Part shown: positions 1 to 64,000 of the stretch, piece by piece
Numbering within the stretch: position 1 is the stretch's first letter
How the letters are laid out: every line of letters begins with the position of its first letter
Assembly: GCA_048940925.1 (NCBI GenBank)
Contig: JBHLOC010000007.1
Coordinates: 32,001-96,000 of the forward strand
Source: Promethearchaeota archaeon
GTDB lineage: Archaea > Asgardarchaeota > Lokiarchaeia > Sigyniarchaeales > SOKP01
Reading direction: 5' to 3'
Length of the DNA stretch: 64,000 nt
Program-made: the position numbers and the translations under genes
Notes under the pieces: generated by a model
Databases searched by the model: none
What the model was told of the DNA's origin: nothing
What the model saw: the letters and a program-made list of their open reading frames with translations, nothing else

Positions 1-2
1 CA

Positions 3-587
3 TTAGCATTAGTACTTGATACACATCCTAAAGATATTATGCATGAATCTCCCCGAGATGAAGAAGAACTATTAAATAAAAATATTTGGATTTTATTACT
101 AATACAAGTATTCTTAATGGGATTAGGGCTAATATTAGCAATACAATTAACAATAGGTGGCTTTATTCCTTTAAATGAATGGAATTTAAATCCACATATT
201 AGCTATATATCTACAGATTCAACAACTGAAGAATTATTAGCCCAAAAAGCTAGGACAATGTTTATAACAACTTTATATATAATAGAGACAAACTTTATTT
301 GGTCTATTAGAAGACCAAATAAATCGATTGCGAAGAGCTTAAAAGAGGAATTAAGTTATACAGTTTTAATAGTGTGTCTTTTTACATTAGTATTACATAT
401 CCTGCATATTTGTTTTTCTTTTGTAGTGAACTATTATATAAATGATATCAGTGGTTTAAATTTTCAAATAAATTTCATGTTTCTCAGTGGTACTGACTGG
501 TTAATATGCATCCTGCTTGCTTTACCAGGTATACTAGGAATTGAATTAGTAAAATATTTTGCTAGAGTCCGAAAAATAAGATTTTAG
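3..587 (+). CDS. P-type ATPase, C-terminal transmembrane part (5' truncated by the window edge); paralog of 1676..4558
   Basis: The frame is open from base 3 (LALVLDTHPKDIMHESPRDEEELL). It aligns with the C-terminus of 1676..4558 (LILTFDTTPSEVMEEKPRDSEEIL; shared IRRPNKS and FMFL.G.DWL.C). The Met at 39 is internal. Confidence 0.85.
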   Translation, partial: LALVLDTHPKDIMHESPRDEEELLNKNIWILLLIQVFLMGLGLILAIQLTIGGFIPLNEWNLNPHISYISTDSTTEELLAQKARTMFITTLYIIETNFIWSIRRPNKSIAKSLKEELSYTVLIVCLFTLVLHILHICFSFVVNYYINDISGLNFQINFMFLSGTDWLICILLALPGILGIELVKYFARVRKIRF

Positions 588-686
588 CTATATTTCAATA
601 ATTACAGAAGAAATTATATTTTTTGTGAAATTAGAAATATCATACAAAAACTTAAATTAAGTAGAAAAAAACTAAAGTGAAAAAAC

Positions 687-1511
687 ATGTCTAAAGATTT
701 CAATAACAATTCGGAAGAAAATAAAGAAATCGTCATGAAATATGGAGGGATAACCGTTATAGCTTCAATTCTAGTAATTTTTATCATTTTGGCTGTTTTT
801 AATATCAATTTTGGACAATGGCTTGCAGATTCTATTATGTGGTTTTATAGGAATTATGGAGTTATTGGAATTTATATAGGAGTTTTTCTTATTAGTATTT
901 TTGGAAATTTCACAGTAATTTTTCCAGTTCCTTATGTAATTGCACTTATTGTAATTTCTGCTGTTTTAGGTACTGTGAATCCTATAATGCTTGGTTTATT
1001 TGGGGCACTTGGAGCGAGTATCGGAGAAGTATCAGCATGGTTGATTGGTCGAGGATCTCAAAAAATAATAGGTGATAGCGATAGAATTGAACACATGAAG
1101 AAATATATAGAATTAGGTTGGGCTCCTGTTATAATTTTTATATTTGCGGCAACTCCACTTCCTGATGACGCTTTTCTAATCGTTCTGGGAATTGCAGAGT
1201 ATAGTATCATAAAAACCCTCATATTTACATTTATCGGCAAGTTTGTTCTTTGCTTTTTATGTAGTGCCCTCCCAATATGGTTTGCAGATACCACTTTTGG
1301 CAATTTTTTATTTAATTTATTTGGAATCAATCTTGAGGCTGCGCGAACTGGAGTGATTCCCCCTAATTCTCCAATTGATATTTTAGGTAGTTCATTAGTA
1401 TGGGCAGCAACTATAATCATCATGTTTCTATTAGTTTATATCGATTGGGGAAAAATTTTTAAAAAGTTAAAGAAGAAAAAAGATTTGAACAAAAGAAATA
1501 AAGAAATTTAA
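687..1511 (+). CDS. DedA/VTT (SNARE-associated Golgi protein) family membrane protein
   Basis: Multi-TM protein with FPVP, GA.IGE..AWLIGR and FAATPLPDD motifs typical of DedA/VTT re-entrant helices. Confidence 0.8.
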   Translation: MSKDFNNNSEENKEIVMKYGGITVIASILVIFIILAVFNINFGQWLADSIMWFYRNYGVIGIYIGVFLISIFGNFTVIFPVPYVIALIVISAVLGTVNPIMLGLFGALGASIGEVSAWLIGRGSQKIIGDSDRIEHMKKYIELGWAPVIIFIFAATPLPDDAFLIVLGIAEYSIIKTLIFTFIGKFVLCFLCSALPIWFADTTFGNFLFNLFGINLEAARTGVIPPNSPIDILGSSLVWAATIIIMFLLVYIDWGKIFKKLKKKKDLNKRNKEI

Positions 1512-1675
1512 AATAAATAACGGATAATCAGATATTCAATTATATTTTTTCTAAAATTATCTAATGAAAAAGTAATAAGTTAAAAATTATGATTATTATA
1601 GTTAATATTATTATATTGAGACAATTTAGATTTTAAATCTCTTTAATCAATTTTAAAAATTATAGAAGACTCCTT

Positions 1676-4558
1676 ATGATAGCTCCAGAAGAGAATTTTT
1701 ATAATCTTGCTCTAGAGCAAATTTACCAAAACCTTAAAACTGATCCTAATAAAGGATTAACTGAGCAAGAAGCCAAAGAACGTTTAGAACAATACGGGTT
1801 AAATGAGGTTCCAAAAGTATCGAAAGGATTTATTAAAATATATTTAGCACCTTTATTTAATTGGTTAATTGTGATATATCTAATAGGGGCGCTAATCCTG
1901 TTTTTAGCAGCTATTTTTGGTGGAGGAGGGAATTTAATATTCATCCTATTAACTTTATTTATTGTCTTACTTAACTGTGTAGTCGCTGTCATTCAACAAT
2001 ATAGAGCAACTAAAAAATTAAAAGCATTAAGAGAATTATCAGCCCCCACTTCCATGTTAATCAGAGAAGGACAAAAAAAAGAAATTCCTACTAAAGAAAT
2101 TGTAATAGGAGATCTATTAGTCTTAAATCAAGGAGACAAAATACCTGCTGATGCGAGAATTATTGAATCTAACAACTTAGTAGTCAATGAAGCTTCATTA
2201 ACGGGAGAAAGTGAACCTGTGAGAAAAAATGAAACAGGAGAACCTTTAGATAAAAAAGATATTGCTATTGGGCAACGTAGCAATATGGTGTTCTATGGTA
2301 CTTACATAACAACAGGAAATGGAAAATCAATTATTGTAAAAACAGGAGGAGAAACTGAAATTGGAAAGATATCACATGGCTTAGAGGAAGCAGGAACTAG
2401 TGAAATTCCTATTAGAAAAAAAATGAATAATTTTGGAAAATGGTTAGGTTTAATAATTTTTGGCTTCTGGTTTCTTATATTACTAATTCTCTGGGTTGTA
2501 AGAGGAGAAGCCAATATCGTCCAAAGTTTGAATTCTGCACTCGATCTTATGCCAATCAATTTACCACTGCTCACAATTATTGTCTTGATTACGGGAGTAG
2601 TAGCTATGGCACATCATGGCGTTATAATTAGAAATTTAGCATCAGTTGATAGTTTAGGAAGAGTAAGTATAGTATGTTCAGATAAAACAGGTACTTTAAC
2701 GAAAAATCAAATGAGCATTCAACACGTTTGGACAAATGGTTCTATTTTTAGAGTTACGGGCAGTGGTTATTCTCCTGAAGGGGAAATCATTTTGATGGAT
2801 GATCTTAAAAATCCTGTCTATGTAAAGCATATTGATGATTATCCTCATCTTAAATTGTTACTCACCTCAGGATTTTTAAATAATAATTCAGCATTAGTAA
2901 AAAATGAGATTCAACTCTCTGGTAAAGCAATTCCTAAATGGGATGTTATAGGTTCACCAACAGAAGGAGCTTTAATGGTTTTATTTCAAAAAGGAATGGG
3001 AGATTATGTATTAGATGATTATAAATCTGTAAAAGAATATCCTTTTGATTCGTCAGTGAAAAGGATGACAAAAGTCTATGAAAGGGATCTCTCTTACTTT
3101 TCATTTACAAAAGGGGCAAGTGAAATTTTAATCCCTTTATGTTCAAAAATAATATATAACGATGTTGAAATTGATTTCAGCGAAGAAATTAAAGCAAAAG
3201 TTACTGAAATTGTAAATCTTTATGCTAATCAAGGATATAGAATATTGAGTTTATGTTATAAACAAATGGAATTCAAACCACCCAAAGGGGAGGAAGGAAG
3301 AGAAGTTTGTGAATCAAACTTAATTTTTATTGGTTTTGTAACAATATTAGATCCCCCAAGAGAAGGAGTTAAAGAATCGGTAGATCAATGTCACGAAGCG
3401 GGAGTAGATGTCATAATGATTACTGGTGATTCTCCTTTAACAGCTCGAGCAATCGCAAACCAGATTGGGATAGTATCAACTGAGAATGATCTAGCAATAG
3501 AAGGAAAAGATATTCAAAATTTCAAATCATTTGATGAATTTAAAAATATTAAAGTATTTGCTCGAGTTTCTCCAGAACATAAGGAAGATATAGTTGAGAA
3601 ATATCAAGAACAAAAAAAAGTAGTTGCTATGACAGGCGATGGGGTTAATGACGCTTTAGCGTTAAATATGGCAGATGCAGGGATCGCTATGGGAATCATG
3701 GGAACTGATGTAGCTAAAGAAGCCTCTGACATGGTAATCTCAGATGATTCATTTAACTCAATTGTAACCGGTATTCGTCATGGAAGGGGTATATTTGCAA
3801 GAATCCGAGCAGTGGTATTTTTTTATATTTGTATCAATGTATTTGAGGGGATAGTTCAATTTATTTTAGCAATCATTTTAGATTTACCTTATTTTTTAGA
3901 TGAGGCATTTTATTTACAATGGGTCTTCTTAGGATTAACTCTACATGTATTTCCTGGCTTAATCCTTACTTTTGATACTACACCTAGCGAAGTTATGGAG
4001 GAGAAACCTCGTGATTCAGAAGAAATCCTATCTCGAAATATTATTTATCTTCTGTTCGTATTTGGAATATTACTTGCAATAAGCATGGTGATCGTTTATT
4101 TTATAAATATGACTGGAGTATATCCTGTTTTTAATGAAAATTGGAATTTTGGTAGCTTAAATAAAGCTTATCTCTACTCATTAGAAAATGTTGACCTAAA
4201 TCCATATAATGTTGAATTAATAGAAGCAAAAGCTCTTACTATGCTAATGGTTACCATATTTTTTTGTGAATCATTTCTCGTATTTCAAATCAGGCGACCC
4301 AACAAATCTCTAATTAGAAGTTTGATAGAAGATAGCAATAAACGTATGTACTTGATAATTGGAATTCTCTTTGCAGTTTTTATAATGTTAATGTATATTC
4401 CCGGTTTTCAAGTGGGATTAGCATCTGCTGGATTAAATTTTATGTTTATGTTTCTAACAGGTTTAGATTGGTTAGTATGCTTTTTGATTTCACTAATCTG
4501 CATTGTTTCATTCGAGATTGTTAAATATATAGCACGTAGATATGGTATTACGTTTTAA
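1676..4558 (+). CDS. P-type ATPase (P2-like scaffold, non-canonical transport site)
   Basis: TGES, DKTGT phosphorylation site, KGASE, DPPR, MITGD, GDGVND motifs. M4 reads PINLP instead of PEGLP. Confidence 0.95.
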   Translation: MIAPEENFYNLALEQIYQNLKTDPNKGLTEQEAKERLEQYGLNEVPKVSKGFIKIYLAPLFNWLIVIYLIGALILFLAAIFGGGGNLIFILLTLFIVLLNCVVAVIQQYRATKKLKALRELSAPTSMLIREGQKKEIPTKEIVIGDLLVLNQGDKIPADARIIESNNLVVNEASLTGESEPVRKNETGEPLDKKDIAIGQRSNMVFYGTYITTGNGKSIIVKTGGETEIGKISHGLEEAGTSEIPIRKKMNNFGKWLGLIIFGFWFLILLILWVVRGEANIVQSLNSALDLMPINLPLLTIIVLITGVVAMAHHGVIIRNLASVDSLGRVSIVCSDKTGTLTKNQMSIQHVWTNGSIFRVTGSGYSPEGEIILMDDLKNPVYVKHIDDYPHLKLLLTSGFLNNNSALVKNEIQLSGKAIPKWDVIGSPTEGALMVLFQKGMGDYVLDDYKSVKEYPFDSSVKRMTKVYERDLSYFSFTKGASEILIPLCSKIIYNDVEIDFSEEIKAKVTEIVNLYANQGYRILSLCYKQMEFKPPKGEEGREVCESNLIFIGFVTILDPPREGVKESVDQCHEAGVDVIMITGDSPLTARAIANQIGIVSTENDLAIEGKDIQNFKSFDEFKNIKVFARVSPEHKEDIVEKYQEQKKVVAMTGDGVNDALALNMADAGIAMGIMGTDVAKEASDMVISDDSFNSIVTGIRHGRGIFARIRAVVFFYICINVFEGIVQFILAIILDLPYFLDEAFYLQWVFLGLTLHVFPGLILTFDTTPSEVMEEKPRDSEEILSRNIIYLLFVFGILLAISMVIVYFINMTGVYPVFNENWNFGSLNKAYLYSLENVDLNPYNVELIEAKALTMLMVTIFFCESFLVFQIRRPNKSLIRSLIEDSNKRMYLIIGILFAVFIMLMYIPGFQVGLASAGLNFMFMFLTGLDWLVCFLISLICIVSFEIVKYIARRYGITF

Positions 4559-4635
4559 TTAAAAATTTTATCTCACTTATTTTATTAACTAATAGCTAAA
4601 TTAATTTTTTATAGAAAAACCGATTTTTTTCTTTT

Positions 4636-5169
4636 ATGTTAAAGGGAAATAAAGTAACACTTGGACCTGTTAAGAGAGAATATATTGACGATTATTTAAG
4701 ATGGATGAATAACCCGGAAGTTACTCAATATCTAAAAATTTATAGTCCACTAACAAGAGAAATGGAAGAAGATTGGTATAATAGTCTGAAAAATCGTGAT
4801 GATTTTTTTCTTTTTGCAATATTATTGGCTAACCAAGATGAACCCGAGACGCTCCTTGGCAACTGTTCTATAGGTGTGGATTGGAAAAATCGTGTTGGGA
4901 CTTGTGGGATTGTAATTGGAGAAAAGATATACCAGGGTAAGGGATATGGAACTGAAGCAATGGAATTACTTGTTAATTATGGATTTATTACTTTAAATCT
5001 CAATAGAATACAACTAGAAACTTTTAGTTTCAATAAACGTGCCTTAAAATCATATCAAAAAGTTGGATTTAAAGAGGAGGGAATTCGACAGCAAGCTATA
5101 TATGTGAACGGTAAGTATCACGATGCTATTATGATGGGAATCTTGAAAAATGAATGGCAGAAAATATAA
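4636..5169 (+). CDS. GNAT N-acetyltransferase, RimJ/RimL family
   Basis: YQGKGYGTEA acetyl-CoA motif; N.RA..SY.KVGFKEEG. Confidence 0.9.
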   Translation: MLKGNKVTLGPVKREYIDDYLRWMNNPEVTQYLKIYSPLTREMEEDWYNSLKNRDDFFLFAILLANQDEPETLLGNCSIGVDWKNRVGTCGIVIGEKIYQGKGYGTEAMELLVNYGFITLNLNRIQLETFSFNKRALKSYQKVGFKEEGIRQQAIYVNGKYHDAIMMGILKNEWQKI

Positions 5170-5223
5170 TCTAAACTATATATATTATAATTGATAATAT
5201 CTCATTTTCTGTTTTCACATTAT

Positions 5224-6270
5224 CTACTTTTCTAATTCTATAAAGTAAGGGATTATTTTATCTTTAAAAATTTCATATACCTTATTTACATCAGGGCCTC
5301 GATTCATAAAAGAGAAATGTATTACTCCAGCACTCCTAAATTCTTCTATTTTTGCAATAACGTCTTCCGTGGTTCCAACACAATTCATATCTTCAATAAT
5401 TGACTCTGGAAGAAGATCTACACTCCCAATTAATTCTGCAGCACCTTCACTGTCCATGAGAAAATTATGTATTGTTAATTCCTCGGGCAGATTCAAATTT
5501 GGATATGCTTGGTTTGTTTTCATGGGATTAACTAAATATGATGCTCTAAAAAATTCACACCTTTTTACCGCCTTTTGAGGATCTTCATCATCTATTGCTA
5601 CAAAACAGTTTAAAACATAATCAATTTCTTTAGGATCCCTTCCAATTTTTTTAGCTCCTGCTTTAACTTCATTACAATTGTCTTTATAAGTTTTTGGTGT
5701 TTCAACAATCGGATACCATCCATCACCTAATTCTCCGGTCAAGAATCGTGTTTTGGTACTATTGGCAGCCACATATATAGGAGGTGTTTTTTGAATTGGT
5801 TTTATTTGAATATAAGCATTTTTCATTTTACCCCAAAACTCACTGTTCGCATTAACTGTTCTTTTTATCCAAAATTTCCTTAAAAGTTCTATATATTCCC
5901 GTAACTTGGTAATAGATCTTTTTCTGGTAAGACCATATATATCAACATTCATTGCTTCTCCTGCTCCAATCCCAATCATAGCTCTCCCATTAGAGATTAC
6001 ATCTAAGGATGCCACTTTATGAGCCATGAGTGCGGGGTGAAATCTATGACAATCTGATACTCCAGTACACAACTTAATTTTACTAGTTTCCATTGATAGA
6101 GCTGTTAAGAAAACAAAAGCATCGAAACACCTACCTGGACCCGGAGGCAACATTGTCGTATGGTCTGCATAAAAAACTGTATCAAATCCACATGCTTCAG
6201 ATCTTTTTACCCCCTCAATCATATACTCCAAACGGGGTGTAGGAACTGGAATTGAAAATGAAAATTTCAT
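5224..6270 (-). CDS. LLM-class (luciferase-like, probably F420-dependent) oxidoreductase
   Basis: GFD.V..ADH, HPA..A..VASLD.IS.GRA.IGIGAG, PPIYVAA, GDGW motifs. Confidence 0.9.
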   Translation of the reverse strand: MKFSFSIPVPTPRLEYMIEGVKRSEACGFDTVFYADHTTMLPPGPGRCFDAFVFLTALSMETSKIKLCTGVSDCHRFHPALMAHKVASLDVISNGRAMIGIGAGEAMNVDIYGLTRKRSITKLREYIELLRKFWIKRTVNANSEFWGKMKNAYIQIKPIQKTPPIYVAANSTKTRFLTGELGDGWYPIVETPKTYKDNCNEVKAGAKKIGRDPKEIDYVLNCFVAIDDEDPQKAVKRCEFFRASYLVNPMKTNQAYPNLNLPEELTIHNFLMDSEGAAELIGSVDLLPESIIEDMNCVGTTEDVIAKIEEFRSAGVIHFSFMNRGPDVNKVYEIFKDKIIPYFIELEK

Positions 6271-6373
6271 ATTATTAATTTTATTTTAAGATATTTAATT
6301 ATTGTTCACAACAAATTAATTTTTAAGATACTTTACATTAAATTCTATATAAAATACTTAATGGTGTAATTTT

Positions 6374-7705
6374 ATGAGTAAATCAAAAGTTGCTATTGTA
6401 AAGTATGAGAAACCTCTTGAATCAGTTAGGAAGTTAGTTGATTTAGTAAATTTATTCGATGATATCCCCAAAGATGCAAAAGTATTCATTAAGCCCAATA
6501 TAGTTTATTGGAATAGATTTTCCAACTTTCCAAAATGGGGAGTAATTACAACATCTCGCGTTATAGAAGATATTGTTGTTCTGCTTAAAGAACGAGGAAT
6601 AGCCAATATTTCAATTGGAGAAGGGATTGTAACGGGAGGTCCAAAGGATACAGATACCGCAGCTGATGCATTTGAGAAACTTGGATATAATCTTCTTAAA
6701 GAGCGATATGGCGTAAAACCAATTAACACATTTTCGCGTCCATTTGAGAAGATAGATTTAAATACTGGTTTTAATGTCAATTTTAGTACTGATGCGCTAG
6801 CCGCTGATGTTGTTATAAGTGTACCTGTATTAAAAACACATGCTCAAGCTGTTGTATCTTTAGGAATTAAGAATTTAAAGGGATTAATCAATATAGCTTC
6901 TCGTAAAAAATTTCATAGTGCTGATCCTGTTAAAGACTTGCACCATAACGTAGCTCAATTACCTAACAAATTAAAAAAGGTACTAACAATCATTGACGGA
7001 ATTTATACCCTCGAAAGAGGGCCTGCCATTGATGGGAAACCTCATAGGAAGAACATTTTGGTTGCATCAAAGGATATTTTTTCTGCAGATATGATTGGTA
7101 CTAAATTATTAGGCATAGAAACTACTAATGTACCTCATTTAGTTCAAGCTGCTAAAGATAGAAATAGACCTTTAGATTTATCAGACGTTGAAGTTGTAGG
7201 TGAAAATTTAGAAGATTTAGCTTCACATCATGAATGGGATTTCATTTATAATGATAGCGGGGATCTTCCACTTCCTTTAATGAGAATAGGCGTAAAAGGA
7301 TTAAAATATCATAAATATGATAGCACATTGTGTACATCTTGCTCAGGAATTAATGGAGCCTTGTTAATGATTATCAAAGGTGCCTGGCAATCGAGGAAGG
7401 GTAAACCATTTGATAATGTTGAATTTCTAAACGGCAAACTTCAGGAACCAACTCCTGGTATGAACAAAACCATTCTAATTGGTCAATGTCAATATAATAA
7501 AAATAAAGATCATCCAGATATCAAAGAAATGATTCCAATCAAAGGGTGCCCTCCTTCGATGGAAGATGTTAGACAAGCATTTAGCCAAATCGGTATTGAA
7601 CTTCCATCAGCAATGGTTCAAAATATGGACAAAGGTGTGGGATTTCTTATGGCAAAGTATAAGGGAAGACCAGAATTTGAAGAGGCTTTTTTCCAAATAA
7701 CATAA
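6374..7705 (+). CDS. DUF362 domain protein with C-terminal Fe-S-like cysteines
   Basis: IKPN, P.LKTH, SLGIKNLKG, IIDG motifs of DUF362; C-terminal CTSC...GQC...GCPP. Confidence 0.8.
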   Translation: MSKSKVAIVKYEKPLESVRKLVDLVNLFDDIPKDAKVFIKPNIVYWNRFSNFPKWGVITTSRVIEDIVVLLKERGIANISIGEGIVTGGPKDTDTAADAFEKLGYNLLKERYGVKPINTFSRPFEKIDLNTGFNVNFSTDALAADVVISVPVLKTHAQAVVSLGIKNLKGLINIASRKKFHSADPVKDLHHNVAQLPNKLKKVLTIIDGIYTLERGPAIDGKPHRKNILVASKDIFSADMIGTKLLGIETTNVPHLVQAAKDRNRPLDLSDVEVVGENLEDLASHHEWDFIYNDSGDLPLPLMRIGVKGLKYHKYDSTLCTSCSGINGALLMIIKGAWQSRKGKPFDNVEFLNGKLQEPTPGMNKTILIGQCQYNKNKDHPDIKEMIPIKGCPPSMEDVRQAFSQIGIELPSAMVQNMDKGVGFLMAKYKGRPEFEEAFFQIT

Positions 7706-7879
7706 ATATTTCCTTTTAAATATCTTTTTTCTTTAGTTTAAGATACAATAAAGTCAATGCGTTAAATATAGAGAAATCATTATATTGCCTAGGATATTTT
7801 ACTTTTAATTCAACTTTTTAAAGTTGATCACAATCAAAGATTATTCAGATTGGAAAATTAATTTAGATTTTGAAAATGA

Positions 7880-8020
7880 GAAATTATAGAGTGGTCAAAA
7901 GACCGCTTAGCAACCTATAAGTACCCTCATCAAGTAGAAATCATAAATATACTACTGAGCACTGCTTTGAGCAAAATTTTTAGAAGAAAACTAAGAGAAA
8001 GAGCCATAGAGAAGCAATAA
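7880..8020 (+). pseudogene. Remnant of the C-terminal domain of an AMP-binding enzyme (acyl-CoA synthetase)
   Basis: Translates EIIEWSKDRLATYKYPHQVEIINILLSTALSKIFRRKLRERAIEKQ*, resembling the AMP-binding_C tail (LA.YK.PR.VE...LP.T..GKI.R..LR). There is no start codon and an in-frame TGA at 7877. Confidence 0.7.
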
Positions 8021-8257
8021 AAAGAAAATCTCTAACTCCATTATGGCATATAGGTAAAAGTAATAAAATGAATTCTTTTTTTTTTTAATTAGTTTAAAAA
8101 TATTGAATTGGTTGGTGAATAGATATATTGATCTTACTAATTATATTCGAATCGACTATTTCAGTCAACCCTGTAACACCATTTTTAGTGAAACCTTTAA
8201 TTAAAACAGAACTTAATCTTTATCAACCTATTTCATAATTTGAACAATATCTAATAA

Positions 8258-9028
8258 TCACTTAAATCCTTGACAAAATTCATTTACATTTTTAGGTAAT
8301 ACGCTATGATTGTATCCTCCTTCTAATAAAGCATATCGTCTTCCCTTACACAATTTTTCTGAATATTTCTTCATTAATCTACCTAATTCATAATAATCTT
8401 CAGGATATAATAAATTGCCCCAATCTTCAATTCCTTGGTCGAATCCTGCGCTTGCGACAAAAATATCAATATCATGCAAATCTTGCATATATGTTTCTAC
8501 TTCTTTGATATAATTAATATGACTATTTGAACTAGGATTAAGAATTTTTACTCTAAAATCATCATCTCTATTTGTTAAGATATTTATATTACCATCACCT
8601 GTATGAAGGTCAAAGTCTAGTACAAAAGCAGAATTAATTTTACTTTCTGAATACAATTTCAAAAGACTTATACTAACATTATTAAAAAAACAAAAACCCC
8701 AACAAGAATCTGCTGATGCATGATGACCAGGAGGTCTTATAACAGCAAAGGAATGATTGCCATTATAACCTTCTTGTGCGGCTAAAATCGCTCCACCTGC
8801 TGCTAATGACGCTAATTCAAATAATAATCCATTTCTCTTTATATTTTGAAAATGTCTTTTAGTATGAGCCCTTAAAATATCTTCTTCAACTGCAGGAGTA
8901 GGTGTTATTATTTCATATTCTTTTTTACGCGATAAAATATCAATAATTCCTTCCAATCGTCCTGGAGAAGCAGCAGGATCGCCAGCATATGCAGAGTTAA
9001 AATAACTTTCATGAAATACTATTTTCAT
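8258..9028 (-). CDS. Histone deacetylase/AcuC family Zn-dependent deacetylase
   Basis: RPPGHHA, GFCFFNN, DFDLHTGDG, SAGFD, LEGGY. Confidence 0.93.
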   Translation of the reverse strand: MKIVFHESYFNSAYAGDPAASPGRLEGIIDILSRKKEYEIITPTPAVEEDILRAHTKRHFQNIKRNGLLFELASLAAGGAILAAQEGYNGNHSFAVIRPPGHHASADSCWGFCFFNNVSISLLKLYSESKINSAFVLDFDLHTGDGNINILTNRDDDFRVKILNPSSNSHINYIKEVETYMQDLHDIDIFVASAGFDQGIEDWGNLLYPEDYYELGRLMKKYSEKLCKGRRYALLEGGYNHSVLPKNVNEFCQGFK

Positions 9029-9234
9029 ATTTTTTCTGACTCTTTTTATTTTGATTTCGAATTACATTTAGAATTGTATAAAAGGAATATGAATATTATT
9101 GTTTTCTTTATTTCATAAAGATGCCTAAAAACCAGGATGAATTAAATAGTTATACAGGAAATGAAAGATTGAATATTATTTTTATAAAATTTCAGAACTG
9201 ATAATATAAAAAAAATAGATATTATAATTTAACT

Positions 9235-9990
9235 TTAACTTTTTCCATATTTTTTGAATATTATGATCCCAAGAAAGATGATAAAAACGCTTATTATTGA
9301 TAATATTGTCAGATTAATCCATAATGTTAATTCTGTTAATGGAACTCCTTCAAGAAAAATCAAATTCAATGCATCGGTAACATAATAGCTTGGTAGAATA
9401 TATGCAATCATTCTTGTGGCATCATTTAAAGGAACAAAAGTACCAAAAAACATCTGTGGAAGTATAAAGATAAATGATAACGCAGTAGCAGTTCCCGCAC
9501 TTTTCGCAATAGTACTACATATAAGACCAAATCCAACTGAGCATACAGAGAGAACTATTACAAAAATAAATGCAATTAAGAACCCCACAGCGTTTCCTTC
9601 AGGTCTAAAACCAATAAGAACTGAACAAACTGCCACGATTACTACCTGTATGATAGAAAGTATTGTGTTTGAAATAATATGACTTCCCATAAACTCTCCA
9701 GAGGTAGTAGGAGTAACATTTATTCTCTTCAATAGTCCTTGTTCGCGATCATCCGTAAAAGACTGAGCTACCATCATTGTTATAAATATACATGCGTATG
9801 CGAATAAACCTGGTGCCATATAATCAAATTGGTTTTTTCCTGGTACTCCGGAAGGGATCGTTCCAAAAGCTAATCCAAAAACTAATGTAAGCATAGCAGG
9901 AAACAGTATCATCATAAATAAATATGCTGGTTCTCTTATTACCTTTTTTAATTCCATTTTCACTAAAGATAATATAATTTTCAGGTTCAC
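9235..9990 (-). CDS. ABC-2 type transporter permease
   Basis: 6 TM; DREQGLLKR, FGTFVP, ILPSYY motifs; adjacent to an ABC ATPase. Confidence 0.9.
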   Translation of the reverse strand: MNLKIILSLVKMELKKVIREPAYLFMMILFPAMLTLVFGLAFGTIPSGVPGKNQFDYMAPGLFAYACIFITMMVAQSFTDDREQGLLKRINVTPTTSGEFMGSHIISNTILSIIQVVIVAVCSVLIGFRPEGNAVGFLIAFIFVIVLSVCSVGFGLICSTIAKSAGTATALSFIFILPQMFFGTFVPLNDATRMIAYILPSYYVTDALNLIFLEGVPLTELTLWINLTILSIISVFIIFLGIIIFKKYGKS

Positions 9991-9992
9991 TT

Positions 9993-10799
9993 TTAAATCC
10001 CCTCCAATATTCTCCTACCTGTTATTTTCAAAAAGACTTCTTCTAAATTTTTAGAATCGTGCTTCTCCATTAATCTTTTAGGTGTATCAAGAGCGATTAG
10101 TTCACCGTAATCTATAATGCCAACTCTGTCAGAAAGTGCTTCAGCTTCTTCAATATAATGGGTAGTTAAAATTATGGTTTTATTTTGATTTTTAAGAGAT
10201 CCAATAAATTCCCAAACCTTTCTACGAGCTCTTGGATCCATCCCTACGGTTGGTTCATCAAGAAATACAATTTTTGGATCGTGAATTAAAGCAGTAAGAA
10301 CATTTAATTTACGAATCATACCTCCACTATATCCTTTAACTTTTCTTTTAATTTCATCTTCAAAATCTAATAATTCTAAGAGATATTCTTTTCTCTCTTT
10401 TATTCTGGTTTTTGACATTCCATTTAAACTACCAAATAATTCTAAATTTTCATCACCGGTGAGGAATTTATAAAGGGCGGCTTCTTGGGGGCAAACGCCT
10501 ATTAATTCTTTAATAGAATTAAGATTTTTTTTTACATCATATCCGCCTATTATAGCGGTTCCCTTCGTTGGTTTTATTAAACCATTAAGTATGTTTATTG
10601 TAGTTGTCTTACCTGCACCATTAGGACCTAAAAGGCTGAATAATTCACCACTCTCAATTTCCAAATTCAAGTTATTAACTGCTATTACCCCATTATATCT
10701 CTTTACTAAATTTTTAACTTTTATACCATATCCCGCATTGGGGTCAACGACATCTTCAGGTACTATTGATAAATATCGGTAATTTTTTCTTATTGACAA
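9993..10799 (-). CDS. ABC transporter ATP-binding protein (DrrA-like exporter)
   Basis: GPNGAGKTT Walker A, YSGGM signature, LDEPT, TTH. Confidence 0.95.
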   Translation of the reverse strand: MSIRKNYRYLSIVPEDVVDPNAGYGIKVKNLVKRYNGVIAVNNLNLEIESGELFSLLGPNGAGKTTTINILNGLIKPTKGTAIIGGYDVKKNLNSIKELIGVCPQEAALYKFLTGDENLELFGSLNGMSKTRIKERKEYLLELLDFEDEIKRKVKGYSGGMIRKLNVLTALIHDPKIVFLDEPTVGMDPRARRKVWEFIGSLKNQNKTIILTTHYIEEAEALSDRVGIIDYGELIALDTPKRLMEKHDSKNLEEVFLKITGRRILEGI

Positions 10800-10860
10800 T
10801 TTCTTAACACCTCTTTTATTTACTTTTTTAAATTATATTTTAATTCTTAGTTAATTAGTA

Positions 10861-10879
10861 AAACTCAAGGTTTGAGTTT
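10861..10879. promoter_or_regulatory. Inverted repeat AAACTCAA-GGT-TTGAGTTT upstream of the ABC operon (candidate operator)
   Basis: Perfect 8-bp arms with a 3-bp spacer, ~60 bp upstream of the 10799 start. Confidence 0.35.
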
Positions 10880-10961
10880 AATTTGTCTAGATAATTAATA
10901 AAACTAATGCTAAGTGCTTAGTTGATATATTAGAACAAAAATGCACTTATTTTGGGCGATT

Positions 10962-10981
10962 TTTCACCCTATAAGGTGAAA
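10962..10981. promoter_or_regulatory. Inverted repeat TTTCACC-CTATAA-GGTGAAA (candidate operator or hairpin)
   Basis: 7-bp arms in the spacer between the AsnC regulator and the ABC operon. Confidence 0.3.
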
Positions 10982-11141
10982 GATTGTACCTCCCAAACAT
11001 ATAAATTATAAGAAAAACCTCTTGAAATATCGGTTTAAATGGATTTGTAATAATTTATATTTAAATAACTTTTAGGAAAAAGGTTCTGATTTTTATTATT
11101 GCCAGATTAAATTAAAGAATAATTTTTCAACTTTTAGAATC

Positions 11142-12077
11142 TTAAAGAGAGGAAGATTTAATCTCACGTACTTTATCATCTAAATATTCATTAATCCATG
11201 TTGAATACATTTTACCCTCTATCAGTATAGTTACATCTACAGATTCAAAATTTTGTTCCATTAAATCAGTTTCTATATCTTGAAGTTCTTTCATTGACTG
11301 AGTCCATACAAAAATTATAATTAGCTTGGGTAAATTACTAAAAGTCCATGTAAATACAATCTTTTGGCCATATTTTTGACGCAAATCTCTTAAAAGAACA
11401 TTTTCATCAGTTTCCATATCGCGTTTAATATTAAGTATAATAAAGGAACAAATATCTGAAGTTTTGTCGGGATACCAATCCACTGTGAAAAGAATTGAAT
11501 ATTGTTCAATTAAATCTTCTAAGTGCCTTCTAATTGTCTTAGAAGAATATCCTAACTCTCTTGCTATTTCAGAAATCGGTTTACGAGAGTTAGCTTTTAG
11601 AGAGTAAATAATTAGATAATCTAATTGAGATAATATAGATTTTTTGGTTCCCTTCAATAAATTTGCTGGCGAATTTTTATCCAGTCCTATTGTGAGTGTA
11701 TCAATTTCACCTTTTTCTCTCACAAAGGAGACAAGAGAATCTAATCCTGCAAAACTTCTGATATACGAATGAATATATATTAAATTGCCACTTGCTTGAG
11801 TGACATTATAAATGCTATCATGTTTTCCCAGCCTGTCCATTAAATTTTTCTTATCTTTTACTTTTGTTCTACCAAACATCAACACATTAATAGTTTCAGG
11901 AAAATAGGAAAAACCTAAACGTGTTTTAAAATTCTGAATAATTCCTAAATCTACCAGTGATTTTACACGTTTATGAACGGAATTGACACTCATATTAAAT
12001 TTATCTGCAAGATCTGTATAAGAGGTGCGAGAATTTGCCATTAACATCAATGATATGGCCAAATCAATTTCATCCAT
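11142..12077 (-). CDS. Tandem (double) Lrp/AsnC family transcriptional regulator
   Basis: Two AsnC HTH units: MDEID...NSRTSY..LA...VHKRV..L and LD..I...L..NSRKP..EIA.ELG.S.KTIRR.L. Confidence 0.88.
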   Translation of the reverse strand: MDEIDLAISLMLMANSRTSYTDLADKFNMSVNSVHKRVKSLVDLGIIQNFKTRLGFSYFPETINVLMFGRTKVKDKKNLMDRLGKHDSIYNVTQASGNLIYIHSYIRSFAGLDSLVSFVREKGEIDTLTIGLDKNSPANLLKGTKKSILSQLDYLIIYSLKANSRKPISEIARELGYSSKTIRRHLEDLIEQYSILFTVDWYPDKTSDICSFIILNIKRDMETDENVLLRDLRQKYGQKIVFTWTFSNLPKLIIIFVWTQSMKELQDIETDLMEQNFESVDVTILIEGKMYSTWINEYLDDKVREIKSSSL

Positions 12078-12145
12078 AAGATAGTAATCTTTAGTTTAAA
12101 TTTAAAATTTATGTCAAAAAATGGTGTAAATTTAAGTAGAGCATC

Positions 12146-13090
12146 CTACAATCGCTTACTTAGTATCTCGATCATATCTTTAGTCATAGAAGAAAGATCA
12201 TAGGAAGGATCCCATCCCCACTCTTCGCGTGCTAATGAATCATCTATTGTTTTAGGCCATGAATCAGCTATCTCTTGGCGAAAATCAGGTTTATACTCAA
12301 TTTCAAATTCTGGAATATATTTTTTAATTTCATATGCTAATTCACCAGCAGAAAAACTTATACCAGTTACGTTATAGACACGATGGTTTAATTTTGAATT
12401 ATCTGCTTCTAAAAGATCAATCATACTTTTTAAGCAATCAGGCATATACATCATAGGTAAGATTGTATCTTTTTTAAGGAAACAAGTATACTTTTTATTT
12501 TTAATTGCTTCATAAAATATCTCTACAGCATAATCAGTAGTACCTCCTCCAGGTAGGGCTTCACTGCTTATAATCCCTGGTAATCGCATTGATCGAACGT
12601 CTAGTTCATATTTTTTATAATAGTATTCTGCTAGAAGTTCTCCTGAAACCTTAGTTATTCCATACATAGTAGTTGGTTGCAAAATAGTTAATTGGGGGGT
12701 ATTATCTCTTGGAGTCGTAGGACCAAAAGCAGCTATAGAACTCGGCCAAATTATATTCTTAACATTATAATTTCTGCTGGCTTCAAGAACATTGATTAGT
12801 CCATTCATATTTATATCCCATGCAGTTTGAGGTATCTTTTCTCCAGTTGCGGAAAGAATTGAAGCCATATGAAAAACTGTATCAATTTCATACTCATATA
12901 AAACTCGTGAAAGATGTTTTTTATCCAAAACATCTAGATAAATAACTGGTCCAGACTTTTTGATCATCTCTGGAAGTGGAGTTCGCCTTCCAGTAGCTAT
13001 GACATTATCATTTCCGTATTGTTCTCTCAAAGTGGGAACTAATTCACTTCCTATTTGTCCAGCAGCACCTATAACAATAATTTTTCTCAT
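12146..13090 (-). CDS. tdh: L-threonine 3-dehydrogenase (SDR/NAD-dependent epimerase type)
   Basis: GAAGQIG, SSIAAFG, P.TMYG.TK, PGGGTTDYAV, LPMMYMPD, RQ.IADSWP; divergent from kbl. Confidence 0.88.
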   Translation of the reverse strand: MRKIIVIGAAGQIGSELVPTLREQYGNDNVIATGRRTPLPEMIKKSGPVIYLDVLDKKHLSRVLYEYEIDTVFHMASILSATGEKIPQTAWDINMNGLINVLEASRNYNVKNIIWPSSIAAFGPTTPRDNTPQLTILQPTTMYGITKVSGELLAEYYYKKYELDVRSMRLPGIISSEALPGGGTTDYAVEIFYEAIKNKKYTCFLKKDTILPMMYMPDCLKSMIDLLEADNSKLNHRVYNVTGISFSAGELAYEIKKYIPEFEIEYKPDFRQEIADSWPKTIDDSLAREEWGWDPSYDLSSMTKDMIEILSKRL

Positions 13091-13271
13091 TTTTTATGTC
13101 CACTAACTTCGGAAATTTTTGTATGAATCATAATTTAGTCAATAAAAAAAGCTTTTGCGTATTTTTTCCCATTTATTTCCCTTTAATATAATAGGTAAAA
13201 CTAAAATATATGACAGAATACCTTTAAATTATTGAATTTTTCAATTGATCAAATAACGTAAAGGTGTTAAA

Positions 13272-14459
13272 ATGAAGAGAGATCCTGTTGCTTTTCTTAA
13301 GGAGGAAATGACTGAATTAAGAAACAATAATTTAGAATGGATTATAAGATATCTTGAAAAAAGTTCCAAACCTCATTCTATGGTTGACGGAAAGGAAGTC
13401 CTAATGCTTAATACCAACAATTATCTTGGTTTAGCAACACACCCAAAAGTAATCCAAGCATCTATAGAGGCTACTAAAAAATATGGTGCCGGTGCTGGTG
13501 CTGTGCCAGTTATAGCCGGCTCTTTTGATTTAACAAAGCAATTCGAAGAAAAATTTGCACAATTTAAAGAAGTTGAAGCCTCATTATTATGTCAAACTGG
13601 ATTTGCTGTTAATTCAGGTCTGATTCCGATGCTAGTTGGGAAACCAGATATCGTTGTCTCAGATGAATTAAACCATGGATCAATTATAGATGGTGTTAGA
13701 TTATCAGGTGCTAAAAGAATTATTTATAAACATTGTGATATTGGAGACTTAGAAAGACAATTAAAGGAAGCAGAAAAAGGAGGTGCAAGAAGAATTTGTA
13801 TTATTACTGATGGTGTTTTCAGCATGGATGGTGATATAACACCGCTAGATGATATCGCCAGAGTTGCTGAAGATTTTGGAGCTATGATTTTCGTTGATGA
13901 TTGTCATGGTGAAGGAGTCCTTGGAGAAGGGCGAGGCATTGTTTCACATTTTAATTTGCAAGGAAAGGTTCATGTAGAGGGTGGATCAATGAGTAAAGGT
14001 TTTGGTGTTTTTGGAGGAACTGTTGCCGGTTCAAAGGATTTAATTGAATTTTGTGCGAACAAAAGTCGGACATATCTTCTGAGTACTGCACATCCTCCTG
14101 GTGTTGTAGCAGCTAATAAAGCGTCTATTGAGGTAGTTGAAAGTGAACCTGAACATGTGCAAAAAGTCTGGGAACATACAAATTACTTCAAAAAAGAAGT
14201 TCAAAATATGGGATATAATACAGGAAACTCACAAACTCCAATTATTCCCTTAATAATAGGTGACCCTGGTAAGGCTCAAGAACTTGCTCGAATTTTATTT
14301 GAGGAAGAGTCAATCTATGGAACACCTATAGTTTTTCCTATGGTAGCAAAAGAATTATCTCGAATCCGAGTCCAAATGAACGCATTACTCACTAAGGAAG
14401 ACTTAAATATGGCTTTAAGGGCTATAGAAAAAGTAGGCAAAAAGTTAGATATTATTTAA
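13272..14459 (+). CDS. kbl: Glycine C-acetyltransferase (2-amino-3-ketobutyrate CoA ligase), AONS family
   Basis: NNYLGLA.HP, SDELNHGSIIDG, TDGVFSMDGD, DDCHG, PLP Lys in SMSK, RIRVQ; paired with tdh. Confidence 0.85.
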   Translation: MKRDPVAFLKEEMTELRNNNLEWIIRYLEKSSKPHSMVDGKEVLMLNTNNYLGLATHPKVIQASIEATKKYGAGAGAVPVIAGSFDLTKQFEEKFAQFKEVEASLLCQTGFAVNSGLIPMLVGKPDIVVSDELNHGSIIDGVRLSGAKRIIYKHCDIGDLERQLKEAEKGGARRICIITDGVFSMDGDITPLDDIARVAEDFGAMIFVDDCHGEGVLGEGRGIVSHFNLQGKVHVEGGSMSKGFGVFGGTVAGSKDLIEFCANKSRTYLLSTAHPPGVVAANKASIEVVESEPEHVQKVWEHTNYFKKEVQNMGYNTGNSQTPIIPLIIGDPGKAQELARILFEEESIYGTPIVFPMVAKELSRIRVQMNALLTKEDLNMALRAIEKVGKKLDII

Positions 14460-14659
14460 TTTTTCTTTATTTTTTTTTTACGTTTATATTTGTAATTTCT
14501 GCTTAATTTTTTACCATCTTATTAAATATTATATAAAGATTCCACTTGCAAATTTACAAAAAAGTAAGAATTATATAATATTTCAATTAATTGAAATTTG
14601 ATTTTTTTTTTCAGAATAAGAAATTCCAATAAAAAATATAAATAAAAAGAAGTAAAAAA

Positions 14660-15070
14660 ATGACTGAAATTAAAAAAATTACTAAAATATCAATCTTAGT
14701 ATACGGTATCGTTTGTTTAGTATTTGCTATATATCTCATATTTTTTCTTGACATTTTCCTTGCCGTAGTTGATATGCCTGAGTGGCAAAATCCCTATCAC
14801 CCAAGAATGTTTGGTGGAGCAATGTTAGTGGTGGTACTTTTCGCATTATTAGTATTTTTCAAAAAGGATTGGGAAAGGGAAAAGATTAAACTGGGATATG
14901 AGCTTTTGTATTTCTGGTTAATAATTAATATAATCATGGAAAGTTCACTGCTTGCCATATATGTTTCAGAACTCTCTCTTGGAGCTCTTTTTGAGAATAT
15001 CTTAGATATTATCATAATGGCCATACTTTTAGTTCTGGGTGTTTACGCTTATATTAAACAGAGAGAATAA
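14660..15070 (+). CDS. Hypothetical 4-TM membrane protein
   Basis: Four hydrophobic segments; P..PRMFGGA motif. Confidence 0.7.
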   Translation: MTEIKKITKISILVYGIVCLVFAIYLIFFLDIFLAVVDMPEWQNPYHPRMFGGAMLVVVLFALLVFFKKDWEREKIKLGYELLYFWLIINIIMESSLLAIYVSELSLGALFENILDIIIMAILLVLGVYAYIKQRE

Positions 15071-15137
15071 AGATAATGTTAAAATTATTCTTAATTAATC
15101 TTTATTTATTTTAAAATAATCTTAAAACTTATTGAAG

Positions 15138-15722
15138 TTATAAAGGTTTACATAATATTGCTTTAACTCTCAAATTTTTAAAGTTACTGGTTGGTGCGGG
15201 TTTTATTAGACAAACTGTATCTGCACCTCTTCCTGTACCTCCTACAGCAATTATATCTCTCTCGAGGTCAGGAATCAATCCTGCATCACAAATAGTAGAG
15301 GAAATTTCGATACATACTTTAATGCCTTGAGAAAATTGCCACCCTAACAGTTTCGCTAACAAATCTACAAATATCCATGCTTCTTTTTGTATTCTTAATC
15401 CCCTTTCAATCCCACTCATGGCATGAGTGCCAATATGAAATTTTAATCCCTTTTTCTTTAGATTTTCAAGTTTTTCTGTAGGAAATTCTTGTCTAACAGT
15501 AGTATTGACAAAATAATAAGCATGGGTTACGACCATTATATTGTAAATTTCTGTATCGAATATCTCTGATGCTTTTTCAGCAGTTGTGCCAGTTGTGCTT
15601 GCAATTACAATATCTTTTATATTAAACTGATCAGCATATTTTTTTGCAATTTCAAGAGCTTTTTCTGTATTATGCGCTCCTGGTTTTTCGAAATAGACAA
15701 CTTCAATATTTAAATCTGCCAT
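15138..15722 (-). CDS. Pyruvate kinase C-terminal (alpha/beta) domain protein, DUF1867-like
   Basis: YFEKPG..NT, VIASTTG.TA, VTH, QGIKVC.EI...DAG, GGTGRGADT. Confidence 0.85.
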   Translation of the reverse strand: MADLNIEVVYFEKPGAHNTEKALEIAKKYADQFNIKDIVIASTTGTTAEKASEIFDTEIYNIMVVTHAYYFVNTTVRQEFPTEKLENLKKKGLKFHIGTHAMSGIERGLRIQKEAWIFVDLLAKLLGWQFSQGIKVCIEISSTICDAGLIPDLERDIIAVGGTGRGADTVCLIKPAPTSNFKNLRVKAILCKPL

Positions 15723-15848
15723 ATCACATCAAAATTTTTTCTTTTTATATTTAGATTTTTTTTTCTTTTAGGATAGATTATGATTCTAATTAAATGAATA
15801 TTTTTGAAGTTGAAGTTCTTCTAAAAAAGATTTGATAGAAATTTTTTT

Positions 15849-17135
15849 TTATTCTTTAATTTCACTAATATTTTCTTCCAAAACCTCATTAACTAAATTT
15901 TCTATTCTGAGCCAATCAATTGGAAAGATCCAATCACTGTCTTCTGGACAATACTGGGTTAAAACTATAGTTATCACTTGATTTGCAGGATCAATATTAA
16001 AGAATGTATTAAACGCTCCACCCCAATTATAATTTCCAATTCCACTTCGCGACATGTTATCTGCTATTTTTACCATTACACCCAATCCAAACCCATATCC
16101 TTCGCTTCTCTTTATTGCTTCGGGATCTTCGTATTTAATAAACTGCATATCCAGAAAATTAATATTATTTGGTAATTGATTAGAAGTCATCATCTTAATA
16201 GTATTCTTCGATACAATTTGTTTATTTTTATATCTTCCTCCATTTAGCATCATTATACAGAATTTCATGTAATCTTCTAATGTGGATACTAATCCACCTC
16301 CACCTGATAAGTACTTGATCCTATGTTTGAATCCCTCATAAATTGAACCTTCTACTTCAATTAATTTGTCTTCTTTATTTTTTGTATATACTTTTGTTAG
16401 TCTTTCCCATTTTTCGTGAGGAACATAGAAATCAGTATCATTCATACCTAGTTTATCAAAAATGTGTCTTTTAAGAAAAACATCCAATTTATTTCTTGAA
16501 AGAATTTCAATTAGATAACCCAAGATTTCATGACTAAATGCATACCACCAATGTGTTCCTGGTACGAAAGCAAGGGGGAGAATCGCTAAACGTTTACTAA
16601 ACTCATCTAATGGGGGCATTATGGGAAACATTTCTAATTTTGTTTTTAATCTATTTTCACCAGTAAAGCCAAATTCTTCTCCATATAGCTTGTCAACAGG
16701 GATTTCATTAGGATAATCACCATAACTAAGTCCAGATGTATGAGTAAAAAGCTGTCTAATAGTTATAGGATTCTTAGTTTTTTCAAGGACAACTTTACCT
16801 GTTTTATAATCATAAGATTTCAATACTTTAAGATCTTTAAACTCAGGAAGATGATTCTGAAGTGGATCATCTAAATCATATTTTCCCTGTTCATAAAGAA
16901 TTAAAGCAGCTAAACAAGTAATCGGTTTAGTCATCGAATATATTCGGAAGATATCATCAAATGCAATAGGGATCTGATTCTCTTTATCTTTCCAGCCAAA
17001 TTTATTACAATATACTATTTTGTTTTGATGATAAATTGCGCAAAGAACGCAACCAGTTATATTATCATCTATATATCTCTGAAATTCATCTGATATTTTT
17101 TTAAAAGCTACAGGATTGACTTTTTTTATTTTCAT
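15849..17135 (-). CDS. Serine hydrolase, beta-lactamase class C/EstB esterase family
   Basis: FRIYSMTK (SxxK), LFTHTSGL, PG..W.Y, GGGGL.ST, WGG. Confidence 0.9.
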   Translation of the reverse strand: MKIKKVNPVAFKKISDEFQRYIDDNITGCVLCAIYHQNKIVYCNKFGWKDKENQIPIAFDDIFRIYSMTKPITCLAALILYEQGKYDLDDPLQNHLPEFKDLKVLKSYDYKTGKVVLEKTKNPITIRQLFTHTSGLSYGDYPNEIPVDKLYGEEFGFTGENRLKTKLEMFPIMPPLDEFSKRLAILPLAFVPGTHWWYAFSHEILGYLIEILSRNKLDVFLKRHIFDKLGMNDTDFYVPHEKWERLTKVYTKNKEDKLIEVEGSIYEGFKHRIKYLSGGGGLVSTLEDYMKFCIMMLNGGRYKNKQIVSKNTIKMMTSNQLPNNINFLDMQFIKYEDPEAIKRSEGYGFGLGVMVKIADNMSRSGIGNYNWGGAFNTFFNIDPANQVITIVLTQYCPEDSDWIFPIDWLRIENLVNEVLEENISEIKE

Positions 17136-17320
17136 TTAAAGGAAGTAAGTAATTCTGATTTATATTACTTTATCAAAATTCGTAGATAAAATCTGCCAAT
17201 AGAATGAACTTTTTTGAAGTCAATGTCATTCTAAATAAGTATTGATATAGTTTTTAATAGATTAAAATTTTAATACATATAATTATTATCTTATTAAAAT
17301 TTTTTATTAAGGGATATTAA

Positions 17321-18736
17321 ATGAGTGAAGAACAAGAGAAAAATTTGAAAAAAAAGGTAATCTTTGGACTTTCAGCGTTCCCAGATCAGCTAACGTATCA
17401 AGCTTTTACTATATATGTTTTTACTTTTTATTTTGCTGTGGTTGGGCTTTCTATGCTTGATATGTGGATTGGATTTATTATATGGGGATTTTGGAATATG
17501 ATTAATGACCCTCTCTTAGGAACATTAAGCGAAAGAACTAAGCAGAAAGGCAGACTTGGAAAGAGGAAATTTTATTTGATAATTTCTTTTGTTCCTTTAT
17601 CTTTAATGATGATATTTCTGTTTACTACTCCGACCAGCTTCAAGTTCATTTATTTTCTTATTATAATTTTTACTTTTGAATTCTTTTACACTATGTTTTC
17701 AGTAAATAATAATGCTGTGTTCCCCGAAATGTTTCCAACCGAAAATGAAAGGGCTACAACGAATATTTTTATAAAGATATTTACTATGATTGCAGTGATC
17801 TTAGCATCAATAATTCCAACATTTATTGTTGATCCATTGGTACCGACTTCTTATCCTCCCGATCCAGCAGAAGCAACAAACATACAATCAATGTACATTA
17901 CAGCGGGAATTGTTCTCTGCATTATTGTTGCTTTAATGGCATTTTTATTTATCTTTTTTGCGGTGGAAGAAAAGAGTGAGGATGTTTCTGATTTTGAAAA
18001 AAGACCTGGTTTTTTCGAATCTCTAAAAATTACATTTTCAAATAGAACCTTTGTAAAATTTACTATAGGAAATATGCTTATTTGGTATTGTTTTAATTTA
18101 CTATTAACTACATTTCCACTATATGCTGTGTTCGTTCTTGGAAGAACAACAGGTTCATTACTAATTGGAATAACATTGATGCTTGCACTTGTTTCTGCTG
18201 CGATATTTGTGCCGATCCAAACTAAAATAAGGTCAAAAGTAGGTACACGTAATGGATTGATGATTGGGTTAGGAATTTGGATTATTACATTGTTTCCTTT
18301 AACTCTATTATCTAATAATGACATAAGTAGAACAATGTCATTTCTGATATTTGCTAGTTTAGGATTTGGGATATCCTCTGCATTGTTTTATATCGATCTA
18401 ATCCATGGAGATGTAATTGATCAAGATGCGCTTAATTTTGGAGTAAAAAGAGCTGCTAGTTATTATGGAGTTAATGCATTTATTCATAGATTTTCCATCA
18501 TAATTGCTATAACAACAATCGCTTTTATATTTTCAGGAACTGGTTGGAGTGAATATGTACCTGTTACTGCAAATCCTGCTTTAACAGTTCTTGGTTTAAA
18601 ATTACTAATGTTTCTTTTTCCATCAATAGCACTTATCGGCTCTATTATATGTTTCAAACTATATGAATTACATGGTGAGAAGCTTAAAAACATGAGAGCT
18701 GAATTAGAAAAACATCCAGAATTAAAGCCACAATAA
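17321..18736 (+). CDS. MFS transporter, GPH (glycoside-pentoside-hexuronide) type
   Basis: W..INDPL.G.LS, FPEM...ER, DVID.D....G..R...YYG; ~12 TM. Confidence 0.88.
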   Translation: MSEEQEKNLKKKVIFGLSAFPDQLTYQAFTIYVFTFYFAVVGLSMLDMWIGFIIWGFWNMINDPLLGTLSERTKQKGRLGKRKFYLIISFVPLSLMMIFLFTTPTSFKFIYFLIIIFTFEFFYTMFSVNNNAVFPEMFPTENERATTNIFIKIFTMIAVILASIIPTFIVDPLVPTSYPPDPAEATNIQSMYITAGIVLCIIVALMAFLFIFFAVEEKSEDVSDFEKRPGFFESLKITFSNRTFVKFTIGNMLIWYCFNLLLTTFPLYAVFVLGRTTGSLLIGITLMLALVSAAIFVPIQTKIRSKVGTRNGLMIGLGIWIITLFPLTLLSNNDISRTMSFLIFASLGFGISSALFYIDLIHGDVIDQDALNFGVKRAASYYGVNAFIHRFSIIIAITTIAFIFSGTGWSEYVPVTANPALTVLGLKLLMFLFPSIALIGSIICFKLYELHGEKLKNMRAELEKHPELKPQ

Positions 18737-19002
18737 ACTAATTTTTCCTTTTTTATTTTACTCTATTAGAAATAGAAAAATCTTGAATAATAATGAGTGA
18801 TATTTTGTCTGATTTTGAAAAGAATACATTATATGTTAATTTATTTTTTAGTTGAAAGTACTATTGTTAGGTATAATCAGAAAAAGATTTTTCAAATTTT
18901 ATTATAAGCTAGATCTAAATTCTTAAATAATTCTACGATAAAATAAAATTAATTAATAAATGATTTTGTTCTATACTAAAAAAAAAGAGAAAGTGAAATT
19001 TA

Positions 19003-19467
19003 ATGGCTGATTTTAAAATACGTAAGATTTTGATATCAATACTATTAATTATTGTGATCTTACTTTACTTATTTATTTCAATTTTGACTTTTATATCTGT
19101 TCTAGAAGCAACACCCATAGCAGCACTAGTATTAAGATTGTTTCAAAATTTAAGCTATCTCGGATTTGGTTTTGCAGCAAATCTTGCATTTTTGATTATA
19201 CCCATAGTAATTATTTTAATGCTAAATTCAAAAAAATTTGACATTGAAAAAAGTGTTTTATTTTCTAGGATATTGGCTATTATATCATGTGTCATAAATT
19301 TTGCGATATTCCTATTAAATCTAATGTTTTTAACATGGGTAAGTGATCAATCAGGGGCAGGTAGTGAGGAAGTAACGAGTTTAACCACATTTCCAGTAAT
19401 GTATATCATTCTTTTAATCATTAATTTGATAACTTATCTCTTAATGACTATAAAAACAAATTTATAA
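19003..19467 (+). CDS. Hypothetical membrane protein (4 TM)
   Basis: Hydrophobic ORF with no recognised motif. Confidence 0.6.
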   Translation: MADFKIRKILISILLIIVILLYLFISILTFISVLEATPIAALVLRLFQNLSYLGFGFAANLAFLIIPIVIILMLNSKKFDIEKSVLFSRILAIISCVINFAIFLLNLMFLTWVSDQSGAGSEEVTSLTTFPVMYIILLIINLITYLLMTIKTNL

Positions 19468-19619
19468 TCTCAAAAATTATTTTTTTTTTGAAACCTTAAT
19501 TACTATGCAAATTTTAAATCTAAAAAAAAATTTTTAAAAAAATAATTCAGATTATAAGATTTTTAAATCTTGTCAATAATATTTTACATTAATCATAACA
19601 AATTAAATAAGAGAGTGTA

Positions 19620-19859
19620 TTGAAATTGACTTTATGTTTTGTGTTAATGAAAATTAAAGCTGGTTTTGTCGAACATGTAGTAAATGAATTAGGTAAGTTA
19701 GAGGAAGTGAAGGAAACTTATCCAGTTACTGGTGGAATTGATATTATTGTTAAAGTAGAGGGAAAAGATGTTGAAACTATTGCCAAAACAATTTTAGCAA
19801 AGATTCATAAGATTGATGGTGTGAATAGGACTGAAACTCATATAGTTGTTTCCCTTTAG
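19620..19859 (+). CDS. Stand-alone Lrp/AsnC ligand-binding (RAM) domain protein
   Basis: V.E.YPVTG..DII.KV...I..I.GV..TET pattern. Confidence 0.85.
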   Translation: MKLTLCFVLMKIKAGFVEHVVNELGKLEEVKETYPVTGGIDIIVKVEGKDVETIAKTILAKIHKIDGVNRTETHIVVSL

Positions 19860-19890
19860 AATAAAAAATTAATAATAAGGTAGCTTATAC

Positions 19891-20631
19891 ATGGTTGAAT
19901 ATAATCGACAAGTGGATTATTCTATGCCGCGACAGTGTGGTCTTTATCCTCCACCTCCTATAGAGTACTTAAATGCACGTGCTCTTGTATTAATATTACA
20001 ATGTTCCCCAAACATTAAAAAACAATATATACCACCTGAACTCGAATCGATAGATGATGGTTTTGATATATTCATTATCTTGGAGTATCCGAATACTACA
20101 ATTGGTCCTTATAATGAATGTATAATGCTATTGAATTGTAAATATAAAGATATACCTGGAGTTTATGTATTCAGTATTTATGTTGATGATGATGTAGCAT
20201 TAACCGCAGGGAGAGAAATTTGGGGAATTCCCAAAAAAATGGCTAAAATTGAATTATCTTCGATCCAGAATAATAAAATAACAGGAAAGATAAGTCGTAA
20301 AGGAACTATTTTATTTGATGTTGAAGTTGAGATCAAAAAGGAAGCTCCTGGAATGGACCCTAAAGCTATGTTTGAAGCTTTACCTTTTTATAATTTGAAA
20401 TTAATTCCTGATGTTGCAAATAATACTAAACCTGCACTTCGACAAATAACAGAAACAGTCTTGGTATTAGGAGATATACATAAACAAAATCTTGCAATAC
20501 TGAATTATTTTAAGACCAATCCTTCTCAATATGACATCGTAGATGAGATATTAAAAGATGCTACTAAGGATTTAGGAGGTTTTTATGTGGAATATGACTT
20601 TATTCTGCCAAATGGTAGAGTATTAGAATAA
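19891..20631 (+). CDS. Acetoacetate decarboxylase family protein
   Basis: YSMP, GPYNE, YVD..ALTAGREIWGIPKK (Schiff-base Lys), LKLIP. Confidence 0.88.
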   Translation: MVEYNRQVDYSMPRQCGLYPPPPIEYLNARALVLILQCSPNIKKQYIPPELESIDDGFDIFIILEYPNTTIGPYNECIMLLNCKYKDIPGVYVFSIYVDDDVALTAGREIWGIPKKMAKIELSSIQNNKITGKISRKGTILFDVEVEIKKEAPGMDPKAMFEALPFYNLKLIPDVANNTKPALRQITETVLVLGDIHKQNLAILNYFKTNPSQYDIVDEILKDATKDLGGFYVEYDFILPNGRVLE

Positions 20632-20680
20632 TGAAATTAAGATTTAAAAAAAAGTATAATAAAAATTTTAATCTATCATA

Positions 20681-21283
20681 TTAGCGAAATTTCTTATACA
20701 TATTAAACACACTCAATGCCACATAGCCAAGCGCAGTAAATACAGTAAACCATTCTAAAATTGGAGTATTTATAAAGAAAACAAATAGTAAATTAATTAT
20801 AGCAACCATAATTCCATACAAAGCAATCCATTTCATGAATTTAGGATGGAAATACAATGTTAACGATGCTAAAACCAAAACAATAAGATTAACTTCAAAA
20901 AATACATTAGACCAATATATATGTGGAGAGGGAAAATCCTCGGAAAAAACACCAATCATTATTAATGCAAAACCAGAAAAAGATCCAATAAATTGAGTTA
21001 CTATTAAAAGTACTTTATACCATAAATCCTCTCTATACCATTTGTATAATCCTATAAAGAATGGAAATAGTATTATTCCGGTTAAGATACAGCCTAAATT
21101 ATATAAAACTGCGCCATTTGGATTATAGCTCGAATTACCTAGATCACTTAACCAATTATCGAAAGCGCTAAAAGGAGGGGGAAATAAAGCTAGAGATAAA
21201 AATGTAAACACACAATAAAAAGCTATCACCAAAATACCAGCATAACAACTAATAGGCCACTTTAATTTAAGATTTACTTTCAT
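20681..21283 (-). CDS. DUF998 family membrane protein
   Basis: NWLSDLG, GVFSE...H, LEW motifs. Confidence 0.75.
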   Translation of the reverse strand: MKVNLKLKWPISCYAGILVIAFYCVFTFLSLALFPPPFSAFDNWLSDLGNSSYNPNGAVLYNLGCILTGIILFPFFIGLYKWYREDLWYKVLLIVTQFIGSFSGFALIMIGVFSEDFPSPHIYWSNVFFEVNLIVLVLASLTLYFHPKFMKWIALYGIMVAIINLLFVFFINTPILEWFTVFTALGYVALSVFNMYKKFR

Positions 21284-21350
21284 ACAAATACTATATTAAT
21301 ACGTTTATTTTAAAGGCTATAATCAAGATTAATTTTTAATTTCTTTAGTT

Positions 21351-22376
21351 TTATTTGTCTGTTTCAATATCTATGGTCTCTTCTTCCAATTCATAAGGTT
21401 TTGATGGTTTTGACTTATCAAAGGGCTCATTGCAAACCCAGCACATATTTTCTGTATTACTAAGCTCTTCAGAACATTTAATACAATAAAGTGCGCTGCA
21501 TTTGGGGCAGATATAATTTATCCCCGATACATCTCCTTTACAAACAAGGCATATTTTTCTTTCACGATGGAATGTGACTTCTTCTTCTGTTATAAGTTCT
21601 GGTCTTTTAGTAAGTCTAAACAATGAATCTTCTATTTTAATCTCCTTTTTAACTTTTTTCTTTTCACGCTCTTCAGGTTCTTCTCTTAACCCCAAATATA
21701 CAAACAAGAAACTAGTCATAGCCCCTAGTCTAACTAAAATTAGAACTATACTTGACGTAAAACTATCTAGCATTCCAAATCCAACTACTAAAAAAACCGA
21801 TATTGACAAGTAGAAAAATTTTTTTCTGATTATGCCTTCCGATTTAAAAGCTTTATAAATATATCCAACTCCTGCAAAACATAGAAGTATAAGAAAATTA
21901 AGTAATCCTAAAAAACTGGAGATACTTGCGGGATTTAGTCCTGCTTTATGAATGAACCCCGTCTCAGGAGGTTCTATAAAAACAACGTTTCCTAAGGGAT
22001 TTAAAATTGTTCCGATCATTGTAAAGCTAACATAAGCAAAATATGGAATTAAAATATACCATCTCTTTTTGGGAGCAATGAATTCTGCTGCTATATAAAT
22101 TAAAAGAATACTAGCAATAGGGGCACTTAGCCACATTATATATACATAAAGAACTTTATTGATACTATTGGATGTTAACAATACAGAGAAAAAATCAACC
22201 ACAATTGGCATCCAAGCTGTAGCTACAAATATTTGACCTAAACTATAAAAAGTAAGAAGCCTAATTTTTAGTTTTCTTGATTTGTAGAAATAATAAATTC
22301 CTAAACTATAGCCAAATATAAGAATTCCAAAAGTAGATAAACCAATAAGCCAATCCTCACTAGAGAAATCAACCAT
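21351..22376 (-). CDS. Multi-pass (about 7 TM) membrane protein with C-terminal C4C4 zinc finger
   Basis: About 7 hydrophobic helices, a charged linker, then CLVC-x10-CPKC-x4-CIKC-x10-CWVC. Confidence 0.8.
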   Translation of the reverse strand: MVDFSSEDWLIGLSTFGILIFGYSLGIYYFYKSRKLKIRLLTFYSLGQIFVATAWMPIVVDFFSVLLTSNSINKVLYVYIMWLSAPIASILLIYIAAEFIAPKKRWYILIPYFAYVSFTMIGTILNPLGNVVFIEPPETGFIHKAGLNPASISSFLGLLNFLILLCFAGVGYIYKAFKSEGIIRKKFFYLSISVFLVVGFGMLDSFTSSIVLILVRLGAMTSFLFVYLGLREEPEEREKKKVKKEIKIEDSLFRLTKRPELITEEEVTFHRERKICLVCKGDVSGINYICPKCSALYCIKCSEELSNTENMCWVCNEPFDKSKPSKPYELEEETIDIETDK

Positions 22377-22524
22377 TGTAAAAATCGTCCTCTTTTTTTA
22401 TTAGATTCAGTTAATTAAATTTTATATATATAATTAGATTACTGAGTTTATAAATGTATTAATTAAAAGAGCTAAAATTTAGGATAAAAAAAAAAAGAGA
22501 ACCAATTATTAGAATCTCAATTTT

Positions 22525-23115
22525 TTAATAAACTTTAAAGATTACTTGTTCTATAGAACGTTTTGGCACATGCATGCGTCCTTCATCATCTTTCCAGTAT
22601 TTAAAAGAATCTTTATAGGATTCCATGACAGATTCTTCATCAGGATAACCTAGACTAATAACTTGCTTTATTTCGTAATATTCAGGAATTTCAAGCAATT
22701 CTCTAATTTTCTTTGCATTGATATTAGCCATCCAGCAACTTCCTATCCCAAAATTAAGAGCTCCAAGCAAAATATTTTCAACAGCAGCACCAACATCAAA
22801 ATCAACAAAAGATCTTTTAATTTTAGTATTTACAAGTACAATTATATAAGCAGTAGGTTCTCTTCCGCTTTCAGGAGTTCTCTGATCCTTAGGAAGCGAA
22901 CTTGCCCAATTCACTAATGGAAATAATTTTTGTCTCATTTTACTATTTTCTATAATAATAAATTCTAAAGCCTGGATATTGCTTGCCATAGGAGCAACAC
23001 GAGCAAAATCCACTAGTTTTTTTAAAATATCTAATGTAACTGGATCTTGTTTAAATCTTCTAATTGTTCGTCTTTTATATATAATTTCTTCAAAATTCAT
23101 TTTAGATTCCTTCAT
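22525..23115 (-). CDS. Nitroreductase family protein
   Basis: RRTIRRF, AP.ASN.Q, D.GAA.EN..L.A...GIGSCW, LGYP. Confidence 0.92.
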   Translation of the reverse strand: MKESKMNFEEIIYKRRTIRRFKQDPVTLDILKKLVDFARVAPMASNIQALEFIIIENSKMRQKLFPLVNWASSLPKDQRTPESGREPTAYIIVLVNTKIKRSFVDFDVGAAVENILLGALNFGIGSCWMANINAKKIRELLEIPEYYEIKQVISLGYPDEESVMESYKDSFKYWKDDEGRMHVPKRSIEQVIFKVY

Positions 23116-23116
23116 T

Positions 23117-24160
23117 TTATGGAGTTTTTGATTTAATTATTGTTTCTACAACCTTATTAAAACTTGATTCTACATTTTTTCCTGTTAAAGCAGAAGTTTC
23201 AATATATTCTAGCTTGAGTTCCTTAGCAACATTTAAAGCCTCTTCTCTTTTTATTATTCTTTCAGTAGCAAGATCTTCTTTATTACCTAAAATAAATCCT
23301 ACCAAGCCAGATTCACTTTTTAAAAAATTCTTTATATCTTTATACCAATTTGGTATGCTTTCAAAAGATTTACGATTTGTTAAGTCAAAAATAAGTATCA
23401 CTGCTTCGAGTCCCTTATAAAAGTGGCGTCGCATGATATTGAATTTTTCTTGACCAGCTATGTCCCAGAGAATTAATTTTACTACGTTGTTACTAATTTT
23501 TATATTTTTTTCTGATATATTGACTCCAAGCGTAGGAATATATGTTCTTCTAAAAGCATTATCAGTAAAACGTAAAATTGTAGATGTTTTTCCTACTTCT
23601 GGGTCTCCACACACAATTATTTTGAAAATATAGATAGATTCTACTTCCTCTTTAGTTTTACCTTGAGGAAAAGCTTCTGAATCTAATAATGCTGTTTCTT
23701 TTTCTTGTAAGTCTTTTAAAATTTCAGAAATTCTACTATGAAGATTATTAATTTCAAAATAGATTTGATCACTCTTAACCCTTTGAGTTTCTAATTCAAC
23801 AATCTTATCAGCACTCTCACAAATTGTAGAATCAAGATACTCTAGATATTTATAGAAGATAATATCATGTGCTTCATCAAATAATAAAGCGATTGAAGAT
23901 ATTGCAACCTTTCCACGACGACTTTTATCTTCTCGTTCAATATATTTAATAATGCCTTTTAATTTGAATGAGGGAAAAGGCATAATTACTAGAGAACTTG
24001 GTATTACTCCATTATCTGTGGTAAGCATTGTAATTATCTTAATGCTTACGGACATGCGGATTTTCTCAGATAAATCAAGTGGATACCAAAGTAGAGGATT
24101 TGGACCCACATTTTCATCTAGTGTCGTGTAAATTATTGAGTTAATTATATCTTCCGACAT
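23117..24160 (-). CDS. Rab-like small GTPase with N-terminal longin/uDENN-like domain
   Basis: G1 GDPEVGKT, G2 YIPTLG, G3 WDIAGQE, G4 NKED, G5 ETSAL. The ~170-aa N-terminal extension starts with a beta-strand-LDENVGP motif. Confidence 0.88.
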   Translation of the reverse strand: MSEDIINSIIYTTLDENVGPNPLLWYPLDLSEKIRMSVSIKIITMLTTDNGVIPSSLVIMPFPSFKLKGIIKYIEREDKSRRGKVAISSIALLFDEAHDIIFYKYLEYLDSTICESADKIVELETQRVKSDQIYFEINNLHSRISEILKDLQEKETALLDSEAFPQGKTKEEVESIYIFKIIVCGDPEVGKTSTILRFTDNAFRRTYIPTLGVNISEKNIKISNNVVKLILWDIAGQEKFNIMRRHFYKGLEAVILIFDLTNRKSFESIPNWYKDIKNFLKSESGLVGFILGNKEDLATERIIKREEALNVAKELKLEYIETSALTGKNVESSFNKVVETIIKSKTP

Positions 24161-24385
24161 TATTAGCTGTAAATATTGAATATATCTAGTAAGATTTTAC
24201 CCTTTATTGATTTTTCTGTATTGAATATGATAAATTGAAGATTCATTAAAATTCTAATTATATTATGCTAATATTAAGAATTCTTCGTAAAAGGTCTGTT
24301 TCACGAAGTATTAAAATAGGATTTTTAACATTTTTAAATAAATTTTTATTTAATAGTTTTAATTTTAAAATGAAAATAAGAAGGA

Positions 24386-25210
24386 ATGATAATGACAGTT
24401 ATTCTTAGAAATCCAAATGATTCAGAAATTATACATGCAATTGAGTATAATTCATACGAATGTATGAAAAATATGATGAATGAATATAAAGATAAATTTC
24501 AGAATCTTAAGGATATAGAATATGAAGAGAGCGAAGAGTACTTCAAAGTTTATTCCGGAATTCCATTTCCTATGGCCAATGGAGTGATTAATACTAAACT
24601 TACTTCTGAAATTGCTGAGAAAAAAATTAACCAAATTATTACTTATTTTGAAGATAAGAATATTCCATTTGCTTGGGTGGTTGGTCCATCAAGTGAACCA
24701 AAAGATTTAGGAGAGTTGTTAGCAAATAAAGGATTTATTCCAGTACAAAAAGCCCCAGGGATGGCTTGTAATCTTAAAAATTTAATTTACAAAACTGAGC
24801 CTTTAGTTAATTTAAAAATAGTGAAGGTTAAAAATTTTGAGATGTTGAAATTATGGGCAGATGTATGCATAACTGCTGCAGAGTGGCCAAAAGAATTATT
24901 ACTCGATCTTTGGCTTACTATAAGTTCACCCGATAATGCGTTTTTGGCTTATTATGATGGCAAACCTGTTGCTACCTCTTATGTATTTTATGGTGCTGGT
25001 GTTGCAGGGATTTATAATGTTGGGACATTGGAGGATGTAAGAAATAAAGGAATTGGTACCGCTATATCGTTAGCACCCCTATATCAAGCTAAGAAATTAG
25101 GATATGAAATTGCTATTTTACAATCTTCTGAAATGGGATTAAATATATATAAAAAAATAGGATTCAAAGAATATTGTAAAATGGAGACATTTATTTGGAG
25201 TCCTAGTTAA
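24386..25210 (+). CDS. GNAT family N-acetyltransferase
   Basis: GIYNVGT...RNKGIG, LQSS.MG..IYKKIGF. Confidence 0.9.
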   Translation: MIMTVILRNPNDSEIIHAIEYNSYECMKNMMNEYKDKFQNLKDIEYEESEEYFKVYSGIPFPMANGVINTKLTSEIAEKKINQIITYFEDKNIPFAWVVGPSSEPKDLGELLANKGFIPVQKAPGMACNLKNLIYKTEPLVNLKIVKVKNFEMLKLWADVCITAAEWPKELLLDLWLTISSPDNAFLAYYDGKPVATSYVFYGAGVAGIYNVGTLEDVRNKGIGTAISLAPLYQAKKLGYEIAILQSSEMGLNIYKKIGFKEYCKMETFIWSPS

Positions 25211-25360
25211 ACACCATAAATTAAATGTAAATATTTTGAATTATTAAGTCTCTAATTTGAATTTCTGATGGTACACCCATAATTAAAATTATTTTTAAAT
25301 GATTTACAAATTGAGTTTTTAAAAAAAAAAATAAATTTAATAATTTAAGATTGAAGCCAT

Positions 25361-26296
25361 TTAGGAGTTTATTTTATGTAGTTTTTTGAGTTTAAAAAGC
25401 ATAAATACTGAGATTGTACTTATAATTCCAATTAGTAAGAATAGGTCATAACCAGGAATCATACTTTTAGAATCTTCAGAAAACTTAATTATTTCATAAT
25501 TTTCAAATGGTTCTACCAATGGGTATCTATCAATGAGTAATTCATATGAATCATAATAAATCTGGGGATCATCTCCGATACCATCATTATTATTATCAGT
25601 ATTTTGGCTAAGACCAGCCCAGTAATTACCTAAATATTTATCAAATGTATTACCCTTATATATGTAAGTTGCTTTTTTTGGTGAATGAAACCTATAGGCT
25701 GTCTCATCTTTTATTAAAATAAAAAGATCCATCTGTTTACCCATAAGATTATTGAGATACATAATTGTCCCGTAACAGATTCCAAGATATAAACCTCTCT
25801 TACCCGTCAACCTATTTCCCATAATGATATTATTATCACTTCGATTTAAGAAAAATCCAAAAGCGTCTCCAGTTACATTATTATTAATTAATTGCCCATT
25901 ATCAACATCAATTAATTTAACTCCGGCATCATAGTATTCATCTCCAGTATTATTAAAATAACAATTTTCTATCTTAAAATACTCATCAGAGTTTTCAATC
26001 AGTATGCAACTTCCTGATGCTCCACCATCTATTTCTAAATTTTCTATAACATAAGGACTGGACTCTTTACCTGAACCTGTACATATTCCTGCAGATTTAG
26101 TGTCAGACCAATTATTATCAATGTGAATTTTCTCGAAATTTTTAGAGACTTTTAAATTTTCGTTATTAATATTAGAACTTGGGTTACTTTCCGTCTTAAT
26201 ACATAGATTATTGTTAACTATAGTTATGGAGGATATAACAAAGATAACTCCTAAAGTCAATAGAATAAATATTTTCATTTTCGAATGCAAATTCAT
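25361..26296 (-). CDS. Cell-surface NosD/right-handed beta-helix protein with Loki-CTERM-like anchor
   Basis: N-terminal hydrophobic signal, CTGSG...PYVIEN..IDG module, GNYW...D.N.DGIGD.P, C-terminal IPGY-TM-KLKK. Confidence 0.8.
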   Translation of the reverse strand: MNLHSKMKIFILLTLGVIFVISSITIVNNNLCIKTESNPSSNINNENLKVSKNFEKIHIDNNWSDTKSAGICTGSGKESSPYVIENLEIDGGASGSCILIENSDEYFKIENCYFNNTGDEYYDAGVKLIDVDNGQLINNNVTGDAFGFFLNRSDNNIIMGNRLTGKRGLYLGICYGTIMYLNNLMGKQMDLFILIKDETAYRFHSPKKATYIYKGNTFDKYLGNYWAGLSQNTDNNNDGIGDDPQIYYDSYELLIDRYPLVEPFENYEIIKFSEDSKSMIPGYDLFLLIGIISTISVFMLFKLKKLHKINS

Positions 26297-26426
26297 AGAA
26301 TTTCACTTAAAATAAATTAAGTTTTATTGTATTTTGATAATTCTCTGTCTTAGAGTAATATTTATATTTTTTTATCATAGATTTCATTATTCTAAATTTA
26401 ATAAATTATCAAATTATTTCATAATC

Positions 26427-27293
26427 ATGAAAAAAAAATGGTATAAAGGAAAAGTATTTGTTATAACTGGCGCTGCTGGAGATATTGGTTCTGAGGTCTG
26501 TCGTATTTTCGCGCCATTAGGGATGAGAATGTATCTGTTAGATCTTCCCAATACTCCATTGAATGGATTAAAAATAGAATTACAAGAATTAGGGGCTGAA
26601 TATGTCGAGACTTATGAGTTTGATCTAACAAATCGAATACAAGTAGAATCGGTAATCAAGGAGATTGGTGAAAAGGAACACTATATTGACATTCTACATA
26701 ATAATGCAGGTATCGGTTCGACTTGTTCAATAACTAATGGTGGGTCATTTGAAGAATATCGAAAGCTTATGTCAATAAATGTGGATGGAATATGGCTTGT
26801 ACTTCAAGCTGCGCTTCCTTACATAGGACGTCCTGCACCAAAAAGAAAATTTTCAGAACGAAAAGAAGGGCAACTCATATTTACTTCAAGTTCAGCAGGT
26901 AAAACGGGTATTCCTGGCATGGCAGCATATAGTATGAGTAAATATGCTATAATTGGATTAGCAAACTCTCTTAGGTTAGAATATAGAGTGCAAAATCATA
27001 ATATTCAGGTGATAACAATATGTCCTGCACCAGCAAAAACAAAATTCTGGAATGCAACTTCTGGTTTGAAAGAATGGATTGAAAAATACAAAAAGATGGG
27101 TTTTCTTTACAAGTTTGTTGATGTTAAAAATATTGCGAAAACAATTCTAAAGGCATCACGTAAATATAAAAGAGAAGTTTTTGTTCCTCGATGGTGGTGG
27201 TTATTAGCATATTTGCAACTTAATAGTCATAAAGCTGTTGGAACATTATTAATAAAAATTGAAAAAAAAAAGGCAAATTTGCTTAAAAATTAG
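26427..27293 (+). CDS. Short-chain dehydrogenase/reductase
   Basis: ITGAAGDIG, NNAG, Y..SK. Start moved to the ATG at 26427 (MKKKWYKGK); the upstream extension looks non-coding. Confidence 0.88.
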   Translation: MKKKWYKGKVFVITGAAGDIGSEVCRIFAPLGMRMYLLDLPNTPLNGLKIELQELGAEYVETYEFDLTNRIQVESVIKEIGEKEHYIDILHNNAGIGSTCSITNGGSFEEYRKLMSINVDGIWLVLQAALPYIGRPAPKRKFSERKEGQLIFTSSSAGKTGIPGMAAYSMSKYAIIGLANSLRLEYRVQNHNIQVITICPAPAKTKFWNATSGLKEWIEKYKKMGFLYKFVDVKNIAKTILKASRKYKREVFVPRWWWLLAYLQLNSHKAVGTLLIKIEKKKANLLKN

Positions 27294-27403
27294 ATTTTTC
27301 ACATTTATCTTTTTTTTTTTAGGTTATTTAAAATATAAAAATACTTGCTAATTCAAATGTTAATAAAAAAAAAGTAATTCAATGGTATGTTTTTCTAGTT
27401 TAA

Positions 27404-28879
27404 TTACTTTTTTTTATTTATCAAATAAGTAAGCCCAATTATGCTGTTTACAATAATCACGATTAGAATCAAAAAACTATATCCCGAAATAGCTGGAAGC
27501 CCACCCTTCTTTTCAGGAGTTTCAGTAAATTTTGCTAGAAACATTTTATAATCTGTTGTTCCTGAGCTAAAATTGTGTCCTGCAACAAAATAGTTACCAG
27601 AAAAATCAGTATATAAATCAACGCATTGTAAAGATCTTGAAAATGCCTTTATCGGTTCCCCCCATTTAAAATACCATTGTTGAGCACCTGTATTATTGTA
27701 TTTAACTATAAAAATATCGCTTTTGGATCCCCTATCAGATCCCCCAATATAAAGATTTTCTGAAGAATCAAAAATTATTGATGAAGAAACCTCATCATTC
27801 GGTCCAATTAAACTGCGATTCCATTTTAAATTTCCTGAACTATCGAATTTCATTATAAACATATCAAATTCATATTGATCCAACATCTCGCTTCCAGTAA
27901 GATAAAGATTATTCAAATCATCAATTATTAAAGAAAGAGTTCCACCTAATATATCCGTTTCTATACAAGAAACATTCCATAATCGAGTACCATTAGTATC
28001 GAACTTTACAAGTGTAATATTACAATAATTTTGGTTATATTCATTACAACGTTTTCCAATAGTATAGACGTTATTTAAAGAATCTGAAACTAATGCATCA
28101 TAAAAACTTAAAGACTTCCAAGTAGTATTTGATAATAGATCACCAGAACTACTAAATTTCAATAAAAGATCATCAAAATCAGTAGAACCTCCAAGATAGA
28201 CGTTATTTGAAGAATCTGTGATTATTGAATATACACAATCATCACCAGATTTACCCCAAGTTCGATTCCAAAGCTGATTTCCGTCTTTATTATACTTTAC
28301 TAAAAAAATGTCATAACCATAGATAAGCCCAGTAATATAGATATTATCTGAAGAATCTATTGTCATTCCATAACAAGAAGCGAATCCTTCTACACCCTCC
28401 CAAATCTGTTCCCATTCTAATATACCCTCATTATTAAATTTCAAGAGATAAGAGAATTTTGAACCATTGCTGAATGTTGATCCTGCTATATATATATTGT
28501 CTTTTGAATCCAAAACCATATCAGTAAACATCTCTGCTTCGTTACCCCCCCATGTTGTATTCTGCCCAATGATCCATGTTCCTAACTCACTAATAGATTC
28601 ATTCAATTTGACTAAAAATATATCATGGTCTCCACTTTCCTCTATATATGTTTCCCCTGCAATGAAAATGTTTTGTGAAGAATCTACAACCATTCGACCC
28701 ATTTTAGCAAATTTATATCCAGACCAAACTTGAGTCCATTTATGTTGTAATTCATCAGATTTGGTTGAAGATGATTTTATGATGCAAACTGCAAAACTCG
28801 GCATTAGGAAGAGATTAAATATAAATATTATTAAGAAAATTAATTCTAATCTATTTTTTCTATTTTTCATGAATTTCAC
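27404..28879 (-). CDS. Cell-surface beta-propeller (SBBP-repeat) protein with Loki-CTERM-like anchor
   Basis: Repeats of DS..NIY..G....D.FL.K....G...W...WG; C-terminal ISGY-TM-KKK. Confidence 0.8.
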   Translation of the reverse strand: MKFMKNRKNRLELIFLIIFIFNLFLMPSFAVCIIKSSSTKSDELQHKWTQVWSGYKFAKMGRMVVDSSQNIFIAGETYIEESGDHDIFLVKLNESISELGTWIIGQNTTWGGNEAEMFTDMVLDSKDNIYIAGSTFSNGSKFSYLLKFNNEGILEWEQIWEGVEGFASCYGMTIDSSDNIYITGLIYGYDIFLVKYNKDGNQLWNRTWGKSGDDCVYSIITDSSNNVYLGGSTDFDDLLLKFSSSGDLLSNTTWKSLSFYDALVSDSLNNVYTIGKRCNEYNQNYCNITLVKFDTNGTRLWNVSCIETDILGGTLSLIIDDLNNLYLTGSEMLDQYEFDMFIMKFDSSGNLKWNRSLIGPNDEVSSSIIFDSSENLYIGGSDRGSKSDIFIVKYNNTGAQQWYFKWGEPIKAFSRSLQCVDLYTDFSGNYFVAGHNFSSGTTDYKMFLAKFTETPEKKGGLPAISGYSFLILIVIIVNSIIGLTYLINKKK

Positions 28880-28990
28880 CTTTATTAAGATTATTTAATA
28901 TGATATTAACAGAACATAATATCAAAAGAAACTTAAGTAAAATTTATATAAAAATTTATCCATTTATGTAAATAGCAGAATATAGGAAAT

Positions 28991-29521
28991 ATGATTAGAT
29001 TTATGTATTATAGAGAAGCAATTATAAACGATGTTGCAGAAATTGTTAACGTTAAGGTAGACATATAGAAAACTGGCATATAAGGAGATTATTTCAAATA
29101 AATATCTTCAGAATATATCATATGAAGAGAATGAATTAAAATGGAAAAAAAGATTTGAGAATCTAAATAATAAATCAATTATATACGTAGCTGAAACAGA
29201 AAATCAAAAGATTGTAGGTTTTGCTTTAGCTCATTTAGAAAAAATCAATCCCATACCAGATTTACTTCAAATAAAAAAATTAGTAGGGGAATTAGGTGCA
29301 ATTTATGTTTTAAAAGAATTTCAGGGCAAAAAGATAAGAACTAAATTGGTTTAAAAAGTGGTATGATAGTATGGGTATTAAGAGATAATCCTTATCGTAG
29401 TTTTTTTGAAAAATTAGGAGGTAATTATTTAGGAGATCAATTTATTGAAATAGGATAAACTAAATATATTGAGGTTTCTTACGGGGGGGAAAATATTAAA
29501 CTAATTCTCAAGAAAATTTAG
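28991..29521 (+). pseudogene. Disrupted GNAT acetyltransferase
   Basis: Pieces across frames: MYYREAIINDVAEIVNVKVDI*K / AYKEIISNKYL...YVAETENQKIVGFA...ELGAIYVLKEFQGKKI / MVWVLRDNPYRSFFEKLGG. Several stops and frameshifts. Confidence 0.8.
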
Positions 29522-29576
29522 TTTTTTTATAAACATTAATAGATAACAACATTGGTGCTAATTGATTATTACCCAT

Positions 29577-30008
29577 CTAAAATGAAACTATTTGTAATTC
29601 TTCTATAGAATTAGCTATTCCTCTTAAAATACAGTTTTTATTACGATAATTATTAAAATTAAGTTTGCAACCTTTTAGAATTATGCAATTATCTAATTTG
29701 AAATTATTGCCAATTTTCACATCATCTAATATTATAGAATTAGATATTTCTACATAATCTCCAATTTCTGAATTATTACCAATATAAATATTTGGTCCAA
29801 TGAGCACATCATCACCAATCTTGACTCTATCTCCAAGAACTACTGGTTCCATAAATGTAGGATAATCCCCAATATAATTATCTATCTTCAATCCTTTAAC
29901 ATGTATCTTTAGAAATTCAATCATTAACGCCTGAATTTTTTCAGGCTCTATTTCTTGTCTACTAAGTAATTGCTCTAATTGGGTTAATAACTCTTTCATT
30001 TCTATCAT
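29577..30008 (-). CDS. Left-handed beta-helix (hexapeptide repeat) protein resembling the C-terminal domain of NDP-sugar pyrophosphorylases
   Basis: PVVLGDRVKIGDDVLIGPNIYIGNNSEIG...NSII repeats. Confidence 0.75.
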   Translation of the reverse strand: MIEMKELLTQLEQLLSRQEIEPEKIQALMIEFLKIHVKGLKIDNYIGDYPTFMEPVVLGDRVKIGDDVLIGPNIYIGNNSEIGDYVEISNSIILDDVKIGNNFKLDNCIILKGCKLNFNNYRNKNCILRGIANSIEELQIVSF

Positions 30009-30020
30009 TCTAAAATAATT

Positions 30021-30749
30021 TTATAAATCTAATTTTTCAATCAATTTTTCAATATTCAAACCAGTTTTAGCACTTGTAGTAATAACTTCTATATCTGGAT
30101 TTATTTCTTTTGCATCCTGAACCATTTTCTTGACATTAGTCCCTAATCTTTCAGCTAAATCGATTTTATTTATAACAGCAATTTGCGACATTTTAAAAAG
30201 CATCGGGTGTTTTTCTACAACCCATTCACCTTCAGTAGTAGATACAATTGTGATTCTTTTATCAGTACCAAGCATGAAATCAGAGGGACAAATTAAATTT
30301 CCTACATTCTCGATAAATAGCAAATCATAATTATTCAAATCTTTATTTTGTATGATTTGGTGTATGTGATAAGCATTTAAAGCACATTCTCGTCCAGTAT
30401 TGATTTGAATAGTTTCAGCATTATGAGATTGAATTCTATCAGCATCTACTCTTGTAGTTATGTCCCCACAGATCACTAATATTCTATATTTTGCTGACAA
30501 AATTTCAACCATTTTCTCGATAATCGCTGTTTTCCCAGCACCAATAGCTCCAACAATATCAATCGATTTTATATTATATTGCTTCAATTCCTGGTTAATC
30601 TGTTGGGCCAAGCGATCATTATCTTTTTCGATTTCCCTTTTAGTTTGAACTACAAAATCTCTGATCTCATCTGTAGCTAAATTTATACTCTCTAATTCTT
30701 TAATCCTTTGAACTTCTTGTTTTCTTTTTTCTGGCATTTGTAATATCAA
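30021..30749 (-). CDS. hypB: Hydrogenase nickel-incorporation GTPase HypB
   Basis: GAGKT, GD..T..DA.RI, INTG.EC, ENVGNLICP..F.LG, INKID. Confidence 0.92.
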   Translation of the reverse strand: MILQMPEKRKQEVQRIKELESINLATDEIRDFVVQTKREIEKDNDRLAQQINQELKQYNIKSIDIVGAIGAGKTAIIEKMVEILSAKYRILVICGDITTRVDADRIQSHNAETIQINTGRECALNAYHIHQIIQNKDLNNYDLLFIENVGNLICPSDFMLGTDKRITIVSTTEGEWVVEKHPMLFKMSQIAVINKIDLAERLGTNVKKMVQDAKEINPDIEVITTSAKTGLNIEKLIEKLDL

Positions 30750-30856
30750 ATACTATGCAGACTATAAGACTTACTTTTATAAATTAAATATTCAAAAAAA
30801 ATTATTTGATAAGTCTTCTAAATTTATATATTTAGGATTTCTCATCATTTTTCAGT

Positions 30857-31840
30857 TTAAGAATAAACTTTTTTAATAATACTTAAAAAATAATCATTCT
30901 CTTTTTTAGAACCTATAGTAACTCGTATATAATCTGATCCCAATTGAGCAGAAGCATTATGTACTAAAATTCCTTTTTCTGTTAGAATTTGTGAAATATT
31001 AGGTATTTTCATTTTTAATAACAAGAAATTAGTATAACTTGGAAAAACATTAATGTTAAATTCTGATAGATACTTGCTAATTCTCTCTTTTTCGTTTTGA
31101 ATTTCATCAACATAATCTGTCATATATCCTGGATTTCTCAAAGCGTTTATTCCTGCTATAACACTGGGATAAGGAAGCATTATTTCTAACCCCTGAAATT
31201 TTCTACGAATTATATCTCCTGCTATTAAATAACCTATTCCTGAACCTGCCAAACCAAATGATTTACTCAATGTTCTTACTATAGCAAGATTAGGGTATTT
31301 TTCAATTAAGTGAATAAAACTAATATTTGAGAATTCGAAATAGGCTTCATCAATTAGGAGAATTACATTATCAATTTTTGATATACTTTCAATGTCCTTT
31401 TGATTTATTATTAAATTCCCCGTTGGATTATTTGGATTATCAAAGACTAGTAAAGAAGGTTTATCAAGTTCTTTAAGCAGGGGATCTATAGATATTTTGA
31501 AATCTGGCTCTTGTAGTCGGATCTTGATAAGTGAACTACCCGTATTTTGAGCAGCATTATTTATTATTATAAAAGTTGGGTCTGAAATTATTATTTGTCG
31601 ATTACTGGAAAAAAGGAAAATAAATTCCTTTATTAAAAGGTCTGAACCTGAACTTAAAAAAAATGAATCATTAGGGATATTACAATAGAGAGACAATTCA
31701 TTAATTAAAGTATCTACTTCCTTTTGTGGAGTATAACGATGAATCTTTCTAATACATTTCTTTACAGGATTAGTTACTGTTTTTGGAGGAGACTTATACA
31801 TTTCATTTAAGTTTAGTTTAACATTCATAATTTGAATCAC
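30857..31840 (-). CDS. Class I/II PLP aminotransferase, HisC/CobD-like
   Basis: NPNNPTG, IDEAY.EF, RTLSKSFGLAG, NFLL, RVTIG. Confidence 0.85.
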   Translation of the reverse strand: MIQIMNVKLNLNEMYKSPPKTVTNPVKKCIRKIHRYTPQKEVDTLINELSLYCNIPNDSFFLSSGSDLLIKEFIFLFSSNRQIIISDPTFIIINNAAQNTGSSLIKIRLQEPDFKISIDPLLKELDKPSLLVFDNPNNPTGNLIINQKDIESISKIDNVILLIDEAYFEFSNISFIHLIEKYPNLAIVRTLSKSFGLAGSGIGYLIAGDIIRRKFQGLEIMLPYPSVIAGINALRNPGYMTDYVDEIQNEKERISKYLSEFNINVFPSYTNFLLLKMKIPNISQILTEKGILVHNASAQLGSDYIRVTIGSKKENDYFLSIIKKVYS

Positions 31841-31930
31841 AAACTTGAATTTGTTTTAATTGTAATTTATATTCTTTATTAAAATAAATAACAGAACTTT
31901 AAAAAATAAAATAATTTAATTCACTGCTAA

Positions 31931-33037
31931 CTAACATTCTATTGGAATAATTAATTCTTCCTTATATCCTATTATTACTTTAGTAAATCCCTTAATTAAA
32001 TTATCTACTTCAACATCACCACTGTCTACTCTTAAACAATTCAAATCTCTCATTTTTTCTGCAGTAGCTATGATTGTAATATTATTTTTTCCAATTCTTT
32101 TGAGCACTTCAGGGGTGAATTGCTTGTTTCCCCTTCCGAAAATAAAGCCTTGGCCACCTATGGGTGAAACTATAATTTGCGCATTAGAATATTTATTTAA
32201 TAACTTGAGAATACCTTTTTCATTAAGATCTTCTTCAATCAATTTCTCATTGCTAATTGCATCTATTCCAAGGAGAGTTTTAGATAAATTAAGGTTATCT
32301 GTAATTGTCTTTACTGTTGTTCCCGGTCCTAATAAATATAATATATCTTTTTTCATATTTTCAATGATAAATTCTGCTATTTCTTGCTTATTTTCTTCTA
32401 TTGTCTTTCCGAATCTTGAACCAGTTTTACTTGATTGAAATAATTCTAGGATTTTAGGGACTTTTAGGTATCCATATAATCTTGCTTCTAAAATATCTTT
32501 CCTAACAAGGCTCTCATCAATATCTAACACTTCTTTTTCCTGTGTTTCAACAGCTTCTTCTATGAATTTATCAATTATTTGTGCAGCAGCTCTTGGATTT
32601 AAAGCGAACACAGAACTAAACATTTTAACACCAGCAGGTATTGCAACTACAGGTTTTTCTAAATCAATTGCATCATAAATATCTCTCGCAGTCCCATCTC
32701 CTCCACAGAAAATCAGCAAATCGATATTTTTCTGGAGCATCAATTTTGCAATTTTTTTGGTATCATCTGCTGATGTGTCACTACCAATTTTTCCTATTAT
32801 TTCAAACTTAAATTGTGTTCCCTTGATACTCTCAGCACCCATTTTACCTGGTGGTACTAACAAAAAAATTTCATTTTTATTACTAATATGAGATAGTAGC
32901 TCATTTACTCTTTTTGAAGCTATAGGAGTGGCACCCATTTTTAATGCTTCTTTATATATATCTCCATCTGTGCCTTTAAGACCTACACTACCACCCATTC
33001 CGGCAATGGGATTAATAATCAATCCAATCTTTTTCAT
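31931..33037 (-). CDS. ATP-NAD kinase family protein
   Basis: INPIAGMGG.VGLKGTDG, GGDGTARD, PAGVKM.S, GGQGFIFGRGN.Q. Confidence 0.88.
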   Translation of the reverse strand: MKKIGLIINPIAGMGGSVGLKGTDGDIYKEALKMGATPIASKRVNELLSHISNKNEIFLLVPPGKMGAESIKGTQFKFEIIGKIGSDTSADDTKKIAKLMLQKNIDLLIFCGGDGTARDIYDAIDLEKPVVAIPAGVKMFSSVFALNPRAAAQIIDKFIEEAVETQEKEVLDIDESLVRKDILEARLYGYLKVPKILELFQSSKTGSRFGKTIEENKQEIAEFIIENMKKDILYLLGPGTTVKTITDNLNLSKTLLGIDAISNEKLIEEDLNEKGILKLLNKYSNAQIIVSPIGGQGFIFGRGNKQFTPEVLKRIGKNNITIIATAEKMRDLNCLRVDSGDVEVDNLIKGFTKVIIGYKEELIIPIEC

Positions 33038-33070
33038 TATTTTTGGAAATTGTAATTAAAATAAAAAAAT

Positions 33071-34864
33071 CTAGTTTTTAGTCGGTGGGATTTCAAGTAT
33101 AATTTCGGTTTTTTTCTTAACTCTTCGCTTCCAACTATCAGGGTTATACCCCTCTTTAGCAAGATAATTCATTACAGTATTTACTTTAGGATTGATGCGA
33201 ACGTCAATTACTGATGGTAAACCTGAATCAAAAGCTCGTTGTAAAGCAGGGCGAATCTCATTCGGATCTGTAACTAGTTCACCATGACATTTAAAAGCTT
33301 TAGCATATTTGTCATAACGTGTTTCACTGCTTAATGAAGATCCTAAACCGAAGAATTTCTTACCATGAGACATTTTCTGACCTCGAGCAACCATACCCCA
33401 TAGTTGATCGTTACTAATCACAACAACAATGGGCAAATTAAATCTACGGGCAGTTTCAATTTCTTTTCCATTAAATAAAAATGATCCATCACCAGTTAAA
33501 ACAAGTACCTTTTTATTAGGATATACATATTTATTAGCAATAGCCATTGGTACACCACCACCAAGATGTTGGATACCTAATCCGCCAGAAAAATATAGAG
33601 ATTTAGGTTGTTTAGCCCTCAAGTAGGTAATACCCCAAATCGTCGTATCACCTCCATCCAAAATAACAACTCCATCTTTAGGTATAAAATCTCGAATTTC
33701 TTTAACAAGACGCTGTGGTTGGATGGGAACTTTGTCAGAAGATCCTTCTTTCTCAAGACGTTCTTCAAATTTCAATAAATATTCTTGAACTGTTTTAACC
33801 CATTGAGTTTCAGATCTAGGGTTTTTCAATTTATCCTCTGCTATTTTAATAAATTGGGTAAGAACACCTTTGACATCTCCCACAATGGGAATATCAATAG
33901 CTCTATTTCTCCCAATTTCTTCAGCTTTAATATCAACTTGAATAAGTTTTGCTTCATCAGAAAAATATGGCATATACCCATAATTCATTAATTCAGTTAT
34001 TCTCGATCCTAAAATTAAAGCTATATCAACTTTTTGGAGTAATGCTGTTCCTGGACCATCTAAAGGACTTGCGGGTCCAAAAAATAATGGATGATCGGTC
34101 GGAAACTCACCCAATCCAAATCCCCACAATCCTACAGGTATTTGTGTCAATTCAGCAAATTTTAGCAATTCTAAAGATGCATCGGAAAAAGCACATCCCG
34201 TTCCGGCGATTATTAATGGTTGTTTAGCTTTTAGAAGTAAATCAAGCGCGTTAGATATTAAATTTTCATTTCCGTAAGGACCGTTAAATGCTCTTAATTT
34301 CTGTACTGGTTTAAAAGCTTGTTGTATGATATCTAACTCATCATCACATTCTTTTATCATCACATCAAATGGGATAAGTAAAAGAACAGGTCCAGGGCGA
34401 CCAGTTGTAGCAATTCTAAACGCCATATTAATATATTCAGGGATTCTAGCTGTTTCATAACAATATCCGCTCCATTTTGTCACAGGACGGAAGGAAGGGA
34501 TTACGTCAATTTCATTTTGTGCTAATTTTTCAAAATCCATAAGGGGAGTACTTGAACAAATAGCTATTAATGGAATGCTTGCATCATAAGCTATAGGAAT
34601 TGATGGAAACAAATCTGTTATTCCAGGTCCAGATTGAACTGAGCATACACCTACTTCTCCTGTAGCAAGAAAATAACCCATTGCTGCATGCCCAGTGGCT
34701 TGTTCATGCCGAAAATCTATAATATCAATCCCTTGTTCAGTACAGGAAGAATCTTGACAATAATGATAGATCATTCTATTATCCCCACAAAGAGTAAATA
34801 AAACTCTAACTCCCTGATTATCTAAAGTGCGAACTATTAATTGAGCTCCGTTAACTTTTGTCAT
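33071..34864 (-). CDS. Thiamine pyrophosphate-binding protein (acetolactate synthase/2-hydroxyacyl-CoA lyase-like)
   Basis: RHEQ, GPG, GRPGPV, GDGSF...N TPP motif. Confidence 0.9.
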   Translation of the reverse strand: MTKVNGAQLIVRTLDNQGVRVLFTLCGDNRMIYHYCQDSSCTEQGIDIIDFRHEQATGHAAMGYFLATGEVGVCSVQSGPGITDLFPSIPIAYDASIPLIAICSSTPLMDFEKLAQNEIDVIPSFRPVTKWSGYCYETARIPEYINMAFRIATTGRPGPVLLLIPFDVMIKECDDELDIIQQAFKPVQKLRAFNGPYGNENLISNALDLLLKAKQPLIIAGTGCAFSDASLELLKFAELTQIPVGLWGFGLGEFPTDHPLFFGPASPLDGPGTALLQKVDIALILGSRITELMNYGYMPYFSDEAKLIQVDIKAEEIGRNRAIDIPIVGDVKGVLTQFIKIAEDKLKNPRSETQWVKTVQEYLLKFEERLEKEGSSDKVPIQPQRLVKEIRDFIPKDGVVILDGGDTTIWGITYLRAKQPKSLYFSGGLGIQHLGGGVPMAIANKYVYPNKKVLVLTGDGSFLFNGKEIETARRFNLPIVVVISNDQLWGMVARGQKMSHGKKFFGLGSSLSSETRYDKYAKAFKCHGELVTDPNEIRPALQRAFDSGLPSVIDVRINPKVNTVMNYLAKEGYNPDSWKRRVKKKTEIILEIPPTKN

Positions 34865-35012
34865 TTATTTAACCTTCATAAATAAATTTTTCGTTAAAGT
34901 ACAATATTGATTTAGATATTCTTTATTTTATAATCTTCCTTTTATCTTCTGATAATTTTAGAATATAAAATTTAAATTTTCTTTCCAAATGCATAAGAAA
35001 TTGTTTAGGTTG

Positions 35013-35864
35013 CTAAGTTTTACCTAATCTTTTTCTTGCCTTTTTATAACTCTTATCTGACCAAATTCTAATGAGTTTAGGAAAATATCGATTTAATTTC
35101 CATATCAATTTAGCCTCTCCAGGTAAAATGTTAAATTTGGTTTTTAAAATACTATGTATAAAGACTTCAGCAATATCTTCGGGTGTTTCAAGACCTCCTC
35201 TTTCTTCCATTAATCTACATTCCTCCGGTTTGGTTTTGTTCTCTCTTTCAAACCCAGGTGTATCCATAGCAGGAGGATATAGAATTGATACCTTAATATT
35301 ATAAGGTTTTAGCTCATTACGTAATGTTTCTGATAAACCTACTACCGCATATTTAGATGGAACATAAGTTGCAAATCCCATTAATCCCATATATCCTAAC
35401 ATAGAAGCAACATTTGCGATATATCCCTTCTTTTCTTTCATAAAATAAGGTAATAAAATTAAGATTGGGACTAACTGACCATAATAATTCACTTCCATGT
35501 TCATTTTAAAATCCTCAAGAGATAAATTTTCAATGTAATCAGCAAAAGCATACCCAACACAGTTGAATAAATAATCGGGAATTCCATGTTTCTCTAAAAA
35601 TTCAGTCAAAAGTGGGTTTAATTTATCAATAATTGTGGTATCACAGGTAATAATCTCTATAAATTGTGAATCAACCTGTTTTACTTCCTCAATCTCATTA
35701 GCTGCTTCTTTTAAAATTTCTGTTCTTCTCGCAATAATGCAAACACTTCCCCCTAGTTCAACAAAGTATTTTGCTGTAGCTTTTCCTAATCCCTGAGATC
35801 CACCTGTGATAATAGCAATCTTGTTTTTAAATGGTTGTTTTTTGATTAATTTCTCTTTTTTCAT
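35013..35864 (-). CDS. SDR oxidoreductase, 3-ketodihydrosphingosine reductase (KDSR)-like
   Basis: ITGGSQGLG, VNY.G, Y.PSKYA..GL.E.LR.E, YPP..DTPGF..ENKTKP. Confidence 0.8.
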   Translation of the reverse strand: MKKEKLIKKQPFKNKIAIITGGSQGLGKATAKYFVELGGSVCIIARRTEILKEAANEIEEVKQVDSQFIEIITCDTTIIDKLNPLLTEFLEKHGIPDYLFNCVGYAFADYIENLSLEDFKMNMEVNYYGQLVPILILLPYFMKEKKGYIANVASMLGYMGLMGFATYVPSKYAVVGLSETLRNELKPYNIKVSILYPPAMDTPGFERENKTKPEECRLMEERGGLETPEDIAEVFIHSILKTKFNILPGEAKLIWKLNRYFPKLIRIWSDKSYKKARKRLGKT

Positions 35865-35916
35865 ATAATATCACTTAATTATGTTATTATTTTAATGGAA
35901 TTAATTTCCTCAAATT

Positions 35917-36312
35917 TTAAATATTTATCAAACCATAAATCATGAAAATTGGTCCAAAAATAATACAAAACAAATTAACTGCTAGATTTAAAATAATATC
36001 CCATTTTTCACCTGTATATCCCCCATATTGTAAGTTATGTGAAATATCAAGCAATCCTAAGAAGATCAATGCACTTCCCCCTGCAATTGAGAAGATAAAT
36101 CCAAACATTTGGTTCATAATAAGACCAATTGCTCCAAAGATTAAACAAGGTGCCGCCCATCCCAAATCTGGAAGAGGGAATGATCGTTCATATTCAAGAT
36201 ATCCTTCTCTTTGATTAGGTTTCTTATTTTCTACTAAAAAAAAATAGATCCAAAAACCAATAATACCTAATGTGATAAAAATTTCTAATCCGGCGATGAT
36301 TAAATTCATCAT
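35917..36312 (-). CDS. Hypothetical 4-TM membrane protein
   Basis: Hydrophobic; YERSFPLPD motif. Confidence 0.7.
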   Translation of the reverse strand: MMNLIIAGLEIFITLGIIGFWIYFFLVENKKPNQREGYLEYERSFPLPDLGWAAPCLIFGAIGLIMNQMFGFIFSIAGGSALIFLGLLDISHNLQYGGYTGEKWDIILNLAVNLFCIIFGPIFMIYGLINI

Positions 36313-36407
36313 TTTAAATTCAATCTAATTATTTTTTATATTAATTTTAGTTAAACACTTATCTTAATTAAAACTTTAATTTAAAATGAATGCAATATAA
36401 ATAAATG

Positions 36408-37223
36408 TTAAACATCTGATTTAATATAAAATGCTGGAACTCCAACTTCAGCTATTCCCCCATCAATAGGGAAATTATGGCCAGTAATAAAATCTGATAA
36501 ATGAGATGCTAGAAATAAGACAACATTTGCTACATCCTCAACTTTTCCTAATCTATTTAAAGGAGTTTTTACGTGTCCATCTTCCATAATCATTTTAACA
36601 ACATCTTCTCTATTATCATAAATGCCAGTTATATGATATCCCGGAGATATCGAATTAACAGTAATTTTTGGAGCAAGACTTTGAGCTAACATCTGAACCA
36701 TAGCAATGATTCCAACTTTACTAATTGAGTAGATGGGAGTTTTATTATCGACTTTCATTCCTGCTATTGAGGCCGTGTGAATAATCTTACCAATTAATGG
36801 TGTAAAAGTTTGTTTTTTCATTCTTTTACTCACAAATTTAGAAACTAACCATTGACCCTTTAAATTAATATCCAATATTCTATCCCAGTCTTTTTCTTTT
36901 GTTCGCAAAATGTCTGCTCCATATGGGTAACCCACGCCTGCATTGTTAAATAATACATAAACATTATCTAATTCTTGAAAAGCTTGTTTTGCCATAGCTT
37001 CTACTTGATCTGATTTTGAAACATCACATATTATGGGAATAGCTTTTTGTCCTGTTTCTTTAGAGATATTTTTACTAGTTTCTTCCAACAATTCTTCATT
37101 GATATCTACTAATGCTATATCTGCCCCTCGTTCAGCAAAATCAAAAGCAACACTTCTTCCAAATCCAGAAGCACCCCCTGTAATAAGAGCCCCCTTCCCT
37201 TCAAGAAATTTTTCGACCATCAC
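36408..37223 (-). CDS. SDR oxidoreductase (FabG-like)
   Basis: ITGGASGFG, NNAG, YSISK, VNSISPG, ITG...IDGG. Confidence 0.92.
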   Translation of the reverse strand: MMVEKFLEGKGALITGGASGFGRSVAFDFAERGADIALVDINEELLEETSKNISKETGQKAIPIICDVSKSDQVEAMAKQAFQELDNVYVLFNNAGVGYPYGADILRTKEKDWDRILDINLKGQWLVSKFVSKRMKKQTFTPLIGKIIHTASIAGMKVDNKTPIYSISKVGIIAMVQMLAQSLAPKITVNSISPGYHITGIYDNREDVVKMIMEDGHVKTPLNRLGKVEDVANVVLFLASHLSDFITGHNFPIDGGIAEVGVPAFYIKSDV

Positions 37224-37661
37224 AAATTCACCATTTATTTAATTTTACTTCTTTTATCATATAAAGTGATTAATATTAAAATTATTATTCCAATAAAGAA
37301 GATTAGAATACTAAAAAATATAAAATTACTTAATCTCTATAATATTCCAATTAGAACGAGACCTATATCATCGAGAAAAAAATAATAAAACCCCAAAACA
37401 TTATAAAATCATCTAATTTCATTTTTTTATAAGTATTTTCCATCTCTCTTCACATTCAATTTATGTTTTGATATTTCTTGTTTAAATAATTAGATCTAAA
37501 AGCGAATTTTTTTATGATAAATATGAAGCTATACCTTCAAAGGAATTGATCAAATTTGATTATCAATTTTGAAAAAAAGTTTAATATCAAAAAAAAAAAT
37601 AATATAACACATACAATAAAAATAATAATTAATTGAACAATTTTCTAAACTCGATATTTCA

Positions 37662-40600
37662 ATGAAGCAAAAAAGAAGAATCTTAACTCTTATAATTTTA
37701 GCTCTTATACTTTTTTCTTTTTCAAATATTCAATTCTTCCTTAAATTTTTTCCAAATTATCATGATAATAATGAAGATGAGATATCTGAATTAAATTCTG
37801 CGAAATATTGGCCAAATTTAAATAGAATACATATAGATGATAGCAATACTTCTTTAAATTGGGCAACCACTGCTGCTAATAATGATTGGTGTAATGGTTC
37901 AGGAACTTGGAGTGATCCTTATATTATCAAAAATGTAATTATAGATGGTCAGGAGAGAGAAAGTTGCATTTTAATTAAAAATTCAAATGTTTTCTTCATA
38001 ATTGAAAATTGTACAGTCTACAATACTGGTGATGAGGGTAAATTTTCTGAAGAACCAGGGATTAAATTAATCAATACTAATAATGGAACTTTTATAAGTA
38101 ATAACTGTTCTCTAAATCATTATGGGATAAGATTATTCAACAGCGATAATAACACTTTTTTAAATAATATGATAACTAAGAATGAATTTAAAGGAATAAC
38201 ACTTGAAGATAGTTCTAATAATACTTTTGCTGGAAATGAGATAAGTAACAATTATCTCGATGGAATAGTTTTGGAATCAAATAGTGATCATAATAATATT
38301 TCTCAGAATAAATTATACAATAACTTTGGAAGCGGACTAAGTTTGATGTCCGGTGATAATAATACAATAAACAATAATGATATTTTTAAGAACAGAGAAT
38401 ATGGCATATTTCTTGAAGCCGGTCGTGAAAATACTATAAAAGAGAATGCAATGAAAAAGTGTGGAATTGGTATTTCTCCATCTGAAGAAATAAATACAAA
38501 TATTATCGATACATCAAATACTGTGAATGGTAAAACTTTTTACATATATTTTAATCAGACAGATTTAGATAATTCTGATTTTTCTTCCCCTAGACTAGCC
38601 GGGCAAATTATACTAATAAAATGTAATGATTCAATAATTTCTAATTTTAATCTTTCTCAAACGTCAATTGGATTAATCTTATATGAATGCCAAAATAATA
38701 CAATATCGAATAACCTTGTTAATAATTGTACCAAATCTGGATTCTATCTGAACTTTTGTAACAATAATACAATATATAACAATTCAGTAAATTATAATTT
38801 TGATGGTATAGAATTATTCGGATGCATTAATACGAGAATTAATAGAAACAACGCAACAAATAATAAATGGAATGGGATAAAATTATCTGAAAATTGTGTT
38901 TTTAATATAATTCATGGGAATAATGCTTCCAATAATATCGAAACGGGAATATATACTGAATATTGTGAAAGTAATAACATCACTAAAAATCTTGTACTTA
39001 ATAATGAAAGAGCAGGAATAAGAATAAAAGCAAGCCACTTTACTTTAATTCAAAACAATACCGCAAATAACAATATCAATACTCGTGTCATTAATTTTGG
39101 TGTTGGAATTCAAATAGGAGAAACAGGTTCTTTTGAACAAAGTAATAACAATACAATTACTGAAAATATAATGAATAATAATAGTTATGTGGGATTGTTT
39201 CTAGATGGAAAAAATAACACAATAACAAAAAACAATTTTACTAATTGTGGTCTAATTTTTGGTTACTATTCAGATATAACTACTATTGATGACTTTAGTT
39301 CCCAAACAATTGATAGATCTAATCTAGTAAACAATAAAATTCTTTACTATTATTTTAATTCTACCCACTTAAGCAATGATAACTTTTCTAATGCGGGACA
39401 AGTGGTCTTGGTCAGATGTAATGATTCCCTAATTTCTAATTTGCAATTAGAACGAGCTAGCCTACCAATATCTTCATACTATTGTGATAACATTACTATT
39501 TCCAATAACAATCTTACAGAAAATACTTTTAGTGGAATTTATTTAATTCAAAATAGTAATTCTAATATCTCAAATAATCAATTAAATACAAATATAAATA
39601 TTTATTTAGAGGTTTCAACTGTGATCACATTTGGATTTGGTATATATTTAGAAGACTGTTATAATTGTAATTTTACATTCAATAATGCTACTAATAATGG
39701 ATATGGAATCTATTTAAAGGATAGCAATAATATTCTCATAAAAAATAACACTTTTTATGATAATAATATCGCAGGGATTAGTATTTTAGCAAATCAACCA
39801 GGAAAATGCGATGATATTAATTTTTCAGCTAATTACATGAGAAATTGTGGTGTATATATTTATGAATCCCCATACTTACAAAACTCTAAATTATATATTG
39901 ATAAAACAAATTTAATTAATAATAGACCACTTCATTATTTTTCTAACACTAATAGCTTAAAATCGAGTGATTTTATAAATCCTGGGCAGATTATACTATT
40001 AAATTGTAATAATTCAGAAATTTCAAATCTTAGTTTTTCTAGATGTACAATAGGTATTTCTTTATTTTATTGCCACAATGCATCTGTTTATAACATTAAT
40101 TCCTCAAAAAATTCAATGTATGGATTTGTGTTGGTTCTAAGTAATAATTGTCATCTGTTCAACAATACAGCATCTCAGAATCTTTTTGGAATCTTCAATG
40201 TGTTTTGTTTTAATAATACTTATACGGGAAATACCTTGAAGAATAGTAAATCGATATTTATAGATAATTTATATTTCGGAGGAGGCATTTGTAGTATGTG
40301 GTACAATGATAATCTAAATATTGTCCGAAATACTTTTGAAAACTGCTCTAATGGAATTATGATATATTTAGAAGGACCTGGGATTTTTTTTAATGTCTCT
40401 GATAATTTATTAGATAATAATATTCAGTATGGTATTTGGTTAAAAAATTGCCATAATAGCACATTTACAAAAAACAAAATTCAAAATAATGGAATTGGAA
40501 TATATTTAGACTTCTACTCTGATAATAGTAATAATAGTTTTTTGTACAATAACTTAAATGGGAATGATTTAAATGCCCAAGATAATGGAGATAATAATAA

Positions 40601-42455
40601 ATGGGACGATGGATTTGCAGGAAATTATTGGGATGATTACACAGGTATAGATGCAAATATTGATGCGATAGGTGATAATTCTTACACAATTCGTGGTTTA
40701 GCTTATAATAAAGATAATTATCCGTTAATTTATCGAACTGATATTGATACTGACGGAGATGGTCTAATAAATTACGAAGAATATGTTTTAGGAAAAGATC
40801 AATACCGCACTAATGTTACAAATCCCGACACAGATTATGATGAATTATCTGATTATTGGGAATGGAAAAATTCTACTAATCCATGGAATCCAGACACTGA
40901 TTTTGACAGAATGCCTGATGGGTGGGAAGTATTCAATTTTTTAAATCCTATATCCGGAGATGATAATATCACTGATGCTGATAATGATTTTCTCTTGAAT
41001 GTATATGAATTCAAGAATGGCACTGATCCAAATAATGAAGATACTGATGGAGATACATTTTTGGATGGTATTGAGGCTGGTGCTTTACCAGAATATAACT
41101 GGTGGACAGATCCCTTGAATAAGTGGTGGTATCCAATGCCTAATCTAGTGGCTGTAGGTTTTCAAATAACTTCTGCTGAATTAGGAAAACCATTTGTTTT
41201 AAACATAACGATAAAAAACGATGGAATCTGGGATGTAGAAAATATAACAATCATCATTTGGGTTGAGTATTTGGGACAAGCTTTATATAACAATTCTGAA
41301 AATCCTATTCCATTATTAGAAGTGGATGAGGTGTATCAAGATTTTATTCAAAGTGACATACTGCCAAGTGAGAAAATTCCTCAAGGAGGGCGTTTGGTTA
41401 TGGAATTAAGATTAGATCCTGAAAATGTAATTAATGAAACTTACAGTAATAAAGATGGATCTGCTCGACACAGAAGTGAAGATGATAATATCCTAGAAAC
41501 AATCTTGAATATTGGTGGACAATTACCTGGTGGTGGTTTTGATATCTTTTGGATTATTTTAATTGTAATTGGAGTAATAGCTCTAGCGGGAATTACAAGT
41601 ACTTATATGGTTTTAAGACCAAGAATGAAAAGAAGAGCTGCTTTTAAAAGACAAATTGAAACAGCGAAAACGGATATTAATAACTTTGAAATCAATATGC
41701 GTAGTTTTATTAAAACAAAATTAATAGACACTTACGAATCCAGATGGTGGGATGAAGGAGTCCCTGAATACATTAGAACCCCCATTGGAACCAAAATAAA
41801 AACCTTGAAACCAAAGAAACCAGGAGTGCCAATCGATAGAATGGATTTGTTAGATTTCACACATTATAGTGCGATAATCACACAAAGAGATAATTGGGAA
41901 CATACATTCTCAAAAATCTTTCCCGAAAGAGGCGTGGTTGACACAAATTTCGAAAACCTAAGAATTATTAAAAGAGATCTTGCTGAAGGTACAATTACAC
42001 GTGAACGGTTATCCAGTTATTCATTATTTCTACATAATATAACAAATTTCTTTAGAAAAGGATTCAATGTGTTTTTAAGCTACTCCACACTCGATACAGA
42101 ATACTTTAATGTTAAGGAAATCGCTAAACGTTTAGAATCATTTCCAGAAATTGATAGAGTCTTTTTCTGGGAAGAAGATAGTGGCGAAAACATCGTCACC
42201 TATATGGAAAGGACTTTAGCAATGACAAAGGCATTTGTATTCTTTTGCACGGAACATTCTGTTAGATCTAAGGCAGTAGAAGATGAGTGGCAAGCAGCTT
42301 TTCAGATGAGGAAAAAAGGACTGCTAAAAATAGTACCTGTATATGAAAATGAAAATATAATTCCCTTCTTATTGATGCCCTTATTAAATGTCAAATACAC
42401 AAAAGATGATTTTGATGGTTTTATTCAAAAGCTTTATGAGGAAATTCTTAGATAA
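37662..42455 (+). CDS. Single-pass receptor-like protein: beta-helix (NosD) ectodomain, DxDxDG Ca-binding repeats, CARDB-like Ig, TM, Swt1-like HEPN, C-terminal TIR
   Basis: N-terminal hydrophobic signal; many GI.L..S.NN.I..N repeats; DTDGDG/NPDTD repeats; PNL...I.N.G...LDPEN.I.E; TM IFWIILIVIGVIALAG; E..MRSFI...WW..VP...DF..II...NW..F; TIR VFLSYS...VFF...S.AV..EW...IVPV. Confidence 0.88.
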   Translation: MKQKRRILTLIILALILFSFSNIQFFLKFFPNYHDNNEDEISELNSAKYWPNLNRIHIDDSNTSLNWATTAANNDWCNGSGTWSDPYIIKNVIIDGQERESCILIKNSNVFFIIENCTVYNTGDEGKFSEEPGIKLINTNNGTFISNNCSLNHYGIRLFNSDNNTFLNNMITKNEFKGITLEDSSNNTFAGNEISNNYLDGIVLESNSDHNNISQNKLYNNFGSGLSLMSGDNNTINNNDIFKNREYGIFLEAGRENTIKENAMKKCGIGISPSEEINTNIIDTSNTVNGKTFYIYFNQTDLDNSDFSSPRLAGQIILIKCNDSIISNFNLSQTSIGLILYECQNNTISNNLVNNCTKSGFYLNFCNNNTIYNNSVNYNFDGIELFGCINTRINRNNATNNKWNGIKLSENCVFNIIHGNNASNNIETGIYTEYCESNNITKNLVLNNERAGIRIKASHFTLIQNNTANNNINTRVINFGVGIQIGETGSFEQSNNNTITENIMNNNSYVGLFLDGKNNTITKNNFTNCGLIFGYYSDITTIDDFSSQTIDRSNLVNNKILYYYFNSTHLSNDNFSNAGQVVLVRCNDSLISNLQLERASLPISSYYCDNITISNNNLTENTFSGIYLIQNSNSNISNNQLNTNINIYLEVSTVITFGFGIYLEDCYNCNFTFNNATNNGYGIYLKDSNNILIKNNTFYDNNIAGISILANQPGKCDDINFSANYMRNCGVYIYESPYLQNSKLYIDKTNLINNRPLHYFSNTNSLKSSDFINPGQIILLNCNNSEISNLSFSRCTIGISLFYCHNASVYNINSSKNSMYGFVLVLSNNCHLFNNTASQNLFGIFNVFCFNNTYTGNTLKNSKSIFIDNLYFGGGICSMWYNDNLNIVRNTFENCSNGIMIYLEGPGIFFNVSDNLLDNNIQYGIWLKNCHNSTFTKNKIQNNGIGIYLDFYSDNSNNSFLYNNLNGNDLNAQDNGDNNKWDDGFAGNYWDDYTGIDANIDAIGDNSYTIRGLAYNKDNYPLIYRTDIDTDGDGLINYEEYVLGKDQYRTNVTNPDTDYDELSDYWEWKNSTNPWNPDTDFDRMPDGWEVFNFLNPISGDDNITDADNDFLLNVYEFKNGTDPNNEDTDGDTFLDGIEAGALPEYNWWTDPLNKWWYPMPNLVAVGFQITSAELGKPFVLNITIKNDGIWDVENITIIIWVEYLGQALYNNSENPIPLLEVDEVYQDFIQSDILPSEKIPQGGRLVMELRLDPENVINETYSNKDGSARHRSEDDNILETILNIGGQLPGGGFDIFWIILIVIGVIALAGITSTYMVLRPRMKRRAAFKRQIETAKTDINNFEINMRSFIKTKLIDTYESRWWDEGVPEYIRTPIGTKIKTLKPKKPGVPIDRMDLLDFTHYSAIITQRDNWEHTFSKIFPERGVVDTNFENLRIIKRDLAEGTITRERLSSYSLFLHNITNFFRKGFNVFLSYSTLDTEYFNVKEIAKRLESFPEIDRVFFWEEDSGENIVTYMERTLAMTKAFVFFCTEHSVRSKAVEDEWQAAFQMRKKGLLKIVPVYENENIIPFLLMPLLNVKYTKDDFDGFIQKLYEEILR

Positions 42456-42564
42456 AATAGACATTGATATTTTTAAATGATAATATCTAAAAAAACATAA
42501 AGCTAAAAGTTTAATTATTAACTTCTGTTAAAGAATAATAATAGAAAAATAATGTGAATCAATT

Positions 42565-44145
42565 ATGGTTGATAGAGTAGTACCATATCTAATTAATATG
42601 GATGAAGTAACTCCTGTCCGCTCTCAAGCATCATTATTAAATGAATTAGCAATGGCGTTAATTGAGTGTATATCAATTAATAGTAAAAAACTAAAAAAAT
42701 TAGGCAAAATATCTAAAATTTCAACAGCATTTTGGCCAGTTCGTTTAGTCCCGTTGAGTGATACGAGAGCATGCGTATTTAGTTATCTATTAAACAAACA
42801 AGAGAAGTTAAGTGTTGGTAAATGGGCGCAGATGCCTCCAAAACCAGAAAACATTATTAAGGGAGCAGATCCAGAATCATTTTTAAGCTCATTACAAAAT
42901 TATAATAATACTTATTTAAAAAAAAGCAAAAATTTTAAACGTGGAACTGTAATACAAGAAGCTTTATTTAATGCTAGCGAAGTTGAGTATTTTCAGAATT
43001 TTTTCTTAAACCAATATAGTTTAGGTTCTCATTCAACACCTTATTTTCTATTAGAAGGTGGACCTATCGCAAAAAGTGTAAATCAAACCAAAATTGTTCC
43101 AGAAATTATTGAGTTTGTCTCTCAAAAAGATATTGAAATACTTGATAAAATTGAAGACGGTATTATGAAATTATGCGAACGGTGGGTTCAAAAAGGCTCT
43201 AAGGAGGTTGATAAAATAAGAGATACTAAAGTTGATACAAGTGAAGAAGAAAAGAATTTATCAATTCTAAATAAAGAATTGCAAGCAGAAAAAGAAGAAG
43301 AAATAGAAAAAACACCAGAAGAACTAGTCAAAATAGGAAAGTACAAGGTAAATGATAAAACTGGAGAATTAAATAATGATCTTAGCTCACTTAAAAATAG
43401 TGTTGATGGCATGAAAAATGCTATTAATCAAAGAGATCTTTTTTTAGTAGAAGAAGGATTAAAAGAAATTCAACTAAAGTATCAGGAATTAGGAAATTCA
43501 ATCAGTCGCTACAATACTGAAATTACACAATTAAGAAAAAATATCCAACGTGAGATTTCTGACACTGAAAGAGCAAAACAACAAAGAGTCCGAGAATTAG
43601 AACGAAAAAAAGCTGAAGTGGAAAAACAAATAGAAGCTAAACATTCTGGTTTAAGCAGAGATTTAACTTCCGCAGAAGATATCATAGCAGCTATAAAAAT
43701 TGAAAAACAATCTTGTTTAGATAATCTTGAATCTGTAAAAGATATAGAAATGACGAATGTTCAGAATTTCTTTAATAGCTATTCACTTGCATTAAAGACA
43801 CAAAATGTTATAGTTGGTATCCCGATTTATATCTTCTATTTCGTAGATCCTAATACAAATAGGACTACAGAAAGATCTCCTGTACTTCCTATATTGATTG
43901 AAAAAGGGAAAACCGTAAGCACTAAAGTTAATGCAAGTTTCAGGCAGAAATTACGAAATCTAATGAATAAGGATAATGCAATGATAGATTTGGTTGAAAC
44001 TCAAGGCGATAAAAATAATATAATGGAAATAAAAAATCTAGACACTCGACTTGAAGATGCAATTAATGATTTGCGAATTCGAAAGATATTGAAAAAAGGT
44101 CAAGCTGAAACCGCTAAAGATTTAATTGCTAATCTTATCTGGTAA
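42565..44145 (+). CDS. Hypothetical protein with long central coiled coil
   Basis: Heptad-rich E/K/L/I central region flanked by globular ends (AFWPVRLVP; GIPIYIFYF); no TM. Confidence 0.75.
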   Translation: MVDRVVPYLINMDEVTPVRSQASLLNELAMALIECISINSKKLKKLGKISKISTAFWPVRLVPLSDTRACVFSYLLNKQEKLSVGKWAQMPPKPENIIKGADPESFLSSLQNYNNTYLKKSKNFKRGTVIQEALFNASEVEYFQNFFLNQYSLGSHSTPYFLLEGGPIAKSVNQTKIVPEIIEFVSQKDIEILDKIEDGIMKLCERWVQKGSKEVDKIRDTKVDTSEEEKNLSILNKELQAEKEEEIEKTPEELVKIGKYKVNDKTGELNNDLSSLKNSVDGMKNAINQRDLFLVEEGLKEIQLKYQELGNSISRYNTEITQLRKNIQREISDTERAKQQRVRELERKKAEVEKQIEAKHSGLSRDLTSAEDIIAAIKIEKQSCLDNLESVKDIEMTNVQNFFNSYSLALKTQNVIVGIPIYIFYFVDPNTNRTTERSPVLPILIEKGKTVSTKVNASFRQKLRNLMNKDNAMIDLVETQGDKNNIMEIKNLDTRLEDAINDLRIRKILKKGQAETAKDLIANLIW

Positions 44146-44581
44146 ATCTTTTTTTTATTTTTTTAAATTTAAGAATTTTAAGGGTTTCTATTTATTTTAA
44201 ACTCTTTTTTTAAAATATTACATAAATTTACAAAATTCTAAGGATAAGACTAGAATTTCATGGTTTAAAGATTAGATCACTATATTCCAAAAAAATGGAC
44301 CAAATTTAAAGTTATACGATACTTTAGGAATATTATTTATGAAATAATTGTTCAAAATCCAGATCAATTATCAAAAGGGAATAAAAGAATAAAAATAGAT
44401 AATATTAACTAGGATAACATTCTTTTGTTAAAAATTGAATAATAATAGTAGCTACTTAGGAGACATGGATGCATGTCCATTGAAAGAAAGTTTTAAATAT
44501 ATTTGTTACAGCATTTAACTTAAAACCTTTATTTAATTATAAAAATAATTTGTTTTAAAATTTAACAATTGGGAGAAATTC

Positions 44582-47110
44582 ATGAAATTAGGCAAAAATT
44601 TACTAATTGCAATAATATTAGGTTCATTGTTAATGATAACTAAACCTATATTCAAAGTTAATGATAACTTTTGTGATAATAATTATGTTCCAAACACAAT
44701 GGAAGAGAAGATTTCTACATCAAATATTCCCCCAATACGCACTACTGAACCTCCTCGTGAAGAAACGGTCTGGATGACAGGAAGTTATAATTCTCCAACT
44801 CAATTTCTTCCATGGAGTGCTCAATTACCCCCAGGTGCAGATGCTGGTATGTATGAAGCTTTATTCGGTTATAATAGTGTAACTAAGACACTTGTTCCGT
44901 GTATAGGTATTAGTTATTCATGGAGTGTAACTGGTAATAGTATTACTATTGATCTAAATCCTCTTGCTAAATGGTCTGATGGTTCACCTATTCAGGCTGA
45001 TGATGTAGTTTATAGTTATGAATTAGCCTCAAATCAAACTAGATACAGAAAGGATTTTACAGCGAGGTTTATTGATCTTGTTGAAGTAGATACGGATACT
45101 GTTCGATTTGATATTAATACAACAGCAGGTTATAACTTTAGTAGGCAAGTTGAAATTTGGATTATGTATAATATTCCAATTGTACCTAAACATGTATGGT
45201 CTCTAATTGTTGCTGATAAGGGTACTAATGATTTTATAGGAATTGGTTATCAATATGATTGGTTTGATTCAATAGATGTTCCTAACGAATGGAAAGTGAT
45301 ATCTGGACCTTATGCTCCTGTTTATCGAAATGCATCAAAAACTACTTGTGCATATCAGTATAGAGAGGATTGGTGGGGTGCTGGAATCCTTTACCAAGAT
45401 CTTCCTAATGCAGCTGAAGATCCACCAAAATATATAGGAACAATTAGATTAACTTCTAATATTGAACAAAACCTCGCCTTGTTGCAAGGAGATGTTGATT
45501 TACATGCGAGTTATTATTATCATATTTGGGAAATCTGGGAAGATGCTACTCCGTCAGATCCTGGGTATTATATCAGTTGTTGGTATGATCATGATCCCCC
45601 TTATCAATTAGCTATTGGCCCTCTTATAACTCTTGCACCCAATCATCTTCTTGCAGATTCTCCATTAGGAGTAAAAAATTTCAGAGAAGCCTTAGCTTAT
45701 GCTATTAATTATACATCTATCCCTGCTGCAGCCGCTTCTGGATATTGGTCAAAATCTAAACCTGGATATATTGATAATAATAGCGCATTACATGCCCCAT
45801 ATTATAATGGGTCTATTACAGCAAAATATCAAAAATTTTTGAATGTCACTAATGCTATTGTATTATTACAGAGCATTCCTGGTATGACAGGATCTGTAGC
45901 ATCTGGATGGACATATAACGGACATGCTGTTGGACCTTACGAAGCAATTGTTCCTATTGGTTGGAGTGATGTTATTGCATATACAGAAATGGTTTGTAAT
46001 GATATTACTGACAACTTAGGAATTACTATTACAGCCACACAAGTTGATTTTGAAACTATTTTTCAATCTTCGATAGAAAATAATAATTTTGATTTTGCTA
46101 TATTTCGTGTCGGAAACCGAATATCAGATCCTCCTCAAAGATTTCTTGATTATATGAGAGGAACACACTTATGGAACAAAAATGCAACCAATTGGAATAA
46201 TCCTACATTTGAAGCTCTATGGCAGACGCTTGAAACTGCAAATGAAACAACTTATGCAAAGAATCTGAACCTAATGCAAGAAATTTTAGCTGAAGAAGTT
46301 CCAGAAATTCCTGGGTTTGTTGATGGATATTGGTATGCTTTTAGTGAATATTTTTGGGAAGGTTGGGCAAGCGAAGCAAATAAATTTCAACAACTTGTTA
46401 CAACTTGGACAGATAATCAGTTTGTAATTAAAACAAGATTAATGTTGAACTTAAAATCAATAGACCGCAAAAGTCCGATGATTACTATTAATTCACCAAG
46501 TGAAAATCAAGTATACGGTGAATTTGCACCAAATTTTAACGTGGAAGTATATGATGCTAATCTTGATACGATGTGGTACACCATAGATGGAGGATTTACT
46601 AACATTACATTTATTACCAATGGAACAATCGATCAAAATAATTGGAGTGCTCAAGTTGACGGTCCTATGGAGATAATTTTTTATGCAAATGATACATTAG
46701 GTCATATAAACTCCAATCAAGTCATAATCAATAAAGATACTACAGTCCCTGAAATAATTATCAATTCTCCATCTCCCGATCAAGTATTCAGAGGTAATCC
46801 TCCTGAATTCAGTTTATCTATAAATGAAAGTAATTTAGAATCAATTTGGTATACATTAGATAATGGATTAGTGAATATTACATGTGAGATATCAGGACAA
46901 ATTGATCAAAATTATTGGAATGCGCTAAAACCGGGAAGTTATACCCTTAGATTTTATGCTAATGATACAATGGGTTATAAAGGATTTTCGGAAGTATCTA
47001 TTAAGAAAAAAGCAAGGGTAATTTCTGTGTATAATCCAATAATTATATCTATAATTACTGTATTGGTAACTATAACTATTAGGTATAAAATAAAGAAAAA
47101 ATTGAAATAA
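44582..47110 (+). CDS. Family-5 (OppA/DppA-like) solute-binding protein with two C-terminal Ig-like repeats and membrane anchor
   Basis: YE.LF.YN, KWSDG.PI.ADDV.YS, SGPY, FR.ALA.AIN, Q.ILAEE.P.IP; then P.I.INSP...WYT.D.G repeats; ISVY-TM-KKK tail. Confidence 0.85.
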   Translation: MKLGKNLLIAIILGSLLMITKPIFKVNDNFCDNNYVPNTMEEKISTSNIPPIRTTEPPREETVWMTGSYNSPTQFLPWSAQLPPGADAGMYEALFGYNSVTKTLVPCIGISYSWSVTGNSITIDLNPLAKWSDGSPIQADDVVYSYELASNQTRYRKDFTARFIDLVEVDTDTVRFDINTTAGYNFSRQVEIWIMYNIPIVPKHVWSLIVADKGTNDFIGIGYQYDWFDSIDVPNEWKVISGPYAPVYRNASKTTCAYQYREDWWGAGILYQDLPNAAEDPPKYIGTIRLTSNIEQNLALLQGDVDLHASYYYHIWEIWEDATPSDPGYYISCWYDHDPPYQLAIGPLITLAPNHLLADSPLGVKNFREALAYAINYTSIPAAAASGYWSKSKPGYIDNNSALHAPYYNGSITAKYQKFLNVTNAIVLLQSIPGMTGSVASGWTYNGHAVGPYEAIVPIGWSDVIAYTEMVCNDITDNLGITITATQVDFETIFQSSIENNNFDFAIFRVGNRISDPPQRFLDYMRGTHLWNKNATNWNNPTFEALWQTLETANETTYAKNLNLMQEILAEEVPEIPGFVDGYWYAFSEYFWEGWASEANKFQQLVTTWTDNQFVIKTRLMLNLKSIDRKSPMITINSPSENQVYGEFAPNFNVEVYDANLDTMWYTIDGGFTNITFITNGTIDQNNWSAQVDGPMEIIFYANDTLGHINSNQVIINKDTTVPEIIINSPSPDQVFRGNPPEFSLSINESNLESIWYTLDNGLVNITCEISGQIDQNYWNALKPGSYTLRFYANDTMGYKGFSEVSIKKKARVISVYNPIIISIITVLVTITIRYKIKKKLK

Positions 47111-47340
47111 CTACTTCTTAATTCATTCTCTCTTTGCTCAGTATGTTATTTAAATTAATGTTAAATAAAAGCATAGTAAAAGGGTAATATAAATATTAAG
47201 TTATCATATAGTTAATATAATAAATAGTATAATCCAAAAATCAACAAAGTAAAATTAAAAATAATTAAGAGAAAAACCAACTGGAATCTAATTTTTTTAG
47301 CGAAAATCATAATAAGATACAAACTACAAGTAAAGGAGTA

Positions 47341-48861
47341 ATGAAAAATATGAATATTTCAAAATTTTTAATAATAAGAATTGTTTATGGTGTTATTTTG
47401 GCATTGTTTATAACACTTGCTTTTTTTCCATACTTTTCTGTAACTTATACATACGGACCACATTCTTATACAGAATATTCTTATGGATTTTTTGAATTGC
47501 TTTTTGGAGGTTGGGTTGGAATAGGGCTTATTGGTGCATCAGTTATTCTTTTAAATTCACAAAAAATAATCAAACCAATACTCTTTGGGATTTCTGGATC
47601 TGTCATAATATTGATTAATTTGATTATCCGCACTCGCATTCTCGGGATGACTCTCGAATTAAGTTATTATGTGAGTATTGTATTACTGATTAGTCTATTC
47701 GCAATAAACATATTATCATTTGTATATAGAGAAACAAAAGTTGTAGTAAAATTTATTCCAAAAAAGAAAAGAATTAAGATCGAGGAACCAGAAGAATTAG
47801 AAATTGATTGGGAAAAGAGAAAAGAAGAAGAGGCAAAACAAATTTTGAAAGAACTTCAGCTTAAAATGATAGATGCTGATAATCTAATTAAAGAACAAAA
47901 GATAAAAGTAGCACTAAAAAGTTTAAATAAAATTAAAGCAATAGCTAAAAATCATAACTTAATTGAGCTTTTGGACGAATCAAAATCAAAAATCATTCAA
48001 TGTAAAGAATTGGAATCAGAAATAAAGAGGAGAAAAAAACAACTTAAAGTTAAAGGTAAACTTGAGAAAAGAATATCAAATGTTGAAGTTTTAATCGAAG
48101 ATTATGAATTAACTAAAGCATTGGAAAATTTAATCGAAATTAAGCAGATAGCAAAAACTAATGAAATTTCTGATTTATTAGGAATTATTGAAGACAGAAT
48201 CAGATATTGTAAGAGTTTAGAAACAGATACAGTTAATAGAATCAAAAATACAATTTTAAACTATGCAACAAAGCTTACTCGCCTTGAACTTGTAGATATC
48301 AGTGAAAAAAGTGGAATAAAAGATGAAAATTTAATTGAGAATGTGATTCTTGGAATGATTAGGAATAAAGAAATCAATGCTGAATATTTTTCAAGTTCTA
48401 AATCAATCGCATTTTATAAAGAGGAAAAAGAAGCAGTTCCTAAGCCAAAACTAAAGGAAGAAAAAGTTCTTAAAGTTTTCTTAAGTTATTCTACGTTAGA
48501 TGCTGATCATTTCAGGATCTCTGATATTGTTAATAATTTAGAAGAATTCTCAGAAATTGGAAAGGTTTCATATTGGCAAGCAGATAGTAAACAAAACATT
48601 GTTGAATTTATGGAGGAAACTCTTAAAGATTGCGATGTTTTCGTGCTGTTTTGCTCTGAAAATTCAAGAGGATCAAAAGCAGTAAAAGATGAGTGGCAAG
48701 CTGCCTTTCAAATGAGGAAAAAGGGATTACTGAAGATTATTCCCGTCTATGAAGAAGAAGAGCTTATTCCCGTCTTATTATGGCAGATGCTTAACGTTAA
48801 ATTTACAAAGGATAATTTTGATGGATTTATCCAAAGGCTTTATGAAGAAATTTTAAGATAA
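47341..48861 (+). CDS. 4-TM membrane protein with helical repeats, PCI-like winged helix and C-terminal TIR
   Basis: Four N-terminal TMs; two amphipathic helical repeats; RLELVDISEKSG...IENVILGMIRNKEINAEY; VFLSYST...SKAVKDEWQAA. Confidence 0.85.
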   Translation: MKNMNISKFLIIRIVYGVILALFITLAFFPYFSVTYTYGPHSYTEYSYGFFELLFGGWVGIGLIGASVILLNSQKIIKPILFGISGSVIILINLIIRTRILGMTLELSYYVSIVLLISLFAINILSFVYRETKVVVKFIPKKKRIKIEEPEELEIDWEKRKEEEAKQILKELQLKMIDADNLIKEQKIKVALKSLNKIKAIAKNHNLIELLDESKSKIIQCKELESEIKRRKKQLKVKGKLEKRISNVEVLIEDYELTKALENLIEIKQIAKTNEISDLLGIIEDRIRYCKSLETDTVNRIKNTILNYATKLTRLELVDISEKSGIKDENLIENVILGMIRNKEINAEYFSSSKSIAFYKEEKEAVPKPKLKEEKVLKVFLSYSTLDADHFRISDIVNNLEEFSEIGKVSYWQADSKQNIVEFMEETLKDCDVFVLFCSENSRGSKAVKDEWQAAFQMRKKGLLKIIPVYEEEELIPVLLWQMLNVKFTKDNFDGFIQRLYEEILR

Positions 48862-48887
48862 ACTTTATTCATTTTTAATACTTTTAA

Positions 48888-51875
48888 ATGGTAATATTAT
48901 TGCTTAAGAATAAAAAAAAGAATTTAACACTCTTATTTAGTTTTTTTATCCTATTCATTATCATCAATCTTAACAGCCGTTATAATAATTTCAATATACC
49001 TGTTAATAAAAATTTTGAAACCGATAAAAGAACTAATTTGAAAGAGCTTAAGACATCAACGATCTATTATGAAATTACAATTAACGATCTTCTAACATCT
49101 AATACTACAAATATGGGTAATTGGACCTGGGCAAGAACTCAACCTTGGTGTACTCAAGGATCAGGAACTTCAGAAGACCCTTATGTAATTGAAAACAGCA
49201 CATTTACAAATTCTTCATTATATGGTGCAGGTCTTAGTATTTATAATTCAAGAAGATATTTTATTATCAGAAATTGTACATTTAAAGATGCGCCTTTTGG
49301 TATTCATCTTTGGTATGCCACAAATGGGACAATTATTAAAAATAAAATGCATAACAACTGGGAAGGTATATGGGCAATTAGAAGTGATCAGAATATTATA
49401 TCAGAAAATAATGTAACCAACAATGGTATTGGCATTCGAATGTGGATGGGATGTGATAATATCAATATCACTAAAAATATCGTATCAGAAAGCAGTTATC
49501 TTGGAATTTATGTGGATTATGGCCACAATTGTCTTATTTCAGAAAATATAGTAAATGACAATAAAGCTAATATGGGGATTGGTTTATATAATTATAGTTC
49601 TAATAATTTGGTTGTAGATAACACTTTAGAGCGAAATGTAGATGGAATTAATATAGGCTGGGCTTATAATACTACGATTGCTAACAATATTTTGAATGAA
49701 AATAATCATACTGGACTTTATATGAAATTGAGTAAAAATATCACAATTTTAGGTAACATTTTAGAGGATAATAATGTTAGTGGAATTATTTTGGAAAGTG
49801 GTAACAATAACACAATTACAGGAAATGTAATAGAACGTAATAACATCAGTGGAATTGAGACTATGGGTGGGTTTAATTTTAACCATATCTATGAGAACTA
49901 CTTTATCATGAATGGAAAACATGCAATTGAGAAAGGATCGAATAATGACTGGAATAGCACTACAATTGGTAATTATTGGGATAATTATACAGGTTTAGAT
50001 CCAGATCAGGATGGAATTGGTAATATCCCTTATAATATTAGTTTATCGCCTTTAATCCAAGACCATTTACCAATTGTAGACAATGAACCGCCATTTATAA
50101 GAATTGATTCCCCAAAGCCTGGTGATAAATTTAGTTTTAATGCCCCAAGGTTTAGTGTTTCTATAATTGGTGAAGATCCTTATTCTATGTGGTATACTTT
50201 GGATGGAGGGTTAAACAACTACACATTCACGGAAAATGGTAAAATAGATCAAACAGCTTGGGATGCTCTACCCTCAAGTACAATTACTCTTAAATTTTAT
50301 GCGCGTGATAAACCATGTAATATTGGGACTTCAGAGGTTTCTATAATAAAGGACATCGAAGTTCCAAACATAATAATTAATTCACCGAGTTCTAATGAAA
50401 TTTATGGTAATAAAGCACCAAATTTCAAAATTTCCATTGATGATCCAAATTTGGATTCTATCTGGTATACTTTAGACAACAATCTAATGATTCTAACTTA
50501 TGAAAAGAATGGTACAATTAGTCAAAATATATGGAATGGATTTGGAAATGGAACTGTTACTATCAAATTTTATGCAAATGATACTCTCGGAAATTTAGGT
50601 ACAGCAGATATTAATATAAGAAAAGACATAATTTCACCCATAATAACAATTAAAAACATTGAGGAAAATCAACGATTTGGTAAGAAGCCTCCATCTTTTA
50701 ATGTCTCTATAAATGAACCAAATTTAAACCTAACATGGTATTCAATATATAATGGTACTCAATGGTCTCAAGAGATCATTTTTACAGAACTAATAGGCAA
50801 TATCGATAAAGTATTATGGAAATCATTACCTAAAGGAAATGTAACAATTAGGTTTTACGCTAGCGACTTAGCAGGGAATATTGGGTTTGAAGAGATCTTA
50901 TTCATTAAAAGCTATAAAGAAATCCTCTCTCCAACTGGAGTAGTTATTTTAATCACTGTCATTGCTATTAGTTCTACAGTGGTAATAAGTGGCACGATTG
51001 TATGGAAAAAGAAAAAATTCTCAAGGAAATTAAAAGAAGGAGGAAAAATAGAAGATAAAAAGATACCTAAAATTAAAAACATAGTCCAAAAAAGAATGAT
51101 ATTAATTGATAACTTAATCCAAGAACAAAAATTAAAGGAGGCGATTAAACATTTAAATCAGATTAGAGAGATAGCCCAAATTTATGGATTAAAATACTTA
51201 TTGGCGAATATCCAAGAAAAGTTAGACGAGTGTAAAAAAATAGAATTAGATACAATTAATTCAATTAAAAAAGCAATAAACGATCTAGGAAGGAAAAATC
51301 TTCGCTTTCAAATTGTAGAAATTAGTAAAAAAAGTGGTGTTAAAGATGAGAAGATAATAGAAGACATAATTCATGAGATGATTAAAAATAAAGAAATTTC
51401 TGCTAAATATTATCCAAAGTCTGACACAATCGTATTAAGTCTAATGTTATTTCCTGTATTAAAGCTTAAAGAAATGAAGGAAATCAACTTGTTTTTAAGT
51501 TATTCAACCCTAGATTCAGAATACTTTCAGATACCCAAAATTGTTAGATATTTAGAAGAATATCCTGAAATTGGTAGGGTCATGTTTTGGGAAGCTGATA
51601 GTAAAGCAAATATAGTAGAATATATGGAAAAGACTTTGAGAATTACAAATGTGTTTGTATTGTTTTGTTCTGAAAATTCAATGAAGTCTGCTTCTGTAGA
51701 AGGAGAATGGCACGCAGCCTATCAAATGAACAAGGAAGGACTTCTAAAAGTTATATCTGTTTATGAAGATAAAGACCATATTCCAAGGTTATTATGGCCT
51801 TTATCAAATGTTAAATACTTAAAGGAAGATTTTCATGAATTTATTCAAACTCTTTTTAGAGTAATTATGGAATAA
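48888..51875 (+). CDS. Single-pass receptor-like protein: NosD beta-helix, 3 Ig-like repeats, TM, PCI-like domain, TIR
   Basis: Signal; GSGT..DPY.IEN; GI.....NN.I..N repeats; GNYWD; three WY[TS]-containing Ig-like repeats; TM; LFLSYST...SASVEGEWHAA. Confidence 0.88.
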   Translation: MVILLLKNKKKNLTLLFSFFILFIIINLNSRYNNFNIPVNKNFETDKRTNLKELKTSTIYYEITINDLLTSNTTNMGNWTWARTQPWCTQGSGTSEDPYVIENSTFTNSSLYGAGLSIYNSRRYFIIRNCTFKDAPFGIHLWYATNGTIIKNKMHNNWEGIWAIRSDQNIISENNVTNNGIGIRMWMGCDNINITKNIVSESSYLGIYVDYGHNCLISENIVNDNKANMGIGLYNYSSNNLVVDNTLERNVDGINIGWAYNTTIANNILNENNHTGLYMKLSKNITILGNILEDNNVSGIILESGNNNTITGNVIERNNISGIETMGGFNFNHIYENYFIMNGKHAIEKGSNNDWNSTTIGNYWDNYTGLDPDQDGIGNIPYNISLSPLIQDHLPIVDNEPPFIRIDSPKPGDKFSFNAPRFSVSIIGEDPYSMWYTLDGGLNNYTFTENGKIDQTAWDALPSSTITLKFYARDKPCNIGTSEVSIIKDIEVPNIIINSPSSNEIYGNKAPNFKISIDDPNLDSIWYTLDNNLMILTYEKNGTISQNIWNGFGNGTVTIKFYANDTLGNLGTADINIRKDIISPIITIKNIEENQRFGKKPPSFNVSINEPNLNLTWYSIYNGTQWSQEIIFTELIGNIDKVLWKSLPKGNVTIRFYASDLAGNIGFEEILFIKSYKEILSPTGVVILITVIAISSTVVISGTIVWKKKKFSRKLKEGGKIEDKKIPKIKNIVQKRMILIDNLIQEQKLKEAIKHLNQIREIAQIYGLKYLLANIQEKLDECKKIELDTINSIKKAINDLGRKNLRFQIVEISKKSGVKDEKIIEDIIHEMIKNKEISAKYYPKSDTIVLSLMLFPVLKLKEMKEINLFLSYSTLDSEYFQIPKIVRYLEEYPEIGRVMFWEADSKANIVEYMEKTLRITNVFVLFCSENSMKSASVEGEWHAAYQMNKEGLLKVISVYEDKDHIPRLLWPLSNVKYLKEDFHEFIQTLFRVIME

Positions 51876-52038
51876 ATCCATTTAATTATAAACATAAATA
51901 TATTAATTTCAGTATCTTAATCTAGATTTAGATAGTATTGATCAATGTGAAATCTCAAGAAAGTTAAATGTCTGTTTTTATTCTTATTAATTCAATTTCA
52001 TACGAAATTATATGGCATTATGAAGGTAGAATAACAAT

Positions 52039-54999
52039 ATGATAAAAAGAAATAGATATTGTCTTGTTTTACTTTTTCTAATAGTTATATTTAATATTAT
52101 TCCATTGATTAGATTCAATTTCAATGAACCTAATAAAAAAATTATTATTACTGATGAGGATTTTCATGCTAAAATCAATTCTGTAAAAACATCAAATCCA
52201 ATAGTTTTATCGGACGGATTTGCGGGTATAGAATGGAATGATGATATTAGTCAAACTCCTTCAATCGTCATAGATACTAATGGCACTATTCATGCAGTCT
52301 GGTCAGACTTTACTAATGGTCCGTGGGGTAATGATCCTGAGATAATGTATGCAAATTATTCCTCTTCACTTGGATTATCTTATGCTACAGTCATTTCTGA
52401 TGGATATAATGGTGATTATTGGAATTCGGGTGGTAGCTATTTTCCAGATATTGCTATCGATAATTATGGAAATATTCATGTTGTTTGGTATGATGATACT
52501 GATGGTCAATGGGGCACTGATGAAGAAATAATGTATGTGAATTACACATCTTCCGCTGGTTGGTCAAATGCCACTGTAATTTCGGATTTATATGGTGGAA
52601 GTGTATGGAATAATCGTTATAGCAGGGATCCTTCAATTGCTATAGATAATATTGGAGGAATTCATGTTGTTTGGAATGATGATACTGATGGCGAATGGGG
52701 AACTGATACAGAAATAATGTATGTAAATTATACATCTTCCACTGGCTGGTCAAATGCTTGTGTCATTTCGGATTTATATGGCCAAATTAAATGGAATAAT
52801 GATTTTAGTGAGAATCCTTCAGTTGCTGCTGATAATATTGGAGGAGTTCATGTAGTTTGGCGAGATCTCACTGATGGTCTATGGGGCACTGATCCTGAAA
52901 TAATGTATGTAAATTATACCTCTGATTCTGGTTGGTCAAACATTACTGTAATTTCGGATGGATTTGGGGATAAATATTGGAATAATGAGTGGAGTGACTA
53001 TCCTTCAATTACAACAGATAATTTTGGAGGAATTCATGTTGCTTGGCAGGATGATACTGATGGTGAATGGGGAACTGATACCGAAATAATGTATTGTAAT
53101 TATACATCCTCAAATGGATGGTCTAATGCTTCGGTTATCTCAGATTTATATGGAGGAATTGAATGGAATGATGGTTATAGTGGTACTCCTTCAATTGCTA
53201 CTGACAATATTGGAATAGTCCATGTAGCTTGGGTTGATGGAACTGCTGGTCCATGGGGAAGTGATGGGGAGATAATGTATTGTAATTATACATCTTCAAA
53301 TGGATGGTCTAATGCTACAGTAGTTTCTGACGGATTTGATGGGACATATTGGGATACAGGTGCGAGTGGTAATCCTTCAATTGCTATAGATAATGCTAGA
53401 ACTATTCATATAGTATGGCAAGATGATTTTGCATTATGGTGGGGTCCTGATTCTGATATAGTATATATTTTCATTGATAATATCGTTCCAGTTATTTCAA
53501 TAAAAAATCCTACTCCAAACCAATTTTTCGGAATAGCTCCTCCAAATTTTAGTATAGAAATTAGTGAAGATCGTTTGGATAGAATTTGGTATATTTTGAA
53601 TGATGATATAAAGACTTTTATATCTAAAAGCAATGGTACAATAAATCAAAATGTATGGGATAGAATTTATAATGGAACTATAACTATCATTTTTTATGCA
53701 AATGATACTGTAGGAAATTTAGGTTCTGCAAATGTTAAAATAAGAAAAGATTTAATTTCTCCTATAATAATAATTAACAATATTGAAACGAATCAACGGT
53801 TTGGTAAAGAATCTCCATCTTATAGCTTATCTATAAATGAACCAAACTTAAACATATCATGGTATTCAATATATAATGGTACTCATTGGTCTCAAGAGTT
53901 TATTTTTACTGAACTAGAAGGAAAAATTAATCAGTTATTATGGGATTCATTACCTAAAGGAAATGTAACGGTTAGGTTTTATGCTAATGATTTAGCGGGG
54001 AATATTGGATTTGAAGAGATCTCAATTATTAAAAGCTATAAACAAAATAAATTTCCTATTGAATTAATTGCTTTAATTTCAGTTATTGCTATTGGGTCCA
54101 CAATAGTATTAAGTGGTGTAATAGTACGAAAGAAGAAGATTTTTACTAAGATATCAAAAAAAGAAGGAAAGATTGAAGCTAAAGAGTTAATCAAAGATAA
54201 AAATTATCTCCAAAAAAGAAGGTTGTTAATAGATGATTTAATAAAAAGAAATGAATTTAAAGAGGCGATTAAAAATTTAAACCAGATTAAGGAAATAGCC
54301 CAACGTTATGGATTAAAATATCTATTGACGAATACCGAAGAAAAAATAGATGAATGTAAAAAATTAGAATTGGAAACTATTAAATCCATTAAAGAGATAA
54401 TAAAAAATTTAGGTAGGAAATATATTCGCGTACAAGTTGTAGAGATTAGCAAAAAAAGTGGCATTAAAGATGAAAAAATGATAGAAGATATAATTCATGA
54501 AATGATTCAGAAGAAAGAAATTCTTGCCAAATATTATTCTAGTTCTAAAACAATCACATTTGGCCTAATGGTAATCCCTGTATTGAAGCCAAAGTTAAAA
54601 AGGAAAAATGATGTATTTTTAAGTTATTCAACCTTAGATTCAGAATACTTTCAGATACCCAAAATTGTAAAAAGTTTAGAAGAATATCCTGAAATCGGCA
54701 GGGTTATGTTTTGGGAAGCGGATAGTCAAGCAAATATCGTAGAATATATGGAAAAAACTTTGAGAATTACGAATGTTTTTGTATTGTTATGTTCTGAAAA
54801 TTCTTTCAAGTCTGAATCGGTAAAAGGTGAATGGCAAGCAGCTTATCAGATGGATAAAGAAGGCCTTTTGAGAATTATCCCTGTTTATGAAGTTCAAGAC
54901 CACATTCCCCGGTTATTATGGCCTTTACCAAGTGTCAAATATATAAAAGATGATTTTGATATATTTATTCAAAATCTTTATAAAACAATTTTAGAATAA
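52039..54999 (+). CDS. Single-pass receptor-like protein: 7-repeat beta-propeller, 2 Ig-like repeats, TM, PCI-like domain, TIR
   Basis: Seven ~62-aa repeats VISD...WN...S..PSIA.D..G.IHVVW.DDTDG.WG.D.EIMY; TM; VFLSYST...SESVKGEWQAA. Confidence 0.88.
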   Translation: MIKRNRYCLVLLFLIVIFNIIPLIRFNFNEPNKKIIITDEDFHAKINSVKTSNPIVLSDGFAGIEWNDDISQTPSIVIDTNGTIHAVWSDFTNGPWGNDPEIMYANYSSSLGLSYATVISDGYNGDYWNSGGSYFPDIAIDNYGNIHVVWYDDTDGQWGTDEEIMYVNYTSSAGWSNATVISDLYGGSVWNNRYSRDPSIAIDNIGGIHVVWNDDTDGEWGTDTEIMYVNYTSSTGWSNACVISDLYGQIKWNNDFSENPSVAADNIGGVHVVWRDLTDGLWGTDPEIMYVNYTSDSGWSNITVISDGFGDKYWNNEWSDYPSITTDNFGGIHVAWQDDTDGEWGTDTEIMYCNYTSSNGWSNASVISDLYGGIEWNDGYSGTPSIATDNIGIVHVAWVDGTAGPWGSDGEIMYCNYTSSNGWSNATVVSDGFDGTYWDTGASGNPSIAIDNARTIHIVWQDDFALWWGPDSDIVYIFIDNIVPVISIKNPTPNQFFGIAPPNFSIEISEDRLDRIWYILNDDIKTFISKSNGTINQNVWDRIYNGTITIIFYANDTVGNLGSANVKIRKDLISPIIIINNIETNQRFGKESPSYSLSINEPNLNISWYSIYNGTHWSQEFIFTELEGKINQLLWDSLPKGNVTVRFYANDLAGNIGFEEISIIKSYKQNKFPIELIALISVIAIGSTIVLSGVIVRKKKIFTKISKKEGKIEAKELIKDKNYLQKRRLLIDDLIKRNEFKEAIKNLNQIKEIAQRYGLKYLLTNTEEKIDECKKLELETIKSIKEIIKNLGRKYIRVQVVEISKKSGIKDEKMIEDIIHEMIQKKEILAKYYSSSKTITFGLMVIPVLKPKLKRKNDVFLSYSTLDSEYFQIPKIVKSLEEYPEIGRVMFWEADSQANIVEYMEKTLRITNVFVLLCSENSFKSESVKGEWQAAYQMDKEGLLRIIPVYEVQDHIPRLLWPLPSVKYIKDDFDIFIQNLYKTILE
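52195..53470 (+). repeat. Seven intragenic ~186-bp tandem repeats encoding propeller blades
   Basis: Recurring gatgatactgatgg..tggggN and gaaataatgtat units at ~186-bp spacing; boundaries approximate. Confidence 0.85.
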
Positions 55000-55140
55000 A
55001 TCCAATTTTTTATAACAAAAGTATATAAGATTCAATATCTTAATGTTGATTTAAAAAAATTAGTATAAATGAAATCTCAAACAAATTATAGACTATTTTA
55101 ATTTGTAAACTTTCGAATTTAATTCAAATTTAGTGTTTCT

Positions 55141-58080
55141 ATGAAATTAAGTATTAAAATAGAGAAAATGAAAAGAATCACCCTTATTTTATTATCTATG
55201 ATTGTCATATTTAGCATTGTTTCATTAATCAAATTTGACACAAAAGAACCTATACACATAAAAAATGGAAATGATGATGATTTTAATATTGAATTAAGCT
55301 CTGTAAAATATACAAATGGAACAATTATTTCTGATGGGTTCAATGATGTGTATTGGAATGATCAACTAAGTAGTTCTCCTTTAATTGCTATTGATATCTA
55401 TGGAAACCTCCATGTTGTGTGGCATGATGATACTGATGGTCCATGGGGTGTTGATTCTGAAATAATGTATGCAAAATATTCAATATCAGCGGGTTGGTCT
55501 AATGTTACTGTAATTTCGGATTTGTATGGCTGGAATGATGGTGATAGTGTAAAGCCTTCAATTGCTACGGATTCAAATGGTAATGTTCATGTAGCATGGG
55601 AAGATGATACTGATGGTCCATGGGGTATTGACTCTGAAATAATGTATGCTAATTATTCTTCATCTGTTGGGTGGTCTAACCCTGTTGTAATTTCAGATTT
55701 ATATGGCGGAGTTGAATGGAATGATGGGAATAGTGGGAATTCTTCGATTGCAATAGATAATGATGGAGATATTTATGTAGTCTGGGATGATAACACAGAT
55801 ACAATATGGGGTCCCGACTCAGAAATAATGTTAGCAAAATTTTCACCTTCAATTGGTTGGTCTAACGCTAGTGTGATCTCAGATAATTTTGGGGGTCAAT
55901 CTTGGAATGATGGCTGGAGTAGAGATCCTTCAATTGCTATCGACAACGATAAAAACATTCATGTTGTATGGCAAGATGATACTGACCATGGTTCGTGGGG
56001 TACTGATACTGAAATTATGTATAGAAAATATGTTTATTCATGGTCTATGTGGACTAATGATACTGTAATATCGGATACTTGGTGGGTTCAAAGTTGGAAT
56101 GATGGTTATAGTGGAAATCCTTCAATTGCAATAGGTGAGTTTGGATTCCCACATATTGTATGGATTGATGATACTGATGGCGAATGGGGCACTGATATTG
56201 AAATAATGTATATAGCGCAACCCTATGATAATGCTACTGTAATCTCGGATGGATTTGAAAGTGTATATTGGAATGATGATTTCAGTGGTTATCCTTCAAT
56301 TACTACCGATATTGATGGAAACGTTCATGTAGTATGGTTCGATAATACTGATGGCTCGTGGGGGATTGATTCTGAAATTATGTATGTAAAATATTCTTCC
56401 TTAAGTGGGTGGTCTAATGCCACTGTAATTTCGGATGGATTTGGAGGCATATATTGGAATGATGATAATAGTAAGAATCCTTCTATTATAACAGATCAGA
56501 ATGGAAATATCCATGTAGTGTGGGAAGATGATACAAATGGAAAATGGGGTATGGATACCGAGATAATGTATATCTTTACCGATTATCCCGCTCCAGTTAT
56601 TACTATAAATAATCCAAGGTCAAATGAGATTTTTAGATCTCTAGCACCAAGCTTTAATATTACTATTAAAGAGTCAAATTTAGACACGTTTTGGTATACC
56701 CTTGATGGAGGTATAACAAATATTACGATCACAGAATTCATAGGAACGATTAATCAAATAGAGTGGGACAAGATTGGAAGATCTACTGTGGAATTAACTT
56801 TTTATGCGATTGATGTTGTGGGAAATATTGGTTTTCAATCAGTTATTATTGAAAAAGCTATTGATTATTGGCAAGTAAATCCAATTATTATTGATGACAA
56901 GGGAACTGGAGATTTCACTTGGTCTGAAGTAGCAATGCAGGGATGGTGTACCGGTTCTGGAACTTCAACAGATCCTTATATTATTGAGTTTTTAAAAATT
57001 GATGGGCAGAATGGCTATAATTGTATTGAAATTAGGCATTCTAAAGTTTTTTTCGTAATTGGAAAATGTCTTTTGTTTAATTCTGGAACAGGATCAAGAT
57101 TTGCAGGATTTAATTTATTCAATGTTTCTAATGGAATTTTGACTGATAATAATTGTTCTTATAACAATGGATACGGCACAATTATAATGAATTGCTCATA
57201 TATCACTATAACAGAAAATGAAGTGAATAATAATGAAATTGGTGGGATATATTTAGAATCTAGCCGTTTTATCAACATTTCAAATAATAAAGATACTATA
57301 AGTTACAATGGATTATATGGAATCTATTTAATATTTAGTAATGATAATACGATTACAGACAACACTATAAACTACAATCAGAATGGTATTTACTTGTATA
57401 GATCTAATGATAATACTATAATAGGAAATAAACTTATTGGGAATAAAGTACCAATTACAGAAATTGAATGTAGTGGAAATATTATTAAAGGCAATAGCAT
57501 TGGTATAAAGAAATTTCCCATTGAATTTTTAATAATAATTGGTACTCTAATAGGTATTACAATAATATCTAGTGCTATTATTTTATTGAGGAAAAAGATC
57601 TTTAAGAAATTATTTCCTAAAAAGGGTGGAATAATCAAAGAGAAAGGCAAAAGAATTTCTGTAACTAAAATTGGAGAAAAGCATAAGCTTAATGTGTTTC
57701 TAAGCTATTCTACTATAGATTCTGGATATTTTCAGATACCAAAAGTAGTACAACATTTAGAAAAGTATCCTGAAATTGACAAAGTTTCAAGCTGGGAAGC
57801 TGATAGTAAGGAAAATATAGTAGAATTTATGGGAAAAACTTTAAAGGACACTGATGTATTTGTGTTATTTTGTTCTGAAAATTCTGTTAATTCTGAATCT
57901 GTTAAAGGTGAATGGCAAGCAGCTTATCAATTGAATAAAGCTGGTCTTTTAAAAATAATTCCTGTATACGAAATTCAAGAACATATTCCTCGATTGTTAT
58001 GGCATATATTAAATGTAAAGTATTCAAAAAAAGATTTCAATGGATTTATTGAAAATCTTTATCATGAAATATTAAGATAA
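55141..58080 (+). CDS. Single-pass receptor-like protein: 7-repeat beta-propeller, Ig-like repeat, NosD beta-helix, TM, TIR
   Basis: Seven propeller repeats like those of 52039..54999; CTGSGT..DPY module; TM FLIIIGTLIGITII; VFLSYST...SESVKGEWQAA; no PCI-like insert. Confidence 0.88.
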   Translation: MKLSIKIEKMKRITLILLSMIVIFSIVSLIKFDTKEPIHIKNGNDDDFNIELSSVKYTNGTIISDGFNDVYWNDQLSSSPLIAIDIYGNLHVVWHDDTDGPWGVDSEIMYAKYSISAGWSNVTVISDLYGWNDGDSVKPSIATDSNGNVHVAWEDDTDGPWGIDSEIMYANYSSSVGWSNPVVISDLYGGVEWNDGNSGNSSIAIDNDGDIYVVWDDNTDTIWGPDSEIMLAKFSPSIGWSNASVISDNFGGQSWNDGWSRDPSIAIDNDKNIHVVWQDDTDHGSWGTDTEIMYRKYVYSWSMWTNDTVISDTWWVQSWNDGYSGNPSIAIGEFGFPHIVWIDDTDGEWGTDIEIMYIAQPYDNATVISDGFESVYWNDDFSGYPSITTDIDGNVHVVWFDNTDGSWGIDSEIMYVKYSSLSGWSNATVISDGFGGIYWNDDNSKNPSIITDQNGNIHVVWEDDTNGKWGMDTEIMYIFTDYPAPVITINNPRSNEIFRSLAPSFNITIKESNLDTFWYTLDGGITNITITEFIGTINQIEWDKIGRSTVELTFYAIDVVGNIGFQSVIIEKAIDYWQVNPIIIDDKGTGDFTWSEVAMQGWCTGSGTSTDPYIIEFLKIDGQNGYNCIEIRHSKVFFVIGKCLLFNSGTGSRFAGFNLFNVSNGILTDNNCSYNNGYGTIIMNCSYITITENEVNNNEIGGIYLESSRFINISNNKDTISYNGLYGIYLIFSNDNTITDNTINYNQNGIYLYRSNDNTIIGNKLIGNKVPITEIECSGNIIKGNSIGIKKFPIEFLIIIGTLIGITIISSAIILLRKKIFKKLFPKKGGIIKEKGKRISVTKIGEKHKLNVFLSYSTIDSGYFQIPKVVQHLEKYPEIDKVSSWEADSKENIVEFMGKTLKDTDVFVLFCSENSVNSESVKGEWQAAYQLNKAGLLKIIPVYEIQEHIPRLLWHILNVKYSKKDFNGFIENLYHEILR
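55315..56580 (+). repeat. Seven intragenic tandem repeats encoding propeller blades
   Basis: Same unit as 52195..53470 with small indels in blades 2, 4 and 5; boundaries approximate. Confidence 0.85.
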
Positions 58081-58090
58081 ATATATTTTT

Positions 58091-58258
58091 TTAATCTACA
58101 TAAGTCATTTTCATTCCGCAACATTCAGGAATAGGTTGATATCCACACTCATCAGAACAACAACAAAGCAGATAACCATCTTTTACAATCATTGATTTAT
58201 TACAGCAGGTAGGAACTTCTTTTTTAGAACCGCAAATATTACAAACTAATTCTGGAAT
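58091..58258 (-). CDS. Small Cys-rich metal-binding protein (55 aa, 10 Cys), probable non-AUG (ATT) start; below the ORF-track cutoff
   Basis: (I/M)PELVCNICGSKKEVPTCCNKSMIVKDGYLLCCCSDECGYQPIPECCGMKMTYVD*. GGTGA SD-like motif 7 nt upstream of ATT; in-frame TAA a few codons further upstream. Confidence 0.7.
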   Translation of the reverse strand: MPELVCNICGSKKEVPTCCNKSMIVKDGYLLCCCSDECGYQPIPECCGMKMTYVD

Positions 58259-58547
58259 TTTTTTATCACCTATCCTTTATAATTTAAATTTAATAAGAGA
58301 AATAGATAACAAAAATACTTCCTTTATATGATATAATCTTTTTCAATCTACTGTTTTCAATAATTAGGTAGAGCAGTGGCAAATCTTGTGAAATATTAAC
58401 AACTTTTCTTTACTGACAAGGATTATGAAATAAGGTCAAATTTTAATATAGAAGTCTTTTAAATTGTCATTTAAGATAAATATAAATAATAGAGTATATC
58501 AATAATAATAAGACGAATTCAAGAATAGTCAAAATAAAAAATGATAT

Positions 58548-61136
58548 ATGAATTATGGTGGAATTATGGAAGTAGAACAACGTAAGATTTATGAAGAACA
58601 AATTAATAAGTATAAGGAATTACGTCCGCTTTATAAACAGTATAGTAAGATTTTGAAAAAAATATTGGATAATTTAGTTTGTGGTTGTTCGTCTGAATTT
58701 ATTATAGAACGAAGAGTCAAATCTATTTCTGGTTTTGCAAATAAAATATTCAATCCCGAAGAAACATATACTAATCCTATTTTGGAAATAAAAGATTTAT
58801 GTGGGATTCGGATTATTCTTCCTAATATTAGTGAAATGAATGCTGTTTGTAACGTTATTCGTGATAATTTTATTGTTGATATCACTGAAAGTAGTGAGAT
58901 AATTGGACCAAGTACAGGTATGGATATTTTAGAGCATTATCGCACATATATAGTCCAGCTTATCCCAACATTAAGTCTTTATGAGAGATTAAATTTGAAA
59001 ATTCCTGATGAAATTTTTAATTTAAAAGCAGAAATACAAGTTCGCACCTATCTTAGTCAGGGTTGGGCAGCAAATCAAGATCAAATTTTCAAAAAGTATG
59101 AATTTAAAGTACCAAGAGCGTATGAACAGGAATTTAGTCGCGTAAAATCATTATTAACGATTGAAGATGATGCTTTAGATAATATTATGAAAAAAATGCA
59201 GGATTACAAATCAATATATGGTGCTTATATGTCAAATGAAAAAATAAAATCAGAGATTGAAAGATTAGAGATGGTTTATGAAGCAGATAAAAGTAATTAT
59301 GAAATAGGTCATAGAATAGCAAAATTAGCAATGACAGTTAACAATATGGATAAATCTATAGAAATTTTAAATGAAATCATTAATAATCCTGAATTTAAAC
59401 AAGCTCCTGCTATAGAAATTGCTAATATATTGCGAGATTTTGGAACTTCACATCATATAAAATATAAAAAAGAGCCACGGGGTGCAAATTTCTTAAAAGG
59501 ACAATCTTACTTAAAAGAAGCAGTTCAGAAAAATCCTCTTGATTATGATGCGTGGTCATCTTTAGGGGGGACCTATAAAGACCAAAAAAACCTTGATAAG
59601 GCATTAGAATGCTATAAACAAGCATTAAAAGTCAATCCTGGTGATCCTTATCCATTAGGGAATTATCTAGTTTTAAATATTCAACAAACAGGAAATTTAT
59701 TACATATTGAAAAAAACCATGAAATGATTAAAAAAGCGATTGAAAAAAGGTTAAGACAAGTAGAAGTTATGGTAGACATGCCTTGGGCTTATTTTGATTT
59801 AGGGTTGTTTAATTTATTTTTAGGAAACCTACATTTAGCTCTAGATAATTATTTGAAAGGAATTCGATTCAGCCCGAATATTTGGATGATTGAAACTACA
59901 TTAAATACCTTAAATAATCTTAATATTGTTCAAAATAAGTTAGAAGGCATAAAAACCGTAAAACATTTATTACTGCTAGGAATATATTTTCATCCGAATC
60001 TTGAAGAAAAAACTGAAAAACTGTTAGAGGAAACTATTCTTAAATTAGATGCTGACTTTGACCAAAAAGAAAAAGATTTTGGTGATTCTATAGTTATTAT
60101 AGCTGGAGGAACAGATGAGCGAATAGAAAGAAGCCTGGATGCTATAAGAAATAATCTAATTGAGTCCTTTAGCGATTTTGGATGCACAATTATCTCAGGA
60201 GGCACAAAATCTGGTATTAGTAAGATAGTAGGAGATATACAAGAAAAATACCCAAGTAATATTAAAACGGTTGGATATATCCCAAGTCATATTCCCGCTC
60301 ATGTAGAATTGGACAAAAGGTATTCCGCAATCCATATTACAGAAGGAAAAGATTTTAGCATCTTGGAACCTTTGCATTATTGGTATGATTTAATGAAATC
60401 TGGAATTGAACCGAGTAGAATTAAACTTATTGGAATCAATGGAGGAAATATTGCGGCTTTTGAGTTTCATGTTGCGATTGTATTTGGAGCGCAAGTGGGT
60501 ATAATGAAAAATAGTGGTAGAGCATCTTCAGAATTAATTAACGATCCTAGCTGGGAAGAACCAACGGGACCTGAATATGGCTATAAACCAAAGAAATTGA
60601 TTAAAGTTTTGAAAAATTCAACAGAAGATATTTATAACTTTTTGACAAAGCCATTTATAATTGATCCTGATATAGATAATATTCAAAAGTTACTTATACA
60701 ATATCGAGAAAGCGGAGCAGATATGTATGAATTAAATTTTACCTCAGAAGAAATCGATAATACTATATTTTCTGGATTTTTAACGGCCTTGGATCTTATC
60801 GCAAGCCAAGAATTAAAGGTAGGCGAAATTGTATCAATAAAGTTCAGTGAAGGTCATTTGACTGGAGGATTCTTTACTAATAAGGAATTTAAAATAGTAT
60901 TTTTACTAAATGAGACACCCTCACCATCGTTAGAAGAAAAAATTACTGATTATATAAAAGAGGTAGAAAGTAAATTAGGTGAACATTTTCATACTCTACA
61001 ACAAAGTTGTCGGGGTTATCTTGGGGGTAAAGAGATGAATATGATTCTTTCAAATATCTTTGGTTCAGAAATTTTAAAATTTGTAGACACAAAATTCGAG
61101 CAAGAATCTTCAGAACTAGTTCAAGTGCCTGAATAA
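58548..61136 (+). CDS. Multidomain signalling protein: RelA/SpoT-like nucleotidyltransferase + TPR + SLOG + longin-like domain
   Basis: RVKS...K, DLCGIRII, EIQVRT...WA; TPR (AWSSLGGTY....DKALECYKQALKVNP); SLOG-like AGGT, ISGGT.SGI...VG, VGY.P, GG..A..E, SGR.S..L; C-terminal FSGFLTAL longin-like fold. Confidence 0.8.
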   Translation: MNYGGIMEVEQRKIYEEQINKYKELRPLYKQYSKILKKILDNLVCGCSSEFIIERRVKSISGFANKIFNPEETYTNPILEIKDLCGIRIILPNISEMNAVCNVIRDNFIVDITESSEIIGPSTGMDILEHYRTYIVQLIPTLSLYERLNLKIPDEIFNLKAEIQVRTYLSQGWAANQDQIFKKYEFKVPRAYEQEFSRVKSLLTIEDDALDNIMKKMQDYKSIYGAYMSNEKIKSEIERLEMVYEADKSNYEIGHRIAKLAMTVNNMDKSIEILNEIINNPEFKQAPAIEIANILRDFGTSHHIKYKKEPRGANFLKGQSYLKEAVQKNPLDYDAWSSLGGTYKDQKNLDKALECYKQALKVNPGDPYPLGNYLVLNIQQTGNLLHIEKNHEMIKKAIEKRLRQVEVMVDMPWAYFDLGLFNLFLGNLHLALDNYLKGIRFSPNIWMIETTLNTLNNLNIVQNKLEGIKTVKHLLLLGIYFHPNLEEKTEKLLEETILKLDADFDQKEKDFGDSIVIIAGGTDERIERSLDAIRNNLIESFSDFGCTIISGGTKSGISKIVGDIQEKYPSNIKTVGYIPSHIPAHVELDKRYSAIHITEGKDFSILEPLHYWYDLMKSGIEPSRIKLIGINGGNIAAFEFHVAIVFGAQVGIMKNSGRASSELINDPSWEEPTGPEYGYKPKKLIKVLKNSTEDIYNFLTKPFIIDPDIDNIQKLLIQYRESGADMYELNFTSEEIDNTIFSGFLTALDLIASQELKVGEIVSIKFSEGHLTGGFFTNKEFKIVFLLNETPSPSLEEKITDYIKEVESKLGEHFHTLQQSCRGYLGGKEMNMILSNIFGSEILKFVDTKFEQESSELVQVPE

Positions 61137-61298
61137 AATCAGAATAATTATTTTTTTCATTTTTGCATTTAAATTTTCACCGTTAAGTTATATAATTCAA
61201 TCCTTAAAATCCTATAAAGAAATATATTTGGTTCGGATTATTCCATTTAGAAATCTTCAATAATTATGCTAAATAATTAAATGCTATAATTATAAAAC

Positions 61299-62561
61299 AT
61301 GGAGATATATTTGTCCAAAAAATTATATCTTGAAAATTCTTTCACGCTTTATAAAGAAGCGCTTGAATTAATACCTGGAGCAATATTAGGGATCCGAAGA
61401 CCTTATAATTTTGTAGAAGGAGAGTATCCTATATTTTTCGAAAGCGCTAAAGGGGGAAAGGTATCAGATGTGGATGGAAATGAGTATATTGATATGCTTT
61501 GTGCCTATGGGCCAATAATAATAGGACATAGAGAAGAAGAAATCGATAATGAAGTTATTAAGCAAATACAAGAAAAAGGATTTTGTATGTCATTAACTCA
61601 ACCACTACAAAATCAATTAGCTAAGAAATTGAGAAAAATGATACCTTGCTGTGAAAAAATGGTTTTTGTTAAAACGGGTTCGGATGCTACTACAACAGGT
61701 ATTAGAGTTGCTAGGGCATATACCAAACGTGTTAAATTATTAAGATGCGGATATCATGGATGGCATGATTGGGCTATAGGACATACTCTTGACGGCGGAA
61801 TCCCCAAAAAATCATTTGAAGATGTGCATGAATTTGAATTTAATAATCTTGATCAAGTAACGAATTTAATGGAAGAACATGGTAATGATGTAGCGGCTAT
61901 TATTACTACGCCTATAGATCATCCTGGTGGGCATGAAGTAAAAAAGCCAAATCCTGGTTTTTTAGAAGGCCTTCAAAAGTTAGCAAATGACTATGGATCT
62001 TTACTGATGTTTGATGAAATTCGTACTGGTTTTAGAGTTGATTTAGGTGGAGCACAAAAACTATTTGGAGTAATTCCTGATCTTGGTGCTTTTGGGAAAG
62101 CAATGGCAAATGGTTACCCAATAAGTTTTCTTGCTGGAAAAGAAAAAATTATGAATGTACTAATCGAAGAGGTTTTTCTCAGCTCAACATTTTTCCCAAA
62201 TAGTCTAGCTCAAGTAGCAGCTCTTAAAACAATAGAAATTATTGAGCGTGAAAAAGTCTTAGAGAATATCAGTAAAAAAGGGAATGTTTTTGCAAAAAAT
62301 ATTAGAGATTTAATAGAAGATAGTAGGATTCCTTGTGTTTTTACGGGAGATCCTTGGATGCCTTATATTACTTTTAACCCTGATCCAAATTATTTATATA
62401 GAAAATTGAGAGAGGAATTTTATACGCAATTGATTCGACGTAAAGTTTTTCTTCAGCCTTTCCATCATGGATACATTTGTTATCGTCATACAAATGAAGA
62501 TTTAGATTATGCAGCAGATATGATAAGAGAATCATTAAAAGAAACTAAAAAATTAATGTGA
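61299..62561 (+). CDS. kat: Class III aminotransferase, probable 3-aminobutyryl-CoA aminotransferase (HemL-like)
   Basis: GIRRPYNFV.GEYPIFF, DVDGNEYID.LCAYGP, KTGSDAT, GYHGWHDW, FDEIRTGFR, FGKAMANG; directly upstream of kce. Confidence 0.75.
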   Translation: MEIYLSKKLYLENSFTLYKEALELIPGAILGIRRPYNFVEGEYPIFFESAKGGKVSDVDGNEYIDMLCAYGPIIIGHREEEIDNEVIKQIQEKGFCMSLTQPLQNQLAKKLRKMIPCCEKMVFVKTGSDATTTGIRVARAYTKRVKLLRCGYHGWHDWAIGHTLDGGIPKKSFEDVHEFEFNNLDQVTNLMEEHGNDVAAIITTPIDHPGGHEVKKPNPGFLEGLQKLANDYGSLLMFDEIRTGFRVDLGGAQKLFGVIPDLGAFGKAMANGYPISFLAGKEKIMNVLIEEVFLSSTFFPNSLAQVAALKTIEIIEREKVLENISKKGNVFAKNIRDLIEDSRIPCVFTGDPWMPYITFNPDPNYLYRKLREEFYTQLIRRKVFLQPFHHGYICYRHTNEDLDYAADMIRESLKETKKLM

Positions 62562-62605
62562 ATTTTATTATCATTTATTCTTGTATATTCCAATAGTGAA
62601 ATTTT

Positions 62606-63430
62606 ATGGAAAATTTGATAATAACTGCCGCTATATGTGGTGCTGAGGTATCAAAAGAAAATAATCCAAATATTCCATATACTGTTAAGGAAATTGGAAA
62701 AGAAGCAAAGTATGCTTATGATGCAGGGGCTAGTATAATACATTTGCATGTTAGGGAAGATGACGGAACTCCAACCCAAGATAAAGAACGATTTCGAATG
62801 TGTATCGAAGAAATAAAAAGAAAATGTCCCAATGTTATTATACAACCTTCAACTGGCGGTGCAGTTGGAATGACTAATGAAGAACGTTTACAACCCATAT
62901 ATCTAGATCCTCATCCTGAGTTAGCAACCTTGGATTGTGGTACTATGAATTACGGTGGCGGAGATGAGATCTTTATCAATACAGAAAAAACTATAATCTA
63001 CTTTGCTGAGGAAATGAATAAGCGTGGCATAAAGTATGAATTAGAATGTTTTGATAAGGGTATGGTTGACATGGCATTGAGATTACATGATAAAGGCTAT
63101 ATTAAAGATCCTATGCATTTTAATTTCGTATTGGGAGTTATAGGGGGAATTGCCGCTACATCTCGCGATTTGGAATTTCTTAAACATAGTATTCCACCTG
63201 GATCAACTTTTACTGTATGTGCTGTAGGTAAACACGAGTTTCCTATGGTTATACAATCAATAATAATGGGTGGACATGCTAGAGTAGGTTTTGAAGACAA
63301 CGTTTATTTGTCAAAAGGAGTCTTGGCAAAATCTAATGGAGAACTAGTAGAAAAGGTTGTTAGGATTTCAAAAGAATTGGGGAGAGATATTGCTAGTCCT
63401 GATGAGGCACGCAAAATTTTGAAATTATAA
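62606..63430 (+). CDS. kce: 3-keto-5-aminohexanoate cleavage enzyme (BKACE/DUF849)
   Basis: LIITAAICGAE, HLH, QPSTGGAVGM, LDCGT.N, ECFD, RVGFEDN. Confidence 0.9.
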   Translation: MENLIITAAICGAEVSKENNPNIPYTVKEIGKEAKYAYDAGASIIHLHVREDDGTPTQDKERFRMCIEEIKRKCPNVIIQPSTGGAVGMTNEERLQPIYLDPHPELATLDCGTMNYGGGDEIFINTEKTIIYFAEEMNKRGIKYELECFDKGMVDMALRLHDKGYIKDPMHFNFVLGVIGGIAATSRDLEFLKHSIPPGSTFTVCAVGKHEFPMVIQSIIMGGHARVGFEDNVYLSKGVLAKSNGELVEKVVRISKELGRDIASPDEARKILKL

Positions 63431-63460
63431 TAAATAAATTGGTAAACCAAGGGAATAATA

Positions 63461-64000
63461 ATGTTGTACAATAAGTTAGCAAAATATTATGATTTAATAT
63501 ATTCATGGAAAGATTATAAGCAGGAAGTCAATAGCATTAAGAGTTTAATTAAAAAATATAAAAATTCTGATGGTAATGAATTACTTGATGTCGGGTGTGG
63601 AACAGGAAAGCATTTAAAATATTTAAAACTCGATTTTTCTTGTATCGGGATTGATATTAATATCGAAATGCTAAAAATTGCAAGAGACAATATAAAAGAT
63701 GTAATTTTTACTCAAGCAGATATGATAACTATGGATCTCAACAAAAAGTTCGATATAATAATAAGCCTTTTTAGTTCTATTGGGCATGTAAAAACCTACA
63801 ATAATTTAAAACAAACGATTCTAAACTTCTCAAGACATTTAAAAAAAGGTGGAGTGGTAGTTATTGAACCATGGCTTACTAAATCAACTTACGATGTTGG
63901 ACGTCCCGGAATGACTACTTATGAGACAGAAGATATAAAGATTGCAAGATTAAATACTACAAAATTAGAAAATGACTTGTCAATCTTGGAGATGCATTAT
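63461..64000 (+). CDS. Class I SAM-dependent methyltransferase (3' truncated by the window edge)
   Basis: MLYNKLAKYYDLIYSWKDY...LLDVGCGTGKH...GID...ML..A...DM...FD.I..LFSS.G...HLK.GG...IEPW; the frame is open to the window end. Confidence 0.9.
   Translation, partial: MLYNKLAKYYDLIYSWKDYKQEVNSIKSLIKKYKNSDGNELLDVGCGTGKHLKYLKLDFSCIGIDINIEMLKIARDNIKDVIFTQADMITMDLNKKFDIIISLFSSIGHVKTYNNLKQTILNFSRHLKKGGVVVIEPWLTKSTYDVGRPGMTTYETEDIKIARLNTTKLENDLSILEMHY

Follow-up and report, generated by a model that had tools for sequence, protein, structure and literature searches.

Five co-oriented genes in the window (the whole 64,000-nt stretch of archaeal DNA that was analysed) encode membrane proteins that all end in a TIR domain, and the gene downstream of them encodes a protein that joins a RelA/SpoT-like nucleotidyltransferase to TPRs and a SLOG domain. 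We give about an even chance to the following explanation taken as a whole: the five genes are members of one Asgard-specific membrane protein family with variable, glycosylated heads, and the array forms the sensor arm of a Thoeris-like pathway, with outward-facing TIR sensors and the downstream protein (the partner) as reader and effector. To our knowledge, the TIR sensors known from bacteria and plants are cytoplasmic and signalling by TIR membrane receptors is known in animals only, and in the literature searched we found no description of outside-to-inside TIR signalling in archaea. If the explanation is true, prokaryotes too couple sensing at the cell surface to TIR chemistry, through a large and rapidly evolving family of archaeal membrane receptors, a reading that is the stronger for being linked to a conserved nucleotide-sensing effector; Toll-like receptor (TLR) logic would be joined to Thoeris chemistry in the archaeal lineage closest to eukaryotes, and RelA/SpoT-like enzymes would be a new effector class for TIR pathways. 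The array would then offer a concrete, testable system for studying the perception of viruses, partners or nutrients by Asgard cells, and it bears on whether the receptor-TIR layout had a single origin or arose repeatedly.

The original prediction placed TIR-ended genes at positions 37662, 47341, 48888, 52039 and 55141, and all are present in the list of open reading frames on the + strand, each ending in one TIR_2 domain by Pfam search. Together with a TIR-less paralogue and the partner, they are laid out as follows:

37662–42455, + strand: receptor 1, 1597 aa; signal/anchor segment, ~1260-aa NosD-like beta-helix ectodomain with D-x-D repeats, TM helix (residues 1293–1311), weak HEPN_Swt1-like linker, TIR_2 (residues 1470–1591; nt 42069–42434)
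44582–47110, + strand: TIR-less paralogue of the stalk, 842 aa; signal peptide, SBP_bac_5, two Ig-like modules, TM anchor (residues 813–831), then only 11 cytoplasmic residues
47341–48861, + strand: 4TM-TIR protein, 506 aa; four N-terminal TM helices, no ectodomain, helical plus winged-helix (PCI-like) linker, TIR_2 (residues 379–500; nt 48475–48840)
48888–51875, + strand: receptor 3, 995 aa; signal segment, beta-helix, three Ig-like modules, TM helix (684–702), PCI-like linker, TIR_2 from residue 869 (nt 51492–51872)
52039–54999, + strand: receptor 4, 986 aa; signal segment, seven-repeat propeller, Ig-like modules, TM helix (677–695), PCI-like linker, TIR_2 from residue 859 (nt 54613–54996)
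55141–58080, + strand: receptor 5, 979 aa; signal segment, seven-repeat propeller, one Ig-like module, beta-helix, TM helix (797–815), short linker, TIR_2 from residue 852 (nt 57694–58077)
58548–61136, + strand: candidate signal reader/effector (the partner), 862 aa; RelA/SpoT-like nucleotidyltransferase (residues ~48–225), TPRs (~315–410), LSDAT/TRPM-type SLOG (~495–700; nt 60030–60647), C-terminal alpha/beta domain (~715–862)

A coiled-coil gene at 42565–44145 was ruled out as a component of the system: it is a near-universal single-copy core gene (112 of 135 genomes of the family to which this genome belongs) and in several genomes is unlinked from the RelA/SpoT-SLOG gene. The flanks of the locus are metabolic genes and its GC content is even; no defence-island or mobile-element context was found.

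Pfam TIR_2 (PF13676) matches all five proteins at E values from 1e-9 to 7e-15 (39–56 bits against a cut-off of 28; 1.9e-13, 7e-15, 1.2e-9, 1.7e-12 and 2.2e-12 in array order) and also matches three further paralogues of this genome. The last ~132 residues of the five align without large gaps at 52–77% identity, and the motifs originally quoted as TIR hallmarks (FLSYS, FV.F/LCS, S..V..EW and PVY) are present in all of them. That this domain adopts a TIR fold is borne out by an AlphaFold2 model of the receptor 4 domain (pLDDT 90.2), in which strands and helices alternate, in keeping with a flavodoxin-like alpha/beta fold with a five-stranded parallel sheet, and for which Foldseek returned 87 PDB matches at E ≤ 1e-3, the best 50 of these being all of TIR or SEFIR type (TM score 0.6–0.79; 0.7–0.79 to solved TIRs). 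The best matches, with probability 1.00, include the TIRs of SPARTA TIR-APAZ, MyD88, AbTir, SARM1 and TLR2; identity to solved TIRs is 14–22% (14–18% to TLR2 and MyD88). Structural-atlas look-alikes of the cytoplasmic part were generic TIR clusters only, with scores below 0.8. Pfam ThsB_TIR passes its cut-off in one of the five TIR proteins (24.1 against 21.2 bits) and stays below it in the other four; its E value for the 4TM-TIR protein is 4.8e-5. PADLOC ThsB models match one of the five weakly (E 7e-4 to 2.5e-3), and Rst_2TM_1TM_TIR gave no PADLOC match at E ≤ 0.01 to the five cytoplasmic parts or to the whole 4TM protein.

The glutamate predicted to occupy the canonical helix-C position, that of BcThsB E85 and SARM1 E642, is invariant in all five TIRs. 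HMMER aligns it to the glutamate that closes the helix-C motif W-x-x-x-E in Cat1 and in the TIR-TPR protein 9m0n, in agreement with the assignment, and it sits inside a modelled helix (72–86) of the receptor 4 TIR; across the receptor-TIR, TPR-TIR and LRR-TIR classes it is likewise invariant. The canonical Trp ahead of it is replaced by Ser or Ala in the array TIRs. NAD+-processing TIRs require this Glu, which is missing from most of the TLR/IL-1R TIRs, whose role is that of scaffolds (10.64898/2026.04.20.719644). Read from sequence, it is by itself no proof of NAD+ turnover by the array TIRs.

A signal-type N-terminal segment and a large ectodomain were expected in four of the proteins and are seen there: each begins with a charged N-terminus and a hydrophobic segment and has one further TM helix 130–300 residues ahead of the TIR. 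A single-pass type I layout with a C-terminal cytoplasmic TIR fits four of the five, the exception being the product of 47341–48861 with its four N-terminal TM helices. On the inner side, the TM helix is followed by a KR-rich flank. Among six receptors of this genome, N-glycosylation sequons number 140 outside (88.6 expected from composition) and two inside (8.7 expected), and 52 of the 53 in receptor 1 lie N-terminal to the TM helix. Because hydropathy, the positive-inside rule and the sequon distribution agree, we place the ectodomains, including the solute-binding ones of paralogues, outside and the TIR domains in the cytoplasm, across the membrane from one another as had been proposed.

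Pfam matches in the ectodomains are to NosD/Beta_helix (receptor 1, 4e-65 and 1e-62; NosD in receptor 3, 6e-33, and receptor 5, 4.5e-18), Big_13 (receptor 3, 3e-5) and SBBP repeats (receptor 5, 1e-5); no LRR was found in the five by Pfam search. The beta-helix, propeller and Ig-like types named in the original prediction are seen, and D-x-D-x-D (TSP3-like) runs are visible in receptor 1 without Pfam confirmation. Seven 'H[VI][VA]W.D' repeats can be read from the sequence of each propeller, matching the seven blades claimed, and the propellers of receptors 4 and 5 are 52% identical. Receptors 3 and 4 are 62% identical from stalk to C-terminus and differ in their heads, and the Ig-like stalk of the TIR-less 44582–47110 product (SBP_bac_5, 8e-26) has 40–44% identity to the stalks of both. 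Beta-helix, Ig-like and solute-binding surface proteins without a TIR are common in the same loci. The linker of receptor 1 matches the PADLOC model PDC-M34B (6.6e-10) and, below the Pfam cut-off, HEPN_Swt1 (E 0.0054), which we kept as a lead.

The wider family comprises 164 clusters at E ≤ 1e-30. Close relatives of the receptor TIR were found only in Asgard genomes, mostly of Loki type, and the related loci in genome contigs are all in Asgard MAGs (50/50), which supports the Asgard assignment of the window. NosD is carried by 33 of 39 family representatives, and PF01582 is also matched by just 2 of 39 relatives. The distribution is patchy, with 1–10 copies per genome and mosaic paralogues; five of the eight close TIR copies of this genome fall within this 20 kb. 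With its many clusters, swapped heads and multi-copy mosaic paralogues, the family is diversified and receptor-like in the way first suggested. The same TIR subfamily has soluble members, namely a cytoplasmic LRR-PCI-TIR protein (contig C10) and proteins with two to four TIR repeats.

The partner matches Pfam RelA_SpoT (5e-9; 36.9 bits against a cut-off of 27) and TPR_1 (2e-13), and its residues 490–700 match LSDAT_prok (29.1 bits against 25.4), with the glycine-rich loops of SLOG domains (AGGT, SGGT.SG, G.GG...E) conserved. A profile search with the SLOG region against PDB sequences gave marginal TRPM2 matches only (E 0.3–0.4), so a fold search was needed; for the model used (pLDDT 88.5), the best 50 PDB matches are all TRPM MHR1/2 structures, ADPR-bound TRPM2 entries included. 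The N-terminal domain spans nearly the whole YjbM model, at 27.6 bits against an equivalog cut-off of 320. We checked five synthetase motifs (RxKxxxSxxxxK, DxxGxR, GYxSxH, E[IV]QIRT and H..W...EH..YK): the long form, to which the partner belongs, keeps the first, second and fourth, and the third and fifth are degenerate (GYxSxH reads EHYRTY and EH..YK reads NQD..KKY). These two motifs are on the acceptor side, and because they are degenerate the RelA/SpoT-like enzyme of the long form may be altered or inactive. A short paralogue has all five motifs intact and matches Pfam TPR-S (PF20308) just below its cut-off (E 1.2e-5; 26.3 against 27.6 bits), a model that appears in the precomputed database annotation of most close relatives. 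The sole PADLOC match to the partner is the candidate model PDC-S33 (1.9e-7).

No other gene recurs beside receptor-TIR genes as often as the partner (10 of ~26 genomes), although neighbours picked arbitrarily at other TIR loci also come back in 5–6 genomes. All 15 genomes that have the long form also have a receptor-type TIR; in 11 of them the long-form gene is within 1.7 kb of a TIR gene or remnant, and in two more the core gene alone separates the two. For the long form two candidates per genome were scored, and 'absent' means not found with this query. The adjoining TIR gene has at least three different architectures, in four other genomes the gene immediately preceding the RelA/SpoT-SLOG gene is a relative of the 4TM type, and in one genome the TIR-partner pair is convergent and in a non-syntenic context. 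Related genomes share the synteny of the entire region, so that the long-form linkage is in part inherited, and since 468 nt here, and mostly ~500–680 nt in relatives, separate the last TIR gene from the partner, co-transcription is not implied. In all six genomes where that side was readable, the short paralogue (40% identical) comes 47–63 nt after TPR-TIR_2 genes, of which there are one to three in tandem. Among seven distant partner homologues (26–41% identity) whose surroundings were read, four, all bacterial or metagenomic, lie among TIR_2 genes and three adjoin DUF4062-STAND genes, with both kinds at one locus; neither kind accompanies the remaining homologue, a bacterial one with just a NUDIX gene immediately upstream. 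An hhalign comparison of DUF4062 with TIR (probability 43%, E 2.5e-4) gave no clear sign of kinship. The original prediction had left NAD+ cleavage and signalling side by side, and its signalling half gains real support because a SLOG/TPR/RelA-SpoT neighbour is conserved; this neighbour is the strongest new evidence for that reading.

Under the Thoeris-like explanation, a surface event involving a virus, partner cell, glycan or solute would cluster the receptor tails, and the clustered TIR domains would make an ADP-ribose-derived messenger from NAD+. The partner would read this messenger with its TPR and SLOG region, which would switch on the RelA/SpoT-like nucleotidyltransferase, and the output, an alarmone-like nucleotide or target pyrophosphorylation, would lead to growth arrest or a stress response, in a role that may be immune or physiological. 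The specific proposal that Loki-type single-pass receptors make an NAD+-derived messenger on extracellular engagement, and that a SLOG/TPR-gated RelA/SpoT-like enzyme reads it, is more tentative, and we hold it at somewhat below an even chance.

The likeness to Thoeris lies in one or more TIR genes beside a single gene that joins a small-molecule sensor (SLOG, TPR) to an enzymatic effector, in a retained Glu at the putative catalytic position and in TIR copies that are tandem and variable. Type III Thoeris has several TIR proteins and a SLOG effector, and the type VIII effector ThsI senses cADPR, presumably via its TPR, as described in 10.64898/2025.12.03.692087; the main text of that source mentions no RelA/SpoT effector, and PF04607 and LSDAT are unlisted in those of its supplementary data that were searched. 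Thoeris TIR sensors are described as cytoplasmic, whereas the array TIRs belong to membrane proteins with extracellular heads of 650–1260 residues; the RelA/SpoT-like effector head is unlike those of known Thoeris types (SIR2-SLOG, Macro-TM, caspase-like and others), and the partner SLOG is of LSDAT/TRPM rather than ThsA type. The array also differs from Thoeris in its weak matches to the PADLOC ThsB models and in lying outside any recognisable defence island, and an anti-virus role is putative. Burroughs and Aravind (J Bacteriol, 2020) reportedly predicted TIR/TPR-S/SLOG conflict systems. These systems and the BcTir/Tpr operon resemble the locus in having a TIR gene beside a TPR/SLOG sensor protein; the N-terminus of BcTpr is of glycosidase type, unlike the RelA/SpoT domain of the partner. 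TIR genes have been described as consistently neighboured by a sensor-type TPR protein, sometimes with an LSDAT SLOG (10.1101/2023.05.26.542521).

We consider it unlikely that the TIR is a suicide or depletion effector on its own, with clustered tails burning NAD+ as in SARM1 and abortive infection, no messenger, and an independent RelA/SpoT-SLOG protein. The conserved TIR fold and helix-C Glu would suit such an effector, as would the patchy range, copy number and mosaic paralogues, which are those of conflict genes. The TIR family was found in 81 of 400 genomes and the partner family in 35, and no effector or sensor-effector gene lies near the other three TIR copies of this genome, which again fits a TIR that acts alone. 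However, a diffusible messenger would let distant TIR copies feed one reader (compare type III Thoeris), and depletion leaves unexplained the recurrent partner-TIR linkage, which is seen in bacteria as well as in two groups of archaeal paralogues.

Also improbable is a purely scaffolding TIR of the TLR/MyD88 kind, in which the tails would recruit TIR- or PCI-containing proteins by homotypic contacts and without catalysis. The BB-loop region of the array TIRs is highly conserved, the soluble LRR-PCI-TIR and tandem-TIR proteins are candidate recruits, and a PCI-like winged helix lies between TM and TIR. The LRR-PCI-TIR protein passes the Pfam cut-off for PCI, as does an LRR-PCI protein encoded convergently with the C55 receptor, but the matches in the linkers of the array receptors are below it (E 0.04–0.1; kept as leads for receptors 3 and 4), and the invariant Glu and SLOG neighbour indicate nucleotide chemistry.

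The layout itself (signal peptide, repeat or Ig-like ectodomain, one TM helix, C-terminal cytoplasmic TIR) is that of animal TLR and IL-1R proteins, the TLR2 and MyD88 structures share the fold in the Foldseek search, and some TLR TIRs, human TLR4 included, are reported in a preprint to make cADPR (10.64898/2026.04.20.719644). The heads of the array proteins are NosD-like beta-helices, propellers and bacterial Ig-like Big_13 modules rather than the LRRs of TLRs or the immunoglobulin domains of IL-1R, the TIR fits the prokaryote-dominated TIR_2 rather than PF01582, and no MyD88-type death-domain adaptors were seen. The description 'TLR-style' holds for layout only, the ectodomains being mostly NosD-like and the TIR 14–22% identical to solved TIRs; the likeness seen is one of layout and may be convergent. 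Very unlikely is that these are ordinary surface or adhesion proteins in which the TIR serves as a structural anchor or as a plug for oligomerisation and the partner is no more than syntenic, as TIR-less surface proteins in the same loci (for example 44582–47110) and a syntenic region with metabolic flanks and an internal core gene might suggest, given a 130-residue domain held at 52–77% identity with an invariant Glu while heads are swapped, and a partner-TIR linkage that extends far beyond the synteny block, bacteria included.

The putative effector of the Thoeris-like explanation has relatives of its own. It shares a RelA_SpoT domain with small alarmone synthetases and toxic RelA/SpoT homologues (YjbM, toxSAS/CapRel type), from which it differs in its fusion to TPR, SLOG and a further domain, its degenerate acceptor motifs and its score far below the YjbM equivalog cut-off. 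TRPM2, whose MHR1/2 region is an LSDAT SLOG, is among the best structural matches to the modelled residues 495–700; TRPM2 is a channel, whereas the partner has none, and the sequence similarity is marginal. The pairing of SLOG with NUDT9-H in TRPM2 is echoed by the NUDIX gene upstream of the one bacterial partner homologue.

Five co-oriented open reading frames (ORFs) on the + strand end in a TIR domain, as originally predicted, and each matches Pfam TIR_2 (39–56 bits; E = 1.2e-9 to 7.3e-15) above its curated cut-off of 28 bits. The genes that matter here are:

37662-42455, + strand: TIR-ending ORF (receptor 1), Pfam TIR_2 above curated cut-off
47341-48861, + strand: TIR-ending ORF (4TM-TIR protein), Pfam TIR_2 above curated cut-off
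48888-51875, + strand: TIR-ending ORF (receptor 3), Pfam TIR_2 above curated cut-off
52039-54999, + strand: TIR-ending ORF (receptor 4), Pfam TIR_2 above curated cut-off
55141-58080, + strand: TIR-ending ORF (receptor 5), Pfam TIR_2 above curated cut-off
58548-61136, + strand: candidate partner gene, 862 aa, with RelA_SpoT, TPRs, LSDAT SLOG and an unassigned C-terminal domain

The final ~132 residues of the five TIR proteins align at 52–77% identity, with the predicted TIR motifs present in every protein and the Glu of S-x-x-V-x-x-E-W invariant. Eight close copies of this TIR occur in the genome (4.8 Mb, 90 contigs), five of them clustered in one 20 kb of the window, besides two distant LRR-TIR genes. 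The first receptor has an NAD kinase gene 4.6 kb upstream (31931-33037, -), whose closeness to putative NAD-consuming TIR domains is probably coincidental.

A structural model built on eight paralogues confirmed the TIR fold (pLDDT 90.2), and the best 50 Foldseek matches were exclusively TIR or SEFIR-type structures (TM 0.6–0.79), including SPARTA TIR-APAZ, MyD88, AbTir, SARM1, TLR2 and Cat1 (probability 1.00). The invariant Glu falls in helix 72–86 of the model and is aligned by HMMER to the helix-C motif Glu of Cat1 and of the TIR-TPR protein 9m0n. It is likewise invariant in related genomes, in both the TPR-TIR and the LRR-TIR class, and at least 90% of 39 family representatives have it; in the window TIRs, Ser or Ala takes the place of the Trp usually found before it. 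According to 10.64898/2026.04.20.719644 the helix-C Glu is needed for NAD+ processing; its presence alone is no proof of activity.

Four of the five proteins start with a charged N-terminus and a hydrophobic segment and have a second TM helix 130–300 residues ahead of the TIR, followed within 15 residues by 5–7 Lys/Arg. The prediction of a signal segment and a large, sequon-rich repeat head holds for these four; the 47341 protein is headless, with four N-terminal TM helices. Across six receptors of the genome, N-x-S/T sequons number 140 in the N-terminal parts versus 88.6 expected from composition, and 2 in the C-terminal parts versus 8.7 expected. Because of this excess and deficit, an extracellular head and an intracellular TIR, on opposite sides of the membrane as proposed, are well supported at the sequence level. 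Heads comprise NosD-type right-handed beta-helices, seven-repeat propellers and bacterial Ig-like modules, with SBP_bac_5 and Peripla_BP_6 on paralogues from other contigs of the genome. The receptors resemble TLRs in layout, and only to that extent does the proposed likeness stand. Outside the array, a 490-aa protein (27404-28879, -) carries SBBP beta-propeller repeats (Pfam, 7e-22), the repeat type of the receptor 4 and 5 heads.

From the stalk to the C-terminus, receptors 3 and 4 share 62% identity, but their heads differ, while receptors 4 and 5 have a common propeller (52% identity) and unlike middles; the Ig-like stalk also occurs in the TIR-less 44582-47110 protein. In the closest relative, whose partner protein is 91% identical, the corresponding positions hold only short TIR frames (98 and 188–262 residues). 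Since the paralogues are mosaics and only such frames are found there, the receptor interval is a hot spot where genes are gained, lost and shuffled. Inside it lies a conserved Loki core gene (42565-44145, +), whose 526-aa coiled-coil product matched nothing in Pfam, NCBIfam or PADLOC. Although recurrently beside TIR genes, it is single-copy in 112/135 genomes of the family (55–82% identity, constant length), and we set it aside as a synteny anchor rather than a system component; the partner is patchy (31/134).

Searching 1.84 billion representatives with an eight-domain profile yielded 1,509 clusters at E ≤ 1e-3 and 164 at E ≤ 1e-30, in proteins of 170–2857 residues with a nearly always extreme C-terminal TIR. 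Among the best 100 matches, ~40 have an N-terminal hydrophobic segment and a pre-TIR TM; others are 3–4TM, soluble or tandem-TIR proteins. The 39 receptor-type representatives carry TIR_2 (39/39), NosD/beta-helix (33/39), SBP_bac_5 (3/39), Peripla_BP_6 (2/39) and, as the remaining heads, PKD, FG-GAP, fn3 and propeller domains. All 50 related loci in a species-representative collection came from Asgard MAGs, the majority labelled Promethearchaeota, a phylum within the Asgard kingdom Promethearchaeati. The TIR subfamily occurs in 81/400 genomes of the phylum, nearly all from the window's own class, and in 27/53 of its genus (1–10 copies each).

The 862-aa protein contains a RelA_SpoT domain (36.9 bits, cut-off 27), TPRs (Pfam) and, when the region was scanned alone, LSDAT_prok (29.1 bits, cut-off 25.4). 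The model of residues 495–700 (pLDDT 88.5) matched only TRPM N-terminal MHR1/2 (SLOG) among its best 50 PDB hits, ADPR-bound TRPM2 included. In the family alignment this long form retains the ATP/Mg motifs and E-I-Q-V-R-T with degenerate acceptor-side motifs, whereas a 669-aa short paralogue retains all five synthetase motifs. A 33-codon Cys-rich ORF (7 Cys; 58091-58192, -), which may have arisen by chance, sits in the 468 nt that separate the last TIR gene from the partner gene.

No gene recurs more often than the partner within 4 kb of receptor-TIR genes (10 of ~26 genomes). Because the Loki region is broadly syntenic (SDR genes upstream; aminotransferase, BKACE and methyltransferase genes downstream) and arbitrary neighbours recur at other TIR loci in 5–6 genomes, we rest the linkage not on this raw count but on varied TIR architectures, a non-syntenic pair, the short paralogue and distant homologues. 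A TIR gene or remnant lies ≤1.7 kb from the long form in 11/15 genomes; two others have the core gene alone between and two are ended by contig ends. The adjoining gene is no single orthologue, being of 4TM type in four genomes, a remnant in one and a single-pass receptor (876–1900 residues) in others. A genome from another genus has the two genes convergent in unlike surroundings, its core gene lying on a separate contig. One to three tandem TPR(MalT-like)-TIR_2 genes stand 47–63 nt ahead of the short paralogue (~40% identity) in 6/6 genomes readable on that side.

Partner homologues (26–41% identity) also occur in Heimdall-labelled MAGs and bacteria: amid three TIR_2 genes in a Thermodesulfobacteriota MAG, 15 nt after a TIR_2 gene in a second record, between TIR_2-WD40 genes on a metagenome contig, and at a fourth locus 3.6 kb downstream of a TIR_2 gene with a NACHT-TPR gene just beyond. 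DUF4062-STAND genes adjoin homologues at three loci, the Heimdall one included (DUF4062 versus TIR profile, only 43% hhalign probability), and one locus has a NUDIX gene alone.

Taken together, a Thoeris-like relay is the best-supported model for receptor-TIRs and partner. Outward-facing TIR sensors, activated by clustering as known TIR enzymes would suggest, would produce an ADPR-derived messenger; the SLOG/TPR module of the 862-aa protein would read it, and its enzymatic head would then act. Its unusual element is the input, the sensors being outward-facing. Such a relay could serve immunity (virus adsorption) or physiology, and for the latter the solute-binding heads suggest nutrients and the beta-helices glycans. 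Type III Thoeris combines multiple TIRs with SLOG, and type VIII has a TPR-bearing effector sensing cADPR (10.64898/2025.12.03.692087); TIR/TPR neighbourhoods are among the predictions of Burroughs and Aravind, as cited in 10.1101/2023.05.26.542521. Our literature search, of partial coverage, found no description of Asgard receptor-TIR proteins or of a RelA/SpoT-type Thoeris effector, a weak negative in both cases.

One rival, direct NAD+ depletion by the TIR tails, would share the retained Glu with the relay and give the linked partner no part. Another is TIR/PCI scaffolding together with soluble LRR-PCI-TIR proteins. Two cytoplasmic LRR proteins of this genome (L009:6940-9102, +, contig C55; L010:6529-7959, -, contig C10) pass the Pfam cut-off for a PCI-type winged helix and may be adaptors for the PCI-like linkers of the receptors; one ends in the receptor-type TIR, and the TIR-less one (721 aa) is convergent with an SBP-TM-TIR receptor gene on C55. 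A third is a merely structural TIR tail, against which stands the invariant Glu of TIRs kept at 52–77% identity while the heads are swapped.

Several comparison loci show further arrangements. Elsewhere among Loki genomes, cytoplasmic TPR(MalT-like)-TIR_2 proteins of ~700–840 aa form tandem arrays (L098:1558-8998, +; L094:11048-15885, -; L097, L103, L106) that precede by ~50 nt the gene for the 669-aa RelA/SpoT-TPR-S-SLOG protein, a candidate compact, operon-like TIR signalling system. DUF4062-STAND (NACHT/AAA_16) proteins whose arms are WD40 or TPR (L112:10111-14760, +; L114:11689-17082, +; L096:8105-12097, -) adjoin RelA/SpoT-SLOG homologues without an adjacent TIR_2 gene. On the bacterial/metagenomic contigs L108 and L116, TrkA_N and RyR-domain proteins precede partner homologues, with TIR_2-WD40 or TIR_2-STAND genes around them. 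At L110, a NUDIX hydrolase gene directly upstream of the homologue recalls the SLOG and NUDT9-H pairing of TRPM2.

Follow-up and report, generated by a model that had tools for sequence, protein, structure and literature searches.

A RelA/SpoT-TPR-SLOG-longin protein of Lokiarchaeia is a candidate reader and effector in Thoeris-like signalling by TIR proteins

An 862-residue protein (P0001), in which a RelA/SpoT-type domain is fused to TPRs, a SLOG domain and a longin-like domain, is encoded at 58548..61136 (+ strand) of the window (the whole 64,000-nucleotide stretch of DNA that was analysed), directly downstream of an array of TIR genes. The question raised by this locus is whether the protein reads, and acts upon, a signal made by the TIR domains. 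The family to which it belongs adjoins TIR genes so consistently that a new system of signalling or immunity, similar to Thoeris, is the most likely explanation; we take the protein to be the reader and effector of such a system, most likely one that serves conflict or immunity, with a probability of roughly 0.6. The identities of the domains, the conservation of key residues in SLOG and TIR and the conserved adjacency to TIR genes are directly established.

The gene is the single long reading frame at its position. Because its homologues open with MEVEQR and M7 is nearly invariant among them, translation probably starts at Met7 (position 58566) in P0001 also. The four-part fusion described in the initial annotation was borne out, by Pfam for the first three parts and at the level of fold for the last, and every motif quoted there was found in the translation. 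All four parts lie on the + strand. The RelA/SpoT (small-alarmone-synthetase-like) nucleotidyltransferase domain spans residues 1-232 (58548..59243) and contains RVKSISGFANK (56-66), DLCGIR (83-88), EHYRTYIV (129-136), EIQVRT (162-167) and WAANQD (173-178). It is followed by a TPR region (residues 233-495, 59244..60032), recognized by Pfam TPR_1 at E 2e-13 and matching a TPR-S sensor-type model weakly. Residues 496-691 (60033..60620) form the SLOG domain, which belongs to the LSDAT/TRPM type and carries ISGGTKSGISKIVG (549-562), NGGNIAAFE (631-639) and NSGRASSEL (655-663). The C-terminal longin/roadblock-fold domain (residues 692-862, 60621..61133) contains IFSGFLTAL (740-748), and its final ~15 residues are predicted to be disordered.

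Far from being an isolated Asgard fusion, P0001 belongs to a branch of a large family that is mostly RelA/SpoT-TPR-SLOG-RyR in architecture, and the longin form is a Lokiarchaeial clade. In an exhaustive profile search the best 150 matches scored 520-1360 bits and were homologous over RelA/SpoT, TPR and SLOG, whereas a word-based search found 56 relatives, a strong undercount by comparison. RelA_SpoT was present in 54 of 55 sampled relatives, RyR in 45 and LSDAT_prok in 32. The branching described here comes from a quick IQ-TREE phylogeny, midpoint-rooted and with long branches flagged.

The N-terminal domain matched Pfam RelA_SpoT (PF04607) at 36.9-39.1 bits (cut-off 27). When the family profile was compared with the PDB, the RelP/RelQ small alarmone synthetases were matched at E values from about 1e-18/4e-18 to 6e-13, and CapRel at 1e-7. 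The ATP-binding and metal/catalytic motifs RxKxxxSxxxK, DxxGxR and EIQVRT are retained in P0001 and are invariant or nearly so in an alignment of 29 homologues, which leaves out seven members with obviously degenerate sites. K58, D83, G86, E162, Q164 and T167 are invariant in this alignment; the initial annotation had stated that the metal-binding Asp and Glu are kept. Its remark that the GY.S.H and WA..EH motifs are degenerate proved correct for the clade of P0001. In P0001 the acceptor-nucleotide motif G-Y-x-S-x-H is gone and reads L-E-H-Y-R-T, and in place of H..WA...H..YK there is QGWAANQDQIFKK, with the His residues replaced. Both are intact in the 669-aa branch, in the RyR branch and in early members of the longin clade (P0040, P0041 and P0043). 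Arg, Glu or Asp residues of the catalytic motifs are lost in some members of the clade (P0030, P0032, P0037, P0039, P0046 and P0047). With the acceptor motif and the WA..H His replaced, and with such losses in some members, the synthetase output may be altered or inactive in this clade.

This raises the alternative that in this clade the RelA/SpoT domain has become a pseudo-enzyme or no more than an ATP-binding regulatory module, and that output passes through the longin tail, by recruiting a partner or by dimerisation, or consists of sequestering the messenger. The G-Y-x-S-x-H motif and the histidines of WA..H are missing from just the inner part of the longin-bearing clade, and several members with further catalytic losses keep their full length, SLOG and tail. 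There are also relatives that lack the RelA/SpoT domain altogether, a TPR-SLOG-longin protein of 707 aa (G061) and a SLOG-longin protein of 383 aa (G023/G024), and among the closer homologues SLOG (60-92% identity) and the tail (54-87%) are better conserved than the N-terminal domain (52-86%). Against this, most members, P0001 included, show little or no variation at R56, K58, K66, D83, G86, R88, E162, Q164 and T167, which argues for retained ATP/Mg2+ chemistry. The earliest branches of the longin clade, P0040, P0041 and P0043, have the canonical acceptor motif, indicating that the tail is not a simple replacement of catalysis. We consider a pseudo-enzyme unlikely, while ranking it first among the alternatives.

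The tail itself had been called longin-like, and at the level of fold this call was upheld. Its model (pLDDT 83) has the order beta-beta-alpha-beta-beta-beta-alpha, and the top structural match was a TRAPPC subunit (7b6d_C, Z 11.2, rmsd 3.1 over 125 residues), with BLOC-3, Fuzzy, AP sigma/mu, the VAMP7 longin and a Loki roadblock protein (Z 9.9) among the others. Matches to longin and roadblock proteins ran from VIA Z 11.2 to 8.0 over 95-133 residues at 5-19% identity, and the best Foldseek match had an E value of 1.5e-4 and a probability of 1.0. By sequence the domain had no Pfam or NCBIfam match even at E 10 or 1, and the Atlas feature matches in a sequence-family check were all below 0.9. 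The longin and roadblock domains of Asgards and eukaryotes are regulators of, or platforms for, small GTPases. Separately, fragment P0044 gave a possible match to GTP_EFTU.

The TIR array reported directly upstream is real, and five genes of the window encode C-terminal TIR_2 domains, all on the + strand. Nearest is a 979-aa receptor (55141..58080) with an N-terminal TM/signal, a NosD/beta-helix ectodomain, a TM at 797-815 and a C-terminal TIR; its end is 467 bp from the P0001 gene. Upstream of it are a 986-aa receptor (52039..54999) with an N-terminal TM/signal, an ectodomain, a TM at 677-695 and a C-terminal TIR, and a 995-aa receptor (48888..51875) with a NosD/beta-helix ectodomain, a TM at 684-702 and a C-terminal TIR. 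Next to these is a 506-aa four-TM protein with a C-terminal TIR (47341..48861), an architecture also found directly upstream of P0001 homologues in four other genomes (G101, G063, G090 and G102). The fifth is a large NosD/beta-helix receptor of 1597 aa (37662..42455; TM 1293-1311, C-terminal TIR). Between it and the others lies a conserved 526-aa neighbour (42565..44145, +) with no TM and no firm Pfam match. It keeps its synteny within the longin clade, but as it persists where the SLOG gene has decayed, we doubt that it belongs to the system. A small, conserved Cys-rich ORF of ~55-60 aa (58094..58276, - strand) lies divergently upstream of the P0001 gene, and since this oppositely oriented ORF occupies the 467-bp spacer, co-transcription of P0001 with the array is unlikely, which weighs against the Thoeris-like reading.

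L001, a relative with 65% identity, has no four-gene array separating its 526-aa gene from its reader gene, and we therefore regard the array in the window as an insertion. Two genes upstream of its reader, L001 nonetheless has a NosD-TM-TIR gene, the TIR being carried by a 1638-aa neighbour, and the 1597-aa receptor corresponds to the syntenic TIR partner in relatives without the inserted array (L001/L017, L014, L020 and L022). The catalytic-position Glu is kept in 14 of 14 aligned TIRs and falls in line with that of Cat1; the matches of the TIR profile include tir-1/SARM1. The four TIR proteins tested against PADLOC models had no match, and the 506-aa protein alone reached the Pfam ThsB_TIR cut-off (24.1 versus 21.2).

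Such partners might instead be wired through the same TIR-messenger-SLOG route to physiological sensing, with receptors that report environmental or cell-contact cues and an output that tunes metabolism, or the behaviour of the membrane or cytoskeleton, via a nucleotide signal of its own or a partner bound to the longin domain. The partners in the longin clade are indeed receptor-like (signal/TM, a beta-helix, propeller or Ig ectodomain, TM, cytoplasmic TIR), and to our knowledge large-ectodomain receptors are unusual as antiviral sensors, which counts against an immune reading. A family-5 solute-binding protein is encoded within the array, and the genes downstream of P0001 are metabolic (an aminotransferase, BKACE and a methyltransferase), so that the locus is not an obvious defence island. 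Longin and roadblock domains, the structural matches of the tail, generally serve small GTPases; no conserved GTPase neighbour was seen in the 38 mapped loci, although partners acting in trans are possible. On the other side, conflict systems typically show TIR copies that are arranged in tandem and diversify. The gene is patchily distributed (33 of 161 genomes, and 20 of 53 within the genus), the architecture of its partners turns over fast and decay is evident: in two genomes (loci L041 and L042) all that is left at the syntenic position is a remnant of the gene, and a TIR is lacking in its vicinity, while in G074 the gene contains a stop and the TIR is reduced to a 79-aa fragment. In other branches the pairing is with STAND, LRR or CARF proteins bearing TIR/DUF4062, and one bacterial relative adjoins a Hachiman system. 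On balance, physiological sensing appears improbable, slightly more so than the pseudo-enzyme.

If the TIRs make a messenger, the part of P0001 expected to receive it is the middle domain. That this domain is SLOG was upheld by Pfam family and by fold. Against LSDAT_prok (PF18171; cut-off 25.4) the whole protein scored 23.9 bits and residues 480-700, taken by themselves, 28.9 bits; precomputed annotation places this family on most P0001 homologues. With the AlphaFold model (pLDDT 91.5), all 26 structure-search matches of Z >= 9.6 were SLOG-superfamily proteins: Z was 17.2 for TM1055, 14.1-14.6 (VIA) for TRPM2 MHR1/2 and 10.1 for the ThsA SLOG with 3'cADPR. The best Foldseek match was TRPM2 MHR1/2 (8e6v, E 9e-8, TM 0.61), and among the 50 Foldseek matches listed 48 were TRPM channels (MHR1/2 region) and two were the MoCo carrier protein 2iz5, also of SLOG fold. 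The sequence profile, too, had TRPM2 MHR1/2 as its best PDB match (6co7), weakly (E 0.04). Among 36 SLOG sequences, no variation occurs at the second Gly of AGG or at the GG of GINGG, and the Gly-Gly-Thr of SGGT and an acidic residue are at least 90% conserved. The domain is predicted to bind, and so to read, an NAD-derived signal. It might instead be an enzyme that cleaves or processes the product of the TIR or RelA/SpoT domain, in the manner of a LOG-like nucleotide N-glycosidase: the top structural match is LOG-like (1rcu, Z 17.2), several LOG enzymes come next, and the GG....E motif resembles the LOG motif PGGxGTxxE. However, its sequence family is LSDAT, profile and Foldseek both put TRPM MHR1/2 first, and the TRPM-type LSDAT clade is known as a ligand binder and not as an enzyme; in ThsA, the precedent in TIR systems, SLOG is a receptor. 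An enzymatic SLOG thus seems quite improbable.

The initial annotation had allowed that the linkage to TIR genes could be coincidental. This was not borne out by a survey of neighbourhoods, made with an iterated TIR HMM checked against Pfam (an HMM built from the TIRs of the window alone misses the TPR-TIR clade). A gene for TIR or the TIR-like DUF4062 lies within 5 kb at 22 of 26 evaluable archaeal loci and two of four bacterial loci, usually as the immediate upstream neighbour in the same orientation. With ~494 TIR matches in 161 genomes, chance adjacency is estimated at ~1% per locus, assuming ~3.8 Mb per genome. The partners span at least seven sensor architectures, including TM beta-helix-TIR, 4TM-TIR, MalT-TPR-TIR (in one to three tandem copies at 45-50 bp spacing), DUF4062-STAND-TPR, DUF4062-LRR, NHL-fn3-TIR and TIR beside E1/E2/JAB. 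As the architectures differ between branches, inherited synteny alone does not suffice to explain the link. The linkage holds across Lokiarchaeia and in a Myxococcales MAG, where an Asp-protease-TIR gene lies 16 bp upstream of the P0001 homologue; a bacterial relative on another contig has CHASE2-TIR 4 kb away. A single-protein scan with P0057 yielded just four loci. No TIR was found within the flank at hand at archaeal L003/L004, L051, L033 and L036 or at bacterial L057 and L059. The proposal that the partner is a transmembrane receptor stood for the longin-bearing clade and not elsewhere, soluble TPR-TIR proteins accompanying the 669-aa clade and STAND or LRR proteins with DUF4062 occurring in others. 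That P0001 works independently of TIR proteins was first suggested by L001, which lacks the four-gene array, and is favoured by the four archaeal loci with no TIR in reach; it was dropped once the TIR of the 1638-aa neighbour was found and a class-wide cross-tabulation made, and unrelated TIR architectures beside 22 of 26 archaeal loci and the Myxococcales locus come close to refuting it.

We infer messenger production, binding by SLOG, the direction of signalling, the output chemistry and the immune role, and propose the following pathway for a Thoeris-like system. A cue would be detected by sensors that end in a catalytic-type TIR; here these are receptors in the membrane, with a large ectodomain of beta-helix or propeller type and with the TIR in the cytoplasm. 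NAD+ would be turned by the TIRs into an ADP-ribose-derived messenger, to be bound by the TRPM-type SLOG of P0001. Binding may lift a TPR-mediated restraint or promote oligomerisation, and so switch on the N-terminal RelA/SpoT-type pyrophosphokinase. In the P0001 genome, rated 100% complete, there is no other RelA_SpoT gene, no other LSDAT gene and no HD_4 alarmone hydrolase. A toxic or growth-arresting pyrophosphorylation of nucleotides or tRNA, of the toxSAS/CapRel kind, would for want of other RelA/SpoT genes and of an alarmone hydrolase be a likelier output than a stringent response. The longin-fold tail, which the Lokiarchaeial clade gained where bacterial relatives have RyR, may be an extra module for dimerisation or for docking of partners, and perhaps shares in the output.

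If TIR products do activate a RelA/SpoT-type enzyme via a TRPM-type SLOG, this would be a new class of Thoeris-like effector. Systematic surveys have found DNases, RNases, phospholipases, hydrolases and pore formers, and no alarmone-synthetase effector was found in the main text and supplements searched (10.64898/2025.12.03.692087). The literature searched held no description of a P0001-type effector, and an earlier prediction of the architecture is possible. The archaea that stand nearest to eukaryotes would, moreover, offer a TIR pathway open to testing, with receptors laid out ectodomain-TM-TIR like Toll-like receptors. Asgard viruses carry Tad2-like messenger sponges, although in their predicted hosts, which are Kariarchaeaceae and not Lokiarchaeia, no known Thoeris was found (PMC13700489); P0001-like systems could be the sort of target against which such sponges act. 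In the parent family a TRPM-type SLOG and RyR occur together, and this links two channel modules that respond to (c)ADPR in eukaryotes with NAD-derived signals in prokaryotes. A far-reaching and speculative version, which we consider improbable, is a Toll-like-receptor-style pathway of Lokiarchaeia that leads from diversifying surface receptors with an enzymatic cytoplasmic TIR through an NAD-derived messenger and a SLOG of the type by which ADP-ribose gates animal TRPM2 to re-targeted alarmone-synthetase chemistry and a longin platform; the SLOG and RyR modules of the eukaryotic ADPR/cADPR-responsive channels TRPM and RyR would then descend from one prokaryotic family of TIR-signalling effectors.

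Among known systems, type I Thoeris (ThsB TIR with ThsA SIR2-SLOG) and type III Thoeris likewise have one SLOG effector gene adjoining one or more TIR genes, and, as here, the catalytic-position Glu is kept and the number and type of TIR copies vary. Type III is reported to have several TIR genes beside one SLOG effector, the layout found in the window (10.64898/2025.12.03.692087). The SLOG of P0001 is of the LSDAT/TRPM family whereas that of ThsA is of the STALD family, although the models align (Z 10.1). The effector domain is RelA/SpoT-type with TPR and longin in P0001 and SIR2 in ThsA, and in place of the small ThsB there are large receptors in the membrane or sensors of the TPR/STAND/LRR kind. 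NCBIfam ThcA matched at just E 0.17, PADLOC models did not recognise the TIR proteins, and P0001 had a single candidate PADLOC model, PDC-S33, at residues 12-107.

CapRel is, like P0001, a synthetase fused to a C-terminal regulatory part, but it senses protein directly, whereas TPR-SLOG-longin is predicted to sense a small molecule. From toxSAS/CapRel, FaRel and RelP/RelQ the P0001 clade differs by its replaced acceptor motif and WA..H His, and from RelP/RelQ and toxSAS also in its host, an archaeon without other RSH genes. With the ADP-ribose site of TRPM2 MHR1/2 it has Pfam LSDAT in common, at merely 14-19% identity, and P0001 has no channel. The tail has the fold and strand order of longin/roadblock proteins (TRAPP Bet5/Trs23, Mon1-Ccz1, Fuzzy, LAMTOR, MglB and Asgard members), and differs from them in being fused to a nucleotide-signalling protein and in having no sequence-family match. 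The uncharacterised bacterial RelA/SpoT-TPR-SLOG-RyR proteins (JGI 'ppGpp synthetase/RelA/SpoT-type nucleotidyltransferase') are true homologues of P0001; they combine canonical synthetase motifs with a C-terminal RyR, where the P0001 clade has a degenerate acceptor motif and a longin fold.

The reader gene (58548-61136, + strand) comprises 862 open codons and is the sole long open reading frame at the site. Its true start is probably 58566 (Met7), because homologues begin at codon 7 of this frame (MEVEQR...) and M7 is nearly invariant. All the motifs quoted for its product, P0001, in the initial annotation were located, in the order stated, and the RelA/SpoT-TPR-SLOG-longin layout proposed there was borne out domain by domain, by Pfam and profile matches for the first three domains and by model fold for SLOG and longin. 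Pfam RelA_SpoT matched residues 56-175 at 36.9-39.1 bits (cut-off 27). A profile built from the N-terminal 232 residues of 29 homologues matched the solved small alarmone synthetases 3l9d, 2be3, YwaC and YjbM/RelQ (E 4e-18 to 6e-13), as well as CapRel (E 1e-7). TPR repeats lie at about residues 315-370, with a weak TPR-S match. LSDAT_prok matched residues 515-666 at 28.9 bits for the domain alone and 23.9 bits in the whole protein, against a cut-off of 25.4.

An AlphaFold model of the SLOG domain (36-sequence alignment) reached a pLDDT of 91.5, and a structural search other than Foldseek returned solely SLOG proteins down to Z 9.6. These included TM1055 (Z 17.2), TRPM2 (14.6 and 14.1) and the ThsA SLOG with 3'cADPR (10.1); LOG, MoCo carrier protein, DprA, YpsA and ShosA were also matched. 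Among homologues, the glycine motifs and the acidic residue of the SLOG domain are invariant or nearly so. The 171-residue C-terminal tail had no family match in Pfam or NCBIfam. Its model (pLDDT 83; order beta-beta-alpha-beta-beta-beta-alpha) resembles TRAPPC, BLOC-3, Fuzzy, synbindin, AP sigma/mu, the VAMP7 longin, Mon1-Ccz1, MglB and LAMTOR, with Z from 11.2 to 8 against longin/roadblock proteins and a best Foldseek E of 1.5e-4; Lokiarchaeial roadblock and longin structures were also among the matches. Two ~700-aa proteins encoded on other contigs of the same genome (L006 97-2127, + strand, C11; L007 1228-3345, - strand, C52), in which Pfam gave no domain at E 0.01, each contain a paralogue of this tail (E 1e-7) near residues 500-610.

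Five genes upstream of the reader encode proteins ending in a Pfam TIR_2 domain: 37662-42455, 47341-48861 (506 aa, four TM helices), 48888-51875, 52039-54999 and 55141-58080. Apart from the 506-aa protein, each combines an N-terminal hydrophobic segment with a large ectodomain, a single TM helix and a TIR on the cytoplasmic side. The whole genome holds only eight TIR matches. In the locus of a relative 65% identical to P0001 (L001), a NosD-TM-TIR gene (1638 aa) is followed by a 526-aa gene, the reader and an aminotransferase. Because this locus lacks the four-gene block between the 526-aa gene and the reader, the block in the window is, on this comparison, an insertion; a TIR receptor is still present in L001 despite its absence. 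Across 14 aligned TIR domains, drawn from the two archaeal TIR clades, the alpha-C Glu was invariant, and it pairs with the corresponding Glu of Cat1 and TLR2 in profile-to-PDB alignments. The NADases tir-1 and SARM1 were among the TIR profile matches.

Several other genes accompany the array. The 526-aa protein (42565-44145, + strand) has no TM segments and only weak DUF4407/coiled-coil-like matches. Its gene is syntenic with the reader in the longin clade and is retained at two loci with a decayed reader, L041 and L042; it may be a component of the system or only a neighbour. A family-5 solute-binding protein of 842 aa (44582-47110, + strand), with a hydrophobic segment at each terminus, is encoded inside the array with no transporter genes beside it. 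Divergently upstream of the reader lies a small Cys-rich ORF of ~55-60 aa (58094-58276, - strand; IPELxCxxCG..CC..LLCCCSxECGYQPIPECCG), which displays codon-like conservation in 11 related loci and is still present in L041. Its relatives start with ATG/GTG; in the window and in genome G103 a 1-nt difference within an A-run removes that start, and an internal ATG would yield 33 aa.

The linkage to TIR genes noted in the initial annotation held across Lokiarchaeia. We searched all 161 genomes of the class for a P0001-type protein and TIR_2. Domain queries, Pfam and a TIR HMM refined by iteration were used to map 38 neighbourhoods, with contigs of distant homologues added; contig ends truncated seven loci. 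A TIR or TIR-like gene was present within 5 kb at 22 of 26 evaluable archaeal loci, mostly as the next gene upstream on the same strand. Partners in the longin clade are TM beta-helix-TIR or 4TM-TIR proteins; in the ~669-aa clade they are MalT-like-TPR-TIR proteins of ~800 aa, encoded 45-50 bp upstream in one to three tandem copies. In genome G061 the upstream partner is DUF4062-AAA_16-TPR (STAND-type), and downstream lies a gene for an LRR protein whose C-terminus gives a weak TIR-like match. DUF4062-LRR accompanies the homologue P0041, NHL-fn3-TIR plus a RyR-domain protein P0047, a TIR beside E1/E2/JAB genes P0045, and an Asp-protease-TIR gene, 16 bp upstream, a Myxococcales protein. Because partner architectures vary, the link, as read from these neighbourhoods, is more than inherited synteny.

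Every genome of the genus with an intact homologue has TIR genes. In G074 a stop interrupts the reader gene and only a 79-aa fragment of the TIR is left, while in L041 (8528-9321, G062) and L042 (8506-8901, G055) only N- and C-terminal pieces of the reader lie between the 526-aa gene and the aminotransferase, with no TIR gene beside them. From their position, these remnants represent gene decay at a syntenic site. No TIR neighbour was found at the loci of P0031 and P0037, which both adjoin a metallo-beta-lactamase-fold gene, nor at two G150/G156 loci. A 220-aa metallo-beta-lactamase-fold gene with a weak Anti-Pycsar Apyc1-like match lies close upstream in the TIR-less loci L003 (8284-8946) and L051 (6108-6770). 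TIR genes were looked for at four bacterial RyR-type loci: one lies directly beside the homologue at the first, a CHASE2-TIR gene is 4 kb away at the second, within an island that contains Hachiman, and none was detectable at the other two.

Some neighbourhoods carry further genes. At L052 (2340-7054) the gene for a 555-aa N-terminal-TIR protein, oriented divergently from the reader homologue P0045, adjoins the ubiquitin-like conjugation set of ThiF (E1-like), Prok-JAB and UFC1-like (E2-like) genes. At L037 (5369-6841, G156) a DUF4062/TIR domain is part of a Cas_APE2256 (CARF-type) protein, whose gene is close to a TPR-SLOG gene lacking RelA/SpoT and to a separate longin-like ORF. In L047 (1222-7985) and L059 (1-6932) a vWA gene and a Tubulin_2 gene lie upstream of a bacterial RyR-type relative; they are followed by an Asp-protease-TIR gene in L047 and by an 813-aa protein without domain matches in L059. 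At L022 (G146; 8492-11211 and 11339-13476) both the reader and the 4TM-TIR gene upstream of it are broken into two ORFs apiece; this could reflect an in-frame TAG or a frameshift, whether from genuine decay or an assembly error.

The family extends well beyond these loci. With a word-indexed search, 56 relatives were recovered, and every named one is annotated as Lokiarchaeota or Promethearchaeota. An exhaustive profile search at E <= 1e-30 yielded 1,764 cluster representatives, of which the best 150 each exceeded 520 bits; in most of these 150 the match starts in the RelA/SpoT domain and extends into the SLOG domain or across it. Among 55 sampled members, RelA_SpoT was found in 54, RyR in 45, LSDAT_prok in 32, NUDIX in two and HD_4 in one. 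One protein of this kind comes from a Myxococcales MAG. The C-terminal domain is absent (~669 aa), RyR (830-1,000 aa, the common state) or, in the Lokiarchaeial clade containing P0001, longin (~840-870 aa). RelA/SpoT-less TPR-SLOG-longin and SLOG-longin proteins also exist.

In the 29-homologue synthetase alignment, which excludes seven obviously degenerate members, no substitution occurs at K58, D83, G86, E162, Q164 or T167, and R56, K66 and R88 are nearly invariant. P0001 has L-E-H-Y-R-T in place of the acceptor motif G-Y-x-S-x-H, and QGWAANQDQIFKK in place of H..WA...H..YK. Judged by these residues, the ATP/Mg2+ side of its site is therefore kept and the acceptor side altered. Both motifs are canonical in 669-aa and RyR-bearing relatives and in the earliest longin-clade branches (P0040, P0041, P0043). 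A quick-search tree with midpoint rooting groups the longin-bearing proteins in a single clade (SH-aLRT 97) and places the motif loss within that clade. A housekeeping stringent response is unlikely, since P0001 is the sole RelA_SpoT protein of a genome whose assembly is rated 100% complete, and no HD_4 alarmone hydrolase was found there; it is also the sole LSDAT protein.

We favour a TIR-to-SLOG-to-effector system with a role in conflict, at a probability of 0.6. The effector's SLOG domain would read the TIR product. From the analogy with toxic small alarmone synthetases, a plausible ancestral output is the pyrophosphorylation of a nucleotide or tRNA at the expense of ATP. Because the acceptor site has changed, the output of the P0001 clade may have changed too: it may use a different acceptor, or may have moved to the longin tail. 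A pseudo-enzyme variant, non-exclusive with this signalling reading, is a tentative possibility; further catalytic residues are gone in the homologues P0030, P0032, P0037, P0039, P0046 and P0047. A non-immune sensory role is doubtful. That the SLOG domain is itself enzymatic is improbable; the top Foldseek match of its model is TRPM2 MHR1/2, solved with ADP-ribose-type ligands (E 9e-8). A coincidental TIR adjacency can be practically dismissed, and chance adjacency is about 1% per locus by our own estimate (~494 TIR matches in 161 genomes, assuming ~3.8 Mb per genome).

None of the literature covered describes a RelA/SpoT-SLOG effector of TIR systems. It is absent from the portion covered of a 2025 systematic survey (10.64898/2025.12.03.692087), whose Thoeris classification comprises types I-XI plus 29 predicted types, from two Asgard defence surveys (PMC11291487, PMC13700489) and from the Aravind-group papers covered; any earlier prediction of the architecture would most likely lie outside this coverage. 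The arrangement is Thoeris-like in that variable, often multi-copy sensor-TIR genes adjoin a single SLOG-bearing effector. It differs in the SLOG family, which is LSDAT/TRPM-type in P0001 and ThsA-type in Thoeris, and in the effector domain, RelA/SpoT-type as opposed to SIR2. Unlike Thoeris, the P0001 family adds TPR and longin or RyR modules, and its sensors are receptor-like.
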